DNA of 64,000 bases from an uncultured Gammaproteobacteria bacterium. Lineage in GTDB: Bacteria; Patescibacteriota; Microgenomatia; Levybacterales; UBA12049. The position numbers were made by a program, and so were the translations under genes. The notes under the pieces are model-generated. The model saw only the letters and a program-made list of their open reading frames with translations. It had not been told where the DNA came from and did no database searches. Positions 1 to 64,000 of the stretch are shown here, one piece after another; position 1 is the stretch's first letter, and every line of letters starts with the position of its first letter. The stretch is from contig CAZWXQ010000003.1 of assembly GCA_964637955.1 (NCBI GenBank), positions 159,154 through 223,153 of the forward strand, written 5' to 3'.

Positions 1-245
1 CAAGAAGTGAGGATGTGGAAAAAATAATAGATGATATACAGGCAGGCATTAAGAAAAAGGATGCGAAAGTATTTAAATTAGTTGATAGAAAAGATGCTAT
101 TGAAGCTGCTGTTGAAATGGCTGGAAAAAATGACATGGTAGTAATTACAGGAAAAGCACATGAGAAATCAATGACCTACGGAAGCGAGGAAACACCTTGG
201 GATGAATATAAAGTCGTAATGGATGCAATTAGAACCCGAAAATAA
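1..245 (+). CDS. murE: UDP-N-acetylmuramoyl-tripeptide ligase MurE, C-terminal fragment; the 5' end lies outside the window
   Basis: Reading frame is open from position 3 (..RSEDVEKIIDD..). The C-terminal motif VVITGKAHE matches the Mur ligase C-terminal domain (AGKGHE). The track start at 15 is a GTG. It sits directly upstream of murC in a dcw-type cluster. Confidence 0.6.
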   Translation, partial: RSEDVEKIIDDIQAGIKKKDAKVFKLVDRKDAIEAAVEMAGKNDMVVITGKAHEKSMTYGSEETPWDEYKVVMDAIRTRK

Positions 246-250
246 ACTTA

Positions 251-1669
251 ATGAATAAATTTAAAAAAATTCACTTTGTTGGCATAAAAGGAGTTGGCGT
301 TGCGCCTCTTGCAATTATCGCAAAAGAAGCTGGTGTTGAAGTTACTGGTTCAGATGTCTCTGATCATTTTATAACTGATAAACAGCTCATTAATTCCGGA
401 ATAAATATTCTTGAAGGTTTTGATAAGTCAAATATTAAAAATCCAGACTTAGTAATTTCGACCGGTGCCCATGGTGGACTTGAAAATGTAGAGGTGGTTG
501 AGGCAAAAGAAAAAAACATTCCCGTAATGTTGCAAGGTGAAGCGCTGGGTAAATTTCAGGACGGAGAAATATTTGATAAAAAATTTGTAGGTGTTTCGGT
601 GGCTGGTTCGCACGGAAAAACTACTACCACTGCTATTATTGCAACAATATTATCTAAAAATAATTTAGACCCATCTTATGTGATTGGAACAGGAGAAATT
701 CCAACGCTGAAAAATTCTGGACATTTTGGTAAAGGAAATTATTTCGTTACTGAAGCAGATGAATATTTTACAGATATTAAGTTCGATAGAATCCCAAAAT
801 TTTTATATCAAAACCCTAAGGCAATTATCATTACAAATATCGATTTTGATCATCCAGATGTTTTTGAAAATCAAAATCATATGGAGAATGCATTTCTTGA
901 TTTTACTCAGAAATTATCTACTGATGGAGTGCTTGTAATATGTGGTGATGGGAATAATAATCGGCAATTTATTTCTAAATTAATTCATCCTCATATCTCT
1001 TATGGAATTTCTCCTGACAATGATTATATTATTGAGAAAATAAATTTTGATTCAGAAAAAATGTTTTTTTGGGTTAGATCAAAAGAAACTCTTCTTGGGG
1101 AATTCTCAGTAAATATTTTTGGGGAACACAACGCTCTAAATTGTTTAGGTGCAATTGTAATCTGTTTGGAGCTAGGTCTTTCAATAGAGCAAATTAAAAA
1201 AGGCTTAAGTGAATTTAAAGGAACAAAGCGAAGAGCAGAATTTATTGGTAAGACGATAAATGGAGCAACTTTATATGATGATTATGCTCATCATCCATCA
1301 GAAATTAAAGAAACGCTTCAGGCGTTTAGAAAAAGATTTCCAAAGCGAAACATTGTTACAATCTTTCAGCCTCACATGTATTCAAGAACTAAAACATTAT
1401 TTGGTGATTTTGTAAATTCATTTACTGATACCGATGAAGTTATTATTACTGAAATTTTCCCTTCATTTAGAGAGCCAATTGATTGCAATTTTTCTTCAAA
1501 GCAGATAGTGGATGAATTAATAAAAAAACAAAAAAAGGCAACTTATTTTCCTTCAAATTTGGATGTGATAGAATACATTTCTTCTCAGAATTATTCTAAC
1601 AATACTGTTATTATTACTATGGGAGCAGGAGACATTTATAAGATAGGAGAAAAATTAATCAATGGATAA
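251..1669 (+). CDS. murC: UDP-N-acetylmuramate--L-alanine ligase
   Basis: N-terminus IHFVGIKGVGVAPLAIIAKEAGVEVTGSD matches the MurC signature. It has the Mur ligase P-loop GSHGKTTTT and is 472 aa. ATG confirmed at 251. Confidence 0.9.
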   Translation: MNKFKKIHFVGIKGVGVAPLAIIAKEAGVEVTGSDVSDHFITDKQLINSGINILEGFDKSNIKNPDLVISTGAHGGLENVEVVEAKEKNIPVMLQGEALGKFQDGEIFDKKFVGVSVAGSHGKTTTTAIIATILSKNNLDPSYVIGTGEIPTLKNSGHFGKGNYFVTEADEYFTDIKFDRIPKFLYQNPKAIIITNIDFDHPDVFENQNHMENAFLDFTQKLSTDGVLVICGDGNNNRQFISKLIHPHISYGISPDNDYIIEKINFDSEKMFFWVRSKETLLGEFSVNIFGEHNALNCLGAIVICLELGLSIEQIKKGLSEFKGTKRRAEFIGKTINGATLYDDYAHHPSEIKETLQAFRKRFPKRNIVTIFQPHMYSRTKTLFGDFVNSFTDTDEVIITEIFPSFREPIDCNFSSKQIVDELIKKQKKATYFPSNLDVIEYISSQNYSNNTVIITMGAGDIYKIGEKLING

Positions 1670-2993
1670 GTTTAAAATAAATGGAGGGAAAAGATTAGTA
1701 GGTGAAGCAAATGTGAGTGGGGCAAAAAACATGGCTTTAAAAGCTATTGTAGCTGCATGTTTAACCGCGGAAGAAGTAACACTTGATAATATTCCCTTAA
1801 TCTCGGATCTGTTTGTAATGACAGATATAGTTGAGGAGTTGGGTGGAAGAATTGATGTTCAAAACCATACTATTAAATTACAGCTTTCTGAAATTAAGAA
1901 AAATAAAATTTCACTTGAAAAAGCTGCAGAAACCAGAACTTCAGCAATGTTTATGGCACCTCTGTTAGCAAGAAAAGGCGAAGCAATAATTCCAAATCCT
2001 GGAGGATGTAGAATTGGTTCGCGCCCGATAGATAGGACTATCGAAGGACTTGAGCAAATGGGCGTTGAAGTAGATTATAAAAGTGAGGATGGATTTTTTT
2101 ACTTAAAAGCTGAAAATGGACTAACAGGGATTGATTATACATTCAAAAAAAGTACTCATACAGGTACAGAGACAATGATATTAGCTGCAGTTTTGGCTAA
2201 TGGAACTACCATTCTTCGAAATTCTGCGCAGGAGCCCGAGATTAATGAGTTAATGGATCTTCTTAATAAAATGGGGGCGAATATTAAAAAGTTAGATTCT
2301 AGGACGATTGAAATAGTTGGAGCTGAGAGATTGCATGGGGCTGAATTTAAAGTAGGTCCAGATAGGAATGAGGTTGTAACTTTAGCAATTGCGGCTATTA
2401 TTACAAAGGGAGATATTAAGATTAAAAATGTAGGCAAGTGTGATCTTTCTGCGTTTTTAGAAAAGATGGAAGAGGTGGGTGCCGGTATTGAAAAAGGTAG
2501 AGATGATATTAGATTTTTTTATAAAGGAGAAATTAAAGCAGTCGATATGGAGACAACGCCTTATCCAGGTTTTATGACCGATTGGCAGGCTCCGTGGGCA
2601 GTTTTAATGACTCAGGCAAGAGGAGAATCAATAATTCATGAAAGAGTTTACGAAAGTAGATTTGGATATGTTGAACAGCTTCAAAAAATGGGAGCGGATA
2701 TTGAGCTTTTTAATCCAGAGGTAGATAATCCTGATGAATTTTATAATTTTAATATTGAAGATGATAAAAAAACAAATAAGCACGCCGCAAAAATAAAAGG
2801 TCCAACTGATCTCCATAATGCTATCGTAACTATTACTGATCTAAGAGCTGGTGCAACGCTTGTTCTTGCTGCAGTTGCTGCTCAAGGAGAAAGTGTTCTT
2901 TTAGAAATCCAGCACTTGGATAGAGGTTATGAGAAGTTTGAGAATAGATTGAATAGTCTTGGGGCGGATATCAGAAGAGTTAACAATGAATAA
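1662..2993 (+). CDS. murA: UDP-N-acetylglucosamine 1-carboxyvinyltransferase
   Basis: INGGKRLVGEANVSGAKNMALKAIVAACL matches the MurA N-terminus. The active-site loop NPGGCRIGSRPID contains the catalytic Cys. 443 aa. It overlaps murC by 8 nt. Confidence 0.9.
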   Translation: MDKFKINGGKRLVGEANVSGAKNMALKAIVAACLTAEEVTLDNIPLISDLFVMTDIVEELGGRIDVQNHTIKLQLSEIKKNKISLEKAAETRTSAMFMAPLLARKGEAIIPNPGGCRIGSRPIDRTIEGLEQMGVEVDYKSEDGFFYLKAENGLTGIDYTFKKSTHTGTETMILAAVLANGTTILRNSAQEPEINELMDLLNKMGANIKKLDSRTIEIVGAERLHGAEFKVGPDRNEVVTLAIAAIITKGDIKIKNVGKCDLSAFLEKMEEVGAGIEKGRDDIRFFYKGEIKAVDMETTPYPGFMTDWQAPWAVLMTQARGESIIHERVYESRFGYVEQLQKMGADIELFNPEVDNPDEFYNFNIEDDKKTNKHAAKIKGPTDLHNAIVTITDLRAGATLVLAAVAAQGESVLLEIQHLDRGYEKFENRLNSLGADIRRVNNE

Positions 2994-3729
2994 TATTGGT
3001 GCAATAATTCTTGCTGCTGGAAAAGGAACTCGAATGAATTCCACAGATATAAATAAAGTTGCTCTTCATCTGGGAGAAAAGCCAATGGTTCGTCACGCTG
3101 TTGAAAGATTGGAATCTATAAAGATTGAATTAATAGTAGTGGTTGTAGGATTTGCACAAGAGTCAGTTATTAATAGTCTGAAAGGTACTAAAGCGGTTTT
3201 TGCTGAGCAGGAAATTCCTCAAGGAACAGGCCATGCATTAAGCTGTGGGCTTTCAAAAGTTTCTGAAAACATCGAACATGTTTTGGTAATGAATGGTGAT
3301 GATTCAGCTTTTTACGGTAAGGAAATTCTTGAGAAATTGATCTTGTGCCATTTGGAAGCAGATGCCGACGTTACTCTTCTGACGATTGAAAAAGACAACC
3401 CTTTTGGATTAGGAAGGATAGTTAGGGATAACGAAGGTAGGCTCATTGATATTATCGAAGAAAAAAATGCAACTGAAGAGGAAAGATTAATTAAAGAAGT
3501 TAATCCTGGTTGTTATATTTTTCGATCGTCGTTTTTAAATGGTCATAAAGATAAAATTAAAAAAAATGAATTGACTGGCGAATATTATATTAATAATTTT
3601 ATTCAGATGGCGGTAGAAGAGGGACTAAAAGTAGAGACTTTAAGAGAATCAATTCCATGGAGAGGTGTAAATACAAAAGAAGAATTAGAAGAAGCAGAGA
3701 AACTACATGCACAAACTTTAGGCAGTTAG
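2986..3729 (+). CDS. Sugar-1-phosphate nucleotidyltransferase, GlmU N-terminal (uridyltransferase) domain only; no left-handed beta-helix acetyltransferase domain
   Basis: GAIILAAGKGTRM is the NTP-transferase signature. The protein is about 247 aa from the ATG at 2986. The track start at 2959 is a TTG. Only 50 nt separate it from mraY, leaving no room for the acetyltransferase half. Confidence 0.6.
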   Translation: MNNIGAIILAAGKGTRMNSTDINKVALHLGEKPMVRHAVERLESIKIELIVVVVGFAQESVINSLKGTKAVFAEQEIPQGTGHALSCGLSKVSENIEHVLVMNGDDSAFYGKEILEKLILCHLEADADVTLLTIEKDNPFGLGRIVRDNEGRLIDIIEEKNATEEERLIKEVNPGCYIFRSSFLNGHKDKIKKNELTGEYYINNFIQMAVEEGLKVETLRESIPWRGVNTKEELEEAEKLHAQTLGS

Positions 3730-3779
3730 ATTCATCTTTGATTTGTTAAAGCATAACTAAAGATATATAATTAGATCTT

Positions 3780-4793
3780 ATGGAACAGCTTTTGGGACTA
3801 ACTTTGCTCTCGCTCTTTTTTACAGGCATACTTATCGTTCCATTTATAGACTTTCTTTATAAGATAAAACTGAGACGTCAGAAGCAAAACACAGTAGATA
3901 TTTTTAATAAACCCACTCCTACTTTTGACAAATATAATCAGTGGAAAGTAGGCACTCCTTTTGGAGGGGGACTTATAATTATTGCTGTTGTAACAATATT
4001 ATCTCTCTGGAGTTATGGAATTTTTAGTGTTAAAGCAAATCCCTGGGCAGTATTTGTGTTATTATTCTCGTTTATAAGTTTCGGGATTTTAGGCTTTTAT
4101 GATGATCTGAAAAAGTTAGTCAATAATCCGAGTAAATATCATTTTTTTGGTTTGAGATTTAGGTACAAATTTATTATCCAATGGATATTGGCATTTTTTA
4201 TTGCATTTATTTTATATTATAAGTTGGGATATTCAACAATTTTTGTAAGTGGGTTGGGCTCAATTGATTTGGGGTACGTTTATATTCTAATGGCTGCATT
4301 TGCAATTGTTTCTTTTGCGAATGCATTTAATATCGCAGATGGTTTGGATGGATTAGCGTCGGGACTTCTTCTTATTTGTCTTGGAGCATTTTTAGCAATT
4401 TCTTCAACGCAGCTAGATTCAACTCTTGGTATTTTTATTGCAGTGCTTGCAGGTAGCGTTACTGCATTCCTCTACTTTAATATTTATAAAGCGAGAATTT
4501 GGCTAGGAGATGTGGGGTCTTTGTCACTTGGCGCAAGTCTTGCCGTGATAGGTCTACTTTCTGGAAAAATTTTGGCTCTCGCAGTGATAGGTGGAGTATT
4601 TGTTTTGGAAGTAGGATCGTCATTGATTCAACTTATATCAAAAAAATATTTTGGAAGAAAAATTTTTCCAGCAGCACCTTTTCATTTATTGCTCTTAAAA
4701 CGAGGTTGGGAGGAGCCAAAAATAGTTATGAGAGCTTGGCTTTTTGGATTTTTCTTTGCAGTTCTTGGATTATATATTGCGCTACTTACATAA
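3780..4793 (+). CDS. mraY: Phospho-N-acetylmuramoyl-pentapeptide transferase
   Basis: The MraY signature NAFNIADGLDGLASG is present in a polytopic membrane protein of 337 aa. Confidence 0.9.
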   Translation: MEQLLGLTLLSLFFTGILIVPFIDFLYKIKLRRQKQNTVDIFNKPTPTFDKYNQWKVGTPFGGGLIIIAVVTILSLWSYGIFSVKANPWAVFVLLFSFISFGILGFYDDLKKLVNNPSKYHFFGLRFRYKFIIQWILAFFIAFILYYKLGYSTIFVSGLGSIDLGYVYILMAAFAIVSFANAFNIADGLDGLASGLLLICLGAFLAISSTQLDSTLGIFIAVLAGSVTAFLYFNIYKARIWLGDVGSLSLGASLAVIGLLSGKILALAVIGGVFVLEVGSSLIQLISKKYFGRKIFPAAPFHLLLLKRGWEEPKIVMRAWLFGFFFAVLGLYIALLT

Positions 4794-4826
4794 CTACTTT
4801 TAATTATTGTTATAATAAATTAGTTC

Positions 4827-5897
4827 ATGAGAAAAGCTGATTTTGCTCTCCTTTTTGCTGTTTTTAGTTTAACTGCTTTTGGTTTATTTATGATTTATGA
4901 TGCCTCAAGCTATGTGGCGTTTAGGGATTTTGGTGATAAGTATAGTTATTTTAAAAGCCAAACTACCTGGGCAATTTTAGGATTTATTGCTCTTGGTATA
5001 ATATCTTTTTTTGATTATAAAAAATATTATAATTTAGCGCTGCCTATTCTTGTTGCTTCAATAATATTACTTGTGGTGGTACTTATTCCTGGTGTGGGTA
5101 TTTCTGCTCTTGGTGCAAGAAGGTGGATAAATTTAGGATTCTTTGTGCTTCAGCCATCAGAATTCGTTAAGCTTGCGCTTATAATTTATTTGTCAGCATG
5201 GTTTTCTACAAAAGAAAAAGGAAGATTTATGGCATTCTTGCTTCTAATTGGATTAGTTCTTGGTCTCGTAATGCTTCAGCCCGATATGGGAACGGCTATT
5301 ATAATTCTCGGTCTTTCTGTGATTATTTATTTTCTGTCTGGGGGAAATGTACTACATCTTTTGGCACTTGCGCCTGTTGTCGGTATTGCAGGGATTGCGC
5401 TAATAATACTTGAGCCATATAGACTTGCTCGTCTTACGACATTTTTAAATCCTGAGCAAAATGTTTTGGGTTCCTCATATCATCTTCGCCAAATTTTGAT
5501 CGCGCTTGGATCAGGAGGATTGTTTGGTGTTGGATTTGGGAATTCTCTTCAAAAATATGCATATTTACCTGAGGCAACTACTGACTCAATTTTTGCTATT
5601 ATGGCTGAGGAGATAGGATTTTTTGGTGTAATTATATTTGTCGGAGTTGTGCTGTTTGTCGTATACAGAGGATTTCATATAGCAATGCACGCTCCAGATG
5701 CATTTGGAAAATTGCTAGCAGCTGGGATTACATCATTTATTGCAATTCAAGCTGTAGTAAACCTTAGTGCTCAAACTGCGCTTATGCCTTTAACAGGCGT
5801 TCCGTTGCCTTTTATTTCTTATGGAGGCTCTGCTTTAATTATTAATCTTGTTTCAATTGGGATTCTTCTTAATATTTCAAGACAAAGTAAGGTTTGA
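4827..5897 (+). CDS. ftsW: SEDS-family peptidoglycan glycosyltransferase FtsW
   Basis: Polytopic SEDS protein with the C-terminal PFISYGGSALI motif. It sits between mraY and murG. Confidence 0.8.
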   Translation: MRKADFALLFAVFSLTAFGLFMIYDASSYVAFRDFGDKYSYFKSQTTWAILGFIALGIISFFDYKKYYNLALPILVASIILLVVVLIPGVGISALGARRWINLGFFVLQPSEFVKLALIIYLSAWFSTKEKGRFMAFLLLIGLVLGLVMLQPDMGTAIIILGLSVIIYFLSGGNVLHLLALAPVVGIAGIALIILEPYRLARLTTFLNPEQNVLGSSYHLRQILIALGSGGLFGVGFGNSLQKYAYLPEATTDSIFAIMAEEIGFFGVIIFVGVVLFVVYRGFHIAMHAPDAFGKLLAAGITSFIAIQAVVNLSAQTALMPLTGVPLPFISYGGSALIINLVSIGILLNISRQSKV

Positions 5898-5909
5898 TAA
5901 AATTTAAAT

Positions 5910-7010
5910 ATGAGAATTGTAATAATTGGTGGACATTTAACACCAGCGCTTTCAGTAATTGAAGAGCTACCTGATGATTCAAGTCTAATTTATATTGGTC
6001 GTAAGCATGCCTTAGAGGGTGACAAGGCAATTTCATTAGAATATGAAACCATAGCTAAAAAAGGAATCCCGTTTTATGTTTTAAAAACTGGTAGGATTCA
6101 AAGAAGGCCTACGAGACATACTATTCCTTCACTGTCTAAAATTCCATTTGGATATTTTCAATCAATTAAAATTCTTAGGAATTTTAAACCAAATGTAGTT
6201 GTGGGTTTCGGGGGCTATGTTAGTTTCCCGGTTATATTGGCAGCAAAAACTCTAAAAATTCCCATAATTATTCATGAGCAGACGATGGAAGCAGGCGCAG
6301 CAAATAGAACCGCTTCAAAATTTGCCACTAAAGTTTGTATTTCATTTGAATCATCAAGGAAATATTTCCCTAAAGAAAAAACAGTTTTGACAGGGAATCC
6401 TGTTAGAAAAACCATTTTGTCTCCAGAGTTAGCTTTTAAAACAACTAGTCCCGGCCCTATTATTTACATTACCGGTGGAAGTCTGGGGTCTCATTTTATT
6501 AATTCATTGGTTTCAGGTTGTCTCGCAAAACTTCTGGATAAGTACACGATTATTCATCAGACAGGTGGCGCCACTGAGTTTAATGATTTTGAAAAGTTAA
6601 ATATTCTTCGCGATGGATTAAATAAAAATAGAGAAAAATATATTATTTCAAAATACTTTTCTACTGAAGAAATTGGGAGTATCCTAAAATCTTCTACATT
6701 GGTTGTAAGCAGAGCGGGAATTAATTCAGTATCAGAGTTAATTATTCTAAAAAAACCATCACTTCTTATTCCTTTGCCTGTTTCACAAAAAGATGAACAG
6801 CTTAAAAATGCCAATCTCGTTGAAAAAGTTGGTCTTGGTGAAGTCGCACTTCAGAAAGAATTATCGCCTGAAATATTTTTATCCAAAATAAATAAGATGA
6901 TGGACAACATTGATAATTATAAATTTAATAGTACCGAAAGGAGTTTTCCTAAAAATGCTGCTAAAAAAATAGTAGACACTATATATGAAATTCAACAAGA
7001 CAGTAACTAA
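5910..7010 (+). CDS. murG: UDP-GlcNAc:Mur-pentapeptide-PP-undecaprenol GlcNAc transferase
   Basis: N-terminus MRIVIIGGHLTPALSVIEEL matches the MurG G-loop and the fold is GT28-like. 366 aa. Confidence 0.85.
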   Translation: MRIVIIGGHLTPALSVIEELPDDSSLIYIGRKHALEGDKAISLEYETIAKKGIPFYVLKTGRIQRRPTRHTIPSLSKIPFGYFQSIKILRNFKPNVVVGFGGYVSFPVILAAKTLKIPIIIHEQTMEAGAANRTASKFATKVCISFESSRKYFPKEKTVLTGNPVRKTILSPELAFKTTSPGPIIYITGGSLGSHFINSLVSGCLAKLLDKYTIIHQTGGATEFNDFEKLNILRDGLNKNREKYIISKYFSTEEIGSILKSSTLVVSRAGINSVSELIILKKPSLLIPLPVSQKDEQLKNANLVEKVGLGEVALQKELSPEIFLSKINKMMDNIDNYKFNSTERSFPKNAAKKIVDTIYEIQQDSN

Positions 7011-7401
7011 AAAGGAAAAAAAAGAAGCATCAAAAAGAAGAAATGGTTTTTTATTAATTTTTTTAGGATTGGTGGCTTTAAATATAGTACTTTTATATTC
7101 AGCTTTTTTTGAAAAACCAAAACCTATCTTAAATCCACTTTCAAAAAATCAAATTTCATCAAGTCAAATAATTGAAAAAAAAATAAAAGAGTCAGGAGTT
7201 AGATATCAAAGCATTTCAACAGAAAAGGATTTAACATACTTAATTAAGCTTGATCCGAAGGGCGAAGTAGTTATGGATCCTAGTAAAGATGTTGATCGAC
7301 AATTATCCTCTTTACAACTTATCCTCAAACAACTTAAAATAGAAGGAAAGGCGCTCAAGCGTTTGGATTTCAGGTACGAAAAGCCAATAATCACCTTTTA
7401 A
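6985..7401 (+). CDS. Small bitopic membrane protein in the ftsQ position (FtsQ/DivIB- or FtsB/FtsL-like); identity uncertain
   Basis: 138 aa with a basic N-terminus, one TM helix (FLLIFLGLVALNIVLLYSAFF) and about 95 extracytoplasmic residues. Its position between murG and ftsA is where ftsQ normally lies. Confidence 0.35.
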   Translation: MKFNKTVTKKEKKEASKRRNGFLLIFLGLVALNIVLLYSAFFEKPKPILNPLSKNQISSSQIIEKKIKESGVRYQSISTEKDLTYLIKLDPKGEVVMDPSKDVDRQLSSLQLILKQLKIEGKALKRLDFRYEKPIITF

Positions 7402-7403
7402 TA

Positions 7404-8708
7404 ATGACAGAAGGAAAAATTGTAGTCGGAGTAGACATAGGAACCTCAAAAATTGTTACTATCATTGCAAAAATAGACGATGCAGTGAATGTGCTTGGCG
7501 TGTCTGATATTCCATCTTCAGGAATTAAGAAAGGCCAAATCGTAAATATTGAAGAAGCAGTCGTTGCTATTAATACTTCCATCGAGGCTGCCGAGAGAAT
7601 GGCTGGAGTTTCTGTAAGTCGAGTTATAGCTTCAATTGGAGGAAGTAATATCGAATCTCAAAATTCAAGAGGAGTTGTGGCTGTTTCTCAACCAGAGGGA
7701 GAGATAAATCCAGGAGATGTTTCAAGAGTTATTGATGCTGCAAAAGCAGTTTCCATGCCTTCTACTCGCGAAATAATTCACGTACTTCCTCGTAGCTTTA
7801 CGGTTGATGGTCAAGAAGGAATTAAAGACCCCGTAGGAATGACAGGAACTAGGCTTGAGGTTGAAACGCACATTGTAACTGCAGGAAGTCCTGCTGTCAG
7901 AAATCTAGAAAAAGCTTTTTCTCAGGTGGGCGTAGATGTTGATGGGTTAGTTTTTTCAGGTTATGCAAGCGGTCTTTCTGTACTTTCTGAGACAGAGAAA
8001 GAGCTTGGAGTAGTTCTTATTGATATAGGTGCAGGAACAACGGACATCTCTATTTACATTGATGGCTCCGTCGCATATTCATCAGTTCTTCCAATTGGCG
8101 CAAGACATATCACGAATGATCTGGCGATAGGTCTTAGAATTTCCCTAGAATCAGCTGAGAAAGTAAAGCTTTTCTTGTCGCGTCCAAAAAAGAAGGTAAT
8201 AAGCTATGAGGATGCATTAAATATAGATGAAAAGAAAGATAAAGCAGCGGCTGCAGATGAATTGGACTTGGCTTCTCTTGGACTTCCAGAGCAATTGAAT
8301 AAAGTATCACAGAAGACGTTGGTTGATGGGATAATTAGGCCTCGACTTAACGAAATATTTACCATGGTAGGTCTCGAGATTAAGAAATCAGGATTCGGAG
8401 GGCAAACGCCTTCAGGTTTAGTTGTGACTGGTGGAGGAGCAAGAACCATAGGGGCAGTTGAATCAGCTAAAAGAATGCTTGCAATGCCTGTAAGAGTAGG
8501 TCAGCCACAAGACATGAAGGGGATTATTGATGAAATTCAGGATACACCTTTTGCTGCTGTGGTTGGATTGACGATATATGGAGCTTTGCAGGGAGTTGAA
8601 TCCACCTCTTCATTCAAGATGAAGCTGCCAAAAGGAATTCCATCAGTGAGGATGCCTGGAAAAATGCCGAAAAAGATTATGGATCTTATAAAATCTTTTA
8701 TTCCGTAG
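7404..8708 (+). CDS. ftsA: Cell division protein FtsA
   Basis: N-terminus VVGVDIGTSKIVTII shows the actin-like ATPase fold. 434 aa, immediately upstream of ftsZ. Confidence 0.9.
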   Translation: MTEGKIVVGVDIGTSKIVTIIAKIDDAVNVLGVSDIPSSGIKKGQIVNIEEAVVAINTSIEAAERMAGVSVSRVIASIGGSNIESQNSRGVVAVSQPEGEINPGDVSRVIDAAKAVSMPSTREIIHVLPRSFTVDGQEGIKDPVGMTGTRLEVETHIVTAGSPAVRNLEKAFSQVGVDVDGLVFSGYASGLSVLSETEKELGVVLIDIGAGTTDISIYIDGSVAYSSVLPIGARHITNDLAIGLRISLESAEKVKLFLSRPKKKVISYEDALNIDEKKDKAAAADELDLASLGLPEQLNKVSQKTLVDGIIRPRLNEIFTMVGLEIKKSGFGGQTPSGLVVTGGGARTIGAVESAKRMLAMPVRVGQPQDMKGIIDEIQDTPFAAVVGLTIYGALQGVESTSSFKMKLPKGIPSVRMPGKMPKKIMDLIKSFIP

Positions 8709-8769
8709 CTTACTGAAGAAACTTATTCTACTTGCAAATAGAGTACTCATTTGATACGATTTCCAGGCT

Positions 8770-9957
8770 ATGCTCATAAAGCCTCAAACAACTAATTTCG
8801 CAAAAATTCGAGTTATGGGTATAGGTGGTGGAGGAGGAAATGCTCTAAACTCCATGATCTCCCAGTCTTCAATTCAAGGCGTAGACTTCATAGCTGTTAA
8901 TACTGACGCCCAGGCACTTCTTCTTAATCAAGCAGCCACAAAAGTTCAGATTGGAGAAGACTATACGAAAGGACTTGGTTCTGGAGGAAATCCAGAAGTG
9001 GGAGGAAATGCTGCGGAAGAATCCTATGAAAAGCTAAAAGACATTCTTCAAGGGACTGATATGGTGTTTTTAACCGCTGGAATGGGTGGGGGGACAGGAA
9101 CCGGGGCAACTCCGGTAATCGCACGCGCAGCAAAAGAAGTGGGGGCGCTTACCGTAGCAGTCGTTACTAAGCCATTTACTTTTGAAGGGACTCGCAGAAT
9201 GGTGTCTGCCGAAGAAGGAATAGAGCTTCTTAAAGATAAAGTCGATACTTTGATTACTATACCAAACCAACGAATTCTTGATGTTGTGGATAAAAAATTG
9301 TCCCTTCTTGAAGCATTTAAGGTAGCAGATTCAGTTCTTACACAGGGAGTGCAGGGAATTTCTGATCTTATTACTATGCCAGGACTTATTAACGTCGATT
9401 TCGCTGATGTAAGAACCATCATGCAAAATGCAGGCTCATCTCTTATGGGTATTGGAACAGGAGTTGGTGAAAATAGAGCACAAGCAGCGGCTCGTTCAGC
9501 TATTGCGTCACCACTTCTCGAGATCACTATGGATGGAGCGCGTGGAGTTCTATTTAATGTGATAGGAGGTCCAGATCTTACTATGAATGAGGTAGATGAA
9601 GCTGCAAAGATTATAGCTTCGGCAGCCGATAGTGACGCAAACATCATTTTTGGAGCTACTATTGATGAGTCTATGCGTGATCAAATGAAAATTACTGTTA
9701 TAGCAACAGGATTTGATAGCGCTCGTCAAACTCTTCGTGAATTTGTTACTCCAGCTTCAGCAGCTTCTTATGCAGGTGGTGGGAATTCATTTGGTCAATC
9801 TATAAATCAGCAAAATGATGATGATCATTCAAGTAATAATCAAAATATTTCCAATCAAAATATAAATACTCCAAATAATATGCCAGGCTCAGCTCCAGCG
9901 GAAGAGCCCGATGAAGAGGTCTGGGACATTCCCGCATTCCTTCGACAAAAGAATTAA
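8770..9957 (+). CDS. ftsZ: Cell division GTPase FtsZ
   Basis: Contains the tubulin signature [13 protein letters not shown] and [15 protein letters not shown]. The C-terminal peptide [10 protein letters not shown] is the conserved FtsA/ZipA-binding tail. Confidence 0.95.
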
Positions 9958-9958
9958 C

Positions 9959-10438
9959 ATGATTACGGAAACAGAGAGCACACCGCGAGAGCCATTATAT
10001 CTTTCTCCGGAAAAATTCGAAGAATCATTTAAAAATGTGCCGCGTCTCGCAGTTAATCTCATTGTAAGAGATGAAAGGGGAGGAGTTTTGTTAGTAAAAA
10101 GAAATATTCCTCCTCAGGAGGGGGTCTGGCATATGCCGGGAAGATTTTTACTTAAAAATGAAACTATTGAAGCATGTAGATCACGAATTGCAAGAAAAGA
10201 ACTAGGCATTGAATTACCTCTAGGAGAGGAAATCACACTTTTAGGTGCTTTTGAAGATTTAGATGGAGACTCTCGAGGACACGTAATTGATTTAGCTTTC
10301 GGAATCAAACTAAATGATGGTGTAAAATTGCGACAAACCGATGAAAATTCAGAAGCAAGATTTTTTAGTAGATTGCCAGGCAATATTGGTTTTAACCATA
10401 GAGACACGCTCCAATTATTGGGTTTTCAAGATGAATAA
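9959..10438 (+). CDS. NUDIX-family hydrolase (degenerate Nudix box)
   Basis: GRFLLKNETIEACRSRIARKELGIEL resembles the Nudix motif G-x5-E-x7-REUxEExGU. The ATG at 9959 lies 1 nt after the ftsZ stop. The track ORF start at 9911 would overlap ftsZ. Confidence 0.5.
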   Translation: MITETESTPREPLYLSPEKFEESFKNVPRLAVNLIVRDERGGVLLVKRNIPPQEGVWHMPGRFLLKNETIEACRSRIARKELGIELPLGEEITLLGAFEDLDGDSRGHVIDLAFGIKLNDGVKLRQTDENSEARFFSRLPGNIGFNHRDTLQLLGFQDE

Positions 10439-10441
10439 GTT

Positions 10442-10477
10442 TGGGACATTCCCGCCTTCCTAAGACAGAAGAACTAA
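10442..10477 (+). repeat. Second copy of the last 11 codons plus stop of ftsZ ([11 protein letters not shown]), downstream of and in frame with the NUDIX gene
   Basis: 10442-10477 tgggacattcccgccttcctaagacagaagaactaa compared with 9922-9957 tgggacattcccgcattccttcgacaaaagaattaa shows 6 differences. All six are synonymous. Confidence 0.85.
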
Positions 10478-10530
10478 GTTCGAAAATAATCCTCATGTAT
10501 TAATTGTTTCGGTTTTGCTAATGTAGAATC

Positions 10531-12084
10531 ATGGAGTATATTTATCTGTTTAAAAATAAATATTATTTACTAACTTTAATTTTTGTTATTTCATTTTCAG
10601 TACACTTAATTGGGCTTAACAAAATAGGAAGGACTTGGGATGAAGGTTTTAAAGTAGATTCTGGATATATGGCGTTGGGAAATATTGCTTCTCGAGATTT
10701 TTCAGTAAACTCGTGGTATTTGGTTCCTGAGCATCCAATGGTAGGAAAGTATGCATATGGTTTGCTTATGGGCCCTCAGACCATAAGAATCGATGATGGA
10801 AATGGACATTTTGCAAATATATCTGATTTAGATATGGTTGCAATAACTACTGGTAACTATATTAAAACTCAGTTAGGAAATAAGCTTTATATGGTTTCCT
10901 ATGATTACACGATGGCAAGGGTTTTATCGGCTCTTTTCAATAGTCTTGCAATTACTTTTACTGTGTTAATTGCGCTAAATTTCCTAAGTGCATTTTGGTC
11001 ACTACTGGCTGGAATTTTTATGCTTCTTATTCCCAGATTTGTCGTTATGGGGCAGCTCGTTACTTTTGAGTCTTTGACAATCTTTTTATTTACCCTAACC
11101 CTATTAGTATTTTATAAATTATTAAATAAACCAAAAGACATAAAACTTTACCCAATCATGGGAATACTATGTGGTTTGTTATTTTGGACGAGATATAACA
11201 ACTACTTTGTATTCGTATTTTTATTTGGATGGATGATTTTGGACTATTATTTTAAGAGAAATAAAGAAATTTTTAATTATCGTCTTATTATAATTCCTAT
11301 AATTGCATTTTTTTTGGGAATTGTAATTTGGCCACTTGTTTGGAATGATTTCCCTAAATATCTTTTGGAATCCGTTTTATTTCATAAAGATAGACTAATT
11401 CCTTCATTTTATTATTTCCATAGGCTTATTATTACTACTCCTATTCCCATAATAATCGGAGTTGGTTTTGGATTGTTTTTTGCTCTAAGAGAAAAGAAAT
11501 ATTGGAATTATTTTTTTGCATTTTGGTTCATTTTTGTTTTAATTTATCACATGATTTTGGGTGTTCCAGGTGGAGGAACTAGATTTATTTTTATAATTTA
11601 TCCTGCAGTTGGAATAATGTGTGCATTTGGATATTTTAAGCTTCTTAAGAAAAAATGGATTTATGCACTTATTCCGATACTTGCGTTTATGATAATTGAT
11701 ATGGTTTCTTATTTTCCTTACTATCTCGACTATTACAATATGGCAATTGGAGGAGTAAAAGGGGCAAAGAAATTGCAGTATGAAGTTTCTTGGTGGGGCG
11801 AAGGTCAAAGAGGAGTAGGGAAATATATAAATAATAACGTGCCTTCTGGCGCAAGTGTTGGATATTATGTAGTTCCTAGGTATGTTGCACCTGCAACGAG
11901 AACTGATTTAAATAATTTGGGGTTTGTAGATGATACGGGAGCGGTTGCTGATTATGTAATGTTAAGTAGTGGAAGAGTACCTGAGTTTGAAAAGAAATAT
12001 AATGGGAAGTATGAAGTTATTTATTCAGAAAAAGTTAGAGGAGAAAATTTGGTTTTGCTTATGAAAAAGAAAAATACCAAATAA
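10531..12084 (+). CDS. GT-C fold polytopic glycosyltransferase (PMT_2/ArnT-like)
   Basis: 517 aa with more than 10 TM segments. The first extracytoplasmic loop carries IGRTWDEGF, a DE motif typical of GT39/GT83. Confidence 0.5.
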   Translation: MEYIYLFKNKYYLLTLIFVISFSVHLIGLNKIGRTWDEGFKVDSGYMALGNIASRDFSVNSWYLVPEHPMVGKYAYGLLMGPQTIRIDDGNGHFANISDLDMVAITTGNYIKTQLGNKLYMVSYDYTMARVLSALFNSLAITFTVLIALNFLSAFWSLLAGIFMLLIPRFVVMGQLVTFESLTIFLFTLTLLVFYKLLNKPKDIKLYPIMGILCGLLFWTRYNNYFVFVFLFGWMILDYYFKRNKEIFNYRLIIIPIIAFFLGIVIWPLVWNDFPKYLLESVLFHKDRLIPSFYYFHRLIITTPIPIIIGVGFGLFFALREKKYWNYFFAFWFIFVLIYHMILGVPGGGTRFIFIIYPAVGIMCAFGYFKLLKKKWIYALIPILAFMIIDMVSYFPYYLDYYNMAIGGVKGAKKLQYEVSWWGEGQRGVGKYINNNVPSGASVGYYVVPRYVAPATRTDLNNLGFVDDTGAVADYVMLSSGRVPEFEKKYNGKYEVIYSEKVRGENLVLLMKKKNTK

Positions 12085-12087
12085 TAT

Positions 12088-13341
12088 TTATCTGCGATAG
12101 TTAAATATTAGGTAATAGATTAGATAAGCTGATGCTCCAACAGCTTGGCCAATTAATATTCCCCAGCCAATACCAACAAGTCCAAATGAGGAAAGTAAAT
12201 ATGTACTTATTATTATGGCTGATGCTCCAATAAAATTTAAAATAATAAGTGCATTTATTTTATGTCTTATTCTGAGGATAGAATTTGTAAATAAAGATAC
12301 TGGAACGAAGAGTGCTGAAATTGAAATTATTTGTAAAAATTTAAAAGCATCTTCTTCAAAATTTTTTCCAAAAAAATGAAGAATATAATTACCAAAAAAG
12401 AAAATTATAATTACACTTGGAATAAGTAGTAAGAAAGTTATTTTTGAAGCTTTTAAAATATGCTTTTTAAGTTCTGTTTCGTCATGAGATCCTTCGGTAA
12501 GTAATGACTGTGAAACGGATGAGGGTATAGTGAGTAAAAGTGTGTAGATCATAATATCTATATAATAGTATGCTGCATAAGTTGCCCCAATAGAATTAAC
12601 AATTAGAATTGGAAGAATTAAAAGTGGCGTAGATGATAAAAGGTTGGCAATGTAATTTCCGCTTGAAAATTTGCCCATGCTTTTAATTAATGGTATATTA
12701 ACACCTAAGATTAAATGAAATTTGAATTTATAAATTAATATTCCAAGACCGAAGAAAAAGCTAATTGCCATCGCAAGTGAAAAAGCTGAGAAAAGTCCAT
12801 ATGCGCCAAATGCGGAAAATATAAATAGAAATAATATTTTTAAAGTACTTAGTATTAAGCTTTTTGAAAGAACGTTTCCTGCGTCTCTGTACGCAGTAAA
12901 TATATAATCTAAAAGACTATTTAAAGATATTACGATGGTAAAGAAGATGAAAGTTGATATGTAGATTAAATTGTTATTGAGAAAAGATAGTTTTGGAGAA
13001 AATATATTTATACCTATTAAAAATATAATACATACGATTAGACTAACAAATGTTATAAGAATTGAAGATGATGAAATCATTTCATTTTTGACTTCAGATT
13101 TGGGCAAAAATCTATTTAAGCTAATATTTAATCCAAGCATGCAAAAGCCGGATATTAAGGATGAAACGGATAATAATGTAGTTGCTACGCCAATTTGATC
13201 AGTCGTAAAGTTTTTTGCTGCTATAACCCAGAAGAAAAATCCAAAACCAGCCATTACACCTGAGCTTGCTATTAAATATATAGAATTTCTGTATAAATGA
13301 TCAGATCTGAAATGATTTATGATCGTCTTGAATCTACCCAT
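12088..13341 (-). CDS. Wzx-like polysaccharide/oligosaccharide flippase (MOP superfamily)
   Basis: 417 aa with about 12 TM. The N-terminus NSIYLIASSGVMAGFGFFFWVIAAKNFTTDQIGV is typical of the polysaccharide biosynthesis protein family. Confidence 0.65.
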   Translation of the reverse strand: MGRFKTIINHFRSDHLYRNSIYLIASSGVMAGFGFFFWVIAAKNFTTDQIGVATTLLSVSSLISGFCMLGLNISLNRFLPKSEVKNEMISSSSILITFVSLIVCIIFLIGINIFSPKLSFLNNNLIYISTFIFFTIVISLNSLLDYIFTAYRDAGNVLSKSLILSTLKILFLFIFSAFGAYGLFSAFSLAMAISFFFGLGILIYKFKFHLILGVNIPLIKSMGKFSSGNYIANLLSSTPLLILPILIVNSIGATYAAYYYIDIMIYTLLLTIPSSVSQSLLTEGSHDETELKKHILKASKITFLLLIPSVIIIFFFGNYILHFFGKNFEEDAFKFLQIISISALFVPVSLFTNSILRIRHKINALIILNFIGASAIIISTYLLSSFGLVGIGWGILIGQAVGASAYLIYYLIFNYRR

Positions 13342-13436
13342 ACATTCATTATATATGTTAATTGCCCAACATCTATAGAAGTAATTATTTTTGTCCTCGA
13401 GGTAAATTTTATATAGGATATATCAGCTTCAGTATA

Positions 13437-13472
13437 GATATATATCAATAAACATCAGTTTAAGATTGATAA
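13437..13472. promoter_or_regulatory. Imperfect inverted repeat ATATCAAT-N15-ATTGATAA upstream of the HTH gene promoter; related to the perfect inverted repeat at 45508-45540
   Basis: ATCAAT at 13444-13449 and ATTGAT at 13465-13470. The flanking TATAT is shared with the 45508 site. Confidence 0.4.
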
Positions 13473-13485
13473 CATTGCTTTAGCA

Positions 13486-13514
13486 TTGACATTATAGGCC
13501 ATTTATGATATATA
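13486..13514 (+). promoter_or_regulatory. Sigma70-like promoter: TTGACA (13486-13491), 17-nt spacer, TATATA (13509-13514)
   Basis: The -35 is a consensus hexamer. The predicted transcription start near 13521 gives a 12-14 nt leader to the ATG at 13535. Confidence 0.45.
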
Positions 13515-13534
13515 TGGCTATTCATATCTCAATT

Positions 13535-13741
13535 ATGATTGATATAAGTAAAACTAACTTCCTTACAGTTGCAGAGGTTTCAGCACTACTGCGATTAAGT
13601 GAGCTTACTATTTATAAATACCTTAAAGAAGGTAAGCTTGAAGCAGTCGAATTTGGCGGTCATTATCGCATTTCAGAATCTTCATTATTTAAATTTATTG
13701 AAAAGCATAAAGTAAATTCAGTTAAGGAGGAAAATGAATAA
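13535..13741 (+). CDS. Small helix-turn-helix DNA-binding protein (excisionase/MerR-like HTH_17 type)
   Basis: FLTVAEVSALLRLSELTIYKYLKEGKLEAVEFGGHYRI is the canonical helix-turn-helix of the excisionase-family DNA-binding domain. The track start at 13505 falls inside the predicted promoter, so I prefer the ATG at 13535. Its 3' end carries the AAGGAGG Shine-Dalgarno site of the next gene. Confidence 0.55.
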   Translation: MIDISKTNFLTVAEVSALLRLSELTIYKYLKEGKLEAVEFGGHYRISESSLFKFIEKHKVNSVKEENE

Positions 13742-16700
13742 CGAATCTACTGGGTTGAGTATTATCGTTCCTACATATAATGAAGAAGCTAATATTAAAT
13801 TATTAGTTGAAAGAATTCACGCTGCTTTATCTGATGCAAAAATAAATTATGAAATAATTTTTGTTGATGATCACTCTACAGACCAGACTCAAAATGTGAT
13901 CAGTAATCTAGCCATTTTTTTTCCAATCATTTCAACTACTAAGGTAGGCAAAAAAGGTAAAGCATATTCAATATTAGAAGGTGCTAAATTTGCTCAGTTT
14001 GATAATTTAGCCATGATTGACGCAGATCTTCAATATCCGCCAGAAGCTCTTCCGAAAATGGTAAACATGCTTAAGTATTCTGATTTGGTAATTTCAAATA
14101 GAAAAACATATAAAGATACAAAACTTAGAAAAGTTTTAAGTCGTACATTCAAGTTTATGTTTGGAAAGGTTTTATTTGGACTTAATTATGATATTCAATC
14201 AGGACTTAAAGTGTTTACAAGAGAAGTTTTTGAAACATTAAAGTATATGCCTTCATCTTCTTGGACATTTGATCTTGAGTTTTTACATAGGGCGAAACAG
14301 GCAGGATTTCATATGAGCAGCTATGATATTACTTTCACCAAAAGAGCAAAAGGAAATTCAAAAATGGGGATCATGAAGCAAGTTATAGAAATTGGATCTA
14401 ATGCAATAAGAGTCAAAGCAAAAAGAATTAGACCTGTTCATATTGCTCCAAAAAGTTTAGATTCTATGAAAGGTGCTGGAATAGGTTATAAAAAAAGAAA
14501 GTATATTACTCATACTACTATTCCACATCACTTATCAGCTTTAACTACCGTAACTAAATTACAAAAATTTATCGTAATTATGATTGTTGGAATTTTAATT
14601 GTTGGAATACTGACAACGCCGATGCTAACTTTAAAGTTGTTAATTGGAGTTCTAAGTTTTATATACCTGGCAGATGTATTATTTAATTTATTTTTAATTT
14701 CAAAAAGCTTAAATAGTCCTCAGGAAATTATATCTTCAAAAGATGAGATTGATTCAGTGAAGAATTCAGATTTGCCAATATATTCTATACTTTGTCCACT
14801 CTATAAAGAGGCTCAGATTATTCCGCAATTTTTAGAAGCTATTGAAAAAATTTCGTGGCCAAAAGATAAGCTTGATGTAATATTACTTTTGGAAGAAGAC
14901 GATAGGGTAACGATCGATGTTGCAGCAAGAATGGATTTACCTTCTTTTGTTAGAACAATTATTGTTCCACATTCAATTCCTAAAACAAAACCTAAGGCAT
15001 GTAACTATGGACTTGCATTTGCAAAAGGAGAGTATGTAGTTGTTTATGATGCAGAAGATATCCCAGATGTAGACCAATTAAAAAAAGCATTTCTTGGTTT
15101 TAAGAAAAGTTCAGAAAACGTAATATGTCTTCAAGCGAGACTTAATTATTACAATCCTCACCAGAATTTATTAACAAGATTTTTTACAGCAGAGTACTCA
15201 CTTTGGTTTGATGTAACGCTTCCTGGAATGGTGGCGATTGAAACTGCTTTGCCATTGGGTGGAACCAGTAATCATTTCAAAACAAAATACTTACAGTCTG
15301 TTCATGGATGGGATCCATTTAATGTGACTGAAGATGCCGATTTAGGAATCCGGCTTTTTAACCAAGGATATAAAACTGCAATGATTGATTCAACAACTCT
15401 TGAAGAAGCAAATAGTAATCTTAAAAATTGGTTTAGGCAAAGATCACGTTGGATAAAAGGGTATATGCAGACATATCTGGTGCATACGAGACGAAATGGT
15501 GTTTCAAGCAATAAGAAATCAAAACACTCTTTATATTTTCAATTAATAATTGGAGGAAAAATCGCTTTTGTTCTTATAAATCCTATTCTTTGGATTGCTA
15601 CATTTGCATATTTTGCACTTTATTCATATGTAGGGCCTAGTATAGAACAGCTATATCCCAATGTCATATTTTATATGGCTATATTTTCTCTCGTAGTTGG
15701 CAATTTCCTCTTCCTTTATTACTACATGATTGGACTTGCGAAGAAAGGACAATGGAGTCTTATTAAATATGTGTTATTAGTTCCTATTTATTGGTTAATG
15801 ATAAGTATTTCTGCATTCATCGCTTTGTATCAATTAATATTTAAACCTCACTACTGGGAAAAAACAGTTCATGGTTTACACTTGAAGAAAGATGAAGTTA
15901 AAGAAAAAGTAAACGTTGTGGAAGAGATCCCCGCATATGATGATATCTCAAAGAAAAGACTTAGATATATTAATATTAAGCAAATTGCTGCAGTTACTAT
16001 ATACTCATTAGGAATATTATTCATTTTTCAAGATAATATTTTATATGCTTCATTAGTTTTGTTAAGTTCATTCTTAATTTACGTCATCTATACTTTATTG
16101 TTTCCTCTTTTAGCAGATTTATTACGCTCTGTGTTTTCAAATTTAAGTGATTTACTTAGTATGTTTAAAAAATCAAATGAGGAAAGCAGTGGAATTAGGA
16201 TTTTAGTATTAAATTGGAGAGACAGTAAGCATAAATGGGCTGGTGGGGCAGAGGTATATGCACATGAGTTAGCTAAAAGATGGGTAAAGGATGGCAATAG
16301 TGTAACAATGTTTTCTGGAAATGATGGAAAGAATAAAAGTAATGAAACTATTGATGGCGTAAATATCATAAGGCATGGAGGTTTTTATACAGTCTATTTC
16401 TGGGCTTTTGCTTACTATGTAATTAAATTTCGCGGAAAATTTGACGTAATTATTGATACTGAGAATGGAATTCCATTCTTCTCGCCTTTATATTCTAGAA
16501 AGAAAAAATTTCTCTTGATTCACCATGTTCATCAGGAAGTATTTAGAAAAAGTTTAAGATGGCCATTTTCAGACCTAGCATTATTTTTAGAAGCAAAACT
16601 TATGCCGTTTGTTTATAGAAATGTTCAAGTAATCACAGTTTCTCCGTCATCAAAAAAAGAAATTTTAAAACATAAGCTGACTAAAAAAGATCCAATAGTC

Positions 16701-17345
16701 ATCTATAACGGTGTAAATCATGACATATTTAAGCCCGCTAAAAAAAGTCAAAAGCCAATGGTCATATATCTTGGTAGACTTCAGTACTATAAAAGTTTAC
16801 ATATTTTTATAGTAGCTGCAAAAAGAATACTTAAGAAAAATCCAAAAGTTCAGTTTGTTATCGCTGGCGAAGGTGAGGAAAAAAAGAAGCTAATGAATTT
16901 TGCTAAAAAATTGGAAATTTCTGATCAAGTTAATTTTTTAGGCAAAGTAACTGAAGAAGAAAAAGTAAAGATATTTCAAGAAGCATGGGTATTTGTTAAC
17001 CCTTCTTATATGGAGGGATGGGGAATTACTACGATTGAAGCAAACGCTTGTGGAGTCCCAGCTGTTGCTTCAAATGTAGCAGGATTAAAAGATGCTATTA
17101 AAAATAATGAAACGGGATTTTTGGTTGATTATAAAGACTATGACAGTTTCACAAAAAGTATATTAGCTTTAATCGATGATGAATCATTAAGAAAAAGAAT
17201 GTCAGAAAATGCATTAAATTGGTCAAAGAAATTTAGCTGGGATATTAGCGCTGAGTTGTTCCTTGAAGTTATTAAGATCTCATTACAAGAAGATGATTAC
17301 AAATCAGAATCTTATACAAATATATTTTTAATGCAAAAAAACTAA
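13734..17345 (+). CDS. Three-domain membrane glycosyltransferase: N-terminal DPM1/GtrB-like GT2, central processive GT2 synthase (PgaC/NodC/cellulose-synthase-like), C-terminal GT4
   Basis: Domain 1 (LSIIVPTYNEE..FVDDHSTDQT) is polyprenyl-phosphate sugar synthase-like. Domain 2 has YDAEDIPD, VTEDADLG (TED) and FRQRSRW (QxxRW) and is flanked by TM helices. Domain 3 (EGWGITTIEANACGVPAVAS..ETGFLV) has the GT4 E-x7-E signature. An AAGGAGG Shine-Dalgarno site lies 7 nt upstream. 1203 aa. Confidence 0.8.
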   Translation: MNNESTGLSIIVPTYNEEANIKLLVERIHAALSDAKINYEIIFVDDHSTDQTQNVISNLAIFFPIISTTKVGKKGKAYSILEGAKFAQFDNLAMIDADLQYPPEALPKMVNMLKYSDLVISNRKTYKDTKLRKVLSRTFKFMFGKVLFGLNYDIQSGLKVFTREVFETLKYMPSSSWTFDLEFLHRAKQAGFHMSSYDITFTKRAKGNSKMGIMKQVIEIGSNAIRVKAKRIRPVHIAPKSLDSMKGAGIGYKKRKYITHTTIPHHLSALTTVTKLQKFIVIMIVGILIVGILTTPMLTLKLLIGVLSFIYLADVLFNLFLISKSLNSPQEIISSKDEIDSVKNSDLPIYSILCPLYKEAQIIPQFLEAIEKISWPKDKLDVILLLEEDDRVTIDVAARMDLPSFVRTIIVPHSIPKTKPKACNYGLAFAKGEYVVVYDAEDIPDVDQLKKAFLGFKKSSENVICLQARLNYYNPHQNLLTRFFTAEYSLWFDVTLPGMVAIETALPLGGTSNHFKTKYLQSVHGWDPFNVTEDADLGIRLFNQGYKTAMIDSTTLEEANSNLKNWFRQRSRWIKGYMQTYLVHTRRNGVSSNKKSKHSLYFQLIIGGKIAFVLINPILWIATFAYFALYSYVGPSIEQLYPNVIFYMAIFSLVVGNFLFLYYYMIGLAKKGQWSLIKYVLLVPIYWLMISISAFIALYQLIFKPHYWEKTVHGLHLKKDEVKEKVNVVEEIPAYDDISKKRLRYINIKQIAAVTIYSLGILFIFQDNILYASLVLLSSFLIYVIYTLLFPLLADLLRSVFSNLSDLLSMFKKSNEESSGIRILVLNWRDSKHKWAGGAEVYAHELAKRWVKDGNSVTMFSGNDGKNKSNETIDGVNIIRHGGFYTVYFWAFAYYVIKFRGKFDVIIDTENGIPFFSPLYSRKKKFLLIHHVHQEVFRKSLRWPFSDLALFLEAKLMPFVYRNVQVITVSPSSKKEILKHKLTKKDPIVIYNGVNHDIFKPAKKSQKPMVIYLGRLQYYKSLHIFIVAAKRILKKNPKVQFVIAGEGEEKKKLMNFAKKLEISDQVNFLGKVTEEEKVKIFQEAWVFVNPSYMEGWGITTIEANACGVPAVASNVAGLKDAIKNNETGFLVDYKDYDSFTKSILALIDDESLRKRMSENALNWSKKFSWDISAELFLEVIKISLQEDDYKSESYTNIFLMQKN

Positions 17346-17346
17346 T

Positions 17347-18393
17347 ATGAAAAAAGAAAATTTAAAAAGTCATAAAAACAGTTTCAATCTACTTAACATT
17401 ATTATCTTAGAGTTTTTTGATTTACTAGTGAAAAGATTTGTAAAACCACAAAAGTTTAATGCACCAAAGGAGATAGGTAGTTATAAATTAAAATTTAAAT
17501 TTAAAAAACAATGGAAATCAGACACGGGTAAGCTAGGAATATATGAATCAATTGACGGTAAAAAAGCATTTGGAAAGACTGTTAATTATAAATATAAAAA
17601 CGCATCTTACATAAAGCTTAAAAATGAAATCGAAATTTATAAATTAATAGATAAAGTAATATCTAATTTAACAAAAAAAAATAAATCTAAATTTAATAGT
17701 TTTAGAATTCCAAAGTTCATTCATAGTAGTGAGTCTAAAAATTCGCTATCACTATTAGTCGAGTATGTGGAAGGAATTAGGGCGGATAATCTTTCTTCCG
17801 ATGATAAATTTAATCTTTATATAAAAAATATTGATTTTCTAGATAATCTTGGAAGCTCTATGTCCAATTCGCAAAAAAATACATTTTATAAAAGAACTTC
17901 GATTAATTATGTTTTACTTTATCCTTTATTATTGATTTTTGCTTTGATTAGAAATTTTGAATCAAGGAAAGAATTGCTAAGAGGAGCATTTATATTTATA
18001 AAGAATTTTAATCTTTTATTTTTGCAAAATAAATTAGTTTTAACTCATAGGGATCTTCATTTTAAAAACATAATAGTAAATGAGAAAGAAAATATATTAA
18101 TAGATTTTGAATCAGCAGTATTTACAGTTCCATATTATGATGTTGTTACAACTTTAAGATATGAATGGAATGATTTAGAATTTACTAAATTGCTAATTTC
18201 AACAATAGAGAAAGAAAATATATTAAATAATAAATTTGAAAATTATTTTAAATTATTGATGATAATCTCCTCTACCCATGGTTTGACTGCGAACAATTTT
18301 TCTAAAAAAGAAATTAATCAAATAAATAAGTTTTTGTCTTTCGGGCTTGCATATAAGTTTAATAAGACAAATATACAAGGAGCATTTTCATGA
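17347..18393 (+). CDS. Protein-kinase-like fold phosphotransferase (APH/choline-kinase family)
   Basis: LTHRDLHFKNIIVNEKENILIDFESA carries the catalytic-loop HxDxxxxN and the DFE metal-binding motif. 348 aa, inside the glycan gene array. Confidence 0.5.
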   Translation: MKKENLKSHKNSFNLLNIIILEFFDLLVKRFVKPQKFNAPKEIGSYKLKFKFKKQWKSDTGKLGIYESIDGKKAFGKTVNYKYKNASYIKLKNEIEIYKLIDKVISNLTKKNKSKFNSFRIPKFIHSSESKNSLSLLVEYVEGIRADNLSSDDKFNLYIKNIDFLDNLGSSMSNSQKNTFYKRTSINYVLLYPLLLIFALIRNFESRKELLRGAFIFIKNFNLLFLQNKLVLTHRDLHFKNIIVNEKENILIDFESAVFTVPYYDVVTTLRYEWNDLEFTKLLISTIEKENILNNKFENYFKLLMIISSTHGLTANNFSKKEINQINKFLSFGLAYKFNKTNIQGAFS

Positions 18394-19187
18394 TGAAGAA
18401 TCATTTTTTTACACTTAGAAAAATTTTATTTAGAATAACTTACCTAGTTTCTAAGTTAATTCCTGGGAAAAGCGTTTCTGTGCTTTGCTTTCACAGTATC
18501 TCAAAATCAAATGACAGATATTCTGTTTCGCCTGAGAAATTTAAAAAAGAGATTGAAATAATTTCTAAACATTCTGATTTCATAAGTTTTAAAGATTTTT
18601 TGGATAACAGAAACAAAAAAAAATCATCTGTAATAATTACATTTGATGATGGATACAAAGACATAATTGGAATAGTGCCAATTATTAAAAGATATAATAT
18701 TAAGCCGATACTATTTGTTTTATCAAATCATAGAAATGTTAATAGAATCGAAATTGAGAACGATAATAAATTATTAACTATTAAAGAAATTAGATATTTA
18801 GTAAAAAATGGTTTTGAAATTGGTTCTCACAGTGCAACTCATTCTAATTTGTCCAAAATTTCAGATAATGAATTAATTGAAGAAGTAATAAATAGCAGAA
18901 GGATTCTTCAAGAACAATTGCGAGTGGATATTAATTATTTTGCATATCCGAAAGGAATAAATAATAAAAAAATAGTCAATATCGTGAAGAAAGCAGGATA
19001 TAAATATGCTTTTACTGTTGAACCTGGAAATTTAAATGAAAAAAATGATAATTATAGACTTCCAAGAACAATTATAGATAAAACACATCAATTGTCTGAA
19101 TTTCCAGGAGTATATTCTAAAGGGACGTACATAATTAGGAAAAATACAAATAGATTTAAATTATGGGAGAGGTTTTTAAGTATATGA
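18390..19187 (+). CDS. CE4 polysaccharide deacetylase (NodB/PgaB/IcaB-like)
   Basis: ITFDDGYKD is the TFDDG motif 1 and GSHSATHSNL is the H-S-x-x-H motif of the NodB homology domain. It overlaps the upstream gene at an ATGA junction. Confidence 0.8.
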   Translation: MMKNHFFTLRKILFRITYLVSKLIPGKSVSVLCFHSISKSNDRYSVSPEKFKKEIEIISKHSDFISFKDFLDNRNKKKSSVIITFDDGYKDIIGIVPIIKRYNIKPILFVLSNHRNVNRIEIENDNKLLTIKEIRYLVKNGFEIGSHSATHSNLSKISDNELIEEVINSRRILQEQLRVDINYFAYPKGINNKKIVNIVKKAGYKYAFTVEPGNLNEKNDNYRLPRTIIDKTHQLSEFPGVYSKGTYIIRKNTNRFKLWERFLSI

Positions 19188-20095
19188 AAAAAATTAGCGT
19201 AACTGTCGGAATTCCGGCATACAATGAAGAAAAAAATATTGAAAATATATTAAATGATATTCTATTTCAGGATAAGAATTCATTTGTTCTTAAAAAAATA
19301 TATGTTTCATCTGATGGAAGTACGGATGAAACGAGTAAAATTGTTAAAAGATTTGTTAAAAAGTATGATTTTATAACTCTTTTAGATAATAAGGAAAAGT
19401 TGGGTAAATCAACAAGATTAAATGAGTTATATAAACTAAGCAATACAGATATTTATATTAATTTTGATGCAGATCAAAAGCTCGGAGATAAGTTTGTGAT
19501 AGAAGAAATAATTAAGAAATTTAATAAAAGTAAAGTAGGTGTAGTTGGGGCGTCATCTTTACCTATGAAGCCAAAGAAGTTTTTTGAAAAAATTGTAGTT
19601 GCTTGGATAAATGTGTGGATATCAGTAAGAGAAGATTATAAAAAAGGAAATACAATTCATAATCATTTGGGATGCGCTTCTGCAATGAGGAAAAATATTT
19701 ATAAAAATATTAATTTACCAAAAAATTTAATTGCTGATGAAGATTATATTTATTTTTCAGCAATGAAAATGGGATATGATTTTAGATTTGCAAAGAATGC
19801 AAGGGTATATTATAAAAGTGCTTCAAATATTAATGATTTTTTCATACAGCATTCAAGATTCTTAATGATTAAGGATATAGTTGCTGAGCATTTTGGTTCT
19901 TGGGTTTTAGATTATTATATAATCCCAAAAAAATATAAGATAAACAGTTTGCTGAAGAATTTAATTAGAAATCCAATTTATTTATCCTTTTCAATTGTTC
20001 TCCAAATGTTGTTAGTTATTTATAAAAAATTAAATAATGAAAATTATAATTCAGGTAAGTGGAAAGAAGTAAAAACATCTAAGGTCTTAATATGA
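19184..20095 (+). CDS. GT2 glycosyltransferase, tandem paralog 1 of 3
   Basis: GIPAYNEEKNIENIL..SSDGSTDET shows a GT-A fold with a DxD motif, with hydrophobic C-terminal helices. I chose the ATG at 19184; the track start at 19163 lies inside the upstream gene. Confidence 0.7.
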   Translation: MKKISVTVGIPAYNEEKNIENILNDILFQDKNSFVLKKIYVSSDGSTDETSKIVKRFVKKYDFITLLDNKEKLGKSTRLNELYKLSNTDIYINFDADQKLGDKFVIEEIIKKFNKSKVGVVGASSLPMKPKKFFEKIVVAWINVWISVREDYKKGNTIHNHLGCASAMRKNIYKNINLPKNLIADEDYIYFSAMKMGYDFRFAKNARVYYKSASNINDFFIQHSRFLMIKDIVAEHFGSWVLDYYIIPKKYKINSLLKNLIRNPIYLSFSIVLQMLLVIYKKLNNENYNSGKWKEVKTSKVLI

Positions 20096-20997
20096 AAAAC
20101 TATAAAACAATTACTGTGGGAATTCCTGCATACAATGAATCAAGAAATATTTCTTTCTTGCTTAGTGCTTTAAGCACACAAGTTATAAAAACTGGTATTT
20201 TAAAAGAGATAATTCTTATTTCTGATGGAAGCATCGATGAAACAGTTGCAACAGCAAAATCGGTTCATTTACCTTTTCTAAAAATAATTGAATACAAGCA
20301 TAGAGAAGGAAAAATGAAAAGACAAAATGAAATTGTTAAATTATCAGAATCTGATATTTTAGTGCTTTTAGATTCTGACACAATTCTTTTTGGAAATGAT
20401 TTTATTGAAAATTTAATTAATCCAATTGTTTTGGATGAAAATGTTGGATTGGTAGGTGCAAATATAAAAAGCTTAAGAGGTAAAAATTATATTCAAAGAT
20501 CATTAGCCTTAAGTCATGATTTTAAATGGAAAATGTATGAAAAAATTGATGAAGGAAATAATATTTATTTATGTCATGGAAGAGCGAGGGCATTTTCTAA
20601 AAAATTATATAAAAATATTAATTGGCCAGATGAATTTCCTGAAGATGCATACTCATATTTATGGAGCTTGAGGAATGGATTTAAATTTGCATACGCCAAG
20701 AAAGCGGTACTTTTATTTAAATCTCCAGATAATATCAATGATCATCTTAGGCAAAGTTTAAGATTTAAGACTGGAAAATATATTTATAATAAAGATTTCT
20801 CTAAAGAATTCTTAGAATCTGAATACCACATTCCTAAAAAGATTATGTTAGGTTCTATATTTTTACAATTCATAAAACATCCGATTGATATGTCAATTTA
20901 TTTACTGATAATGGTTTATATAAAAATATTTAAATCAGATACAAAAGTAGATAATAATAGATGGGAGATTTCAGAATCTACAAAGGAAATCAATTAA
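20092..20997 (+). CDS. GT2 glycosyltransferase, tandem paralog 2 of 3
   Basis: GIPAYNESRNISFLL..ISDGSIDET has the same architecture as paralog 1. It joins the upstream gene at an ATGA overlap. Confidence 0.7.
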   Translation: MKNYKTITVGIPAYNESRNISFLLSALSTQVIKTGILKEIILISDGSIDETVATAKSVHLPFLKIIEYKHREGKMKRQNEIVKLSESDILVLLDSDTILFGNDFIENLINPIVLDENVGLVGANIKSLRGKNYIQRSLALSHDFKWKMYEKIDEGNNIYLCHGRARAFSKKLYKNINWPDEFPEDAYSYLWSLRNGFKFAYAKKAVLLFKSPDNINDHLRQSLRFKTGKYIYNKDFSKEFLESEYHIPKKIMLGSIFLQFIKHPIDMSIYLLIMVYIKIFKSDTKVDNNRWEISESTKEIN

Positions 20998-21927
20998 ATG
21001 AAAAATAATAATAAATTTAAAATAGTAAACGTAGATGTTGTCGTCAGTGCTTTTAACGAAGAGCAAAACATTTCAAACTTAATTCATTCAGTATTAAAGC
21101 AAAATGAAAATGGATATAGATTAAAAAACTTAGTGATATTTTCTGATGGCTCTACGGATAATACTGTAAGAGTAATTAAGAAAATTTATGATCATAGGAT
21201 TAAAATCTTTTCTTTCAAGGATAGAAAAGGAAAATCAAGCAGATTAAATAAATATTATAAAAATTCTAATTCAGACATTTTAGTTCAAATTGATGCAGAT
21301 GTTATTTTATCTCATAAAAATGTTTTAACAGATATTGTAAGGCCAATTATTAAAAATAAAAATGTTGGAATGTGTGGGGGAAACGCTCTTCCGATGAAAG
21401 GTAAAACATTTACAGAGAAGGCGGTTAATTATACTAACCAAGCATATCAGCCTATTAAGGACAATCAAAAAAATAAAGATAATGTTTACTCAGTAAGTGG
21501 AGCGATCATGGCCTTTAGAAAAGAACTTGTAAGTATAATTAATTTGCCAGAAAATGTGATAGCAGAAGATGTTTATATTTATTTTTTATGTTTAACTAAC
21601 AAATTTCTTTATAGATATGTTCCATCTGCAGTAGTTAATTATAGATCACCGTCAAATTTAAGGGATCAGATCAAGCAGAATACAAGATTTTTAATGTCTG
21701 AAACAAAAATGAGCATGTATTTCTCAAAAGATTTAGTTGAACGCGAATCTTATTTTCCCAAGAAAATATTGGTAATTCAAATGTTAAAAATTTTCATAAA
21801 ACATCCATTTCATTGTATATATATATTTATAGTTAATAGATATTGTCAGTTGAGAGCAGAGAAGTTAGTATTAGAAATGAAGGCTGATTGGCAAATTGCT
21901 GGGAGTACTAAGAAAGGATTTGCTTAA
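20998..21927 (+). CDS. GT2 glycosyltransferase, tandem paralog 3 of 3
   Basis: VVVSAFNEEQNISNLI..FSDGSTDNT. It shares the C-terminal RFLM motif with paralog 1. Confidence 0.7.
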   Translation: MKNNNKFKIVNVDVVVSAFNEEQNISNLIHSVLKQNENGYRLKNLVIFSDGSTDNTVRVIKKIYDHRIKIFSFKDRKGKSSRLNKYYKNSNSDILVQIDADVILSHKNVLTDIVRPIIKNKNVGMCGGNALPMKGKTFTEKAVNYTNQAYQPIKDNQKNKDNVYSVSGAIMAFRKELVSIINLPENVIAEDVYIYFLCLTNKFLYRYVPSAVVNYRSPSNLRDQIKQNTRFLMSETKMSMYFSKDLVERESYFPKKILVIQMLKIFIKHPFHCIYIFIVNRYCQLRAEKLVLEMKADWQIAGSTKKGFA

Positions 21928-21947
21928 AGAATCAAGCAAGATTTGAT

Positions 21948-23501
21948 ATGAAGACTATGTTTTATAAATTATTAAAAATTGGATTTGTAGTATTTGTTGG
22001 ATTAATTCTTTCTCTATCCATAAGAGGAAATAAAGGAAATCCGACTTCTCAAGATTTAAGTAATATAAAGTGGGCAGCGAATGGGCCGTTTGAGCTATCT
22101 CCTGAAAGGGGCAGATTTGCATTGATGTACAGCATGGTTGAAGATAGATCTTTTTATTTCTCAGAACCTGTTGCTAGATTTGCAGCTCCTGATATTGGCG
22201 AAAGTAATGGGCATTATGTTTCTTTGTTTGCTCCACTAGTTTCATTTATCATAATTCCAGGATATCTTCTTGGAAAAGTTTTTGGAGTGAGTCAGGTGGG
22301 AGCATTTGCTGTGATAGCATTATTTGCGCTTTTTAATGTAATTCTATTAAGATTAATTGCAATAAGGCTTGGTGCTGGAAAATTGCCAGCTACCATAGCT
22401 TCACTTTTATTTTTATTTGCAACTCCAGCATTCTCATATGCAGTTAACTTATATCAGCATCATATCTCAACTTTTTTAATTCTTTCGAGTATATATTTGC
22501 TTTTAAAATCAAATAAGATTTGGGTATTATTTGGCGTTTTCTTTTTATGCGCTATGTCTATACCTTTGGATTATCCTAATGCATTTCTCATGTTTCCAAT
22601 TGGTGTCTATGCGCTCCTTCGAATAATTTCACTAAAAAGAGATGAGGAAAAAATAATATTTAAATTTAATTTTGTAAAGTTTTTAACTGTATTTATTATG
22701 ATTTTACCACTACTGTTCTTTTTCTGGTTTAATAAAAAATCATATGATAATCCGCTTCAGTTTTCAGGGACAGTAAAAACAGCAGAATTTAAAGACTTAA
22801 ATAATATTGATAATTTTAATAAAAAATTTATTGAAAAAAATGTGGGAGAGGAAAAAGGGAAATCAGCTTTAGGCTTTTTCAGCACACGTGATCTTCTAAA
22901 TGGTTTTTATATTCATACGATAAGTCCAGATAGAGGAATCGTATACTATGCCCCTGTGGTATTGTTTGGTATTGCTGGAATAATTTTTGCTATACGAAGA
23001 AAGATGCAAATGACAGCCGTTTTGGTTGCTGTAATAGGCGCTAATTTACTTCTTTATTCAATGTGGGGAGATCCTTGGGGAGGATGGGCATTTGGATCCA
23101 GGTATTTGATTCCGACATTTGCAATCCTTTCAATTTTTACAGCAATAGCTATAAATCGATGGGGAAATAAAATATTATTTGTCATACCATTTATAGTTGT
23201 TTCCATCTATTCGGTAGCTGTGAATGTTTTGGGAGCGATTACTACTAGCGCTATGCCACCTAAGATCGAAGTTCTGGCGCTTGAAAAAATTTCAAACACC
23301 GTTCAGAAATATGATTATTTCAGAAACTGGGATTATCTTTCTGGTGGAAATTCTAAATCATTTATCTATCAAGCATTTTTAGAAAAATATATTTCATCGG
23401 TATTGTTTTATGGAATCTTAACTATAAGCATATGTTTGGTTTTGGGAAGTTTAATCATTTATCAGTATATGTATTCAAGGAGAGGAGTATCGAATGATTA
23501 A
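21948..23501 (+). CDS. GT-C-like polytopic membrane glycosyltransferase, family A (paralog of 29150-30589)
   Basis: ERGRFALMYSMVE matches the (D/E)xxR(Y/F)A motif of ArnT/PMT-type GT-C enzymes. The motifs IDYPNA and WGDPWGGWAFGSRYL are conserved in the minus-strand paralog. Confidence 0.5.
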   Translation: MKTMFYKLLKIGFVVFVGLILSLSIRGNKGNPTSQDLSNIKWAANGPFELSPERGRFALMYSMVEDRSFYFSEPVARFAAPDIGESNGHYVSLFAPLVSFIIIPGYLLGKVFGVSQVGAFAVIALFALFNVILLRLIAIRLGAGKLPATIASLLFLFATPAFSYAVNLYQHHISTFLILSSIYLLLKSNKIWVLFGVFFLCAMSIPLDYPNAFLMFPIGVYALLRIISLKRDEEKIIFKFNFVKFLTVFIMILPLLFFFWFNKKSYDNPLQFSGTVKTAEFKDLNNIDNFNKKFIEKNVGEEKGKSALGFFSTRDLLNGFYIHTISPDRGIVYYAPVVLFGIAGIIFAIRRKMQMTAVLVAVIGANLLLYSMWGDPWGGWAFGSRYLIPTFAILSIFTAIAINRWGNKILFVIPFIVVSIYSVAVNVLGAITTSAMPPKIEVLALEKISNTVQKYDYFRNWDYLSGGNSKSFIYQAFLEKYISSVLFYGILTISICLVLGSLIIYQYMYSRRGVSND

Positions 23502-25134
23502 TTTTCGAAATGGTTATATTATCATTAAAGTTTCTGAAAAAAATAAAATTCTTGACTCTATATTAAATTTTTTAGATAAATATACAGTTTATCTATTAAT
23601 ATCGTTTTTATTTTTTGTTTCGACTCTTTCTTATTTATTTTTCTATCAAAATGGGCTTGGCCTTGCTTATAATGATGCGCGGTCTCATTTAGATATAGGC
23701 AGACGTGTAGTGGAAGGTCTTAAGCCTGGATTTGCACAACTCGGATCAGTTTGGCTGCCACTCCCTCATGTGTTGATGCTTCCTACTATATGGAATGATT
23801 TTATGTGGCATACAGGTCTTTCTGGAGCACTTCAGTCAATGATCTCATTTATAGCAACAGGCTTATTAATTTATTATTTCTTAAAAGAGATTGGGGTTAG
23901 TAAATTTGGAAGAATAATTGGTGTTTTGGTTTTCGTTCTTAATATTAACATTTTATATCTTCAGTCTACTGCAATGACTGAGCTTCTGTTAATTGGGACG
24001 ATGATGGCTGGAATATATGAATTTCTTTTATTTTTTAAAAAAGGACAAATCATAAATTTAATATTTTCAGCATTTTTCATAATGCTTTCTACGATGATTA
24101 GGTATGATGGATGGTTCTTATTTGTTTTTTGCGCATTCTTGCTTGGAATCCAGGTCATAAAAAGTAGAGGATATAAGGTTAGTGAAGGAGTAGTATTACT
24201 ATTTGCTACCCTTGCAGGATTTGGAATTGCATTATGGTTTTTATGGAACTTGCTAATATTTAAAGATCCACTTTATTTTATTTTTGGTCCATATTCTGCA
24301 CACACTCAGCAAGAACAGCTCGCTGCAGCGGGAAATTTAGCAACACAAGGAAATTTATTATTTTCAATTAAAACCTACATCTATGCTCTAGCTTATAATT
24401 CAAATACTTTTATTTTAGTTCTGGGATTTATTGGTGCAGTTGTATTTTGGTTTGATAAGAATATTTCAACTAACATTAAGATTGCATCAAGTGCTCTTTT
24501 TGCCCCGCTTATATTTAATATCTTAGCTCTCTATATGGGTCAATCTGTTCTTTTTATCCAAGGACTTTCTGGAAATACATGGTTTAATGCCAGATATGGA
24601 ATTATGCTTATGCCATCCCTTGCGATTTTTATAGGTTATTTAGTTTATAGACTTAACAATTTGAAATATGTATTAGTAGGTCTTATGGCATTTGTTTTAT
24701 TCTTTTCATTTTCAAGTTATGATGCAGTAACCATAGATGATGCCAGAGTTGGATCAAGTCAAAAAAATGTATCTGAAGTATCAGGATGGTTAGGGAAAAA
24801 TGCTAAAGATAAAGAGGGATTTGTATTAATTTCTGCAGCCTCACATGATGCAATTATTTTCTCTTCAGGGTTACCTATGAAAAGATTTATTCATGAAGGA
24901 ACTGGATTGTATTGGGACAGTGCTACAGTTGCTCCAGACAGGTGGGCGCGGTGGATAGTTATGAGAACAAATGACAATAATGATTTGACTTTTAAGCTCG
25001 TAAGCCAAAGCAAATCATTTAGGAATGGAGATTATATTCTTGTTGATCATTACCCATTTGCAGATATTTATGAGATAAAACCAGAGCTCATAAAAAACTT
25101 GAACATTAAACCTAATTTAGGAAAACAAAAGTAA
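23494..25134 (+). CDS. Polytopic membrane protein with a C-terminal soluble domain, family B (paralog of 27559-29160); putative GT-C-type glycosyltransferase
   Basis: YNDARSHLDIGRRV..LGSVWLPLPHVLMLP is conserved in the paralog (YNDSRAHLN..IGSVWLPLNHVLMLP). The C-terminal domain (KRFIHEGTGLYWD) is also conserved. Confidence 0.4.
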   Translation: MINFRNGYIIIKVSEKNKILDSILNFLDKYTVYLLISFLFFVSTLSYLFFYQNGLGLAYNDARSHLDIGRRVVEGLKPGFAQLGSVWLPLPHVLMLPTIWNDFMWHTGLSGALQSMISFIATGLLIYYFLKEIGVSKFGRIIGVLVFVLNINILYLQSTAMTELLLIGTMMAGIYEFLLFFKKGQIINLIFSAFFIMLSTMIRYDGWFLFVFCAFLLGIQVIKSRGYKVSEGVVLLFATLAGFGIALWFLWNLLIFKDPLYFIFGPYSAHTQQEQLAAAGNLATQGNLLFSIKTYIYALAYNSNTFILVLGFIGAVVFWFDKNISTNIKIASSALFAPLIFNILALYMGQSVLFIQGLSGNTWFNARYGIMLMPSLAIFIGYLVYRLNNLKYVLVGLMAFVLFFSFSSYDAVTIDDARVGSSQKNVSEVSGWLGKNAKDKEGFVLISAASHDAIIFSSGLPMKRFIHEGTGLYWDSATVAPDRWARWIVMRTNDNNDLTFKLVSQSKSFRNGDYILVDHYPFADIYEIKPELIKNLNIKPNLGKQK

Positions 25135-26108
25135 TGAAAAAAATATACTTAATTATAACGGGTATTCTTTTTGTAATTTTTGTAAGTTTATTTTTTACTT
25201 TCAAGTCTAAAGAAACCTCCCCATACTCTAATTGGAATTTTCAATCGATTGATACTATGAAATATTCTAGAGACTTAGCTAGAGAGAAATTAAATGATCC
25301 ATTGTTTGATAAAGTCATAAATGATCAAGTTAAAGCTATTTCTGACACAGGTGCGACTCATATCGCTATAGCTACTCCATATGACGAAGAATTTTACCCA
25401 ATATTAAAAAGATGGGTAATTGCAGCAAGAAAAAATAACTTAAAAGTATGGTTTAGAGGTAATTGGGCTGGATGGGAGGGATGGTTTGACTATCCTAAGA
25501 TTAATAGGCAAGAACATTTAGAAAAGTCACAAGAATTTATTCTTAAGCATAAAGATTTGTTTGAAGATGGAGATGTATTTACGGCCTGTCCTGAGTGTGA
25601 GAATGGTGGCCCTGGAGACCCTAGGCAAACTGGAGATATAAAAGGACATAGGATGTTTTTAATAGAAGAATACGAAATGACAAAGTCAGCATTTAAAAAA
25701 ATAAATAAGAATATAATTTCAAACTATGACTCTATGAATGCTGATGTAGCCAAAGCAGTAATGGATAAAAATACTACAATTGCTCTAGACGGAGTAGTGA
25801 CGATTGATCATTATGTGGCTACTCCAGAAAAGATGATTGATGATATTAAATTTATCTCTAAAAATAGTGGCGGTAAGATAGTTTTGGGTGAAATCGGAGC
25901 GCCAATTCCGGATATTAATGGTAATTTAAATGAAGCACAGCAGGCTGATTGGATAAACAAATCATTTACTTTACTTAAAATGTCTCCAGATGTTATAGGA
26001 GTAAATTATTGGACAAATGTGGGTGGATCAACTTCTCTTTGGCATGTAGATGGCTCAGAAAAGCCAGCAGTAGGGATTATTAAATCATTTTATAAGCCTC
26101 AAAGATAA
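25134..26108 (+). CDS. Membrane-anchored extracytoplasmic protein, possible TIM-barrel glycoside hydrolase
   Basis: N-terminal signal anchor, then a soluble domain with acidic motifs (CPECENGG, GEIGAPIPD) reminiscent of GH5/GH113-type hydrolases. The assignment is weak. Confidence 0.25.
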   Translation: MKKIYLIITGILFVIFVSLFFTFKSKETSPYSNWNFQSIDTMKYSRDLAREKLNDPLFDKVINDQVKAISDTGATHIAIATPYDEEFYPILKRWVIAARKNNLKVWFRGNWAGWEGWFDYPKINRQEHLEKSQEFILKHKDLFEDGDVFTACPECENGGPGDPRQTGDIKGHRMFLIEEYEMTKSAFKKINKNIISNYDSMNADVAKAVMDKNTTIALDGVVTIDHYVATPEKMIDDIKFISKNSGGKIVLGEIGAPIPDINGNLNEAQQADWINKSFTLLKMSPDVIGVNYWTNVGGSTSLWHVDGSEKPAVGIIKSFYKPQR

Positions 26109-26123
26109 CTCTAGGACTAACTA

Positions 26124-26151
26124 TTGACAATTTATAAATTTCTGATATAAT
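26124..26151 (+). promoter_or_regulatory. Sigma70-like promoter with an extended -10: TTGACA (26124-26129), 16-nt spacer, TGaTATAAT (26143-26151)
   Basis: Consensus -35 and consensus -10 with an upstream TG, located 45 nt upstream of the sortase-substrate ATG. Confidence 0.5.
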
Positions 26152-26166
26152 CCTATAACAATTTTT

Positions 26167-26195
26167 AATGAAGCTTTTTAGCTTCATTTTTTATT
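26167..26195 (+). terminator. Intrinsic-terminator-like hairpin in the 5' leader: 8-bp stem AATGAAGC/GCTTCATT, 6-nt loop, then TTTTTATT; it ends 1 nt before the ATG at 26196
   Basis: The arms at 26167-26174 and 26181-26188 are perfect reverse complements, followed by a U-tract. The element lies between the predicted promoter and the start codon. Confidence 0.5.
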
Positions 26196-26795
26196 ATGAA
26201 AAGCAAGAATTTATTCGTTATAGTATTAAGTATAGTATTAATGTTATCGGCTTATGTGCCGAGCGCTTTGGCAGCAAACGAACCTTCATTTCCAACTTGT
26301 GTAAATCCACAAGGTCAGGTAAAGGCTTCATATGAATCAGGTAGTCACGGGGTAGTAGGTGACCCAAAAACATATTCAGGTAAAGATACAGTATATTCAC
26401 TTAATGGCGGAAATCAGACACAATGTTTGTGTCCCGTAAATGGAAGTGGAATCCAGACCAATTGGATGAAAGCTTCAAATTTAAGTGAAAATGAAATTAG
26501 CATTTTTGTTAATCAAGGCTGGATACTAGTAGCAGATGGAAGTGCTTGGGGCCTTGATCAAGGGACGTATTTAGCAAAAAACATAAGTTATTCATGCTCA
26601 TCCAATCAGGGCGGAACAAGCTCTAGTAGTTCTTCATCAAATTCAAATGATAGTAAAAATGCAGGTGCTTCAGCTACTAACAGTATATTTAGCTTAGCAA
26701 ATACAGGAAATATTGTATTTATTGCTTCAGTTTTCATTTTAGGATTTTTCTTACTTATTGCTGGATTTGCCACTTCACAAAAAAGAAAAGAGTAA
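26196..26795 (+). CDS. Small secreted surface protein with an LAxTG-type cell-wall sorting signal (sortase substrate)
   Basis: N-terminal signal peptide (LSAYVPSALAANE), a Cys-containing domain, and a Ser-rich stretch (GGTSSSSSSSNSNDS). Then LANTG, a hydrophobic helix (NIVFIASVFILGFFLLIAGFA) and a basic tail (SQKRKE), which together form a tripartite sorting signal. Confidence 0.75.
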   Translation: MKSKNLFVIVLSIVLMLSAYVPSALAANEPSFPTCVNPQGQVKASYESGSHGVVGDPKTYSGKDTVYSLNGGNQTQCLCPVNGSGIQTNWMKASNLSENEISIFVNQGWILVADGSAWGLDQGTYLAKNISYSCSSNQGGTSSSSSSSNSNDSKNAGASATNSIFSLANTGNIVFIASVFILGFFLLIAGFATSQKRKE

Positions 26796-26799
26796 TCAA

Positions 26800-27330
26800 A
26801 TGAATCTTTTTTCAAAGCTGCTCGCTGCTTCGGGAATACTTCTTTTAATATTTGGATTTTATTTAGTAAATTTAAGATTTAGTCCGAAAAAAATTGCCTT
26901 CTCAGATGTAAAGGTTGAAGAAAAAAAGCAAACAAATGTTGCTCCAGCGAGGATAATTATCCCTAGTTTAAAAATCGATAGTAAAATCGTTCCTGCAATA
27001 ATTACAAATAACAAATGGGAAGTCACAAATGAAGGAGTTTCATATTTATCTTCTTCGCCTATTCCTGGAGATCAAGGCAATAGCATTCTTTATGGTCATA
27101 ACTGGAGTAGTATACTCGGAAATCTTACAAAGATTAAGCCAGGGGAGAAACTAATTATAGTAATGAATGACGGTGATGTTAGGGAGTTTGTTGTTAATTA
27201 CACTATGATAGTCTCTCCAACTCAAACCAACATATTAGATCAAAGTAAAGACAATAGGCTTACTATTTATACATGTGCTGGATTTCTAGATTCAAAGAGA
27301 TTTGTAGCCACAGCGCTGCTTGTTAAGTAA
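26800..27330 (+). CDS. Sortase (class E-like transpeptidase)
   Basis: N-terminal TM anchor, catalytic His in LYGHNWSS, the TLxTC-type active site RLTIYTCAG, and a downstream Arg (KRFVATA). The ATG at 26800 is 5 nt after the substrate stop; the track start at 26758 would overlap the substrate. Confidence 0.8.
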   Translation: MNLFSKLLAASGILLLIFGFYLVNLRFSPKKIAFSDVKVEEKKQTNVAPARIIIPSLKIDSKIVPAIITNNKWEVTNEGVSYLSSSPIPGDQGNSILYGHNWSSILGNLTKIKPGEKLIIVMNDGDVREFVVNYTMIVSPTQTNILDQSKDNRLTIYTCAGFLDSKRFVATALLVK

Positions 27331-27360
27331 TTTCCTCAGTAGATTAATTTTAAAAAAGCA

Positions 27361-27400
27361 AAAAGGTCTACTTTTTGGGCAGACCTCTTTGTTTATTTTG
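27361..27400. terminator. Bidirectional intrinsic terminator between the converging sortase and minus-strand GT-C genes
   Basis: AGGTCT (27364-27369) pairs with AGACCT (27381-27386), followed by CTTTGTTTATTTTG. The complement strand also reads hairpin plus T-tract. Confidence 0.55.
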
Positions 27401-27558
27401 ATTTTCTTACCTTGTGAGTAAGTCCATCCCCTGTAATGTCCCTCAAAAGAACTAGTATCTTTATTGGCAAGTCTAGCTAATGCATTAGTTAGGCATAATT
27501 AGAATAATACGTTTTTTATAGGTTTGTCAAGTTTTAAGCCTGGCTTGTAATATCAAAT

Positions 27559-29160
27559 TTAATTAGGTGGTAAATTAGAATTCTTGTAGATATTTGTATA
27601 TTTTCCCCTAAGAACTAATTTGAAATTTTTTGAGAAATCGGGATTATTTTCTTTTACTAACTTTGTGTAGACTTCATCTCCGACATCTCCATTTGCCATA
27701 ATTATCCATTTAATATCTTTTGATGGCGTAGTAAGAGCGCGATTCCAGTAGTCACCTGTGCCCTCATGTACAAATCTTTTCAAATGCACTCCACTCGAGA
27801 AAGCCAAAGCATTATTGAATGCAATCGATGTCAGAATAAGTCCATCTTCATTATCTGCTGCACTTCTTATCCATCCACTTGCATCTCCCACTTGAAGGGA
27901 GCTAGTTCCAATTACACCGTCAGTTATTGTTACTACATCATTTCTAGCATAGAAAAATATGGACTGAATTATTATCAGCGAAAATAGCAGCATTTGAAGG
28001 ACTTTTTCTCTTGCCCAGTAAGCAGAAAAAACAGCAATTGCTGGCGCTACCATTAGTCCATATCTGACATTAAACCAGGATGTTTTTGCTTCTTCTGTCA
28101 CTTTAACTCCTAATTCCGGAGTAACTAAGATTGAATTCCCTATGTACAACGAAATAATATGAAAGGCAATTGGTGTAAGTAGAGTTAATACCGCGACAGT
28201 TAGGGGAGTAAGTTTGTTTCTGAATAAGAATAATAATAAGCCGATAATGGAAGAGATCATTAAGAAAGAACCAATATTATCAAGCATTGAAGACCAATAT
28301 GCTTGAATAGAAAGCGTTAGATTTTTATAAGTTAGTAATGATCCCGCTTCTTGAATACGCGCTTGTTGTGCATGTGCAGAATATGGGCCAAGCGCAAAGT
28401 AAAATGGATCATTAAAGATAAGCAGATTCCATATAATCCAAAGGAAAATTCCAAATCCACCAACAGTTAAAAATAGCAATAATCTTGCTTCAAGAATACG
28501 TAATCCTTGAGAAGCAGAAGAAGCGCTTATTTTTAATTTACCCTCCTGTTTGTAGTAAAGAAGAGTGATTATTACTATGGAAGGGGCCATGCATATAAAT
28601 AAAAACCATGCATCATATCGCGTTAAAGTTGCAAAAAATACCATCATTGCTGATAAGACTAAGTAGATAATGTTATATTTTTCCTTCACCCATTTAACCA
28701 GAAAATAAGAAGTTCCTGTAAAAAACATAAGAAGCGTAAGCTCTGTCATTGGAGTCGCTTGCATGTATAAAACGTTTGGATTTAAAAGAAATACAAGAGA
28801 ACCGAGAATTGAAGCGCCAATCCTTCTAGTTAGTTGAAATACTAACCCATATATAAATAGCGAGCATATTACATACGAGACCATTGATGCTATGCTGCCT
28901 GCAAATCCTGTTTGCCAAAGAGTATGATTCCAAACAAATGGAAGCATGAGTACATGGTTTAAGGGTAGCCAGACGCTACCTATTTGGGCGAGTCCAGGAT
29001 TAAGGTTATCAAATACAAGACGAGCCATATTTAGATGAGCTCTCGAGTCGTTGTACGCAACAATTACGTCTTTATATGAATAATAAAAAAAGCTCGTCAA
29101 GCTTAATGAGATAGATAAAATAATTATCAGATAAAGTCCATTTCTATAATTAAGCCTCAT
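27559..29160 (-). CDS. Polytopic membrane protein, family B' (paralog of 23494-25134)
   Basis: YNDSRAHLNMARLV, GSVWLPLNHVLMLP and the C-terminal KRFVHEGTGDYWN are shared with the plus-strand paralog. 533 aa. Confidence 0.4.
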   Translation of the reverse strand: MRLNYRNGLYLIIILSISLSLTSFFYYSYKDVIVAYNDSRAHLNMARLVFDNLNPGLAQIGSVWLPLNHVLMLPFVWNHTLWQTGFAGSIASMVSYVICSLFIYGLVFQLTRRIGASILGSLVFLLNPNVLYMQATPMTELTLLMFFTGTSYFLVKWVKEKYNIIYLVLSAMMVFFATLTRYDAWFLFICMAPSIVIITLLYYKQEGKLKISASSASQGLRILEARLLLFLTVGGFGIFLWIIWNLLIFNDPFYFALGPYSAHAQQARIQEAGSLLTYKNLTLSIQAYWSSMLDNIGSFLMISSIIGLLLFLFRNKLTPLTVAVLTLLTPIAFHIISLYIGNSILVTPELGVKVTEEAKTSWFNVRYGLMVAPAIAVFSAYWAREKVLQMLLFSLIIIQSIFFYARNDVVTITDGVIGTSSLQVGDASGWIRSAADNEDGLILTSIAFNNALAFSSGVHLKRFVHEGTGDYWNRALTTPSKDIKWIIMANGDVGDEVYTKLVKENNPDFSKNFKLVLRGKYTNIYKNSNLPPN

Positions 29161-30589
29161 TTATTGTTTCCTTTCTTAAAAATAAATAAGTCGAAAATAA
29201 AAATGAAAGACTTAGAAATCCGATAATTAAAACTAGATAGATGTATGGGTTAACAATATTTATTAAATAATTTTTATAGAAAAATGAATTTGGAGCGACT
29301 GTTTCGAGTTGCTTAATCGCATAAACAGGTGAATACCATATTCCGATGTATCCTTCACAAGGACAGGGAAGTAAGGTTCCTGTGAATGCTCCGATAGAGT
29401 TAATAATTATTCCCCAAATAACTGTAATACAGAAAATAAATTCAGCTAATAGTTTTCGAGACGAGTACTTTAAGAAATAAAGTAGAGGCAAGATAAGTAT
29501 AGGAATAGATGCTATTAGATATCTTGGGCCATAGCTCCATCCACCCCAATAATCTTGCCAAATAGAATAAAAAATAATATTTAAAGAAACAATAGAAAGT
29601 AAAGCGATTGAGAGATGCTTATCTCTTTTATATAGATTAAAAAAACCAAAAATTGCTAGAAGTAAGACAGGAGAAAAAATTAATATCCCTCTTTCAGGGC
29701 TTAGCGTTTGTGAAATTAAGCCTGGAAAAAGTCTCCTGTCATCAAATACTCCTTCTGCATTCCAGACCTTTATGGGAATTATGCTAGCCTTAAATCTTGA
29801 TCCTACTGATGAGCCGGAAGATTGGCCAATCTTGAATGGTGAGCCAAATGTGCTTTTATTATATAAAGATATCGCTGATCCAAATACTAGTAGTGGAATT
29901 AATAATAAAAAAATTCCGGAAAACATTTTTTTCTTTGAAGATTTAAAAAGTGAAACTATTATTAATAAAAATAAGGGGAATATGATAATTGCATTTGGAT
30001 AATCAATGGAAATTGAAAGAGCATAAAACAAGCCAAAAAATAAAATCGAAATTAACTTTTTCTTATTATAGAAAATTAGAAAAGATATTAAGCATAAAGT
30101 AATAAATAAAATTGAAAAAATGTGCGACCAGAATCCACCTGCAAATGAATAAATTAAAGTCGATACTCCAAATGAAATGCTTACAATAAATGAAGGTCCA
30201 GCAGAGAAATCTCCAAGTCTTCCTATGATGTAGAATAAGCTTATTGTAAGTGCAGCTATGATTGATATAATTCCAAACTCGAAAATGTACGGTATTTGGG
30301 TTGAGAATTTAAGTGCTATTTTATGAAAAGGAGTCATCATAAAAGACATACCTGCAGGGAACCTGCTGTAATAATGTCCATTTTTAAGACTTAGATCTGG
30401 AGCGGAAAAATCTTTATATTTATCAATACTTAATTTTTTATCTTCTACAATTGCTCGAGTTAATGCATATCTGCCTCTTTCTACTGAAGATACGAAGTTA
30501 TTGCGAATGCTGAGGATATATACAAAAGACATAAATATAAAAATAAATATGAAATATGCTATGTCTTTGGTGTGTTTGTTTTTTATCAT
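29150..30589 (-). CDS. GT-C-like polytopic membrane glycosyltransferase, family A' (paralog of 21948-23501)
   Basis: ERGRYALTRAIVE, IDYPNA and WQDYWGGWSYGPRYL are shared with the plus-strand paralog. 479 aa. Confidence 0.5.
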   Translation of the reverse strand: MIKNKHTKDIAYFIFIFIFMSFVYILSIRNNFVSSVERGRYALTRAIVEDKKLSIDKYKDFSAPDLSLKNGHYYSRFPAGMSFMMTPFHKIALKFSTQIPYIFEFGIISIIAALTISLFYIIGRLGDFSAGPSFIVSISFGVSTLIYSFAGGFWSHIFSILFITLCLISFLIFYNKKKLISILFFGLFYALSISIDYPNAIIIFPLFLLIIVSLFKSSKKKMFSGIFLLLIPLLVFGSAISLYNKSTFGSPFKIGQSSGSSVGSRFKASIIPIKVWNAEGVFDDRRLFPGLISQTLSPERGILIFSPVLLLAIFGFFNLYKRDKHLSIALLSIVSLNIIFYSIWQDYWGGWSYGPRYLIASIPILILPLLYFLKYSSRKLLAEFIFCITVIWGIIINSIGAFTGTLLPCPCEGYIGIWYSPVYAIKQLETVAPNSFFYKNYLINIVNPYIYLVLIIGFLSLSFLFSTYLFLRKETINEA

Positions 30590-30595
30590 TAATTA

Positions 30596-32167
30596 CTATG
30601 TATAAATTCTCTGGTCAACAAGATTATTGCCAATATTTTTTTCCGATTGAGCAAGAGAATTGTCATTTTTTAAGTGAAGTCCGTGTTTTGTTTTAGCCCA
30701 GTGATGAGGACGAACTATGGTTTCATATACAGATTTCCAGGCTGCAATACTAATTGCCAACCAATATAGCGGAACAATGAAGGCATACTTGCAAAGATCG
30801 TAGTATCGTCTTTTATAACATCCAAGCATGTAGTAGACAATTTGAACAAAGTTTCCAAAGACTAATGTAAATACTGCTGGATATAGAAGGGGAGCTGGAT
30901 AAAATCCTTCAATCGTAGGCCCGATTTGATTTCTAAAAACAAAATATGACACAGTTATGATCCACATAATAGGATTAATAAGCATAGAAAGGACCTTTGT
31001 CCCTAAAATGACTTGAAAAGTTAAAATATGAGGATTTTTCCATGTGGTAATAAAATCAGAAGGATTTCTCATATGAACTATGTAGGTTTGGATGTAGCCC
31101 TTAATCCAACGAGTTCTTTGCTGAAGCCAATTTGCTACATCGCTATTTGCTTCTTCTAAGGTAACACTTTCCAGAATCCCTGTTCTGTATCCTCGTTTAA
31201 ATAGCCGCATTCCCAAATCGGCATCCTCAGTAACATTAAAAGGATCCCAACCGCCTAGATTACTTAAGTCTTTGGTTCTGAAGTGATTTGATGTTCCGCC
31301 TAGAGGAATTGGAGCTTGAATAGATTGGAGACCTGTTAGGATTAAATCAAACCATAGTGAGTACTCTGCCGTGAATACTCGAGTAAGAATATTTTGGTGA
31401 GGATTATAGAAATTTAGCTTAGCTTGAAGACAAATTATGTTCGGATTAATTTTAGAAAAAGCTGCGACTGACTTCTTTAGCTGAAGAGGATCTGGAACAT
31501 CTTCGGCATCATAGATTACGCAATATTCACCCCTTGCTCTAGGTAGGGCATAGTTCATGGCTTTTGGCTTTGTTTTAGGAAGTGAGTTTGGAACCGTAAC
31601 GATTTCAAAAAAATTTGGCAATGACATTTTACCTATTTGAGTAATAGTTTCAATATCATCATCTTCTAGGATTAATAAAATCTGGAGTTTTTCCTTAGGA
31701 TAATTAAGACGCGTCATAGCTGAAATGAATTGACCTAAGACAGCTCCCTCTTTATATACAGGACAAAGCACAGTATAGACTGGTAAGTTTTCATCAATCT
31801 GTTTTATTTCTTCAGGGGAAATTTTTATAATCCCCTTTTTTACAAAACTTCTGCAGATAAGGAAAAAATTAAACAAAAGATCTAAGAAATAAATTATTGT
31901 AATAATTATTACAAGAATCTGAGCAGTATATCTCCAGTTAAGTATAAGAAAAAAAGTAAGTATCGAAAAAAAGAGAAGTAGAAATATTTTTTGAGCTTTT
32001 GAAAATAAAAAATTAGCACTTTCATTCTTTCTCATGGTTGAGATTTGAATGTGGTTTTTTATTTTATTGGGGAACTTAAATTCTTTAAGAATCTCATCAG
32101 AAGAAACCCATCTCAGGGCAGAGTTATTTTTAGTCTTCTTATGTTTTTTGTGATTATCTTCTTCCAT
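30596..32167 (-). CDS. Processive GT2 synthase (PgaC/IcaA/NodC/cellulose-synthase-like), stand-alone paralog of the central domain of the 1203-aa protein
   Basis: YDAEDVPD, VTEDADLG (TED) and LQQRTRW (QxxRW) are present, with N- and C-terminal TM helices. It is collinear with residues about 340-740 of the 13734-17345 protein. 523 aa. Confidence 0.8.
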   Translation of the reverse strand: MEEDNHKKHKKTKNNSALRWVSSDEILKEFKFPNKIKNHIQISTMRKNESANFLFSKAQKIFLLLFFSILTFFLILNWRYTAQILVIIITIIYFLDLLFNFFLICRSFVKKGIIKISPEEIKQIDENLPVYTVLCPVYKEGAVLGQFISAMTRLNYPKEKLQILLILEDDDIETITQIGKMSLPNFFEIVTVPNSLPKTKPKAMNYALPRARGEYCVIYDAEDVPDPLQLKKSVAAFSKINPNIICLQAKLNFYNPHQNILTRVFTAEYSLWFDLILTGLQSIQAPIPLGGTSNHFRTKDLSNLGGWDPFNVTEDADLGMRLFKRGYRTGILESVTLEEANSDVANWLQQRTRWIKGYIQTYIVHMRNPSDFITTWKNPHILTFQVILGTKVLSMLINPIMWIITVSYFVFRNQIGPTIEGFYPAPLLYPAVFTLVFGNFVQIVYYMLGCYKRRYYDLCKYAFIVPLYWLAISIAAWKSVYETIVRPHHWAKTKHGLHLKNDNSLAQSEKNIGNNLVDQRIYT

Positions 32168-32336
32168 CTTAAGTTAATTGCAATATGATTAATTCAATAT
32201 AAATTCATTAGCTTAGCTTAAGAGATATATTTATACGGAGCATTTATTATAAAGCAGTATAATTTAGTATGTAAAGCTTAGTTGTGTAAGAATTTTGTAA
32301 AATTATCATTAGACGCTTTGGTCTAAGCATTTAGCC

Positions 32337-32410
32337 TTGACTTTGTGCCTCCGCTTATATATAATCTTGACTCAGATTTAAACTGCCTCAAATTGCCTCA
32401 ATTTAAATCA
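32337..32410 (+). promoter_or_regulatory. Near-consensus promoter TTGACT (32337-32342), 17-nt spacer, TATAAT (32360-32365). Three phased 10-bp repeats follow in the leader (AACTGCCTCA / AATTGCCTCA / ATTTAAATCA, 32381-32410)
   Basis: Both hexamers match consensus. The tandem repeats sit between the predicted transcription start and the adaptor-protein ATG at 32426. Confidence 0.5.
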
Positions 32411-32425
32411 GAAAGCATCTTTTTT

Positions 32426-33928
32426 ATGAATTTTATAAATAGATTAAATAGAGATTTTAGAGAAAATAGAATTAAATCAACTAAGAAGGTTAATTCTTTA
32501 GCAAATAGTGCAAATAGTCATAGAAAATCAATCTACGATAAATCTATGAAAACTGCAGGAAAGCATCCTATTGCTAGTTTTTTAGTTCTTTTAGGTTCAC
32601 TTTTACTTTTAATAATACTTAGCAATTTCCTGGTTAAACCAAAAGTTACCGTAGAAGAAACAGCACTTCCAACAAAAAATGTAGTAGTATATTCAATCGG
32701 TGAATCTCCAAAAGTTACACTCCAAGCCCAGGTTGAGAAATCAGGCGTTATTAAAGTAGTTGCACTGGGTTCTGGTGTAGTCCAGTCAATAAATGCTCAA
32801 GTTGGACAAGATGTTGCTCAGGGAACAACCTTAGTCTCAATGTCTACAAATTATCAAGGAGGAAATGCTTTTTCAGTTCAAAGACAACTCGCTCAAGTTT
32901 CATATAAAAATGCAGTTGATACATATGATGCTAATAAAGATATTATCGCAAAGCAAAAAGAAGTTGCACAAAAGAGTAATGAAAGCGCAGATAAACTTCG
33001 AGAAATTAATGCAAATTCAATTGATGATACTCAAAACTTAATTAATCTAAATAATGATATGCTTACATCTTTATCAGTTGCACAGGAAGAACTTAAAGCA
33101 ACCAATGTTGATGGAAGTAATGACGCATTAATTATGCAAAATCAACAAATGCAAAATCAGTTAAAATCAGCAAACGCTCAGCTTCAATCTAGCGTTGATA
33201 CGCTTCAATATACAACAAGTGACACTAACGCTCCCGCCCAAATCGCAGATATTACAAAAGACATAACAATAAAGCAGTTAGAACTTCAAGAAAAAGCTTT
33301 GAATTTAAATAAAGAAGTTACAAGATTAAATCTTCAGCTTGCTCAAATTACAGAAGCGCTTATGTATCCTTCATCTCCAATCGCAGGAACAGTTGAGAGA
33401 ATTTATGTAAAAGAGGGGCAAGCGATAAATCCTGGAACACCAATTATGCAAATTAGTGGAGCAAGCGATAGTCTAATTGCGGTAGTTCCAATGAGTAAAG
33501 ATATGGCAACTGGAGTTTCTAAAAATTTAGTAAGTACACTTCATATTGGTAATAAAATATTTCAGTCAGTTCCATTTTATGTAAGTAGTGATGCAACTGA
33601 TGGAAGTCTATTTACCGCGCAGTATCAAATACCTCAGGAATACGCATCCTTAGTGACAGATAAATCATATATTGTTATTGAAATTCCAATTTCTTATGCA
33701 AGTACGGGAAGTACGGTACCATTTATTCCATTAGATAGTGTATTCCAGACTCAGGACGCATCCTACGTTTTTATCGTTAAGAATGGTGAAGCTAAATCAA
33801 AACGAATAATTTTAGGCCAAGTAATCGGAAGTTTTGTTGAAGTTAAAAAGGGACTCGAGAACGGAGATCAAGTAATACTTAATAGAAATGTAATTGACGG
33901 AGATCCTGTAAAAGTCACGAATAATTAA
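32426..33928 (+). CDS. RND-efflux periplasmic adaptor / membrane fusion protein (HlyD-like), unusually long
   Basis: N-terminal TM anchor, biotinyl-lipoyl-like and long Q/N-rich coiled-coil segments, and a C-terminal beta-barrel region (VERIYVKEGQAINPGTPIMQI). The track ORF start at 32345 is a GTG inside the promoter, so I used the ATG at 32426. Confidence 0.6.
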   Translation: MNFINRLNRDFRENRIKSTKKVNSLANSANSHRKSIYDKSMKTAGKHPIASFLVLLGSLLLLIILSNFLVKPKVTVEETALPTKNVVVYSIGESPKVTLQAQVEKSGVIKVVALGSGVVQSINAQVGQDVAQGTTLVSMSTNYQGGNAFSVQRQLAQVSYKNAVDTYDANKDIIAKQKEVAQKSNESADKLREINANSIDDTQNLINLNNDMLTSLSVAQEELKATNVDGSNDALIMQNQQMQNQLKSANAQLQSSVDTLQYTTSDTNAPAQIADITKDITIKQLELQEKALNLNKEVTRLNLQLAQITEALMYPSSPIAGTVERIYVKEGQAINPGTPIMQISGASDSLIAVVPMSKDMATGVSKNLVSTLHIGNKIFQSVPFYVSSDATDGSLFTAQYQIPQEYASLVTDKSYIVIEIPISYASTGSTVPFIPLDSVFQTQDASYVFIVKNGEAKSKRIILGQVIGSFVEVKKGLENGDQVILNRNVIDGDPVKVTNN

Positions 33929-36900
33929 TGAAACATGCATCATATCTCTCACATCTTTTCTTTGATAAAAAGCTAGAAAATTCGATTCAAGCTAAGTATC
34001 TTCGTAATCCAAGATTATTAGTTCTTCTATTAATTATAATTGTCACTTTTGGAATTTATAGTTATATAAATCTACCAAGGCGACTTAATCCTGAAATTAA
34101 AATTCCTTATGTAGTTGTAAGTACAGTTCTACCTGGAGCCAGTGCAAGTGATGTTGAGACTCTTGTGACAAATCCAATTGAAGACGCTGTGGGTGGAATT
34201 CAAAATATCGATACATATACTTCAAGTTCAAGAGATTCGGTTTCTGTTGTTCAAATTCAATTTAAAACTGGAATTGATGCTGATAAGGCTACAGCTGATG
34301 TAAAGAGCGCAGTTGATGGTGTAGCTCTTCCAGCAGATGCTCAAAAGCCAAGTGTAAGTAAAGTTGATTTTGAACAGTTTCCGGTTTGGTCTTTCTCGTT
34401 AACAAGTAAAAATAACGACGCCGCATCCCTTATTACTTTTTCTAAACAACTTCATGAAGCACTTGAGGCAGTGCCAACTGTTGATGATGTCAATGTCGCA
34501 GGCTTAGAGGAGCAGGAGATTCAAATTGTTGTTAAACCTGAGGCAATGACAACTTACGGATTTAATCCACAAGTTTTATTTGGTGAGCTAAGTAATGCAA
34601 CTAAGTCTTTCCCATCAGGTGTTGTGAGATCAGATGGATCTAGTTTTACTCTTAGCGTTGATCCAGCCGTTTCAAACATAGAAGACATTAGGCAAACTAA
34701 AATAAATTTGAATGGATCAATCATTCCATTGTCTGATATTGCTGTAGTTTCAGAAAAATCGAAACCTTCACAAGCCCAAAGTTTTATTAGTCACACAAAT
34801 GGAAACATTGAGCAGTCAGTAACTTTCTCAGTATTTAAAGCTGAAAATGCAGATATTAGTAAGACTGTAAAAGACGCAGAAAAAGTAACTGATACTTTGG
34901 TAAGTCGTTACGGCGATGAATTTAATGTTTCAACGATAACTGATGTTTCAGAGCAAATTGATGAACAGTTTAGAGAACTAGTTCGTGATTTTCTAATGAC
35001 GGTAGTTTTAGTATTCATTGCTCTACTTATTTTCTTAGGAATAAGACAAGCAGTGGTAGCTTCAATTTCAATTCCAATTACTTTCTTAATAAGCTTTAGT
35101 ATCATGTATGTTTTTGGAGTTTCACTTTCTTTTATTGCATATTTTTCTCTTCTTTTAGCTCTAGGACTTTTGGTTGATGACACGATTGTGGTTATTTCAG
35201 CAATGACCTCATATTATAGATCTGGTAAATTTACTCCATATCAAACAGGTCTACTTGTTTGGAAAGATTTTATTACTCCAATTTTAACTACAACTTTAAC
35301 AACAGTATGGGCGTTTATACCACTTCTTTTGTCGACTGGAATAATTGGAGAATTTATAAAACCAATTCCAATTGTAGTTTCATCAACATTACTAGCTTCA
35401 TTTTTCGTAGCTATGTTTATTACGCTTCCAATTATTTCTTACTTACTTAAGCCAACACTTCCAAAACGCGTAAAAGTATTAATTTCAATATTAACAATCG
35501 GAGTATTAATTGGGATAATTGTAGCTGTTTCACCAAAAACTCCGATCGTAATTCCTCAGATAATTATTTTTGCCGTATTAATATTCTTAGTCTTTAAATT
35601 AAAAGATGTATATAAAGCTAGATTTAATAAATCTGTAGGTACAACAACTAAAAAATATCATAATTATTTTGATCAGGGCTTCATAAGTTTTGAAGGAATT
35701 TCCATGAGATATCAATCTTTTATTGGAAAGATTTTGTCTAGCAAAAAATCAATGAGAATTACAGTTGCAATCGTTGTGATATTTTCAGTGTTTTCATATC
35801 TCTTGGTGCCTCTAGGATTCGTTAAGAACGAATTCTTTCCCAAGACTGATTCTGACTCACTAACTATTTCAGTAGAGCTTCCTGCAGGAACTAATATAGA
35901 GAGCAGTAAAAATGAAGCTTTATTGTTATTTAAAAAGTTACAAAATAACCCTGATGTAAAAATTGTATCTCTTGATTTAGGCGCAGCTAGTGGATCGTTT
36001 GGAGGATCCCAAAGTTCAGGATCAAATAGTTTCTTAATAACTTTAGTACTCAATCAGAAAAATAGTTCTGAGGTAGCCCAAAACATTAGAAATGAATTTA
36101 AAAATTACTCAGTAGGTAAGTTTTCAATTAATGAAGATTCAGGTGGACCTCCAGCAGGAAGTGATGTTCAAATAAACTTCTCAGGTGAAGATTTAGGTAA
36201 TCTAGATGAAATTGCAAATAATACGCAAAAATATTTAGAATCAATTCCTGGAGTAACAAATATTGATAAATCTATTAAGCCCGGAACAAGTAAAGTGATT
36301 TTTGTACCAAACAAGCAGATTCTTTCAGACAATGGAATTACATTTGATCAAATTGCACTTTTACTTAGAACATTTGCGAGTGGAACAAAAATTAGTACTG
36401 TAAAAATTAGCACAGTAAATAATACTGAGCAAGATTTAACGCTTAGATTTTCATCAGGAACTCAATTTGTTGATGACATAGGGTCTCTTAATTTGGTAAA
36501 TCTATCGGGTCAAATAGTGCCACTTCTTTCTCTTGGAGAGATGAAGCTTGAATCTAGTCCAACAGTTATAAATCACGAAAAGGGGGACAGAACTATTTCT
36601 GTAACTGCAAGCGTAACTAAAGGGACATCGGTTCAGGATGTAAATAAGCAGGTTGAAAGTTATGCTAAGACTTTAAATCTTCCTTCAGGATATTCTTGGA
36701 AAACAGGTGGAGTTAATGAAGAAAATCAAAAATCAGTAAACTCAATTCTTATTGCGATGCTTTTGTCAGTAATTCTAATTTTAACAACGATGGTTCTTCA
36801 GTTCCAATCATTTAGAAAAGCTTTCATTGTTATTTTAGTAATTCCACTTTCAATTTCTGGAGTATTTATTGTGTTCTCACTTACTCATACGCCGCTTTCA

Positions 36901-37233
36901 TTCCCAGCAATGATTGGAGTTTTAGCTTTATTTGGAATTGTTGTTAAGAATTCGATTCTTATCGTAGATAAGATTCAGGCTAATGAAAAAACAGAAATGG
37001 ACTTTATTGATGGAGTTGCTGAAGGTGCAGCAAGTAGATTAGAACCTATTGCCCTAACTTCTCTTACAGCAATTCTAGGTTTAATTCCAATTACATTGTC
37101 GGATCCGTTATGGAGAGGTCTTGGAGGCGCAATTATTTCAGGATTAGCATTTTCAGGAACAATCATGCTTTTCTTTATCCCAGTAGTTTACTACATGATT
37201 TTCAATTCTAGTCAAAAAGAGAAGATAAAATAG
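33928..37233 (+). CDS. RND-family efflux transporter permease (AcrB-like)
   Basis: 1101 aa with a 12-TM topology and two large extracytoplasmic loops. The N-terminus RLLVLLLIIIVTFGIYSYINLPRRLNPEIKIPYVVVS is typical of the AcrB family. Confidence 0.8.
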   Translation: MKHASYLSHLFFDKKLENSIQAKYLRNPRLLVLLLIIIVTFGIYSYINLPRRLNPEIKIPYVVVSTVLPGASASDVETLVTNPIEDAVGGIQNIDTYTSSSRDSVSVVQIQFKTGIDADKATADVKSAVDGVALPADAQKPSVSKVDFEQFPVWSFSLTSKNNDAASLITFSKQLHEALEAVPTVDDVNVAGLEEQEIQIVVKPEAMTTYGFNPQVLFGELSNATKSFPSGVVRSDGSSFTLSVDPAVSNIEDIRQTKINLNGSIIPLSDIAVVSEKSKPSQAQSFISHTNGNIEQSVTFSVFKAENADISKTVKDAEKVTDTLVSRYGDEFNVSTITDVSEQIDEQFRELVRDFLMTVVLVFIALLIFLGIRQAVVASISIPITFLISFSIMYVFGVSLSFIAYFSLLLALGLLVDDTIVVISAMTSYYRSGKFTPYQTGLLVWKDFITPILTTTLTTVWAFIPLLLSTGIIGEFIKPIPIVVSSTLLASFFVAMFITLPIISYLLKPTLPKRVKVLISILTIGVLIGIIVAVSPKTPIVIPQIIIFAVLIFLVFKLKDVYKARFNKSVGTTTKKYHNYFDQGFISFEGISMRYQSFIGKILSSKKSMRITVAIVVIFSVFSYLLVPLGFVKNEFFPKTDSDSLTISVELPAGTNIESSKNEALLLFKKLQNNPDVKIVSLDLGAASGSFGGSQSSGSNSFLITLVLNQKNSSEVAQNIRNEFKNYSVGKFSINEDSGGPPAGSDVQINFSGEDLGNLDEIANNTQKYLESIPGVTNIDKSIKPGTSKVIFVPNKQILSDNGITFDQIALLLRTFASGTKISTVKISTVNNTEQDLTLRFSSGTQFVDDIGSLNLVNLSGQIVPLLSLGEMKLESSPTVINHEKGDRTISVTASVTKGTSVQDVNKQVESYAKTLNLPSGYSWKTGGVNEENQKSVNSILIAMLLSVILILTTMVLQFQSFRKAFIVILVIPLSISGVFIVFSLTHTPLSFPAMIGVLALFGIVVKNSILIVDKIQANEKTEMDFIDGVAEGAASRLEPIALTSLTAILGLIPITLSDPLWRGLGGAIISGLAFSGTIMLFFIPVVYYMIFNSSQKEKIK

Positions 37234-37654
37234 ATTGAATTGAATCAATTTTTTCTTTTACCTCTTCAATTAAATTTTCTACTTGGTTAGTTTTTTCTTC
37301 AATTTCTTTTGCTTCATTTATTGGTGTCGGTTTTGAAGTCATTGTTGGGGAGTTTGAATCGGTCGAGGAAGGTGAAGTATTTTTTGGAGCGCTTGAAACT
37401 GAAACTCCATTTACTTTGATTTCAGATTCTCCGTTTTCTGATTTAACACTTACATCTCCTGGTTTATCTGATTCATAATGTGTAACTTTGCCATTTGTTT
37501 CGACTGTAATATCAGTGTGAGAAGTTGTTTGAGAGGTGGAATTTGAGGATGAGTTTACATTGTTGTGAATGTCTACATTAGCTGAAGATATTGCTAAAGC
37601 ATTCGGAGTAAATATTATTGATATCGAGAAGATTGTAAATAATAATTTTTTCAT
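37208..37654 (-). CDS. Small secreted Ser/Thr/Asn-rich protein with a signal peptide; function unknown
   Basis: MKKLLFTIFSISIIFTPNALA is a signal peptide. The body is low-complexity S/T-rich with a C-terminal coiled-coil-like segment. It converges on the RND gene with a 26-nt overlap. Confidence 0.35.
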   Translation of the reverse strand: MKKLLFTIFSISIIFTPNALAISSANVDIHNNVNSSSNSTSQTTSHTDITVETNGKVTHYESDKPGDVSVKSENGESEIKVNGVSVSSAPKNTSPSSTDSNSPTMTSKPTPINEAKEIEEKTNQVENLIEEVKEKIDSIQSILSSLFD

Positions 37655-37675
37655 GGACTAAAATTATATCACATG

Positions 37676-37702
37676 TTGAAAAGCATAAAAATTTGTTATA
37701 AT
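37676..37702 (+). promoter_or_regulatory. Extended -10 promoter: TTGAAA (37676-37681), 15-nt spacer, TGtTATAAT (37694-37702). The predicted transcript is leaderless or nearly so (ATG at 37711)
   Basis: The -10 ends 8 nt before the start codon of the FKBP gene. Confidence 0.4.
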
Positions 37703-37710
37703 ATTTTTCC

Positions 37711-38361
37711 ATGAATAGTAAGCTTGTGATCTTCGTGATCGCATGTGCATTAGGAGTAGGAGCAATTCTAGTCTTTGCAAAAAATAATATGAATACGAAC
37801 AACCCAACAGATCAAGTTCAAGGTGCTACAAGTTTTTCAGATTCCGCTTCTGGAGCTCCTAGTCCAGTTTCAAATCAGCTTGGTGGGACAACTCAGGTAG
37901 CAGCAGGTACCCAAAATCAAACCCAACAACAGCCAGCAGGTTCTCAGAGTCAGGGTCAGGCTCAAGTCCAAACACAGGTTCAAGGACAGGCTCAGGGATC
38001 AGCTCAGGCTTCAGATCCGCTACCAACAGGTCCTATTACAGAATTAATGATTAAAGATAGAGTGATGGGTAGTGGGGCTGAAGTAAAAAGTGGAGATACT
38101 GTTGACGTTAACTATCTTGGCACATTTTTAGATGGTCAAAAATTTGATTCTTCATATGACAGAGGTCAGCCTTTTAGCTTTACAGTTGGCGCTGGAAATG
38201 TAATTAAAGGTTGGGATCAAGGTCTCGTTGGCATGAAAGTTGGTGGAAAAAGACAATTAATAATTCCTTCAGATTTGGCCTATGGCGCTGGTGGTGCACC
38301 AGGTGCAATTCCTCCGAATACTCCCCTAGCATTTGAAATAGAGCTTGTAGCTATTAAATAA
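37711..38361 (+). CDS. FKBP-type peptidyl-prolyl cis-trans isomerase, membrane-anchored with a Q-rich linker
   Basis: The C-terminal FKBP domain reads DTVDVNYLGTFLDGQKFDSSYDRGQPFSFTVGAGNVIKGWDQGLVGMKVGGKRQLIIPSDLAYG. An N-terminal TM helix and a disordered QAQ repeat linker precede it. Confidence 0.85.
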   Translation: MNSKLVIFVIACALGVGAILVFAKNNMNTNNPTDQVQGATSFSDSASGAPSPVSNQLGGTTQVAAGTQNQTQQQPAGSQSQGQAQVQTQVQGQAQGSAQASDPLPTGPITELMIKDRVMGSGAEVKSGDTVDVNYLGTFLDGQKFDSSYDRGQPFSFTVGAGNVIKGWDQGLVGMKVGGKRQLIIPSDLAYGAGGAPGAIPPNTPLAFEIELVAIK

Positions 38362-38415
38362 TTTAATAGTGTATACATCTTTTAATTAACTCCATTTTTA
38401 GATACAATTAGCTTT

Positions 38416-41265
38416 ATGTTTAAGCCTGTAGATCCAAGTGTTAATTTTCCAAAGATGGAAGAGGAAATTCTTTCTGACTGGAAAAAGAACAAAATATTTG
38501 AAAAAACCCTAGATAAGGATTCACCCAAAGGGGATTGGACATTTCTTGATGGTCCTCCATTTGTAACAGGGATGCCGCATTACGGACATCTATTAGGAAG
38601 TATTCATAAGGACGTTTTTGGTCGTTACTATACCATGAAGGGTTATCATGTAAGACGTGTTTGGGGATGGGATGGTCATGGTCTTCCAATAGAAAATAAA
38701 GTTGAAAATAAGCTTGAAATTAAAAGAAAAAGAGATATTGAAGATGTTGTCGGAGTAAAGAAATTTATTGAAGAATGTAAAAATTATGTTGATGAAATTT
38801 CTGGTGAATGGGAATGGTATGTTGATCATATCGGTCGCTGGGTAGACTTTAAGAACGCATACAAGACTTGGGATACAGACTATATGGAATCTGTTATGTG
38901 GGTTTTTAAACAAATGTATGAAAAAAACCATATTTATAAAGGTCTTAAGGTTACGATGTATTGTCCTCACTGTTCAACTCCAATTTCGAACTTTGAAGTA
39001 GCAATGGACGCAGATAATTACAAAGATTTGACAGACTCTGGAACTATATATAAATATCCGCTTGAAGGTGAAGAAAATACATTTATTTTGGCTTGGTCCA
39101 CAACACCTTGGAATAAGATCGTGACTCCTGCTTTAGCAGTGAATCCGAAGCTATTTTATATTAGAGTCAAGCAAAAAGATGAAGAATATATTTTGGCAAA
39201 AACTACAGTAAAACTGCTTGGTGATCCAAAGAGTTTTAAGATTATTGAGGAAATTAAAGGTTCAGATTTGGTGGGTAAAAAATATGTTCCACATTATGAT
39301 TACTATAAAGACAAGGTAAAAGATGGAGAAAAGATATTTGAAATTATTCCTGGAGATTTCGTGACTGCAGAAGAAGGAACTGGCGTTGTTACTATCGCTG
39401 TTTACGGAGAGGAAGATCTAAAGGTCATGAATGAGCAAAATGTTCATAAAGAAATTCATCTTGATGAAGAGGGAAGTGTATTTGAAAATGTTCCAATTTT
39501 TGGAGGAATGTATTATCTCAAGGCAAATAAAGCGGTAAATGAAGATTTGAAAAACAGAAATCTAGTTTACAAAGATGAGGAGTTGATCCACAGTGTTCCA
39601 CTTTGCTGGAGATGTCATACAAGACTTTATTACGCACCAATTAATGCTTGGTATGTAAATATTCAAAACATAAAAGATCTTCTTAAGAAAACGAATGAAG
39701 AAGTAAATTGGTTTCCGAAGCATTTTAAGAATGGGAGATTTTTAAAAAGTCTTGAGAGTGCGCCTGACTGGAATATATCAAGAAATAGATATTGGGGTAG
39801 TCCTGTTCCCGTTTGGGAATGCGAATGTGGTGAACGGTTTGTTCCAGGTTCCATTAAAGAACTTGAGGAGAGAAGTGAGCAAAAAGTTATTAGCCTTCAT
39901 AAGCCTGACATCGATGAAATTGAAATCAATTGTAGTAATTGCAATAAAAAAGTAAAAAGAGTTTCTGAAGTTTTAGACAGTTGGATTGAGGCAGGAAGTG
40001 CAAGCTTTGCAGAAAGACATTTTCCATTTGATGAAAAAGAAAAACTTGAAGATTTTAATCCACCAGATTTTATCGCTGAATATACAGGGCAAATTCGGGC
40101 ATGGTTTTATGTCTTGCATGTTATAGGTGGCGCACTTTATTCCTCAAAAGCTTTTAAAAATGTTGCGGTTGAAGGTGTAATTCTTGGAACAGACGGAAGA
40201 AAAATGAGTAAAAACCTTGGAAATTATCCAGATCCCAAAGATCTTCTTGGTAAATATGGTGGAGATGCTCTAAGACTTTATTTAATGAGTAGCCCAATCA
40301 TGAATGGTGAAGACATGATTATTTCTGAAGAACAGTACCGCCAGCAGGTGAAGGGAATGATGCTAATTCTTTGGAACACTTATAATTTTTTTGTAAGTTA
40401 TGCGAATATTGACAACTGGAGCAGGGAAAATAGAACTGAAAATTCAGAAAACATTTTAGACAAGTGGATTTTGTCATTATTGAATAAGCTAGTCGATGGT
40501 GTTACTAAAGATTTGGATAATTATGACACTGTAAACGCAATTTCAAAAATAAATATTTTCATTGGTGAGTTCTCGACATGGTACATAAGAAGAAGTAGAG
40601 ACAGGGTTGGTCCGAGTGCTGAAGATGAAGAAGATAGAAGTAGCTTCTATTCAACTACCTATGATGTTTTAGTAAAGTTGTGTATCGTGATGGCGCCTAT
40701 TGCTCCTTTCCTGGTTGAAGATATGTATAAAAATTTAACAGATGAAGAATCGGTTCACTTGGCTTCTTGGCCTGAAGCTAATAAAGATTTGATTGATGAT
40801 AAATTGGAATCTCAAATGAAACAGATAAGATGGGTTGTTGAGCAGGTGCATGCAATAAGAAAAGAGAAGGGAATCAAAGTGAGGCAGCCTTTAGGGAAGC
40901 TTTTAGTAAGAGTAGACTTTGATGAAGATAATTGGAATGATTTGTCCAGGGTAATAGCAGATGAATTAAATATTAAGAATGTAAAATTTGATTGGTATGA
41001 AAATTTTGATAAAGAAAAAAAATTGGATGGACAATTGTTTGAGTTTGAATTAGACGATAAGTTAACGCCAGAGCTAATAGCTGAGGGTGAAGCAAGAGAT
41101 ATAGTTAGGAAAATTCAAGCTGAAAGAAAGATTCTAGGCACTGCTTTAGATGACAAAGTTGATGTAGATCTTCCGGATTGGCCTGCGGATTTTGAAGAAG
41201 ATATTAAGAAAAAGGCTCTTATAAATAATTTATCTCGTGGGGAGTTTAAAGTCTCAAAAATCTAA
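38416..41265 (+). CDS. ileS: Isoleucine--tRNA ligase, type 2 (eukaryote/archaeon-like)
   Basis: FLDGPPFVTGMPHYGHLL contains the HIGH motif and RKMSKNLGNYPDP the KMSKS motif; both fit the type-2 IleS pattern. 949 aa. Confidence 0.85.
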   Translation: MFKPVDPSVNFPKMEEEILSDWKKNKIFEKTLDKDSPKGDWTFLDGPPFVTGMPHYGHLLGSIHKDVFGRYYTMKGYHVRRVWGWDGHGLPIENKVENKLEIKRKRDIEDVVGVKKFIEECKNYVDEISGEWEWYVDHIGRWVDFKNAYKTWDTDYMESVMWVFKQMYEKNHIYKGLKVTMYCPHCSTPISNFEVAMDADNYKDLTDSGTIYKYPLEGEENTFILAWSTTPWNKIVTPALAVNPKLFYIRVKQKDEEYILAKTTVKLLGDPKSFKIIEEIKGSDLVGKKYVPHYDYYKDKVKDGEKIFEIIPGDFVTAEEGTGVVTIAVYGEEDLKVMNEQNVHKEIHLDEEGSVFENVPIFGGMYYLKANKAVNEDLKNRNLVYKDEELIHSVPLCWRCHTRLYYAPINAWYVNIQNIKDLLKKTNEEVNWFPKHFKNGRFLKSLESAPDWNISRNRYWGSPVPVWECECGERFVPGSIKELEERSEQKVISLHKPDIDEIEINCSNCNKKVKRVSEVLDSWIEAGSASFAERHFPFDEKEKLEDFNPPDFIAEYTGQIRAWFYVLHVIGGALYSSKAFKNVAVEGVILGTDGRKMSKNLGNYPDPKDLLGKYGGDALRLYLMSSPIMNGEDMIISEEQYRQQVKGMMLILWNTYNFFVSYANIDNWSRENRTENSENILDKWILSLLNKLVDGVTKDLDNYDTVNAISKINIFIGEFSTWYIRRSRDRVGPSAEDEEDRSSFYSTTYDVLVKLCIVMAPIAPFLVEDMYKNLTDEESVHLASWPEANKDLIDDKLESQMKQIRWVVEQVHAIRKEKGIKVRQPLGKLLVRVDFDEDNWNDLSRVIADELNIKNVKFDWYENFDKEKKLDGQLFEFELDDKLTPELIAEGEARDIVRKIQAERKILGTALDDKVDVDLPDWPADFEEDIKKKALINNLSRGEFKVSKI

Positions 41266-42347
41266 TGAAGAAATGGTTTAACTTTTCTGGAGTCGACTGG
41301 TTACTCATGATTCCAGTTTTTATACTTCTAGTTTTCAGTCTTGCTACATTGTTTTCTATAGATCGCGATATATTCAAGGCCCAACTGGTTTTTACTTTCG
41401 CTTCTTTTGGAATATTTTTGTTTTTAACTCAGTTGAATCCATCAGTGCTCAGATTTTATTCGATTCCTATATATGTATCTTCAATAATTATTTTAGGTGT
41501 CGTACTTTTTCTGGGAATAGAAAGTCGAGGATCTGTTCGTTGGGTAGAAATTCTTGGAGTCAGGATTCAGTTTTCAGAAATATTAAAACCATTCTTAGCT
41601 CTTGCCCTAGCAAGTTACCTGACAAATTTAAGATCTTTTTCTTTTAAAGCTTTCATTTCTGTTTTTATTTTAATTTCACCAATTTTTATGCTGATATTTT
41701 TTCAACCTGATCTCGGTAATGCTTTGATTTATCTTATGGTTTGTACTATGACGCTTGTTATTTATGGATTTCCATATAGATGGTTTTTGATTGGATTTGT
41801 ATTGTGGTTAGTAAGTCTTCCATTTTTCTGGTTATTTTTGCATGATTATCAAAGGCAAAGAGTGTTAACTTTCATAGATCCGAGTCGCGATCCTTTAGGG
41901 ACCTCCTACAATGCCATTCAAGCGGTCATAGCTGTTGGGTCAGGTATGATAATAGGTAAAGGATTGGGTCTTGGTACTCAGTCCGGGCTTAGGTTTTTAC
42001 CCGAACAGCACACAGATTTTATTTATGCCACTATTTCAGAGGAATTAGGTTTCGTAGGTGCCGTAATAATTATTTTGTGTTTCACTTTTATTTTTTTCAG
42101 GCTTTACCAAATCATAAAGAACAGTGAAGATAAATTTTCTAAGATATTTTCTATTATCGTTTTTTTAATCATATTTATACATTTTGCAATAAACATCGGA
42201 ATGAATTTGGCAGTGGTGCCAATCGTGGGTGTTACTCTACCTTTTGTTTCTTACGGAGGAAGCTCTCTTCTTTCCAACTTTATTCTGCTTGGTCTGCTTT
42301 TTGCAGTAAATAAGAAGAGTAGAACTCAAGTATTGGAAATAGGTTAG
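41265..42347 (+). CDS. rodA: SEDS-family protein (RodA-like peptidoglycan glycosyltransferase)
   Basis: Polytopic protein with the C-terminal motif LPFVSYGGSSLLSNFILLGLL, a paralog of ftsW at 4827. The start overlaps the ileS stop at a TAATG junction. Confidence 0.7.
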   Translation: MKKWFNFSGVDWLLMIPVFILLVFSLATLFSIDRDIFKAQLVFTFASFGIFLFLTQLNPSVLRFYSIPIYVSSIIILGVVLFLGIESRGSVRWVEILGVRIQFSEILKPFLALALASYLTNLRSFSFKAFISVFILISPIFMLIFFQPDLGNALIYLMVCTMTLVIYGFPYRWFLIGFVLWLVSLPFFWLFLHDYQRQRVLTFIDPSRDPLGTSYNAIQAVIAVGSGMIIGKGLGLGTQSGLRFLPEQHTDFIYATISEELGFVGAVIIILCFTFIFFRLYQIIKNSEDKFSKIFSIIVFLIIFIHFAINIGMNLAVVPIVGVTLPFVSYGGSSLLSNFILLGLLFAVNKKSRTQVLEIG

Positions 42348-42369
42348 TTTTTTGGTATAATTTATAGCT

Positions 42370-42741
42370 ATGCAATACGCAGTAATTAAAACTGGTGGAA
42401 AACAGTATAAAGTAAGCGCAGGAGATACGCTTACCGTAGATAAATTGAGCCTAGATGGCAAAAATTCCGTTACCTTTGACGAAGTTTTGTTAGTAGTTGA
42501 TGAGAATAAAGCAAGTGTTGGGAATCCAATTGTAAAAGATGCGACAGTAGATGCAACATTAGTTGAAAACAAAAGAGGAGAGAAGATTCATGTCAGAAGA
42601 TTTAAGGCAAAATCTAGATACAGAAGAACAACTGGATTTAGAGCTGAACAGTCAGTCTTTAAAATAGACAAGATCAATTTTGATAGTAAAAAGAGTTCGA
42701 AGTCACTTGAAGATAAGACAGACTCAAAAAAAGATAAATAA
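42370..42741 (+). CDS. rplU: 50S ribosomal protein bL21 with a Lys-rich C-terminal extension
   Basis: MQYAVIKTGGKQYKVSAGDTLTVDKL is the canonical bL21 N-terminus. Confidence 0.9.
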   Translation: MQYAVIKTGGKQYKVSAGDTLTVDKLSLDGKNSVTFDEVLLVVDENKASVGNPIVKDATVDATLVENKRGEKIHVRRFKAKSRYRRTTGFRAEQSVFKIDKINFDSKKSSKSLEDKTDSKKDK

Positions 42742-42742
42742 A

Positions 42743-42810
42743 TTGACATAGTTTGACTTATTGACGTTTGTGAAAACTAGCGTTAAAATAAAGTCACTTT
42801 TCACAAAGAT
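42743..42810 (+). promoter_or_regulatory. rpmA upstream element: three phased TTGAC hexamers (42743, 42753, 42761), a candidate promoter TTGACG-N17-TAAAAT (42761-42789), and a perfect 10-bp inverted repeat TTTGTGAAAA/TTTTCACAAA (42767-42776 / 42798-42807) ending 3 nt before the ATG
   Basis: Direct reading of the sequence. The inverted-repeat arms are exact reverse complements and bracket the predicted -10. Confidence 0.45.
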
Positions 42811-43062
42811 ATGGCACATACAAAAGCACAAGGATCAGTTAAGGGAAATAGAGACTCAGTAGCAAAGCGCTTAGGCGTTAAGAAATTTGGTGGAGAAAAA
42901 GTAATCTCTGGAAATATTATTGTAAGACAAAAAGGAACTAAATTTCATCCAGGAACAAATGTAAATATGGGTAAAGACTATACTTTATTTGCTGTAGCAA
43001 CTGGCACAGTAAATTTTAAACTTAAAAACGGAAAAAAGATTGTAGAAGTAGTTAGCTTATAA
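42811..43062 (+). CDS. rpmA: 50S ribosomal protein bL27
   Basis: [29 protein letters not shown] matches the bL27 signature. There is no N-terminal propeptide. Confidence 0.9.
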
Positions 43063-43880
43063 TGGACGAAAAAAAGCAGGATCAACTAACAGAAATTGAA
43101 GTAAACATGCTTCAGTCAAATCCTCTCCAGCCTCGAGGAATAATCTCACCGGAATCAATTACAGAACTTGCAGATTCTATTCGTGAGCAAGGAATCCTAG
43201 AGCCTATCGTGGTTGCAAGTACTCCAGCAGGATACCAAATAATTGCAGGAGAAAGACGTTGGAGAGCAGCAAAGCTCGTCGGATTAAAAATGGTTCCTGT
43301 AGTTATAAAGCAAACATCTCCTCAGCAGATGCTTGAAATGGCTATAGTTGAAAACGTCCAAAGAGAAGATCTTAATCCTATTGAGCGTGCACAAGCTTAT
43401 AAAAGACTTATTGATGAGTTTGGATTAGGAACAAATGAAGTTGCAAGAAAAGTTGGAAAGAGTGCTCCTACAGTTTCAAATACGATAAGACTTCTTTCTC
43501 TTCCAGATGCTATTAAAGATGCACTTGTAGCGGGAGTGATTACTGAAGGACACGTTAGACCTCTTATTTCAGTAGGTGATCAAAAGCTTATGCTTGAACT
43601 TTTCAAGAAAATCCTTAAAGAAAACAGTACGGTTCGCGAAACAGAAGATATGGCACGTCAAGTAAAAGGGGAAGTAGAGCAAAGAGCACCTAAGAAAACA
43701 GATAAATTATGGGTACCAGAGCTGGACGAAATGGCAAAAAGCGTAAAAGATAAAATGGGCGTTGATAAAGTGACTATTTTTCAATCAAGATCAAAGGCAA
43801 GAATTGTAATTGAGCAAAGTGGAGATGTTGAAATTACCGGACCAAAAGTGCAACAAATAGTTGCTATCCTTACTTCTTAA
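43062..43880 (+). CDS. parB: Chromosome partitioning protein ParB/Spo0J
   Basis: The ParB box GYQIIAGERRWRAAKLVGLKMVPVVI is present, with an HTH and a C-terminal dimerisation region. No parA gene is adjacent. Confidence 0.85.
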   Translation: MDEKKQDQLTEIEVNMLQSNPLQPRGIISPESITELADSIREQGILEPIVVASTPAGYQIIAGERRWRAAKLVGLKMVPVVIKQTSPQQMLEMAIVENVQREDLNPIERAQAYKRLIDEFGLGTNEVARKVGKSAPTVSNTIRLLSLPDAIKDALVAGVITEGHVRPLISVGDQKLMLELFKKILKENSTVRETEDMARQVKGEVEQRAPKKTDKLWVPELDEMAKSVKDKMGVDKVTIFQSRSKARIVIEQSGDVEITGPKVQQIVAILTS

Positions 43881-43889
43881 ATTTAATCT

Positions 43890-44447
43890 CTAATAAGGAT
43901 TTTTAATAAGCCCCGCAGAGTTGATAGGCCAATATATAATAAAAGAACTTCCAATTATGTTTTTCTTAGGAACAAAACCCCACTCTCTTGAGTCAGAGCT
44001 GTAAGACCGATTGTCTCCAAGTACGAAAAAATATCCTTCTGGAACTGATACTTCATCTCCTTCGCGAAGGAAGGATCCTCCGTACGTTTTAACTTCCGGC
44101 TTTAAATAGGCGCTTTCATCTAAAAGCTTACCATTTAGATAAACATTTCCCTCTCTCACAGAAACAGTATCTCCCGCAACGCCGATTACTCTTTTAATAA
44201 AATCTTTATCTGGTTCGTTTGGTGCCTTGAAAACGACGACATCACCAAGCTGTGGATTTCCTATTTTTTGACTGATGACATTTGTGATCAAATACTCACT
44301 ATCATGAAGGTTAGGGAACATAGATTCACCTTTTACCTCAAAAGGCCTAAAAAGGAACATGTAGACCACCACAAAGGCTGCTGCGGCGAGGATTAAGGTC
44401 TGTGCAATATCAAGTAGAAAAAAGTAAATCTTTTTCAAAATTTCCAT
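43890..44447 (-). CDS. lepB: Signal peptidase I (S26 family)
   Basis: GESMFPNL carries the catalytic Ser, KRVIGVAGD the catalytic Lys box, and GDNRSYSSDSR is box E. 185 aa with an N-terminal TM. Confidence 0.9.
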   Translation of the reverse strand: MEILKKIYFFLLDIAQTLILAAAAFVVVYMFLFRPFEVKGESMFPNLHDSEYLITNVISQKIGNPQLGDVVVFKAPNEPDKDFIKRVIGVAGDTVSVREGNVYLNGKLLDESAYLKPEVKTYGGSFLREGDEVSVPEGYFFVLGDNRSYSSDSREWGFVPKKNIIGSSFIIYWPINSAGLIKNPY

Positions 44448-44539
44448 AAGGTTAATTTTCCCAGATTAACTCACCTTTGTCAAAAAGATAAATTATATTG
44501 CTACTTGCAATTAGATTTAATTTGATACAAAAATAAGTT

Positions 44540-45163
44540 ATGGCTACTTCAGAGCCAATTGATAATAACAATATCGATAGACAATCTTCTGACGACAAAG
44601 ATCAAGAGAAGTCGGATCATGATTCTGGTCAAAAATCTTCCACAGTTAAATCAATTAGCAGTTACCTTACGAGTCACACTCATAATGTTGATGATCAAGA
44701 TGACCTGATTGATATTAGGGTAGGAAACCCATTAGATAAGATCACAAAATTATTAGAGGAAATTAAGAAGCAAAAGGCATTCTCATTCACTTTAAAGGGA
44801 TCATTAGGAATTGCTGGGGTTGCTTTGACTATTTCCATGTTTGGAATTTTTGGAGGTGGTAAAATAATATGCGATAAAGGTCTAACAACTGAGATTGGAG
44901 TGTTAAGATCTATTTCCTTTCAAGAAATTGAGCCTTATAATGTTCCTCTTATTTCAGAATTATTAAATAATATCGCTCCAAAAAGACATAGAAATAGATT
45001 AATCTTGATTAAGGGTAATCGTGATGTAATAGCTGTTGCACCATCTGGAAATATCCCAACAACACGTTTTATAAATAAAAATGTTTCTGTAACAGGTGGC
45101 TATAATTCATGTAAGAAAGTTTTAACTGTATCTGAGCCTTTTGGTATTGATTTTTTTGAATAA
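44540..45163 (+). CDS. Hypothetical membrane protein
   Basis: 207 aa with an acidic N-terminus, one TM (LGIAGVALTISMFGIFGGG) and no recognisable motif. Confidence 0.3.
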   Translation: MATSEPIDNNNIDRQSSDDKDQEKSDHDSGQKSSTVKSISSYLTSHTHNVDDQDDLIDIRVGNPLDKITKLLEEIKKQKAFSFTLKGSLGIAGVALTISMFGIFGGGKIICDKGLTTEIGVLRSISFQEIEPYNVPLISELLNNIAPKRHRNRLILIKGNRDVIAVAPSGNIPTTRFINKNVSVTGGYNSCKKVLTVSEPFGIDFFE

Positions 45164-45507
45164 TATAATTTATATCTTATATTTTATGTCTAATTGATCA
45201 TAAAGATTTGATATGCGATATCTTTAATATGTTTGAAATAATTAAAAAATATCATTTTGAGATTAGACTTATGGTAATTGGTTTACTGTTAATTTATTTC
45301 GGCTTCATGGAAATACTTAGTAGCTAAATTATCCATCTAACATTAAATACAACTTAAAAAAATAGAAGTGCATTTATATTTGATTATGAGGATACCATGA
45401 GTAATATGTCTGGGGTTTTTATTTGTTAATAGTTCTGTTTTTTTTTTCAAAAAATCTAATTAATAATAAAATAATTGGACCGGATTAAGGGGCTAACTCC
45501 ACCATTT

Positions 45508-45542
45508 TATATATCAATAAATGCATGTCATTGATATATAAT
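45508..45542. promoter_or_regulatory. Perfect 11-bp inverted repeat TATATATCAAT-N11-ATTGATATATA overlapping a TATATAAT -10, 29 nt upstream of the GT4 gene; candidate operator
   Basis: The arms at 45508-45518 and 45530-45540 are exact reverse complements. The spacer AAATGCATGTC contains an ATGCAT palindrome. Confidence 0.5.
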
Positions 45543-45570
45543 ACATGGAAGTTTATTATTAAAATCATTT

Positions 45571-46566
45571 ATGAAAATATTATTTTTATCAAGGAGGTTT
45601 TATCCAGATGTTGGCGGGGTTGAGAAGCATGTTTTAGAAATATCCAAAGTACTAATAAAACAGAAGCATCAGGTAAATTTAGTTACTCAGTCTCAAGGTA
45701 AGATTTCTAATATAGAGAATATAAATATAGTGCGAATTCCAACGACTCCAAAAGATAAATCAGAAAAGCTTCATATTTGGAAATGGTTTTGGGAAAATAA
45801 AAACCTAATTAAAGATGCTGATATTATTCATGCCCACGATGTGTTTTATTGGTATCTGCCGTTCAGATTTATATTTTTGAGTAAAAAATGTTTTGTTACC
45901 TTTCATGGATATGAAAGTTACCCAATTTCAAAAAAAGCCATATTCTTAAGGAAATTATGGGAAATACTATCAAATAAAAATATAATTGTTGGAGAATTTA
46001 TTAAAAAATGGTATCACACTAATCCTGATATTGTGATTTATGGCGGAGTAAATATTCCTAAAAAATATAGTCAATCAAAAAACAAAAAATCTGCTATATT
46101 TTTTGGAAGATTAGATTATCATACTGGAATTTTAGATTATGCAAAGACAATTGATTTAGTAAGAAATAAAATTCCAGATTTTAAATTCACAATTATCGGT
46201 GAGGGGGAGGATTCAAGAAAATTGAAGAAATATAATTTAATCGGTTTTAAAAAGGATATTAGTAAATATTTAGATGAGAATAATTTTGCATTCGTTAGTA
46301 GATATTTGTCGGTTTTAGAGGCCTTAGCGCATAAGCGACTTGTTTTTGCACTCTATGATAATCCTATTAAAGAAGATTATCTAAAAATGTCGCCTTTTTC
46401 ACATTTTATTGTTATTGAAAATTCCCCTGAAAAATTAGCTCAAAAAGTATTATATTATTTAGAAAATCCTAAAGAAGCTAATAAATTAATTAGCTCGGGA
46501 TATGAATGGGTAAATGATAAATCTTGGGAAAATGTTGTTAGTAAATACTTAAAGCTATGGAGATAA
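45571..46566 (+). CDS. GT4 (GT-B fold) glycosyltransferase
   Basis: MKILFLSRRFYPDVGGVEKHVLEIS is the GT4 N-terminal motif. 331 aa. Confidence 0.7.
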   Translation: MKILFLSRRFYPDVGGVEKHVLEISKVLIKQKHQVNLVTQSQGKISNIENINIVRIPTTPKDKSEKLHIWKWFWENKNLIKDADIIHAHDVFYWYLPFRFIFLSKKCFVTFHGYESYPISKKAIFLRKLWEILSNKNIIVGEFIKKWYHTNPDIVIYGGVNIPKKYSQSKNKKSAIFFGRLDYHTGILDYAKTIDLVRNKIPDFKFTIIGEGEDSRKLKKYNLIGFKKDISKYLDENNFAFVSRYLSVLEALAHKRLVFALYDNPIKEDYLKMSPFSHFIVIENSPEKLAQKVLYYLENPKEANKLISSGYEWVNDKSWENVVSKYLKLWR

Positions 46567-47555
46567 ATAATAAAAGTAGAGAATTATGGCCAGATGTAAT
46601 TAGGATATTTGCTATTTTTGGAGTTATTGCGCTTCACACATTGGGTACTTATCCTTCTTTTTCTTCGCCATATATATTTAAAATTTTTGAAACCTCAGTA
46701 CCAATCTTCGTAATGTTAAGCGGAGCTCTGCTTTTGGGTAAAGCAGAATCATATCTCTCGTTTTTTAAAAAGCGATCTGTGAAAGTTTTAATTCCTTGGA
46801 TCGTATGGACTTTTATTTACATGATATTCCTTTATTATTTAAAAGATGAGTATGTTATATCTAATTATTTTAATGGAGGAATTGTTTACTTAAACAATTG
46901 GGCTAAATTTTTCTTTATTCAATTTTTTACAGGTTTGTGGTTTTTGCCATTAATATTTGGAATTTATTTAATCACACCTCCGCTCCGAATTTTTATTAAA
47001 TCAGCAAAAGAATTAGATATATTTTATTTATTATCTTTATGGTTTGTTTTCATTTCTTTTTTACCCTGGGTATTTTCAAGCCCTTTGTTTCCCGAATGGC
47101 TCCCTTCTTTTATTTATGCTCCTATCCAATACAGTGGATATTTTGTACTAGGTTATGTTATAGCTAAAAAAATAAAACAAAGAGAATTGATGCTTCCTCT
47201 CTGGCATATAATTCCTATCAGTGCTTTGATAGTGGTTTTGCCCATTTCAAATTTCCTTGAACCATCGACAATTTTTGCATCTATTTTACTTTTTGTTTAT
47301 TTATTTTCATTTTCTAATAATATTGATAAAAAAATTAGTCCTAAAGCAAAGAGCATAATATATAAAATTAGTAGCGCAAGTATGGGAATATATATAGTTC
47401 ATTCATTTTTTACCTATTGTGTTGCTAAATTTTTAAGTATGGATCAAATGCTTAAAAATTCTGGATTTATATATACAGTTATCATTTTTTTGATATCATT
47501 TTTGACAATATATATTCTTCAGAAAATTCCAATAGTTAAGAAAATTGTCCCATAA
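46557..47555 (+). CDS. Acyltransferase family 3 membrane O-acyltransferase (OatA/WecH-like)
   Basis: WPDVIRIFAIFGVIALHTL is the AT3 N-terminal signature, followed by about 10 TM helices. 332 aa. Confidence 0.65.
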   Translation: MEINNKSRELWPDVIRIFAIFGVIALHTLGTYPSFSSPYIFKIFETSVPIFVMLSGALLLGKAESYLSFFKKRSVKVLIPWIVWTFIYMIFLYYLKDEYVISNYFNGGIVYLNNWAKFFFIQFFTGLWFLPLIFGIYLITPPLRIFIKSAKELDIFYLLSLWFVFISFLPWVFSSPLFPEWLPSFIYAPIQYSGYFVLGYVIAKKIKQRELMLPLWHIIPISALIVVLPISNFLEPSTIFASILLFVYLFSFSNNIDKKISPKAKSIIYKISSASMGIYIVHSFFTYCVAKFLSMDQMLKNSGFIYTVIIFLISFLTIYILQKIPIVKKIVP

Positions 47556-47575
47556 AGTTTTAAAATATTTGAAAA

Positions 47576-48250
47576 ATGAAAAAGCAGAAAGTAATCATTT
47601 GTGGCAAAGGAGAGTTAGCGATAAAAGTTTCAGAGTGGTTCCTTTTAAGTTCAGACTATGAATTAATATGCATAATTCCAGTTATTCCTGAACCAAATTG
47701 GACTGAATCATTTGTTGAATGGGGCGTAAAAAATAAAATTAAAATAGTTGAGTCTGGGAAAATAGAAGATATTGTAGGAGTTTCAGATCATGATTGGAAA
47801 ATAGATTTAGTTGTTTCAGTATTTTTTGACAAAATTATAAAAAAAAATTTTATTGACAAGTGCAATAAGATAATTAATATTCATAATGGTCCACTGCCTC
47901 GATATAGGGGTGTTTCTCCAATAAATTGGGCGTTGAAAAATAATGAAGTAAAACATGGAGTTACAATACATGAAATAACGGAAGGAATAGATGATGGTCC
48001 TATTATTGCTCAAGTCGATTATTCAATTTATCCAGAAATAGATGAAGTTGAAGATGTTTATAAGCGTTCTTTAAAATATGCGTATTTACTGTTCACGGAA
48101 ACAATAGTTTTAATTAATAGAATTAATCCTTACAAGCAGGATGCAGCTAGATCTCTTTACTATTCTAAGAGTAAAAACAGATTGTTGGGTTCAAGAAAAG
48201 GTTTTACAAGGAAAAGCGTAGTTTTAAAAGATCATAAAAAGCTAAAATAG
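47576..48250 (+). CDS. Formyltransferase-domain protein (sugar N-formyltransferase-like; ArnA-N/FdtF/WlaRD class)
   Basis: INIHNGPLPRYRGVSPINWALKN is an HxSLLPxxRG-type motif carrying the catalytic N/H, and ITEGIDDGPII supplies the Asp. 224 aa with no tRNA-binding C-domain. Confidence 0.7.
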   Translation: MKKQKVIICGKGELAIKVSEWFLLSSDYELICIIPVIPEPNWTESFVEWGVKNKIKIVESGKIEDIVGVSDHDWKIDLVVSVFFDKIIKKNFIDKCNKIINIHNGPLPRYRGVSPINWALKNNEVKHGVTIHEITEGIDDGPIIAQVDYSIYPEIDEVEDVYKRSLKYAYLLFTETIVLINRINPYKQDAARSLYYSKSKNRLLGSRKGFTRKSVVLKDHKKLK

Positions 48251-48902
48251 CTAACTTAAGATTTCCAGCGTATCCCGATTTTCCTGCTGGTTTTTTGTAT
48301 GAAACAGGAACAAATTCTAGCCTGTATCCTGATTTTAATGCTCTAATTAGAAGTTCTGCTTCTATAAAAACGCTGTTGGATTTAAGATTATATTTAAAAA
48401 TAATTTCTCTTCTTAATATTTTTATGCTTCCTGCATCAACGAGGTCCACATTAAAAAGTAATTTAGGTAATGAATTATACATAATCGATACAAATCTACG
48501 ATAAAAATTATATCCTAATTTTTTAGTTCTTTTGCCAATTACAATGTCTGAATTACTGCTTTTTATTTTTAATATCATCTTCTCGAGATCTCTTGTTTTC
48601 CAATCACCGTCAACGCTATAAAATATCACATATTCGAGCATAGTTTTTCTGTAGAGTGAATAAATGTTTTTAGCTATCCCGAGATTTTTTGAATTAAAAA
48701 TCAATTTAAAATGCTTTTTACCCCCAAAATTACTTGAAAGAATTTTTCTGGAGTTATCCGAGCTTTTATCATCGCCAACAATAATTTCATATTTTTTTGC
48801 GTTCCGCTTAAGAATCATTTCGCATGAATTTAGTTCTTCTAAAAGAGTTGATTCGTTATTAAATACAGGAACAATAAGGGAGATAGATTTTAGTTTAATC
48901 AT
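48204..48902 (-). CDS. GT2 glycosyltransferase
   Basis: LIVPVFNNESTLLEEL..IIVGDDKSSDNS. The 3' end overlaps the converging formyltransferase by 47 nt. Confidence 0.7.
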   Translation of the reverse strand: MIKLKSISLIVPVFNNESTLLEELNSCEMILKRNAKKYEIIVGDDKSSDNSRKILSSNFGGKKHFKLIFNSKNLGIAKNIYSLYRKTMLEYVIFYSVDGDWKTRDLEKMILKIKSSNSDIVIGKRTKKLGYNFYRRFVSIMYNSLPKLLFNVDLVDAGSIKILRREIIFKYNLKSNSVFIEAELLIRALKSGYRLEFVPVSYKKPAGKSGYAGNLKLAILAFYDLLKLRFSL

Positions 48903-49927
48903 AGAGATTTAAGATGAACAATAGATTTTGTTTTAAGAGCTTTCTCAATAGCTTCAAGAAGTATAACAACTTTTAACCCTTCTACTCCACCGGTGATAGG
49001 ATTTTTATCTTCTCGAATGCAGTCAATAAAGTGGTTTAGTTCTGAAAACAATGTTTCAGTTTGTTCTAATCTGGGAATTACTATATCTCCGCTTCTATAA
49101 GCAGGAGCGAAAGGAGTTATTTCAGATGGGGGAATTGAAACTCCTTTATCATATATTCTTATTTTTTCTGATGGCTCTATGTCATTATATGAAATCATTT
49201 TTTTACTTCCACCGATTAGAATATTTCTTACTTTTACAGGTGAGAGCCAGCTTAGGTGTATGTGCGCCGTAATGCCTTTTTCATAAGTAATAAAAATATG
49301 TGCTATTTCTTCGTTTTTTTTATTAACAAAAGATTTGCCAAAAGCAGTTACTGTAAGTGGTTTCATCGGTAATATATATGACAGGATTGATAGGTCATGT
49401 GGAGCTAAGTCCCATATAACATTAGAATCAGCTTGTATAAGTCCAAGGTTAATTCGGGTACTATCATAATAATATATTTCTCCTAGTTCTTTTTTGCTAA
49501 TAATTTCTTTTATTTTTTGAACGGCTTGAGAATAGACAAAAGTGTGCCCTGAAAATATTTTTACACCCTTTTTATTTGCTATTTTTATAAGTTCTTTTGC
49601 TTCTTTGCTTGTTCTTGTAATCGGTTTCTCAATTAAAACATGCTTGCTCGCTAAGAGAGCTTCTCTCGCTATTTTAAAATGTGTAGAAATTGGAGTTGAG
49701 ATTACGACTAGATCCAAATCTTTATCACTAAGAATGTCGCTGTAATTTGTTGTCAGCTTAAGTAATGGATGATCAGTATGTATTTTATTGAGATTTTCAT
49801 TTGAAATATCGCACACATAAATAATTTTGACCTTATCAATTTTTAAAAAATTTCTAAGAAGATTTGGACCCCAATAACCAACTCCAATAATTCCAACTCC
49901 AACTACTTTATTTTTTCTTTTAGTCAT
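48899..49927 (-). CDS. Gfo/Idh/MocA-family NAD-dependent oxidoreductase (WbpB-like sugar 3-dehydrogenase candidate)
   Basis: VVGVGIIGVGYWGPNLLRNF is the Rossmann N-terminus of the family. 342 aa. It is divergent from the DegT aminotransferase. Confidence 0.75.
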   Translation of the reverse strand: MTKRKNKVVGVGIIGVGYWGPNLLRNFLKIDKVKIIYVCDISNENLNKIHTDHPLLKLTTNYSDILSDKDLDLVVISTPISTHFKIAREALLASKHVLIEKPITRTSKEAKELIKIANKKGVKIFSGHTFVYSQAVQKIKEIISKKELGEIYYYDSTRINLGLIQADSNVIWDLAPHDLSILSYILPMKPLTVTAFGKSFVNKKNEEIAHIFITYEKGITAHIHLSWLSPVKVRNILIGGSKKMISYNDIEPSEKIRIYDKGVSIPPSEITPFAPAYRSGDIVIPRLEQTETLFSELNHFIDCIREDKNPITGGVEGLKVVILLEAIEKALKTKSIVHLKSL

Positions 49928-50188
49928 TATTATTTAAAAAACGATAATACAATAAATTATATTAACTGTAAATAAAAGCTAAAAAGAATTTAAGAAAATA
50001 ATATTTACATATAGCTTTTGGGCTTATCTTAAATTTACAAGTGATTTTATAATAAAAATGAAGGTACATCCTCATTAATAATTACCGTTCCATAAGAATT
50101 AATTATGTTGTTATAATATATTCGAAAAATAAAAGATGATAATTAATTTGTTTAATAAGATGTTAAGTTTATTTGCAAAGGAATTTAG

Positions 50189-51295
50189 ATGAAAGTTAAT
50201 TTTGTTGATCTAAAAAGACAGAATAAGAATTTATTTATGGAGATTGGTTCACTTATTGATCAAGTGATTCTTGAAGCAGATTTTAATATGGGTTCTAGAT
50301 TAGAGAGATTTGAAAACAATTTTGCTAAGTATGTTGGGAAGAAATATGCAGTAGGGTTGAACTCAGGAACAGATGCACTGTTCCTTTCCCTGATGGCATA
50401 TGGAATTGGTAAAGATGATGAGGTAATTCTTCCAACAAATAGTTATTTTTCTACGGCGATGGTTGTTTCAAATTTGGGAGCAAAACCGGTATTCGTAGAT
50501 GTGGATCCTATATACCTGCATATAGATCCTTTTCATATAGAAAAAGCTATTACTAAAAAAAGTCGCGCTATAATACCTGTTCACTTGTACGGTCAGTCAG
50601 TTGATATGGATCCTATCATTAAAATTGCAAAAAAAAATAAACTTTTTGTGATCGAAGATGCATGTCAAGCTCATGGAGCAATGTATAAAGGTGAAAAAGT
50701 TCCAGTCACTGAGACTGGGGCTTTTAGTTTTTATCCAGGTAAAAATCTTGGTGCATTTGGAGATGGAGGAGCGGTAGCTACTGATAATAAAAAAATTGCT
50801 ATGAAAATTCTTCATCTTAGAAATGATGGTGCCTACAAAAAATATGTACATGAAATGTTCGGAGTTAAGAGTCGACTTGATACTATTCAGGCTGCTGTGC
50901 TTGATTTAAAATTAAAGCATCTTACAAAATGGAATAGTCTTAGGGTTAAACACGCAGCTTTATATTCAGAATTGTTAAATGAAATTACTGAGATAAATAC
51001 TCCTAGTTTAAGAAAAGATGCTTATCATGTGTTTCATATTTATGCTATTCAAGCAGAAAAAAGAGAAGAACTTCAGTTCTTCTTAAAAAAACATGGAATT
51101 GACACTGTGATTCATTACCCAATTCCTATTCATTTTCAGAAACCATATAAAAAATTGGGTTTTAAAAAAGGAGATTTTCCAGTTTCTGAAAATAATTCTA
51201 TGAGAACACTTTCTCTGCCTATGTTTCCAGAAATTACAGATAAAGAAATCTCATATGTAGCGGACACTATAAAAAGCTTTTATCGCAAAAGATAA
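50189..51295 (+). CDS. DegT/DnrJ/EryC1/StrS PLP-dependent sugar aminotransferase (WbpE-like candidate)
   Basis: FENNFAKYVGKKYAVGLNSGTDALFLSL plus the family fold throughout. 368 aa. Confidence 0.85.
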   Translation: MKVNFVDLKRQNKNLFMEIGSLIDQVILEADFNMGSRLERFENNFAKYVGKKYAVGLNSGTDALFLSLMAYGIGKDDEVILPTNSYFSTAMVVSNLGAKPVFVDVDPIYLHIDPFHIEKAITKKSRAIIPVHLYGQSVDMDPIIKIAKKNKLFVIEDACQAHGAMYKGEKVPVTETGAFSFYPGKNLGAFGDGGAVATDNKKIAMKILHLRNDGAYKKYVHEMFGVKSRLDTIQAAVLDLKLKHLTKWNSLRVKHAALYSELLNEITEINTPSLRKDAYHVFHIYAIQAEKREELQFFLKKHGIDTVIHYPIPIHFQKPYKKLGFKKGDFPVSENNSMRTLSLPMFPEITDKEISYVADTIKSFYRKR

Positions 51296-51334
51296 TAAGT
51301 AGACAATAAATATTGAAGCTTTTTAAAAAATACG

Positions 51335-53086
51335 TTAATCGACTTTTTTTCTAGAATATAAAAAAACAGTAATTAATATACTTATTGAAAAAGTTATTAT
51401 GCTTAATACTTTTGCAAGTTTAAGAATAAATAAATCTTCATAGACTATTTCAATTTTCCAAATACCTCGCGGAAGCGAAAAATTTATAAGTCCAGGATGT
51501 TGTTTATCTGAATAATAAATTTCGGTTTCTTTACCGTTTACGAATAATTTCCATCCAGGAAAGTACCAAGTGTTTTCCGTAATTGAAGTATCGGAGTTAC
51601 TTTTTACTATGTATTCATGATACTGAGGCGTGATGGTAAGCGTTTTAGTAATTCCTTGACCATAAATAATATCTAAAGGACGTAATGGAGAGATATGTTC
51701 CCATTTGACACCATTTATCACCCATCTAGGGATTAAGTATGCATAGCCTTCCCCCTCATATGTGCTTTTAGGTAAATTGTTATACAGATTATTGTCACTA
51801 ATTGAAGGAATCGTTCTTCTATTTCCCCAATTTAAAATAGTTAGAAAAATCGTAATTAAAATTAAAAAGTAAATGAAAAATCGCTTATTTGTATATTGAA
51901 TTGAAAGATATCCCGCTAGTACTGAGATTAGAAAAGTGATCATGAATAGCATGCGGGATGAAAACAATAAATTCTCCAAAAGAGGTACTGTCTCCCATAA
52001 TATTCTCGAATACTCCGTAAGCATGAAAATGAAAAAAATACTTGTGATGAATAAAAATAAAATTTGCATATAATATTTTTTCTTAATTTTTTTTGTCAAA
52101 AGTAAATAGAAAGTAATTGCAAGTACAAAAATTTGAACATAACCAATTAAGTGACTCAATTCGCCATTAGGACCTTGGAATAATAGGCCAAACCGCCATG
52201 GCGAATAAAGAATTTCATTTAATTGCAATAGACTCACTTTAAATGTGGAGTTAAGATTCATGAGGGTATATTTTGTGTAAGTGAAGTAGGGAAGTAGCGC
52301 ATACCCAGATATTAAAAATGCAATTAAAAGTGAATAAATGATTTTGTAATGACTGAGAGACTTTCTTAGACCATTTTTTAAAAAATATGAAAGAATAAAA
52401 ATGGAAAAGAAAAGCAGGCTTATGAGGGCAATTCCCTGATGGCATAGGATAAAAATTCCAAAAGTTAATCCCAAAAAAATATAATTAATATTTTCTTTTT
52501 CAGTTAAAGATTTGTAAAAAAATAGACATACAAGTGGAAATAGCATAAAAGAAGCAAGTTGGCCAACATCTACCCTGAAATGCATATCTACCAAATGGTA
52601 AGGGGAATAGAGATAAAAAATTGATGAGGTGAATGCAGCGAGTTCATTTTTGAACAGTTTTTTTGAAAACAAATACATAAAAATTCCAGAAAAAATAAAT
52701 GTAATTATTATATAAAGCTTCATGCTTGCTATGAATGTGAATCCAGTTAAGTGCAAGAGCGAGATAGCATAGTAAGGTATAGGATTAATAATTAAAAAAA
52801 TAGGATATCCAAATCCAGCATTTAATCCGTCGCCCCAAGATGGGAAAAAATTAAAATGTCTTAGGCTTTCATAGAACGAAATTGATCTATAAATATGTAG
52901 ATTAAAATCTCCACTTTCATAGACACCTCTTCTTAAAACGCTAATTAATGGGAGTAGTGAAAAAAGAAAAACTAAAAAAATTGTTTTTATTTTTTTATGC
53001 AGGATATATTTGATAAAACCTAAGAATAATAATAAGGAAAATAAGGCAATTATATTTACAAATACCATTCTGTATTGCTCAAGCAT
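51335..53086 (-). CDS. Large polytopic membrane protein with an extracytoplasmic C-terminal domain (YfhO/GT-C-like or polymerase-like)
   Basis: About 14 TM helices, then a roughly 150-aa soluble domain and a final TM. I used the ATG start at 53086; an upstream TTG at 53107 is the alternative. Confidence 0.3.
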   Translation of the reverse strand: MLEQYRMVFVNIIALFSLLLFLGFIKYILHKKIKTIFLVFLFSLLPLISVLRRGVYESGDFNLHIYRSISFYESLRHFNFFPSWGDGLNAGFGYPIFLIINPIPYYAISLLHLTGFTFIASMKLYIIITFIFSGIFMYLFSKKLFKNELAAFTSSIFYLYSPYHLVDMHFRVDVGQLASFMLFPLVCLFFYKSLTEKENINYIFLGLTFGIFILCHQGIALISLLFFSIFILSYFLKNGLRKSLSHYKIIYSLLIAFLISGYALLPYFTYTKYTLMNLNSTFKVSLLQLNEILYSPWRFGLLFQGPNGELSHLIGYVQIFVLAITFYLLLTKKIKKKYYMQILFLFITSIFFIFMLTEYSRILWETVPLLENLLFSSRMLFMITFLISVLAGYLSIQYTNKRFFIYFLILITIFLTILNWGNRRTIPSISDNNLYNNLPKSTYEGEGYAYLIPRWVINGVKWEHISPLRPLDIIYGQGITKTLTITPQYHEYIVKSNSDTSITENTWYFPGWKLFVNGKETEIYYSDKQHPGLINFSLPRGIWKIEIVYEDLFILKLAKVLSIITFSISILITVFLYSRKKVD

Positions 53087-53114
53087 CTTGATATAATATA
53101 ATTGCAAATTATAA

Positions 53115-53432
53115 ATGACAATACTTCAAAGATTTAAAGCAGGGGAGGATATAAGAAATAAGTTATCCAAGAGATCTAAAAATAATAGCTTAGCTTATCA
53201 TTTTATAATTGTTTTGATCAGCATATTAATTTCGACCTTTATTTATTATTTGATTGTTAAATCTTTGAACTTAAATTTCGAAAATCCAAAAACTACTACG
53301 ATAAGCTGGTTTACTCTCAATAATTATCCTAGGCAGCAAGACTATTTTTATTTTATGACTTCTTTTGTTTTTATAACATCGCTTAGTTGTATTTTATGGT
53401 TTTTATGCATATGGTTAAAAAAATCCAAGTAA
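53115..53432 (+). CDS. Small hypothetical membrane protein
   Basis: 105 aa with two hydrophobic helices. It overlaps the start region of the next gene. Confidence 0.25.
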   Translation: MTILQRFKAGEDIRNKLSKRSKNNSLAYHFIIVLISILISTFIYYLIVKSLNLNFENPKTTTISWFTLNNYPRQQDYFYFMTSFVFITSLSCILWFLCIWLKKSK

Positions 53433-55021
53433 AATACATTTTAGCTTTTTTATTTATATTTTTGTTTCTTCTTCTAATAGGGTCTGGAAATGTGATTAGC
53501 CCATTCTATGGAGACATTAATTTAATCGATGAAGGACAGTTTTTAGCTTGGATAAACCATATGCGATCTGGTGATTTTCTTTATAAAAATACCTATGCAG
53601 CTTATGGGCCCCTACTCATATATCCTTTTTATTTGTTAAGTAAAATATTTGAACCCTCGTTTTTCTTATATAGAATGACTTTTGGTGTATTTGGTATGTT
53701 AATCTCTCTGGGGATTGTCATTTTGATTTTTAATAAGTTAAAAATATCTTTTCTTTTTCAGCTTTTTGCCATTTCTTTGTTAATTTTTATTCCTGGTTTT
53801 GGATTAAGGCAGGCTGGAGGCCTACTTGCAATTTTCATGGTTTATGTTGCATATACCTCGTCTCGATACATCTGGAGTTTTATGACCGGGTTATCAATAG
53901 GTGCTAGTTTTTTAATAAGTTCAGATATGGGAATATTTTCTTTTTTTGTAATATTTGTATTGATGGCAATCTTTTTTATAAATGCTAAAAATTTTTCAAT
54001 TTATTTCAAAAAACTTGCCTATATAATTATTGGGCTAATTGCTTTGTTTTTACCTTTTACTTTAATAACCGGCAGCGAGGGATGGCTTTTTTCATACATA
54101 TCTTCAATTGCAGATGACCTAGTTTCCTACTCAGGAATAGGCATACCAATAGGTAGAAAATTTCCAAATATTTTTGAACTTTTCCCAACAAGTATATCTA
54201 TTTTAAGCTTAATTAAATTTACATTTTCTAAAGAAATCTTAAATTATTGGCTAATATTTTTTTATATCATTAGTTTCATTTATTTTTTTATTAAGTTTAT
54301 GATTAAAAAAGTAGATGATAAGGATTTATTGGCATTCTCAATAACTCTTTTCGGATTTTTACTTTCTACGATTTTAATTGGGAGAATTGGGCACTTTGTT
54401 TTTGTAGTTCAAATAGTTTTTATTCTATTTGCTTATTACTTAAATCTACTATTTGAGTATTATAAAAAAACTAAATTAAATTCTGATAAAATCTTTATCG
54501 CTTTCGCAGTTTTAGTAATTTGCGCATTTTCGCTTAGAGAAGTTTCTATTTACAGGCCTCATTTTAATAAAATTCCCGATGCGATTGCAGCAGCTCGAAT
54601 TCATGATAGTAATCCTCCTGGGGTAGGAAATATTTTAATTTCAAAAGAACAGGAAAAAAATATAAAAATTATTCAAAATTTTATTAGGGAAAACACAAGT
54701 ACGCAAGAAAAAATATATTTCTTAAGCAATAATCCGGGTTTATATTTTTTAGTAAATAGAGTTAGCCCTTCCAGATTTGACTTACCGGGGACAGCAAACA
54801 CAAGAGATAGAAGAGTTGAGCTTGTTAAAGATTTGGAAAATGACAAAACAAAATATATTATTGAAGACACAAATGCATATTTAGTTGATGGAATCTCAAA
54901 TAGAACAAGACTTCCTGAAGTAATGGATTACATAAGATTAAATTACGATGTCTCAAGACTTGGACCTTACATTATTTACACTCGCAAATATTCAAATATT
55001 TCTCTTATTTTAAATTATTAG
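53396..55021 (+). CDS. Polytopic membrane protein with a C-terminal soluble domain; function unknown (glycan-assembly candidate)
   Basis: About 12 TM helices followed by a roughly 170-aa hydrophilic domain. The track start at 53387 is a TTG; the first ATG is at 53396 and the exact start is uncertain. Confidence 0.3.
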   Translation: MVFMHMVKKIQVKYILAFLFIFLFLLLIGSGNVISPFYGDINLIDEGQFLAWINHMRSGDFLYKNTYAAYGPLLIYPFYLLSKIFEPSFFLYRMTFGVFGMLISLGIVILIFNKLKISFLFQLFAISLLIFIPGFGLRQAGGLLAIFMVYVAYTSSRYIWSFMTGLSIGASFLISSDMGIFSFFVIFVLMAIFFINAKNFSIYFKKLAYIIIGLIALFLPFTLITGSEGWLFSYISSIADDLVSYSGIGIPIGRKFPNIFELFPTSISILSLIKFTFSKEILNYWLIFFYIISFIYFFIKFMIKKVDDKDLLAFSITLFGFLLSTILIGRIGHFVFVVQIVFILFAYYLNLLFEYYKKTKLNSDKIFIAFAVLVICAFSLREVSIYRPHFNKIPDAIAAARIHDSNPPGVGNILISKEQEKNIKIIQNFIRENTSTQEKIYFLSNNPGLYFLVNRVSPSRFDLPGTANTRDRRVELVKDLENDKTKYIIEDTNAYLVDGISNRTRLPEVMDYIRLNYDVSRLGPYIIYTRKYSNISLILNY

Positions 55022-55022
55022 A

Positions 55023-55060
55023 AATAGATATTATCGCTTCAGCTTATCTATTTTTATTTG
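55023..55060 (+). terminator. Weak AT-rich hairpin (AATAGATA/TATCTATT) followed by TTTTTATTTG
   Basis: 8-bp stem at 55023-55030 and 55045-55052 with a 14-nt loop. The stem is low in GC. Confidence 0.25.
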
Positions 55061-55131
55061 TTGGTTGCAGGTGGCGTATTAATTGTGATATATCTTTTAA
55101 ACCGTGTATTTAGTTCGTCTTTTCAATAAAA

Positions 55132-56391
55132 ATGATTAATCAAAAGAAAACCTCAATTGCAATTATTGGTATCGGAAGAGTGGGCTTGCCTCTTGCATTA
55201 GTTCTTGCTGAAAAAGGATTTAACGTTTTTGGAATAGGAAGAAAACAAGAAAAAATGGATGAAATAAATAAAGGCAAAATGCCTTTTATGGAAAAGGGCG
55301 CAAGTAAAATTCTAAAAAAAGTAAAAGGAAAAAATTTTCTTGCTACAACCGATTTTTCGTTTGTTTCAAAATGTGATTTTATAATCATAACTTTGGGTAC
55401 CCCAATTGATGAAAATATGAACCCTGTTTTTACACAGATTGAAGACGCCATTAGGTCAATGAAGGAATACCTAAAGCCTAATCAAACACTAATTTTAAGA
55501 AGTACTGTAACTCCTGGTACGACCCAGTACGTAAGCTCTTTAATTAAGGAAAATAGTACTCTTAAAGTTGGTGAAAATTTTTATTTAGCTTTTTGTCCGG
55601 AGAGAGTGGTGGAGGGAAAGGCAATCGAAGAAAATCAGAAAATTCCTCAGATAGTTGGTGGAGTAAATAAAGTCAGCAGTGAAAATGCCGCAGCCCTTTT
55701 TAAGTCCATCGGGGTAAAAACGATTATAAGTGATGCTGTTTCATCGGAACTGGCAAAGCTTTTTTCGAATATGTATAGATATATTAACTTTGCTATAGCA
55801 AATGAATTTATGGTGATTGCTGATAAATTTGATAAGGATATTTATGAGATAAAAAATCTTGTAAATTTTGGATATAGTCGTGGGGGATTAGCTTCTCCTG
55901 GCCTGACTGGCGGTCCATGTCTTTTTAAAGATGGCTTTTTTCTTATTTCTGATCTTCCATATTCTGATTTGATTTCGATAAGTTGGAAAATTAACGAATC
56001 TATTCCAACGCTCCTTATTAAGCAACTTTCAGAAAAACTTAAGTTAGAGAATAAAAAAGTCGCGCTTTTAGGGCTAGGGTTTAAGGCTGATATTGACGAT
56101 ACTCGTGAGTCATTAAGCTTTAAGGTAAGAAAAGGATTTTTCAGAGAAAGATCAAAAGTAGTACTTCATGATCCATTTGTTTCTGATTACCCATATCAAG
56201 AGATTGAAAAGGATGTTTATAAAGCTTTAAAAGGAGCAGAAGTAATATTTATAGCTGTTGATCACACTGAGTATAAAAATTTGGACATTAAAAAAGTAAA
56301 AAGAATTGCTAGTAAAAATTGTATCGTATGCGATGTTTGGAATGTTCTTAAGACAGGAAAGATTATCTTTAAATTAAATGAGATAAGTTAA
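55132..56391 (+). CDS. UDP-glucose/GDP-mannose dehydrogenase family nucleotide-sugar 6-dehydrogenase (WbpA/WecC/TviB-like)
   Basis: IAIIGIGRVGLPLALVLAEKGFNV is the Rossmann N-terminus and GGPCLFKD carries the catalytic Cys. 419 aa. Confidence 0.85.
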   Translation: MINQKKTSIAIIGIGRVGLPLALVLAEKGFNVFGIGRKQEKMDEINKGKMPFMEKGASKILKKVKGKNFLATTDFSFVSKCDFIIITLGTPIDENMNPVFTQIEDAIRSMKEYLKPNQTLILRSTVTPGTTQYVSSLIKENSTLKVGENFYLAFCPERVVEGKAIEENQKIPQIVGGVNKVSSENAAALFKSIGVKTIISDAVSSELAKLFSNMYRYINFAIANEFMVIADKFDKDIYEIKNLVNFGYSRGGLASPGLTGGPCLFKDGFFLISDLPYSDLISISWKINESIPTLLIKQLSEKLKLENKKVALLGLGFKADIDDTRESLSFKVRKGFFRERSKVVLHDPFVSDYPYQEIEKDVYKALKGAEVIFIAVDHTEYKNLDIKKVKRIASKNCIVCDVWNVLKTGKIIFKLNEIS

Positions 56392-56528
56392 ATATTCTCA
56401 TTAGTTTCAAAGATTTGTTTGTGTTTTCTTTTTACATTTCGAAGTTCATTATTTATTTAAATGCCTCAATTTATAAGATAAGTTTTCTAGTTTGCAAACC
56501 AATTAAAACAGATTATAATAAGCAATCA

Positions 56529-57041
56529 ATGGATCCCATTATTTCAAAAAATATTAGAATTCGAAACGAAGAATTTTTTAATGTTGGGAGTTACTCGATA
56601 GTTGATGATTTTTGTTATTTCTCTACGAAAATTGAAATTGGTAAATATTGTCATGTTGCCTCAGGGGTTTCTATTGCAGGGGGAAAAGATTTCAAATTTG
56701 TATTAGGAGATTATAGTGGTGTTGCTGCAGGTACAAAAATTTATTGTGCTAGTAGTAATTTTGTTAATGATTTAATAACGATAATTGCAAGAGATATTGA
56801 CATTGGACTAAGTAGCATTACAGGAGACGTTATTATGGAGCCAATGACTGGGATTGGATCAAATTCGGTAATCATGCCAAATAACTTAATTCCTGAAGGG
56901 GTGGCTATAGGGGCTCTCAGTTTTGTTCCTTCAAATTTTAAATTTGAACCATGGAGTGTCTATGCTGGTAATCCAATAAAATTTATCAAAAAAAGAAATA
57001 AAGAAAATATTTTAAAACAAGTAAAACTGCTTGAAAAATAA
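56529..57041 (+). CDS. Left-handed beta-helix (hexapeptide-repeat) acetyltransferase (WbpD/PglD-like sugar N-acetyltransferase candidate)
   Basis: Hexapeptide repeats run through IGKYCHVASGVSIAGGKDFKFVLGDYSGVAAGTKIY..IGSNSVIMPNNLIPEGVAIGALSFV. I used the ATG at 56529; the track start at 56415 is a TTG. Confidence 0.65.
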   Translation: MDPIISKNIRIRNEEFFNVGSYSIVDDFCYFSTKIEIGKYCHVASGVSIAGGKDFKFVLGDYSGVAAGTKIYCASSNFVNDLITIIARDIDIGLSSITGDVIMEPMTGIGSNSVIMPNNLIPEGVAIGALSFVPSNFKFEPWSVYAGNPIKFIKKRNKENILKQVKLLEK

Positions 57042-57055
57042 AACTCTATAATAAA

Positions 57056-57814
57056 ATGAATAAAATAAAATTATCTATCCTAATTCCTGTACGAAATGAG
57101 GGTGTAAATATTACATCGATGATGAAGATATTAACAAGTCTTCTTGAAGTGCCTCATGAAATACTTGTAATTCATGACACCCCAGATGATAATACTGCTC
57201 CTGTAGTTAAGAATCTGAGAAGGAAATTACCTCAGGTTAAGTCCGTGCAAAATAATCTTGGAGTTGGTGTGGCAAATGCAATCAGAGCTGGGATAAATAA
57301 AGCTCAAGGCAAATATATCTTAACTTTTGTCACTGATGATTTTGGACCAGTTATGGCAATTGAAGACATGGTTTATTTGCTTGATAATGGTTGTCAATTT
57401 GTTAGTGCTACTAGATATGCAAATGGCGGTAGAAGACTTGGCGGTTCATTTATTCAAGGAGTGTTATCTAAAACAGGGAATAATGTACTTAAAAAAATTT
57501 TGGGTACGACATTTTCTGATTCCACGACAGGTATGAAAATGTTTCATAAGGAATTATTTAAGACAGTAGATCTTGAATCAAAAATAGGCTGGGCTGTCCT
57601 CTTTGAGTTTACTATTAAAGCTCAGGTTCAGGGGCTTAGACTTGGTGAAGTTCCAATTGTTTCTATAGACAGATTATATGGTGGAAAATCAACTTTCAAA
57701 CTTGGTCCATGGTTAAAAGAGTATTTAAGATGGTTTATCTACGGAGTAAAAAATCTTAGAAAAAGAAAAATAAAACAAAAAGTTGTTGTGAGAATTCCTC
57801 AGAATATTTCATAA
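57056..57814 (+). CDS. DPM1/GtrB-like GT2 (polyprenyl-phosphate sugar synthase-like)
   Basis: LSILIPVRNEGVNITSMM..LVIHDTPDDNT. 252 aa with no TM region. Confidence 0.7.
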   Translation: MNKIKLSILIPVRNEGVNITSMMKILTSLLEVPHEILVIHDTPDDNTAPVVKNLRRKLPQVKSVQNNLGVGVANAIRAGINKAQGKYILTFVTDDFGPVMAIEDMVYLLDNGCQFVSATRYANGGRRLGGSFIQGVLSKTGNNVLKKILGTTFSDSTTGMKMFHKELFKTVDLESKIGWAVLFEFTIKAQVQGLRLGEVPIVSIDRLYGGKSTFKLGPWLKEYLRWFIYGVKNLRKRKIKQKVVVRIPQNIS

Positions 57815-58780
57815 TTAAATATACAAGCCTCCATTTACATTAAAAATTTGTCCTGTAATATATGATGCTTCATCAGAAACTAAATATCCAACAACTGATG
57901 CAACTTCCTCAGGTTTTCCAAGTCTTCCCATAGGAATCTGAGAGATTAATTGTTCAAGCGCAGCATCTCCGACACTTAGCATCAAATCGGTTTCGATACA
58001 GCCTGGAGCTACTGCGTTAACGGTAATATTGTTTCCTGCTAATTCTTTTGCTAGTGATTTTGTAAAAGAAATGATTCCTCCTTTTGCCGCTGTGTAATTA
58101 GTCTGCCCAGCATATCCCATTTGTCCAACAAAGGACGTCATTGAAACAATTCTTCCATGTTCAACATCTTTCATTAATGGAATTGCTGCCTTTGAGCAAA
58201 GAAAAACACTTTCTAAATTTGTTTTAATGACTATGTTCCATTGCTCATCTGTCATATTTTCAAGACGTCTGTCCATCATCATGCCTGCGTTGTTAACAAG
58301 AATATCTATGTGATTATTTTTGTTTCTAATCACATCCATCATTGTATTTACTTGCTTTGCATCAGAAACATCAGCTTGTAGATAATATGCTTTCCTACCA
58401 AGTTTTTTAATTTCAGATGCGACTTCTTTACCCTCTTTAGTGCTATTTTTGCTGTTAATAATAATATCTATTCCTTTTCGAGCAAGTTCTAATGCTATTG
58501 CTTTACCGATTCCCCTGGAGCTTCCAGTAATTAGTGCTACTCTTGGTCGTGTTTTCTTTTTTAATATATTCTTTGGAGTAAAAATCTGTATCTTATTTCC
58601 TAAATATTCAATTGTTGAAATGTCTCCTTGAGTATTAATGTGAATGCTATTGCTATGTTCTGGTCTTGCTTGTGCAACTGCTCTTTGATTATTGGTATTT
58701 TTAAGAACAACCAAAATATATCCGTTTTTAAACGGTGCAAGGGGTATTATGACGTTGGTAAAACTCACAACTTTCCACAT
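57815..58780 (-). CDS. SDR-family 3-oxoacyl reductase (FabG/PhaB-like) with an N-terminal 85-aa extension resembling a DUF35-type OB-fold
   Basis: VALITGSSRGIGKAIA is the TGxxxGxG motif, NAG and YAGQTNYTAAK (YxxxK) are present, and it ends PGCIETDLM. The N-terminal WKVVSFTNVIIPLAPFKNGYILVVLKNTNNQRAVAQA fits the DUF35 OB-fold pattern. Confidence 0.7.
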   Translation of the reverse strand: MWKVVSFTNVIIPLAPFKNGYILVVLKNTNNQRAVAQARPEHSNSIHINTQGDISTIEYLGNKIQIFTPKNILKKKTRPRVALITGSSRGIGKAIALELARKGIDIIINSKNSTKEGKEVASEIKKLGRKAYYLQADVSDAKQVNTMMDVIRNKNNHIDILVNNAGMMMDRRLENMTDEQWNIVIKTNLESVFLCSKAAIPLMKDVEHGRIVSMTSFVGQMGYAGQTNYTAAKGGIISFTKSLAKELAGNNITVNAVAPGCIETDLMLSVGDAALEQLISQIPMGRLGKPEEVASVVGYLVSDEASYITGQIFNVNGGLYI

Positions 58781-58781
58781 A

Positions 58782-59924
58782 TTAGTTAGATAAAACTGTT
58801 ACTAGCGCGCTTGCTCCTACTCCTCCCAAATTACATGTTAATCCATAATTAAGTTTTTCAATTTGACGTTCTCCAGCTTCTCCTCGAAGCTGTTTTACTA
58901 CCTCTACCATTTGCCCAACTCCAGTTGCTCCAACTGGATGTCCTTTTGCTTTTAATCCACCGCTAGTATTAATAGGGATTTTCCCACTTCTTTTTGTTTG
59001 CCCATTGTCAATAAGTTTTTTTGCCTGACCTTTTTCGCATAACCCTAAATCTTCCATTTCGACAATTTCTGCAATAGTAAAGCAATCATGTAATTCTGCA
59101 AAAGAAATATCTTTTGGAGTAATGCCAGCCATAGAATATGCTTTTTTTGCTGCAGCAACCACAGAAGGAATTGTAGTCAAATCAGTTCTATTAAATAAAC
59201 TGATTGGCCCAACAACGTGTCCCATACCTAATATATATACAGGTTTTTGCAACTTATGATCAATGGCATCTTCTGAAGAAAGAATTACTGCAGCTGCTCC
59301 ATCTGAAATTGGTGAGCAATCTAAGAGTTTTAATGGAGATGATATTAATCGTGAAGACATAACATCATCGACTGTGATTTTTTTATGAAAGTGAGCTAAT
59401 GGATTTAAAAATGCATTATCGTGATTTTTAACTGCAACTTTTGCAAGATGAGTTTCATCTGAATGATATTTTGCAAAATAAGCATTTGCAATAAGTGCAA
59501 AAAGAGAAGGAAATGTAAATCCATGTTTCATTTCCTCTTTGCTTGCTGCAGTGCTAAGTATCTTTGTTGCAGTATCAATAGTAACTCCAGTCATTTTTTC
59601 AACTCCAATAACCAAAACGTTTTTGTATCTTCCACTTAATATGGCAAGCATTCCTTGCTTTACGGCCAAGCTGCCAGATGCGCATGCGGATTCAACTCGA
59701 GTAATTTCAGTGGTTAACCCAAGCTCTTCAGAAGTAACAGCAGAAATGTGCCCTTGCATCGTGAATTGACTTGAAAAATTTCCGATATAAACAGCGTCTA
59801 TTTCATTTAATTTAATATGCGAATTTTCTATTGCGTCTGTAGCTGCCTGTTTTATAAGCTCTTCTAGAGTTTGCGGTAATACGCCAAATTTTGTATGTCC
59901 AATGCCGGTTATTGCAATTCTCAT
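58782..59924 (-). CDS. Thiolase-family protein (archaeal/SCP-x-type acetyl-CoA C-acyltransferase)
   Basis: MRIAITGIGHTKFG and the active-site region ESACASGSLAV fit the thiolase family. 380 aa. Its stop abuts the SDR start. Confidence 0.7.
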   Translation of the reverse strand: MRIAITGIGHTKFGVLPQTLEELIKQAATDAIENSHIKLNEIDAVYIGNFSSQFTMQGHISAVTSEELGLTTEITRVESACASGSLAVKQGMLAILSGRYKNVLVIGVEKMTGVTIDTATKILSTAASKEEMKHGFTFPSLFALIANAYFAKYHSDETHLAKVAVKNHDNAFLNPLAHFHKKITVDDVMSSRLISSPLKLLDCSPISDGAAAVILSSEDAIDHKLQKPVYILGMGHVVGPISLFNRTDLTTIPSVVAAAKKAYSMAGITPKDISFAELHDCFTIAEIVEMEDLGLCEKGQAKKLIDNGQTKRSGKIPINTSGGLKAKGHPVGATGVGQMVEVVKQLRGEAGERQIEKLNYGLTCNLGGVGASALVTVLSN

Positions 59925-60024
59925 TAGTTTACAAATTTCTTTTTGCTATGATAGACAATTTTATATTTATAAACAAGTATTGCAAAAATTCAGCCCCATT
60001 TAAATTTAGATTATTATATTTATT

Positions 60025-61131
60025 TTAATATGTCCGGGTAGTTTTTTTTTCATAAAAACGAAGTATGCATTCGCTTACTTTTTTTATGTCACTGTCTTTT
60101 AGAGTAAAAGCTGAAGGTAACCAAAGAGTAGATTTTGATATCTTTGTAGCTAACGGAAATTTAGTGCCATTTTGCTTGTAGTAATTCTGAGTGTGGATTG
60201 GAAACCAAAAATTCCTTGAGTCAATATTATTTTTATTCAAAAAATTTACTAAATTATCCCGATCATTAAAAATTCCATCAGACCATTGTGGTACTTCTTC
60301 AGATTTAAATTTAAATAAAGAAAAATGTTTGCTTTTCCCTAAATATTTTACATACAGTTCATAATTTCTTTTAAGTCTTTGAAGCCTCGCCTCTAGTTGA
60401 TTTAATTGTCCTAGGCCAATTGCAGCTTGAACATCTGTAAATTTAAAGTTGTAACCAATTCCTTCATGAATATCATCTCCTCCGGTGCCTCGTTTTGGTC
60501 GTCCTTGGTCTTTTAGCTCAACAAGTTTTTTATAAAGTTTGGAATCATTCGTAGCAACAAATCCACCTTGGCCAGTAGTGATCGTTTTGGCAGGGGAAAG
60601 TGAAAAACAACCTGTTAATCCGATTGTGCCTAAAAATTTGTTTTTGTGCATAGACATAAATGCCTCAGCAGCGTCTTCGATTATAGGTATATTAGTATTT
60701 TTACTTATTTCTAAAAGGCTATCTAAATCTGCCGCATGTCCACTTACATGGACTGGAATGATCGCCTTTGTTTTTTTAGTTATAGCTTTTTTAGTTGCTT
60801 CGATACTGATTGTGGGGCTATTAGTATCGACATCTACGAGAATTGCTTTTGCACCGGTCATTTCTACTGCATTTGCTGTTGCAATGAAAGTTATATCAGG
60901 AACAATAACTTCGTCTCCTGGGCCCACTCCAATAGCTTTTAGAGACAGAAACATGCCCGACGTCGCATTTGTAACTACTAGAACATGTTTTACTTTAAGT
61001 AATTTAGCAAGTTTATCTTGAAATTTAATAGATAGGTCACCTTCGTTGGGGAAGTTACTTTTAAGTACAGACTTAATGAGCTTATATTCTTCTTTGCCAA
61101 TTATTGGTTGCCACCATGGAATTTTTTTCAT
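60025..61131 (-). CDS. DegT/DnrJ/EryC1/StrS sugar aminotransferase (second copy)
   Basis: WWQPIIGKEEYKLIKSVLKSNFPNEGDLSIKFQDKLAKLL..TNATSGMFLSL matches the family. 368 aa. Confidence 0.8.
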   Translation of the reverse strand: MKKIPWWQPIIGKEEYKLIKSVLKSNFPNEGDLSIKFQDKLAKLLKVKHVLVVTNATSGMFLSLKAIGVGPGDEVIVPDITFIATANAVEMTGAKAILVDVDTNSPTISIEATKKAITKKTKAIIPVHVSGHAADLDSLLEISKNTNIPIIEDAAEAFMSMHKNKFLGTIGLTGCFSLSPAKTITTGQGGFVATNDSKLYKKLVELKDQGRPKRGTGGDDIHEGIGYNFKFTDVQAAIGLGQLNQLEARLQRLKRNYELYVKYLGKSKHFSLFKFKSEEVPQWSDGIFNDRDNLVNFLNKNNIDSRNFWFPIHTQNYYKQNGTKFPLATKISKSTLWLPSAFTLKDSDIKKVSECILRFYEKKTTRTY

Positions 61132-61288
61132 TTGTATCCTTTTAAATAAATTTCAACAATTTGCTTGCCGTCTATAATTTTTTTAGTTATTTATAAAATC
61201 TTTTGAATTATATCAAAATGCGAATATCAATTTACATTGCTTTTATGTTAATTAAAAAACAATTATAATCACATCTGACTAGATATAC

Positions 61289-62248
61289 ATGGAAAAAATT
61301 TTAATTACTGGAGGAACTGGATTTTTAGGAAGTGCTTTGACTAGAAAACTTATTAAATTAGGTTTTAATGTAAGCGTGTTTGATAATGATTATAGAGGTA
61401 ATAAATCAAGGCTTCATGATGTTGAAAAAGATTTCGAATTTATAAAAGGGGACATCAGGGATTTATCTAGTGTTTCAAAAGCATTAAAAAATAAAGATAT
61501 TGTTTTTCACTTAGCTTATATAAATGGGACAGAGTTTTTTTATAGTAAGCCTGAATTAGTTTTAGAAGTAGCTGTAAAAGGAACTATGAATGTCATGGAC
61601 GCGATGATAAAAAACAGCGTTTCCGAAATTTTTTATGCAAGTAGTTCAGAAGTTTATTTTTTACCAAAGAAAATTCCAACTGATGAAACTGCGCAGCTTT
61701 TAATTCCTGATCCAAAAAATCCAAGATTTTCATACTCAGGAGGAAAAATTATTAGTGAATTAATTGCATTAAATTATGGTAAAAAGTATTTTGAAAGAAC
61801 CGTTATATTTAGGCCTCATAATGTTTTTGGGCCTGATATGGGAAATGAACATGTTATTCCTCAGTTCATTAATAGAATGCATGAGCAAAATCTTAAAAGA
61901 GGAAATAAATTTTTATTTCCAATTCAGGGTACTGGACAGGAAACCCGAGCATATATTTATGTTGATGATTTTATAAGTGGATTGGAAATATTATTAAAAA
62001 AGGGTAAAAACCTAGAAATATATCACATCGGGTCGGAAGAGGAGATCAAAGTTGAAAAATTAGCTTACGAAATTGCTAAGATAATGAATGTTAATATTAA
62101 GATTAAGCCCAGCAAATTACTTGAGGGGAGTACTCCTAGGCGCGCTCCAGACATCTCAAAAATTAAAAAATTAGGTTTTAAGCAAAAGACTGATTTGATT
62201 GAGGGATTAACAAAAACTATCAATTGGTATGTAGACAAAAAAATATAA
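61289..62248 (+). CDS. Extended-SDR NAD-dependent nucleotide-sugar epimerase/dehydratase (4,6-dehydratase or UDP-GlcA decarboxylase-like)
   Basis: ILITGGTGFLGSALTRKL is the GxxGxxG motif and YSGGKIISE the YxxxK motif. 319 aa. Confidence 0.8.
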   Translation: MEKILITGGTGFLGSALTRKLIKLGFNVSVFDNDYRGNKSRLHDVEKDFEFIKGDIRDLSSVSKALKNKDIVFHLAYINGTEFFYSKPELVLEVAVKGTMNVMDAMIKNSVSEIFYASSSEVYFLPKKIPTDETAQLLIPDPKNPRFSYSGGKIISELIALNYGKKYFERTVIFRPHNVFGPDMGNEHVIPQFINRMHEQNLKRGNKFLFPIQGTGQETRAYIYVDDFISGLEILLKKGKNLEIYHIGSEEEIKVEKLAYEIAKIMNVNIKIKPSKLLEGSTPRRAPDISKIKKLGFKQKTDLIEGLTKTINWYVDKKI

Positions 62249-62265
62249 ATGACGTATAAATTACA

Positions 62266-63534
62266 ATGATGATAAAAGATCAGCTTAAGAAAACATACAA
62301 AACAAATAAAAGCGTGATAGTTGATTCGTGTCAAACTTGCGGTAATAAAAATCTAGTATCAATAATATTTTTAGGATATATGCCGCCAGTTAATACGATG
62401 CCAAAAATTGGTTCAAAGCCAAATGAGGAGCCTAGTTTTCCAGCCCAACTTCTTTATTGTTCAAAATGTCACTTAGTTCAAATAGGGTTGATCGTTGATC
62501 CTGTGATTCTTTTTCCAAAAAGCTATCCCTATACTAGCGGTACAACGAAAGTATTGAGAGAAAATTTTGCCGATTTGTGGGATGAATCATCAAAGCTTAT
62601 CTCATTTGATAACAAGGATCTTGTAGTTGATGTTGGATCGAATGACGGAACTCTTCTTAGTAATTTTAAAGACCACTCAAAAGTTTTAGGAATTACACCA
62701 GAAGATATAGGTAGATTAGCAATTAAAAAAGGAATACCTACAATTCTTGATTATTTCAACGAAAATAGCGTAAATGTCGCTCTTAAAAAATATGGGAAAG
62801 CGAAATTGGTTACAGCTGCAAATGTATTTGCTCATATCGAGCATGTTCATGAAGTTTTAAATAATATATTGAAAATGCTTACCAAAGACGGAGTTTTTAT
62901 AAGTGAATCTCATTATCTTTTGCCACTTATTAACGATGTTCAATACGATACGATTTATCACGAACATTTAAGATATTATTCTCTCCATAGCTTGAAATAT
63001 TTACTCGAAATGCACGGCCTTGAAGTATTCCACGTAAAAGAGATTCCTTCACATGGTGGATCGATTCGGGTATATGCAAGTAAAAAAGGTAATTATAAAG
63101 TTGATAAAACTGTTTCAAGTCAATTAAAAAAGGAAAAAGGAGTTGTAACGAGCATGGAATCATTTAAAAATTTTGAGAAAAAAGTTATCCAATCAAAACT
63201 GGATCTGGCAAAAATAATTAGTGACATTAAAAAGAAAAACGGGAGAATATATGGAATAAGCGCTCCATCTAGAGGAACTACCTTAATTAATTATTTAGGT
63301 TTTGATTATGGAATCGTGGATGCGATTGTTGAGATTAAAGGATCATATAAAATTGGAAAATATTTACCTGGAACACTTATTCCAGTACTTGATGAAGAAA
63401 GACTTATTAAAGATCAACCTGAGTATGCACTTTTATTGTCTTGGCATATTACAGATGAATTAATTCCAAAATTGAGAGCAAAAGGGTTTAGGGGTAAATT
63501 TATAAAGCCTTTACCGATACCGAAGGTGGTATGA
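62266..63534 (+). CDS. SAM-dependent NDP-hexose C-methyltransferase-like protein (TylCIII/Coq5 class) with an N-terminal zinc ribbon
   Basis: The zinc ribbon is [28 protein letters not shown] is the SAM-binding glycine loop. The architecture matches sugar 3-C-methyltransferases. 422 aa. Confidence 0.6.
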
Positions 63535-64000
63535 GTAAGAAAATCTTAATAAGTGTTATTGTCCCGGTTTATAATGAAAAGGGAAATATTAAATCTGCAG
63601 TAAGCCTCTCTGAAAAAGTTATTAAGTATCCCCACGAATATATTGTCGTTTATGATTTCGATGAAGACGATACAATCCCTGTCGCTAAAGAGTTGATAGA
63701 TAAGGGATTTGGTCTTAGGCTAATAAAAAATAAATATGGTTCTGGGGTCACAAATGCTGTCAGGACGGGCTTTTTAAATGCTGAAGGTGAATGTGTGGTT
63801 GTATTTTCTCCTGATGGCGCTGATGACCCTAAAGCTATAAATTTAATGTACGAAAAAATGCTTGAAGGTTACGATTTAATCTGTGCGACAAGATACTCGA
63901 GTGGAGGAAAAAGATTAAATCAAAATTCCGTAAAATCTTTTCTTTCTAATTTTGTTGGAATTTCAACCCCATTTGTTTTAGGAATTAATATAACAGATCT
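63531..64000 (+). CDS. DPM1/GtrB-like GT2, truncated by the window end
   Basis: The ATG at 63531 overlaps the previous stop at an ATGA junction. [28 protein letters not shown] is a GT2 DxD region, and the reading frame is open to 64000. Confidence 0.65.

Follow-up and report, generated by a model that had tools for sequence, protein, structure and literature searches.

Two paralogous glycan-assembly modules converge on a sortase locus and may feed a single surface glycoconjugate system

In a candidate-phyla bacterium of the Microgenomates type, two paralogous glycan-assembly modules face each other across a sortase and a small LAxTG protein, SUB. How did they come to lie this way, and do they serve one process or two? 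The initial annotation of this DNA, a stretch of 64,000 nucleotides hereafter called the window, had proposed an ancient inverted duplication of a three-gene module followed by subfunctionalisation. All the open reading frames under study were recovered at the positions first assigned to them.

The plus-strand array, module I, opens with a fusion protein of 1203 aa (13734..17345), in which a GtrB/DPM1/ArnC-like GT2 domain (aa 1-235, nt 13734-14438) is followed by a BcsA/PgaC-like membrane synthase domain, SYN (aa 253-720, nt 14490-15893), and by a GT4 domain (aa ~815-1185, nt 16176-17288). A variable accessory region comes next on the same strand (17347..21927), where Pfam recognises an APH-like kinase gene (17347-18393), a CE4 polysaccharide deacetylase gene (18390-19187) and three paralogous GT2 genes of ~300 aa each (19163-20095, 20092-20997 and 20998-21927). 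Beyond it lie A, a polytopic membrane protein of 517 aa with a predicted GT-C fold (21948..23501), and B, a membrane protein of 546 aa with the same predicted fold and a C-terminal soluble domain (23494..25134), which falls in the unfused type-I clade of its family. X324, a protein of 324 aa whose single hydrophobic segment is an N-terminal membrane anchor (25134..26108), is encoded between B and SUB, inside the interval separating module I from the sortase. SUB (199 aa, 26196..26795) and the sortase (26800..27330) complete the array. After a convergence spacer of 228 nt, running from the sortase stop to the B' stop (27331..27558), the minus strand carries module II: B', a predicted GT-C-fold paralog of B (533 aa, 27559..29160), A', a paralog of A (479 aa, 29150..30589) that overlaps B' by 11 nt, and SYN', a stand-alone BcsA/PgaC-like membrane GT2 synthase of 523 aa (30596..32167). 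On the plus strand the synthase is a domain of a fusion, and five genes (17347-21927) stand between it and A, so that module I is not contiguous. A terminator-like hairpin is found in the spacer (27391-27359, minus strand), such sites being no more numerous than in shuffled sequences, and a promoter-like consensus match lies near SYN' (32275-32246, minus strand). The locus is preceded by a Mur/MraY/FtsW/MurG/FtsA/FtsZ cluster, an arrangement with a similar counterpart in locus L007.

Are the three pairs true paralogs? By BLASTP, the synthase pair (aa 253-720 of the fusion against SYN') shares 233/469 identical residues (50%, E=1e-159), A and A' 131/437 (30%, E=1e-47), and B and B' 200/510 (39%, E=3e-121). 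All three alignments are collinear over nearly the full length of the proteins and far above chance. The similarity thus extends well beyond the motifs on which the pairing had first been based, all of which are present: QRSRW/QRTRW and TED in the synthases, ERGR[FY]AL, [IL]DYPNA and W.D.WGGW in A and A', and YND.R.HL, GSVWLPL.HVLMLP and KRF.HEGTG.YW in B and B'. A and A' belong to one family and B and B' to another, and all three pairs are true paralogs. At the DNA level, just two short inverted matches are left (131 nt at 73% and 90 nt at 74%), both on the most conserved coding motifs.

The mirror-like layout, with the same gene order and a similar GC content in both arrays, could suggest that the plus-strand genes were duplicated locally, in inverted orientation and within their own lineage, and then diverged rapidly. 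The trees point elsewhere. In NJ analyses with 200 bootstrap replicates, the minus-strand genes grouped with a three-gene module of another Microgenomates genome, L006 (A' 200/200, B' 200/200, SYN' 118/200), and the type-II clades of SYN and of B were split from the type-I clades in 200/200 replicates each. SYN', A' and B' are 57, 51 and 61% identical to the L006 module, against 50, 30 and 39% to their partners in the window; B' is also 61% identical to the B domain of L091, and A' 47% identical to the A of that locus. L091 has the same convergent layout, and its divergence from the window is alike in both modules (B 60%, B' 61%). Furthermore, B' is nested in a clade in which most proteins carry a GH5 domain at the C-terminus. 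The plus-strand cluster is present without the second module in L089, the closest relative (synthase 89%, A 87% and B 91% identical). By tblastx, synteny with L089 runs through 27349-27536 and stops just before the B' stop codon (27559). A local inverted duplication is already contradicted by these sequence comparisons, and we consider it most improbable. Since the minus-strand genes are nearer to the L006 and L091 modules, the clades are fully separated and almost no inverted repeat is left in the DNA, the paralogy of the two modules is, as judged from sequence, ancient. Of the duplication first proposed, the old divergence at the level of the module stands, whereas an origin in place as an inverted repeat does not.

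A convergent second module was found in 0 of 55 informative type-I loci. Nevertheless, a type-II module converging on sortase and SUB recurs in L007, L091 and L092, that is in two or three other lineages, and the convergent layout is therefore not an accident of this genome. Module II is dispensable, as L089 lacks it altogether. This absence, and the lack in B' of the GH5 domain typical of its clade (no GH5 remnant was found in the window), would also be expected of a decaying remnant with a truncated B'. Such decay is very unlikely: the three ORFs are uninterrupted and closely spaced, A' retains all 37 invariant columns of alignment A1, B' every invariant column of the B family alignment, and SYN' all its catalytic motifs (DAED, TED, QRTRW, KPKAMN). 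An ortholog of B' at 77% identity, P0242 (529 aa), likewise has no fusion partner, and at least two genomes thus retain the short form.

Turning to the enzymes themselves, Pfam matches in the 1203-aa protein are Glycos_transf_2 (9-168), Glyco_tranf_2_3 (350-576) and Glycos_transf_1 (997-1162). Its N-terminus matches the NCBIfam models ArnC (7e-19) and PgfS (4.1e-20), and aa 334-704 match PgaC_IcaA (4.7e-30), all below cutoff. The SYN domain has the motifs DAED, TED, QRSRW and KPKACN, and hydrophobic segments flank its GT part on either side. SYN' gives Pfam Glyco_trans_2_3 and Glyco_tranf_2_3 matches, its best PDB sequence matches are BcsA chains (8e-14), and it consists of the synthase domain only, without the GtrB-like and GT4 domains. 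Matches to named enzyme families are all far under the curated NCBIfam cutoffs (105 bits against 422 for PgaC, 85 against 699 for CelA, 68 against 529 for ArnC). The two modules are asymmetrical, module II having neither GtrB-like, GT4 nor hydrolase domains, and subfunctionalisation of equal copies is too simple a description.

For A and B, profile searches found no Pfam family, and no solved relative was found by sequence. The GT-C label, initially a guess, now has support at the level of the fold. The AF2 models (A, pLDDT 88.5, pTM 0.90; B, pLDDT 81.1, pTM 0.81) gave significant Foldseek matches in the PDB to GT-C enzymes only, with modest TM-scores of 0.45-0.53. Top matches were ArnT (5ezm, 1.3e-5), AglB, Pmt4, ALG12, AftB and Emb for A, and ALG12 (9s6t, 4e-6), STT3, DPY19, ArnT, AftA and ALG9 for B. 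The models thus support a GT-C fold shared by A and B. Acidic residues of the first loop are invariant in both family alignments: S51, G55, R56, E65 and D82 are the invariant first-loop residues of A, and Y59-N60-D61 of B directly follow TM1. Both are predicted to be active transferases. Between A and B themselves, no paralogy is detectable (BLASTP not significant, hhalign probability 6%).

How general is this locus? The plus-strand array is part of a cluster that recurs among Microgenomates-type bacteria and is conserved in 80 species-level genomes, in the order GtrB-like+synthase+GT4 fusion (also found in many related loci), variable GTs, A, B, X324, LAxTG protein and sortase. A adjoins B in 79 of the 80 loci, with single-ORF A+B fusions in L068, L070 and L084, and X324 lies downstream of B in 66/73. 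Accessory gene content varies, even with respect to L089; among full-flank type-I loci, CE4 is present in 16/39 and APH in 13/39. The B family itself comprises 983 clusters at 50% identity (E<=1e-30). Among 145 further representatives, the fusion partner of B is SYN in 13, a GtrB-like domain with no SYN in 3, A in 1, GH5 in 9 and X324 in 4. Because B is joined elsewhere to each of these partners, the fusions argue for A, B, SYN, the GtrB-like domain and the GH5/X324 parts forming one multi-enzyme machine. We conclude that the two-module array belongs to a widespread but uncharacterised envelope-glycan locus.

SUB and the sortase lie downstream in 39 of the 55 loci with room for them and are missing in the other 16; four loci (L124, L155, L160, L162) have a simpler GtrB+SYN-B unit with neither A nor SUB nor a sortase close by, and SUB is preceded by a strong promoter-like site of its own (26124-26151, 12/12 consensus positions, a consensus match only). 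Synthase-dependent systems such as Bcs and Pga normally pair the synthase with a periplasmic hydrolase. All this would fit a pathway for a secondary cell-wall polymer or exopolysaccharide, with two independent polymers and with SUB and sortase merely co-located or co-regulated. We hold this to be rather unlikely, for the order A-B-X324-SUB-sortase is kept across lineages differing by up to 40% in B, and type-II modules converge on SUB and sortase in the window and in the three further loci cited above.

The sortase and the LANTG protein do lie between the two convergent arrays, as the initial annotation had it. The sortase (Pfam Sortase, 1.9e-19) has the GHN (His) and IYTC (Cys) motifs and a downstream Arg; all NCBIfam sortase class models score under cutoff. 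Its mechanical ORF begins at TTG 26758, and the form beginning at ATG 26800 has 176 aa, the length of its orthologs in L089 and L090. SUB consists of a signal peptide, a Cys-containing domain of ~110 aa, a Ser-rich linker, LANTG, a hydrophobic helix and a KRKE tail, and 55 of 59 syntenic homologs have the LAxTG, TM segment and basic tail. From this architecture, SUB is a predicted sortase substrate. X324 may be a clan GH-A-like hydrolase, an assignment that cannot be called with confidence: hhalign aligns it weakly to the GH5 domain (probability 3.8%, E=0.011, 218 columns), and 4 of 21 members match PF11790 weakly (best E=0.0036). In the four representatives where it is fused to B, X324 occupies the C-terminal place that GH5 has in other members.

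The SUB linker contains on average 27.6% Ser+Thr, compared to a background of 12.6%, with 42% in the window copy and the highest values in two-module loci (0.42-0.50). This enrichment, the PgfS match of the N-terminal domain and the parallel with the S. mutans Pgf cluster (GtrB-type GT2, two GT-C proteins, sortase-anchored substrates) raise the possibility that the locus performs protein O-glycosylation only, A/B and A'/B' putting sugar on Ser/Thr of SUB. The GtrB-like domain would then give a polyprenyl-phosphate monosaccharide as donor, and the synthase domains would make lipid-linked donors or primers and export no free polymer. Either type of GT2 is found N-terminal to B in fusions, which fits each supplying its donor. 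Still, we judge this restricted role unlikely. SYN has the full set of D, DxD, TED and QRxRW motifs between TM bundles, as is typical of synthases that translocate a polymer, GH5 or X324 fused to B suggests a polysaccharide substrate, and A and B are outside the YfhO family. Moreover, linker Ser+Thr ranges from 5 to 50%, is below 15% in 11/77 and near zero in some, and the loci without nearby SUB and sortase count here as well.

Our main reading, at a probability of about one half, is that the two anciently diverged modules, each combining a synthase with GT-C proteins, feed one surface glycoconjugate system, of which the donors, products and acceptor are predictions. On the cytoplasmic side of the membrane, polyprenyl phosphate would be charged with sugar by the fusion's GtrB-like domain. 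The fused BcsA/PgaC-like domain would polymerise and translocate a glycan backbone, whose priming or tailoring would fall to the GT4 domain and to the variable GT2, CE4 and kinase genes. Outside, the A+B pair, beside the synthase, would take lipid-linked sugars and with them lengthen or branch the glycan as it emerges, the SUB stalk rich in Ser/Thr, or both. X324, or the GH5 domain in type-II relatives, would trim or transfer the glycan, and SUB would be anchored to the wall through LAxTG by the dedicated sortase. Module II, a second lineage of the same three-gene unit with all catalytic motifs kept, would most likely make a different glycan or linkage and rely on donors and processing provided in trans. 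That two distinct glycans are placed on one acceptor, as first proposed, would be compatible with the data; we mention it purely as an idea.

Several known systems resemble parts of this proposal. In S. mutans, the genes for sortase-anchored adhesins adjoin those of the enzymes that glycosylate them, PgfS (GtrB-type) and the GT-C proteins PgfM1/M2 (PMC12041528), and the three-component GtrB/GT-C glycosylation systems of Gram-positives include GtrB-PgtC2 and CsbB-YfhO (PMC12041528, PMC5856776). Our cluster likewise encodes a GtrB-type GT2, predicted to make a polyprenyl-phosphate sugar, two GT-C-fold proteins expected to act outside the membrane, and a sortase-anchored substrate with a Ser/Thr-rich region. 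It differs in that family profile searches place A and B neither in the YfhO family nor in any curated GT-C family, the GtrB-like domain shares one polypeptide with a synthase and a GT4 domain, the unit includes a hydrolase-like partner (X324 or GH5), no GtrA-type flippase was found within the window, and the substrate is one small LAxTG protein instead of large LPXTG adhesins.

With the BcsA/PgaC synthases, SYN shares the D, DxD, TED and Q(R/Q)xRW motifs and a GT domain set between TM helices; among solved structures BcsA comes closest by sequence, and of the NCBIfam models PgaC_IcaA scores best against the plus-strand copy. A CE4 deacetylase and an extracytoplasmic hydrolase-like protein go with the synthase here, much as PgaB and BcsZ go with theirs. 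In contrast, scores are far under the equivalog cutoffs, no PilZ domain, BcsB or PgaD is found here, and the synthase has GT-C-fold proteins as partners, in some cases within one fusion protein, an association for which we found no description in the literature searched.

The logic also recalls mycobacterial arabinogalactan and LAM assembly, in which GT-C enzymes add sugars from polyprenyl-phosphate donors, outside the membrane, to a GT2-made backbone. Paired paralogous or neighbouring GT-C proteins are known there and elsewhere (EmbA-EmbB, Pmt1-Pmt2), and the folds of A and B match, among others, those of Emb, AftA/B and Pmt. At the sequence level A and B have no relationship to these proteins, and they are not detectably mutual paralogs; a membrane-channel synthase makes the backbone here, in place of a cytosolic polymerase acting on a lipid-linked primer, and wall attachment would use a sortase, not an LCP ligase. 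The sole curated sequence model touching A (52 bits, 4.5e-14), A' (32 bits, 7.5e-8) and B (27 bits, 1.8e-6) is NF047440, LA_3751/LA_3752 putative glycosyltransferases of Leptospira, itself an uncharacterised family, presumably built on two consecutively numbered loci, judging by its name; these scores are far below its cutoff of 200, and B' has no match. Finally, SYN' matches, below cutoff, TIGR03111 (XrtG-associated, 3.3e-14) and NF053846 (XrtP-associated, 3.1e-11). In these exosortase-associated families, as here, a membrane GT2 synthase is genomically tied to a protein-sorting transpeptidase, which is an exosortase with PEP-CTERM substrates there and a classical sortase with a LAxTG substrate here.

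The two arrays converging on the sortase locus were found to be homologous gene by gene. With BLASTP, residues 253-720 of the 1203-aa plus-strand protein (13734-17345), which hold its synthase domain (SYN), matched the 523-aa minus-strand synthase SYN' (30596-32167) at 50% identity over 469 aa (E=1e-159). The membrane protein A (21948-23501, plus strand) matched A' (29150-30589, minus strand) at 30% identity over 437 aa (E=1e-47), and B (23494-25134, plus strand) matched B' (27559-29160, minus strand) at 39% over 510 aa (E=3e-121). In all three pairs, homology spans essentially the entire protein lengths. The open reading frames lie where the initial annotation had placed them, every motif it quoted was found in the sequences, and the order SYN, A, B is indeed identical on the two strands, the arrays pointing towards each other. 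It lacked two details: five genes (17347-21927) separate the plus-strand synthase from A, and X324, a conserved gene for a 324-aa protein (25134-26108), is located between B and the sortase substrate.

This arrangement had been read as an inverted, diverged duplication of a three-gene module. A module with the same gene order is present in another genome, at locus L006 (SYN of 495 aa, A of 475 aa, and a B-GH5 fusion of 868 aa). The minus-strand genes are nearer to this module than to their partners in the window, with identities of 57% against 50% for SYN', 51% against 30% for A', and 61% against 39% for B', which argues against a local inverted duplication. At the DNA level, the only residual inverted matches are two segments, one of 131 nt (73%) and one of 90 nt (74%), and both sit over the most conserved coding motifs. 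In bootstrapped trees (200 replicates, built by neighbour joining rather than maximum likelihood), the clade of the minus-strand lineage, hereafter type II, was recovered in 200/200 replicates for SYN and in 200/200 for B. A' grouped with A of L006 and B' with B of L006 in 200/200 replicates each, and SYN' with SYN of L006 in 118/200. These groupings indicate that SYN, A and B evolved as a unit, and that the split between module types is older than the divergence of these lineages. We conclude that module I (plus strand) and module II (minus strand) are distinct, anciently separated orthologous groups, which should not be merged in annotation. What survives of the duplication reading is an ancient paralogy at the level of the module; the local inverted event and the equivalence of the two copies do not. 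The presence of two paralogous glycan modules within one locus is unsurprising in itself.

The closest homologs of B', at 44-61% identity, are for the most part proteins of 840-900 aa that carry a GH5 domain (PF00150/PF26410) C-terminal to the B domain, and some of these fused relatives reach the PMT_2 model (PF13231; 32.6 bits vs 26.1 for P0247). By neighbour joining, B' was placed inside the GH5-fused clade and B in the unfused clade. The GH5 domain is absent from B', which ends at 533 aa, and from its 77%-identical ortholog P0242. No remnant of it was found in the window by tblastn with the GH5 domains of two homologs (P0243 and P0245), the best match (E=0.035) lying elsewhere.

Locus L089, the closest relative of the window (synthase 89% identical, A 87%, B 91%, sortase substrate SUB 90%, sortase 82%), does not have module II. 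Its similarity to the window continues through the spacer following the sortase (27349-27536), and ends just before the stop codon of B'. At L090, where B is 80% identical, a type-II SYN comes after the sortase, on the same strand. L091 is the mirror image of the window, with SYN, A and B-GH5 facing sortase, SUB, X324, B and A, and its divergence from the window is alike in both modules (B 60% and A 50% identical; B' 61%, A' 47% and SYN' 58%). L092 has the same layout as L091; their SUB linkers are identical, so that the two probably represent one lineage. At L007, two type-II arrays converge on the sortase and SUB. The convergent layout recurs in two or three other lineages, and is frequently absent elsewhere. 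A metagenome scan with an alignment of the B' clade returned mostly type-I loci, only L092-L094 being nearer to B', and the estimate of how often type-II modules have the convergent layout therefore rests on few loci. The distribution of module II may reflect vertical inheritance with loss, or lateral transfer; a tRNA scan and an Rfam search revealed no mobility marker flanking it.

In module II the catalytic motifs are intact and all family-invariant residues are kept. It contains no GtrB-like, GT4 or hydrolase part, and so would depend on functions supplied in trans. Candidate suppliers in the window are the fusion protein of module I and an Arn-like gene set at 45571-51295. This set comprises genes for a GT4, an Acyl_transf_3 protein, a formyltransferase, a 232-aa GtrB/ArnC-like GT2 (minus strand), a GFO-type oxidoreductase and a DegT aminotransferase. 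The set could yield a modified amino sugar in lipid-linked form, and in that way provide a donor for the GtrB-less module II. Immediately after module II are found an HlyD-like adaptor and an AcrB-type RND transporter (32345-37233), with no outer-membrane factor seen; the pair is odd in a bacterium whose envelope is expected to be Gram-positive-like. Nearly all genes of the window are on the plus strand, and of its 32 bins of 2 kb, 30 have a positive GC skew. The skew reaches its minimum at module II, itself among the few blocks on the minus strand. To go by the title of a paper on it, a Microgenomates genome reportedly shows an unusual strand compositional disparity.

To assign a fold to A and B, AlphaFold (AF2) models were computed from alignments of 42 homologs for A and 43 for B (pLDDT 88.5 and pTM 0.90 for A, 81.1 and 0.81 for B). 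All significant Foldseek matches of the two proteins in the PDB were GT-C enzymes (ArnT, AglB/STT3, Pmt4, ALG9/ALG12, AftA/AftB, Emb and DPY19), with probability 1.00 and TM-scores of 0.45-0.53. Given full-length identities of 30% and 39% to A and B, A' and B' are predicted to share this fold. The GT-C label of the initial annotation thus holds at the level of the fold, and not as membership of any curated GT-C family. Pfam gave no hit for A, A', B or B' of the window, and GT-C Pfam models were touched by 3 of the 43 B-family members (best E=0.0002) and by 1 of the 42 A-family members (a weak Mannosyl_trans4 match). The 200-bit cutoff of NCBIfam NF047440 (LA_3751/LA_3752) was not reached by A (52.1), A' (31.6) or B (27.1), and B' did not match; sequence and profile searches of the PDB with A and B retrieved no solved relative. 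A mutual paralogy of A and B was rejected, as BLASTP was not significant and hhalign gave a probability of 6%.

Y59-N60-D61 of B are invariant and located 9 residues after TM1, and the corresponding YND of B' is at residues 36-38. The loop that follows the first TM helix of A carries two invariant residues, E65 and D82, and a nearly invariant one, E53; all three are kept in A'. Such conservation suggests a catalytic role for the acidic residues of the first loop. The donor of A and B may be a sugar linked to polyprenyl-(di)phosphate; the context for this is a GtrB-like domain that belongs to the operon and, in 3 family representatives, is fused directly to B. Other large, polytopic membrane proteins are encoded at 10531-12084, 51335-53107 (minus strand) and 53387-55021, of which one is assigned to PMT_2, one to PTPS_related (PF10131) and one to no family. 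All three fall outside the A and B families as defined by our HMMs, and with them the window is unusually rich in candidate GT-C-like proteins.

The 1203-aa protein is a three-part fusion of an N-terminal GT2, a central BcsA/PgaC-type membrane GT2 and a C-terminal GT4, and the 523-aa protein corresponds to the central synthase domain alone. The N-terminal GT2 is above threshold for the generic Glycos_transf_2 model. Its best named relatives are polyprenyl-phosphate sugar synthases, the NCBIfam scores of these 230 aa all being below cutoff (ArnC 68 bits vs 529, PgfS 72 vs 500, AglJ 58 vs 325). Both synthase copies contain DAED, TED, QRSRW/QRTRW and KPKAxN, are above threshold for the Pfam models Glyco_trans_2_3 and Glyco_tranf_2_3, and have in a hydropathy scan 2 segments before the GT domain and about 3-4 after it. 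Their closest solved relatives by sequence are BcsA chains. Equivalog cutoffs for BcsA or PgaC/IcaA were not reached (CelA 85 bits vs 699; PgaC_IcaA 105 and 58 vs 422). Among the window ORFs scanned, we found no PilZ domain, no match to BcsB/PgaD-type partner families and no GtrA-family flippase. The minus strand encodes a MATE/Polysacc_synt-type protein (12088-13341).

Patescibacteria have A and B homologs in abundance, with Levybacteria, Daviesbacteria, Gottesmanbacteria, Woesebacteria and Amesbacteria among the source names, and by these relatives the window is assigned to a Levybacteria/Microgenomates-type organism; an exhaustive profile search (E<=1e-30) yielded 983 clusters at 50% identity for the B family. 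Synteny was analysed at 80 B-type loci from species-representative genomes, mapped with HMMs from the window and its relatives. The recurring order is a GtrB-like+SYN+GT4 fusion, variable glycosyltransferase and sugar-modifying genes, A, B, X324, SUB and sortase. A is directly upstream of B at 79 of the 80 loci, X324 downstream of B at 66 of 73, SUB and sortase downstream at 39 of 55, and SYN at most 10 kb upstream at 35 of 58; a minus-strand A, B or SYN was found downstream at none of 55. The middle region is variable, with a CE4 deacetylase in 16 and an APH-like kinase in 13 of the 39 full-flank loci, and the interval between fused synthase and A resembles a hot spot of glycan diversification. 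Wholly different genes occupy this interval in the window (17347-21927: a kinase, a CE4 and three GT2) and at L089 (3525-8479: a GT4, an aminotransferase-GT2 fusion and a large CE4 protein), the flanking genes being 87-91% identical. Directly upstream of the glycan locus of the window (251-9957) are genes for a Mur ligase, a MurA-like protein of the EPSP_synthase family, an NTP transferase, MraY, FtsW, MurG, FtsA and FtsZ; at L007, Mur ligase, MurA-like and NTP-transferase genes are likewise directly upstream of the synthase. Records bearing the cluster (L009-L088) are often titled 'uncultured Gammaproteobacteria', 'Pseudomonadales', 'Bdellovibrionales', 'Eisenbacteria' and similar. Such titles from outside Patescibacteria are probably placeholder or wrong taxonomic labels.

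Downstream of B, X324 takes in B fusions the same position as GH5. We did not call it a GH5 relative: BLASTP of X324 against a B-GH5 fusion gave nothing, and the hhalign comparison with the GH5 domain was weak (probability 3.8%, E=0.011). Four of 21 members of the X324 family weakly matched PF11790 (best E=0.0036), and a PDB profile search returned nothing relevant. SUB (26196-26795, plus strand; 199 aa) is made of a signal peptide, a Cys-containing domain, a poly-Ser linker, LANTG, a hydrophobic helix and a basic KRKE tail, and LAxTG is present in 55 of 59 syntenic homologs. Across the SUB homologs, Ser and Thr account on average for 27.6% of the linker, compared to a background of 12.6% (at least 20% in 58 of 77, below 15% in 11 of 77). 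SUB is a plausible acceptor or tether. We considered whether linkers are specially Ser-rich at two-module loci; they are at the high end, yet the single-module L089 is similar (0.38), so that this feature does not discriminate. The sortase (26800-27330, plus strand) scored 70 bits vs 26.6 with Pfam PF04203 (E=1.9e-19) and has GHN, IYTC and a downstream Arg, every class model staying below cutoff. Its mechanical ORF begins at a TTG (26758) and overlaps SUB by 38 nt; since the L089 and L090 orthologs are 176 aa long, the sortase probably starts at the ATG at 26800. The SUB start is preceded, at a distance of 45 nt, by a promoter-like site (26124-26151) with perfect TTGACA-16-TATAAT boxes and an extended TG; it is a consensus match only. 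SUB and the sortase may be transcribed separately, at a high level. Predicted promoters and terminators were no more numerous than expected from shuffled sequence, and these sites are therefore only suggestions.

Gene fusions are the strongest functional signal that these parts work together. Among 145 further B-family representatives, B is joined to SYN in 13 (2 of them also with a GtrB-like domain), to a GtrB-like domain without SYN in 3 (1 also with GH5), to A in 1, to GH5 in 9 and to X324 in 4. Single-ORF A+B proteins of ~1080 aa were found at loci L068, L070 and L084. Eight homologs (P0395, P0503, P0438, P0465, P0477, P0486, P0496 and P0500) are single polypeptides of 1,086-1,511 aa combining a BcsA-like synthase with B, two of those listed having a GtrB-like domain in front; to our knowledge, a synthase and the GT-C domain B on one polypeptide have not been described. 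Two-gene units also exist, in which GtrB-like+SYN is followed by B, without A, and this suggests that SYN and B form the core and A is an addition.

The analysis itself shows how the proteins are related and folded, which motifs they carry, and how gene order, fusions and phylogeny tie them together. Based on established knowledge of these enzyme classes, a sequence of steps can be proposed. The GtrB-like domain would load a sugar onto polyprenyl phosphate, SYN would polymerise and export the backbone, A and B would draw on lipid-linked donors on the outer side of the membrane, the glycan would be processed by X324 or GH5, and the sortase would anchor SUB. The locus might then encode an undescribed pathway, in which a BcsA-like synthase is coupled to GT-Cs, on one polypeptide in some lineages, and the glycan is branched or extended outside from lipid-linked donors and attached to a small sortase-anchored protein. 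The product would be a bacterial 'proteoglycan', a major envelope polymer of Microgenomates, and types I and II would stand for two glycan chemistries on one anchor. We give this reading as a whole a probability of roughly 15%. If synthase and GT-Cs do form one machine, it would be a new route to branched or protein-linked surface glycans, and SUB and its glycan would become targets for labelling, enrichment and host-interaction studies.

The wider value of the finding is the conserved, fusion-linked synthase/GT-C/sortase locus. What was a single-genome curiosity is now a gene set defined in hundreds of genomes: a GtrB-like+synthase+GT4 fusion, two uncurated GT-C families, a hydrolase-like partner, and an LAxTG protein with its dedicated sortase, parts of which are linked by multiple independent gene fusions. 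Microgenomates and other candidate-phyla bacteria are uncultivated. Sortase is near-ubiquitous in Microgenomates, and many families enriched there are hypothetical membrane proteins (PMC6744442).

Our literature search found no description of a BcsA-like synthase coupled to GT-C proteins, nor of the cluster; the locus is uncharacterised, and is a variation on known glycosylation logic. In that logic, its nearest described analogue is the Pgf system of S. mutans, where the GtrB-type PgfS, the GT-C enzymes PgfM1/M2 and sortase-anchored adhesins belong to the same cluster (PMC12041528, PMC5856776). The likeness to the synthase-dependent Bcs and Pga systems is on the synthase side of the locus. 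In mycobacterial arabinogalactan assembly, a GT2-made backbone is combined with GT-C enzymes using lipid-linked donors, and it is this combination that the locus recalls.

What the first reader, a model, noticed from the sequence alone, without database searches (positions are those of the whole stretch)
13734..17345. 1203-aa fusion of three glycosyltransferase domains (DPM1-like GT2, PgaC/NodC-like processive GT2, GT4) in one membrane protein
Domain 1 resembles polyprenyl-phosphate sugar synthases. Domain 2 carries the D, DxD, TED and QxxRW motifs of processive beta-glycan synthases, with flanking TM helices. Domain 3 is a GT4 with the E-x7-E signature. A single polypeptide that could make a lipid-linked sugar, polymerise a beta-linked chain and add a GT4-type sugar is unusual, and its middle domain has a free-standing paralog at 30596-32167. 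A strong Shine-Dalgarno site (AAGGAGG) precedes it; this is the only obvious SD in the region, which suggests high translation.
Basis: partly seen in the sequence, partly recalled or inferred. Interest (0 to 1): 0.6.

Follow-up and report, generated by a model that had tools for sequence, protein, structure and literature searches.

The report
Fused triple glycosyltransferase of Patescibacteria
This is a real, intact 1203-residue membrane protein that joins three sugar-transferring enzymes; it belongs to a highly conserved but uncharacterised family of Patescibacteria and probably builds and decorates a cell-surface sugar polymer together with the membrane glycosyltransferases encoded next to it.

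Summary
ORF 13734-17345 is uninterrupted and carries a DPMS/GtrB-like GT2 (aa 1-232), a BcsA/HAS-like membrane GT2 with invariant D, DxD, ED and QRSRW (aa 233-716), and a GT4 with E-x7-E (aa 813-1203). A free paralog of the middle domain lies at 30596-32167 (54% identity).

It is not an artefact or a one-off. More than 110 distinct homologs from independent assemblies share the architecture. Most are about 1570 aa and carry a Wzx/MOP-like flippase domain between the second GT2 and the GT4. The window's copy is a derived deletion variant; this domain was lost at least four times.

Elsewhere the same modules occur in other fusions: GT2b+GT-C, GT2a+GT-C+GH5, GT2a+GT2b+GT-C and MshEN(c-di-GMP)+GT2b. 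This links the protein functionally to the two GT-C-like genes that follow it in conserved synteny.

Best reading (inferred, not shown): the middle GT2 is a processive synthase. The first GT2 makes a polyprenyl-phosphate sugar for the GT-C enzymes. The GT4, with the flippase in ancestral forms, elongates a lipid-linked glycan.

The "only SD" claim is inaccurate. The AAGGAGG lies inside an overlapping upstream HTH_17 gene.

Function is unproven and interest is moderate.

The parts
13505..13741 (+). Small HTH_17 (excisionase/MerR-like) DNA-binding ORF whose stop overlaps the fusion gene's start by 8 nt. The true start is possibly the internal ATG at 13535.
   Evidence: ORF listing. PF12728 HTH_17 genes lie in the same position before homologs in L001, L002/L003 and L084. 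An HMM finds it before 8 of 30 fusion genes.
13724..13730 (+). AAGGAGG Shine-Dalgarno-like heptamer, located inside the HTH_17 coding sequence.
   Evidence: Sequence. It is the strongest but not the only SD match in the window.
13734..14429 (+). GT2a (aa 1-232): GT-A domain of the polyprenyl-phosphate sugar synthase type (DPMS/GtrB/ArnC-like), with D46, D96xD98 and a C-terminal amphipathic helix (aa 213-229).
   Evidence: Pfam PF00535. PDB: 5mlz E 1.3e-21, 5ekp 4e-14, ArnC 1.7e-11. NCBIfam PgfS/ArnC/AglJ hits are all below equivalog cut-offs. AF2 pLDDT is about 90. Invariant residues.
14430..14714 (+). Conserved juxtamembrane hairpin (GAGxGYKxxxYITHT) plus TM hairpin TM1/TM2 (aa 233-327). It is homologous to the N-terminus of the free-standing GT2b paralog, so it belongs to the GT2b module.
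   Evidence: Hydropathy. AF2 helices 275-294 and 296-327. Residues M245, G249, T259, H260, Q277, Y311, D314 and F317 are shared with the paralog.
14715..15518 (+). GT2b catalytic domain (aa 328-595): cellulose-/hyaluronan-synthase-like GT-A with D390, D439AED442, E533D534 and QRSRW 569-573.
   Evidence: Pfam PF13641/PF13632/PF13506. NCBIfam PgaC/CelA similarity is far below cut-offs. Motifs. Invariance. Foldseek of the paralog model: BcsA E 2e-14, HAS, PcManGT TMt 0.70, Chs1.
15519..15881 (+). GT2b C-terminal membrane part (aa 596-716): two TM helices, a third hydrophobic helix (probably interface-type), and the invariant W708-E-K-T-x-H-G714 loop. The loop is inferred to be cytoplasmic and comparable in position to the BcsA gating loop.
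   Evidence: AF2 helices 596-628, 643-670 and 674-703. Invariants. Parity argument: in P0009 the GT4 follows this loop directly.
15882..16169 (+). Linker with two weak TM helices (aa 717-812): the remnant of the Wzx/MOP-like domain that most homologs carry here.
   Evidence: BLAST layout against long homologs. Inserts hit PF13440 (E 2.6e-11) and PF01943. AF2 pLDDT is 31-44. Lowest GC of the gene, 0.267. The tree shows the loss is derived.
16170..17345 (+). GT4 domain (aa 813-1203): retaining GT-B glycosyltransferase with E1094-x7-E1102.
   Evidence: Pfam PF13439 + PF00534. Foldseek: MshA/BshA/PimA/PglA, TMt about 0.8. Invariants.
17347..18393 (+). APH-family kinase-like gene (accessory).
   Evidence: Pfam PF01636. 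A homolog, P0102 (1876 aa), has an APH domain fused to its C-terminus. Not found next to other homologs.
18390..19187 (+). Polysaccharide deacetylase (NodB-type), an accessory tailoring enzyme.
   Evidence: Pfam PF01522, E 4e-24. Present downstream of the fusion gene in several other loci.
19163..21927 (+). Three soluble GT2 glycosyltransferases (310, 301 and 309 aa, no TM). This is the variable part of the locus.
   Evidence: Pfam. No TM segments. Number and type vary between loci. Low GC, 0.25-0.26.
21948..25134 (+). Two polytopic GT-C-like membrane proteins (517 and 546 aa), the conserved partners of the fusion gene.
   Evidence: NCBIfam NF047440, E 4.5e-14 and 1.8e-6. 11-12 TM segments. 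10 of 33 family members hit PMT_2. Invariant Asp (D61) in the conserved N-terminal NDARSH motif. Syntenic downstream of the fusion in 16 loci. Fused to GT2b or GT2a in other phyla.
25134..27330 (+). Conserved tail of the locus: a 324-aa N-anchored extracytoplasmic protein, a 199-aa sortase substrate (signal peptide, Ser-rich tract, LANTG, TM, KRKE) and a sortase.
   Evidence: Sequences. Sortase Pfam hit. Synteny.
27559..32167 (-). Second module on the opposite strand: free-standing GT2b paralog (30596-32167) followed by two GT-C-like membrane proteins (29150-30589 and 27559-29160).
10531..13341 (.). Upstream neighbours: a PMT_2-type GT-C (10531-12084, +) and a divergent 417-aa 11-TM MOP/MatE-like protein (12088-13341, -), a candidate replacement flippase.
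   Evidence: Pfam: PMT_2 E 4.3e-6; MatE 3.8e-6 and Polysacc_synt 6.4e-5. The same gene lies upstream in L001. No detectable homology to the family's internal MOP-like domain.

Best explanation
The gene encodes a genuine polytopic membrane enzyme that is one subunit of a surface-glycan assembly line conserved in Patescibacteria.

Shown by sequence and structure prediction:
- There are three catalytically intact GT domains on the cytoplasmic side, held by one membrane region.
- The family is strongly conserved: about 52-88% identity across the aligned homologs.
- Its ancestral form carries a fourth module, a Wzx/MOP-like domain.

Inferred mechanism:
1. GT2b (aa 233-716) is a processive, membrane-embedded synthase of the BcsA/HAS type. 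It polymerises a beta-linked backbone from a nucleotide sugar and passes it across the membrane.
2. GT2a (aa 1-232) transfers a sugar from a nucleotide sugar to polyprenyl phosphate.
3. The resulting polyprenyl-P-sugar, or a short glycan built on it by the GT4 domain and the variable soluble GT2s, is flipped. The fused Wzx-like domain does this in most homologs. In this window it is presumably done by another flippase, such as the divergent MOP-like gene at 12088-13341.
4. The two adjacent GT-C-like enzymes (21948-25134) use the flipped donor outside the membrane to decorate or extend the nascent polymer. This is analogous to the GacI/J/K/L and WpsA/B/G/J multi-component glycosylation systems of streptococci and lactococci.

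The sugar identity, the acceptor and the final anchoring are unknown.
For: Reality and conservation:
- Intact ORF.
- All 120 best 90%-identity clusters carry all three GT domains.
- Collinear homologs from independent assemblies.
- Catalytic residues of all three domains are invariant in 119 sequences.
- The AF2 model has mean pLDDT 81, and each domain is well folded.

GT2a as a polyprenyl-P sugar synthase:
- The best PDB and NCBIfam relatives are all of that class: DPMS E 1.3e-21, GtrB, ArnC, PgfS, AglJ.

GT2b as a synthase:
- D, DxD, ED and QxxRW are invariant.
- Nearest folds are BcsA, HAS and Chs1.
- Orthologs in other phyla (about 47% identity) carry 1-6 N-terminal MshEN c-di-GMP receptor domains. 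This domain type also regulates the exopolysaccharide synthase NfrB (PMC8669469).

Functional coupling of GT2a, GT2b and GT-C:
- Fusion gene -> GTC1 -> GTC2 synteny in 16 Patescibacteria loci.
- GT2b+GT-C fusions in Chloroflexota loci (L050-L052, L054) and in proteins P0197, P0200 and P0220.
- A GT2a+GT-C+GH5 fusion in L047.
- A GT2a+GT2b+PMT_2 triple fusion, P0151.
- GT2b followed by a GT-C-like gene in 13 of 37 non-Patescibacteria loci, and a GT2a-like gene nearby in 8.

GT-C nature of the partners:
- NF047440 hits. PMT_2 hits in 10 of 33 family members. An invariant Asp (D61) in the conserved N-terminal NDARSH motif.

MOP-GT4 as a unit:
- Stand-alone proteins of about 800-900 aa with the same MOP-like domain followed by the GT4.

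The logic is known:
- C55-P-GlcNAc synthase + cytoplasmic GTs + Wzx flippase + GT-C transferase (PMC10821137).

Topology:
- In P0009 the GT4 directly follows the W-E-K-T-x-H-G loop. That loop and the GT4 are therefore on the same, cytoplasmic, side.
Against: - No biochemical datum exists for any family member. Literature searches found none.
- GT2b has only about 4 true TM helices, which is fewer than BcsA or HAS. Its best target-normalised structural match is PcManGT (TMt 0.70). This is an archaeal enzyme of N-glycan biosynthesis with a 'minimal cellulose-synthase-like fold', so translocation is not assured.
- All NCBIfam equivalog scores are far below cut-off, so substrate predictions are weak.
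- The window's copy lacks the flippase domain. The neighbouring MOP-like gene shows no detectable homology to it.
- That domain was lost at least 4 times, so it is dispensable.
- The GT-C assignment rests on weak profile hits. The family profile found no PDB match.
- pTM of 0.54 means the mutual arrangement of the domains is not predicted.
Confidence: 0.45

Rival explanations
1. One lipid-linked-oligosaccharide pathway for protein glycosylation. GT2a, GT2b (acting like PcManGT, without translocation), GT4 and the soluble GT2s all build or feed a polyprenyl-linked glycan. The PMT-like GT-C enzymes then transfer it to Ser-rich surface proteins, such as the sortase substrate encoded at 26196-26795.
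For: - PMT_2 similarity of the GT-C partners.
- PcManGT is the best target-normalised fold match of GT2b.
- A Ser-rich LANTG protein and a sortase are syntenic with the locus in several species.
- The DPMS + PMT pairing is the known logic of actinobacterial protein O-mannosylation (own knowledge).
Against: - The QxxRW motif and the c-di-GMP (MshEN) regulated orthologs point to a polymer synthase.
- The GT2b/GT-C pair is conserved in phyla where no sortase or p199 gene was detected nearby.
- p199 and sortase were detected downstream of the fusion gene in only 5 of the loci examined.
Confidence: 0.2
2. Lipoglycan or glycolipid factory. The GT4 (PimA-like) and/or GT2b (GT21-like processive lipid glycosyltransferase) glycosylate a membrane lipid. 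The product is flipped, then extended outside by GT-C enzymes using the GT2a-made polyprenyl-P-sugar, as in mycobacterial PIM/LM/LAM synthesis.
For: - GT4 matches PimA/PimB' (E about 1e-13).
- GT2b passes the Pfam GT21 cut-off (31.9 against 21.7 bits).
- The combination DPMS-like + flippase-like + several GT-C mirrors the LM/LAM logic (own knowledge).
Against: - The GT4's best matches are MshA and BshA, which act on small soluble acceptors, so acceptor type cannot be read from homology.
- The GT21 match is much weaker than the synthase-type matches.
- No lipid-binding feature was tested.
Confidence: 0.15
3. The three enzymes are unrelated in pathway and are fused only for co-expression or membrane tethering in a reduced genome.
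For: Domain order and content vary between relatives: GT2a+GT2b, GT2b+GT4 and MOP+GT4 forms exist, and the MOP domain has been lost repeatedly.
Against: - The same modules are repeatedly fused or adjacent in different combinations and in several phyla.
- Synteny with the GT-C genes is very stable.
- Conservation is high across the aligned family.
- This pattern is expected of a pathway or complex, not of chance tethering.
Confidence: 0.1
4. The long ORF is an assembly or sequencing artefact that joins separate genes.
For: None was found. The linker at aa 717-812 is poorly predicted (pLDDT 31-44) and has the lowest GC of the gene.
Against: - Identical architecture and length in P0002 (88%) and P0003 (70%) from other assemblies.
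- Collinear alignments in all 119 homologs, including residues that are invariant at the first junction.
Confidence: 0.01

Closest known systems
Multi-component transmembrane glycosylation systems (GtrA/B/C; S. pyogenes GacI/J/K/L; L. lactis WpsA/B + WpsC-F + WpsG + WpsJ)
   Same: The component set matches. [quoted passage not shown]
   Different: - Here the GT2, the flippase-like domain (in most homologs) and a GT4 are in one polypeptide, fused to a synthase-type GT2.
- No GacJ/WpsB-like activator was identified.
- The acceptor polymer would be made by a synthase, not by an ABC-transporter pathway.
- None of this has been tested biochemically.
Processive membrane-embedded GT2 synthases (BcsA, hyaluronan synthase, chitin synthase/NodC, PgaC, NfrB)
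   Same: - A GT-A domain with D, DxD, ED and QxxRW between TM helices.
- Nearest solved folds are BcsA, HAS and Chs1.
- Orthologs carry c-di-GMP-binding MshEN domains, as NfrB does (PMC8669469).
   Different: - Only about 18% identity to BcsA.
- Scores are far below the PgaC and CelA family cut-offs (104.9 against 422.3 bits; 74.5 against 699.1 bits).
- Fewer TM helices.
- W-E-K-T-x-H-G replaces the FxVTxK loop.
- The obligatory partner is a GT-C-like protein rather than BcsB or PgaD.
Polyprenyl-phosphate sugar synthases (DPMS/Dpm1, GtrB, ArnC, PgfS, AglJ); M. tuberculosis Ppm1 as a fused example
   Same: The GT-A domain, DxD motif and C-terminal amphipathic helix. The best sequence matches of aa 1-232 all fall in this class.
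   Different: - The domain has no TM anchor of its own. The TM hairpin that follows is homologous to the N-terminus of the free GT2b paralog.
- All equivalog cut-offs are missed.
PcManGT (Pyrobaculum calidifontis membrane mannosyltransferase, PDB 6yv7)
   Same: A minimal cellulose-synthase-like fold with few TM helices. It is the highest target-normalised TM-score (0.70) for the GT2b paralog model.
   Different: It is an archaeal enzyme assigned to N-glycan biosynthesis. Sequence identity is 18%. It has no GT-C partner and no fusions of the kind seen here.
Multi-domain polysaccharide polymerases (K4CP/KfoC, PmHAS, WbdA, WbbB)
   Same: Several GT domains in one polypeptide that act on one glycan.
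   Different: Those are peripheral or soluble enzymes that elongate a single chain. None combines a polyprenyl-P sugar synthase, a membrane synthase, a flippase-like domain and a GT4 (own knowledge).

Membership tests
Polyprenyl-phosphate sugar synthase GT2 (DPMS/GtrB/ArnC class) | GT-A domain with a catalytic DxD motif and sequence similarity to characterised members | tested here: met
   PF00535, aa 9-168. D96-A-D98 and D46 are invariant. 5mlz E 1.3e-21, 5ekp 4e-14, ArnC 1.7e-11.
Polyprenyl-phosphate sugar synthase GT2 (DPMS/GtrB/ArnC class) | Score above the curated cut-off of a specific equivalog (ArnC, PgfS, AglJ) | tested here: not met
   ArnC 68 against 529 bits; PgfS 72.2 against 500; AglJ 58.3 against 325.
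Polyprenyl-phosphate sugar synthase GT2 (DPMS/GtrB/ArnC class) | Interface helices and a membrane anchor that present the lipid phosphate | tested here: inconclusive
   AF2 shows helix 213-229, then a TM hairpin at 275-327. That hairpin is homologous to the GT2b module's N-terminus.
Polyprenyl-phosphate sugar synthase GT2 (DPMS/GtrB/ArnC class) | Transfer of a sugar to polyprenyl phosphate | not testable with these tools
   Requires an enzyme assay.
Processive membrane-embedded GT2 synthases (BcsA/HAS/Chs/NodC/PgaC) | D, DxD, (T)ED and QxxRW motifs | tested here: met
   D390, D439AED442, T532-E533-D534 and Q569RSRW573. All are invariant or nearly so.
Processive membrane-embedded GT2 synthases (BcsA/HAS/Chs/NodC/PgaC) | Fold similarity that includes the membrane part | tested here: met
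   Foldseek of the paralog model (pLDDT 83.6): BcsA E 2e-14 (TMq 0.56), HAS 1e-12, Chs1 8e-9.
Processive membrane-embedded GT2 synthases (BcsA/HAS/Chs/NodC/PgaC) | A transmembrane channel able to pass the polymer | tested here: inconclusive
   Only 2+2 TM helices plus one hydrophobic, probably interface, helix. The channel could not be inspected.
Processive membrane-embedded GT2 synthases (BcsA/HAS/Chs/NodC/PgaC) | Membership of PgaC/IcaA or CelA equivalogs | tested here: not met
   TIGR03937: 104.9 against 422.3 bits. TIGR03030: 74.5 against 699.1 bits.
GT4 retaining GT-B glycosyltransferases | Two Rossmann-like domains and the E-x7-E motif | tested here: met
   PF13439 + PF00534. E1094 and E1102 are invariant. 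Foldseek TMt about 0.8 to MshA/BshA/PimA/PglA.
GT4 retaining GT-B glycosyltransferases | Membership of a specific equivalog (MshA, BshA, EpsE) | tested here: not met
   MshA 126.8 against 462.5 bits; BshA 102.1 against 273.7; EpsE 101.3 against 400.
Multi-component transmembrane glycosylation system (Gtr / GacIJKL / WpsABGJ type) | A GT-C fold transferase encoded with the polyprenyl-P sugar synthase | tested here: met
   GT-C-like genes at 21948-25134, 27559-30589 and 10531-12084. PMT_2 hits in 10 of 33 family members. Synteny and fusions. The fold itself was not modelled.
Multi-component transmembrane glycosylation system (Gtr / GacIJKL / WpsABGJ type) | A dedicated flippase (GtrA- or Wzx-type) | tested here: inconclusive
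   Long homologs have a fused PF13440/PF01943 domain. The window's protein keeps only a remnant. The neighbouring MOP/MatE-like gene has weak Pfam hits and no homology to that domain.
Multi-component transmembrane glycosylation system (Gtr / GacIJKL / WpsABGJ type) | Extracytoplasmic transfer of the sugar to a polymer | not testable with these tools
   Requires genetics and glycan analysis.

The most novel reading that the evidence does not exclude
The trio of GT2b synthase, GT2a polyprenyl-P-sugar synthase and GT-C partner is a so far undescribed class of glycan-assembly system. It occurs in several phyla: Patescibacteria, Chloroflexota, Dormibacterota, Bacillota and Actinomycetota. In this class, a chain made by a synthase is decorated, extended or anchored co-synthetically by a GT-C that uses a lipid-linked donor made in cis. 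In Patescibacteria, where it is fused with a Wzx-like domain and a GT4 into one mega-enzyme and kept at more than 50% identity, it would make the principal non-peptidoglycan wall polymer of these organisms.
Probability: 0.3. Interest if true: 0.7.

Novelty: new variant of a known kind. Interest (0 to 1): 0.45.

Why it matters
Patescibacteria (CPR) make up a large share of bacterial diversity, yet nothing is known biochemically about their envelope glycans, which presumably mediate attachment to hosts.

This protein family is strongly conserved within the group and sits directly beside the cell-wall and division gene cluster. It combines in one chain steps that other bacteria distribute over four to six proteins. 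That makes it a compact, testable entry point for heterologous expression and cryo-EM into how these organisms build their surface.

The network of alternative fusions (GT2b+GT-C, GT2a+GT-C+GH5, GT2a+GT2b+GT-C, MshEN+GT2b) also predicts a functional partnership between a synthase-type GT2 and a GT-C enzyme. I found no description of this partnership in the papers searched.

Tried and rejected
- Assembly artefact: rejected, because homologs from independent assemblies are collinear.
- Is the upstream MOP/MatE-like gene (12088-13341) the relocated internal flippase domain? BLAST, hhalign and an HMM of 112 internal domains found no significant similarity. It can be at most a non-orthologous replacement.
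- Is the 324-aa protein (25134-26108) a glycoside hydrolase like the GH5 domain fused in L047?
  - No Pfam or NCBIfam hit.
  - The PDB profile search gave only E 0.059 to a beta-glucuronidase.
  - hhalign against the L047 GH5 region gave probability 1.4%.
  - Not supported.
- PDB profile search for the GT-C-like family: no match.
- Organism and record look-ups: no names were returned for the clusters, and P0001 was not found on a contig.
- Literature searches for this fusion or family in Patescibacteria found nothing specific. 'XagB' is only an automated label on one homolog.
- The 'two-domain fusion' that one search suggested in Paenibacillus and Desulforamulus turned out to be adjacent genes, not fusions.
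- tRNA scan of the window: none found.

Full report
**1. Checking the observation**

The ORF 13734..17345 (+) is listed as one 1203-codon frame. Its translation has no internal stop, and the DNA has no ambiguous bases.

Pfam finds three glycosyltransferase regions:
- PF00535 at aa 9-168.
- PF13641/PF13632 at aa 350-635.
- PF13439 + PF00534 at aa 837-1162.

- Domain 1: VDDHSTD 44-50 and IDADLQ 95-100.
- Domain 2: LLEEDD 385-390, YDAEDIP 438-444, VTEDADLG 531-538 and QRSRW 569-573.
- Domain 3: EGWGITTIE 1094-1102.

Hydropathy gives seven TM-like segments. The free-standing paralog at 30596-32167 (-) shares 54% identity over 387 residues with aa 335-720 (E 3e-166).

**2. Is the fusion real?**

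A search of 5.8 billion proteins returned an identical NCBI protein (P0001) and 119 further clusters. All of these carry all three GT Pfam domains.
- P0002 (88% identity, 1203 aa), P0003 (70%, 1217 aa), P0062 and P0111 align collinearly over 97-100% of the query.
- In a 119-sequence alignment the catalytic residues of all three domains are invariant. So are residues in the first junction: G249, T259 and H260.
- These sequences come from independent assemblies (NCBI, JGI, ENA, Logan), so a frameshift or chimera is excluded for practical purposes.

**3. The window's copy is a shortened form**

Of the 120 proteins listed, 112 are 1500-1922 aa long.
- BLAST shows the long homologs carry roughly 350-430 extra residues (about 400 in most) between query residues about 720 and 800.
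- The inserts are polytopic. They match Polysacc_synt_3 (PF13440, E 2.6e-11) and Polysacc_synt (PF01943), which are the Wzx/MOP flippase families.
- A neighbour-joining tree on 1075 shared columns places the short forms in at least four separate positions among long forms: the window + P0002 + P0003 + P0004 clade, then P0009, P0062 and P0111 separately. The domain was therefore lost repeatedly.
- In the window's protein the remnant is aa 717-812, with two weak TM helices. It has AF2 pLDDT 31-44 and the lowest GC of the gene.
- In P0009 the GT4 follows the conserved loop W-E-K-T-x-H-G almost directly. The GT4 must be cytoplasmic to reach nucleotide sugars, so that loop is cytoplasmic too.
- It follows that only two of the three hydrophobic helices after QRSRW span the membrane. 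This arrangement resembles BcsA (two TM helices, an interface helix, then the gating loop).

At 50% clustering, the 1.84-billion-protein library shows other architectures:
- About 15 full-architecture representatives.
- GT2a+GT2b proteins of about 740 aa.
- GT2b+GT4 forms.
- Many proteins of about 800-900 aa consisting of the same MOP-like domain (HMM E down to 1e-158) followed by the GT4.

The long form is therefore a fusion of two two-domain modules, [GT2a-GT2b] and [MOP-GT4].

**4. What each domain resembles**

*GT2a (aa 1-232).*
- The best PDB sequence matches are Pyrococcus dolichyl-phosphate mannose synthase (5mlz, E 1.3e-21), cyanobacterial GtrB (5ekp) and ArnC.
- NCBIfam similarities are to PgfS, ArnC and AglJ, all below the equivalog cut-offs.
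- All of these enzymes charge a polyprenyl phosphate with one sugar.

*GT2b.*
- An AF2 model of the free paralog (pLDDT 83.6, pTM 0.83) matches BcsA (E 2e-14), hyaluronan synthases, the minimal cellulose-synthase-like PcManGT (TMt 0.70) and chitin synthases.
- Its PgaC and CelA scores are far below the family cut-offs.
- The TM hairpin at aa 275-327 and the preceding conserved hairpin are shared with the paralog's N-terminus. They therefore belong to this module.

*GT4.*
- Foldseek gives TMt about 0.8 to MshA, BshA, PimA and PglA.

The full-length AF2 model has mean pLDDT 81.4 but pTM 0.54. The domains are reliable; their mutual arrangement is not.

**5. Context**

*Immediately upstream.* A 78-codon HTH_17 ORF (13505-13741) overlaps the start codon by 8 nt and contains the AAGGAGG. 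The same pair occurs in L001, L002 and L084, and before 8 of 30 fusion genes tested.

*SD survey.* Most genes in the window have no SD. AAGGAG also precedes 18390 and 23494. The heptamer is the strongest but not the only SD, and it fits translational coupling.

*Downstream order in the window*:
- An APH-like kinase.
- A polysaccharide deacetylase.
- Three soluble GT2s.
- Two polytopic GT-C-like proteins of 517 and 546 aa (NF047440, E 4.5e-14 and 1.8e-6).
- A 324-aa N-anchored protein.
- A 199-aa protein with signal peptide, Ser-rich tract, LANTG, TM and KRKE.
- A sortase.

*Synteny.* The order fusion -> variable GTs -> GTC1 -> GTC2 -> p324 (-> p199 -> sortase) recurs in 14-16 Patescibacteria loci.

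*Opposite strand.* The paralog is followed by two more GT-C-like genes (27559-30589).

*Further upstream.* A PMT_2-type GT-C and a divergent MOP/MatE-like gene lie upstream, preceded by the dcw cluster: Mur ligase, MurA, MraY, FtsW, MurG, FtsA and FtsZ.

**6. Evidence from other phyla**

A scan of one genome per GTDB species found at least 597 relatives.
- The full fusion occurs in Woese-, Gottesman-, Roizman-, Davies-, Levy- and Amesbacteria and in Dojkabacteria.
- GT2b alone (about 47% identity) occurs in Chloroflexota, Actinomycetota, Bacillota, Dormibacterota and others.
- In 13 of 37 such loci a GT-C-like gene directly follows GT2b. In 8 a GT2a-like gene is within 6 kb.

The modules also appear as alternative fusions:
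- GT2b+GT-C in four Chloroflexota loci, in one reading frame, and in P0197, P0200 and P0220.
- GT2a+GT-C-like+GH5 in Ca. Nephthysia, L047.
- GT2a+GT2b+PMT_2 in P0151.

In Paenibacillus the GT2b ortholog has an N-terminal MshEN domain. It sits in a repeated module of NDP-sugar pyrophosphorylase, then MshEN-GT2b, then GT2, with a PMT_2 gene nearby. Other orthologs carry 3-6 MshEN domains. MshEN is a c-di-GMP receptor known to be fused to glycosyltransferases (PMC5013675). It controls the exopolysaccharide synthase NfrB (PMC8669469).

These independent fusions and adjacencies argue that GT2a, GT2b and the GT-C act in one process, and that GT2b is a regulated polysaccharide synthase in organisms that have c-di-GMP signalling.

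**7. Mechanism proposed**

Shown:
- Intact catalytic motifs.
- Membrane embedding.
- Conservation.
- The fusion and synteny network.

Inferred:
1. GT2b polymerises and probably exports a beta-linked chain.
2. GT2a makes a polyprenyl-P-sugar.
3. The GT4 and the soluble GT2s may extend it on the cytoplasmic face.
4. The Wzx-like domain flips it. That domain is lost in this window, and the function is possibly taken over by 12088-13341, although no homology was detectable.
5. The GT-C proteins transfer it to the polymer outside.

This is the logic demonstrated for GacI/J/K/L and proposed, with biochemical support, for lactococcal WpsA/B, WpsC-F, WpsG and WpsJ (PMC10821137). Here it is joined to a synthase.

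Three observations fit strain-specific side chains on a conserved core: the variable soluble GT genes, their low GC (0.25-0.26), and the accessory deacetylase and kinase.

I give this model 0.45. The rivals are:
- A protein O-glycosylation pathway aimed at the Ser-rich sortase substrate (0.2).
- A lipoglycan pathway of the PIM/LM type (0.15).
- Mere tethering of unrelated enzymes (0.1).
- An artefact (0.01).

**8. Comparison with known families, and novelty**

Each domain is an ordinary member of a large GT superfamily, but none reaches the cut-off of any characterised equivalog. The fused architecture is deposited in databases only as 'glycosyltransferase'. I found no paper that describes it.

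It is best called a new variant of a known kind: a multi-component transmembrane glycosylation system merged with a synthase-type GT2 in one polypeptide.

Its sense of rarity is overstated for this lineage, and the SD remark needs correcting.

Interest is moderate (0.45). The family is large, strongly conserved and uncharacterised in a poorly understood group of bacteria, and the GT2b/GT-C partnership may be new. All functional statements, however, remain inference from homology and context.

Noticed in passing
window 26196-27330: The 199-aa protein has a signal peptide, a Ser-rich tract (SSSSSSSNSNDS), an LANTG sorting motif, a TM helix and a KRKE tail. The adjacent sortase gene overlaps its 3' end. 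The pair is syntenic with the glycan locus in several Patescibacteria (L002, L004, L006, L014, L016). It is possibly a glycosylated surface protein.
   Followed up: partly
window 25134-26108: A conserved 324-aa protein with one N-terminal TM helix and invariant E154, E156 and E253 follows the two GT-C-like genes in at least 14 loci. It has no Pfam, NCBIfam or PDB match. My guess that it is a glycoside hydrolase was not supported.
   Followed up: partly
window 27559-32167 (- strand): A second module converges on the sortase region from the opposite strand: a free GT2b paralog followed by two GT-C-like membrane proteins. It has no GT2a or GT4 of its own.
   Followed up: partly
window 17347-18393; protein P0102: An APH-family kinase-like gene starts immediately after the fusion gene's stop codon (one intervening base). 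In homolog P0102 (1876 aa) an APH domain is fused to the C-terminus. There is weak similarity to the anomeric sugar kinase AmgK (E 4e-4). It may be a sugar-salvage or glycan-phosphorylating accessory.
   Followed up: no
window 18000-22000: The soluble GT2 genes have clearly lower GC (0.25-0.26) than their surroundings (about 0.32). They are also the part of the locus that differs between species, which suggests cassette exchange.
   Followed up: no
window 251-9957: A division/cell-wall cluster lies directly upstream of the glycan locus: Mur ligase, MurA, MraY, FtsW, MurG, FtsA and FtsZ. The 199-aa ORF at 9048-9647 (-) lies antisense inside ftsZ and is probably spurious.
   Followed up: partly
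window 45571-61131: A second sugar-modification cluster. It contains a GT4, an acyltransferase_3, a formyltransferase, a 232-aa GT2, a GFO/IDH/MocA oxidoreductase, two DegT-type aminotransferases and a UDP-sugar dehydrogenase. This looks like a pathway for a di-amino or N-formyl/acyl uronic sugar (WbpA/B/E-like by analogy from memory).
   Followed up: no
window 32345-37233: A membrane-fusion-protein adaptor and an RND permease are encoded next to the glycan genes, in what is presumed to be a single-membrane organism. Their role, whether lipid/glycolipid export or drug efflux, is unclear.
   Followed up: no
L070 7531-19962 (Paenibacillus macquariensis): Two tandem copies of a module: NDP-sugar pyrophosphorylase, then MshEN-GT2b (about 766 aa), then a DPMS-like GT2. 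A PMT_2 GT-C gene follows. This is a cultivable organism in which the GT2b/GT2a/GT-C partnership and its c-di-GMP control could be tested.
   Followed up: partly
whole window: Shine-Dalgarno matches are rare. Most of the 49 larger ORFs have none. The few good ones lie at genes that overlap or abut an upstream gene (1662, 13734, 18390, 23494). No tRNA genes occur in the 64 kb.
   Followed up: partly
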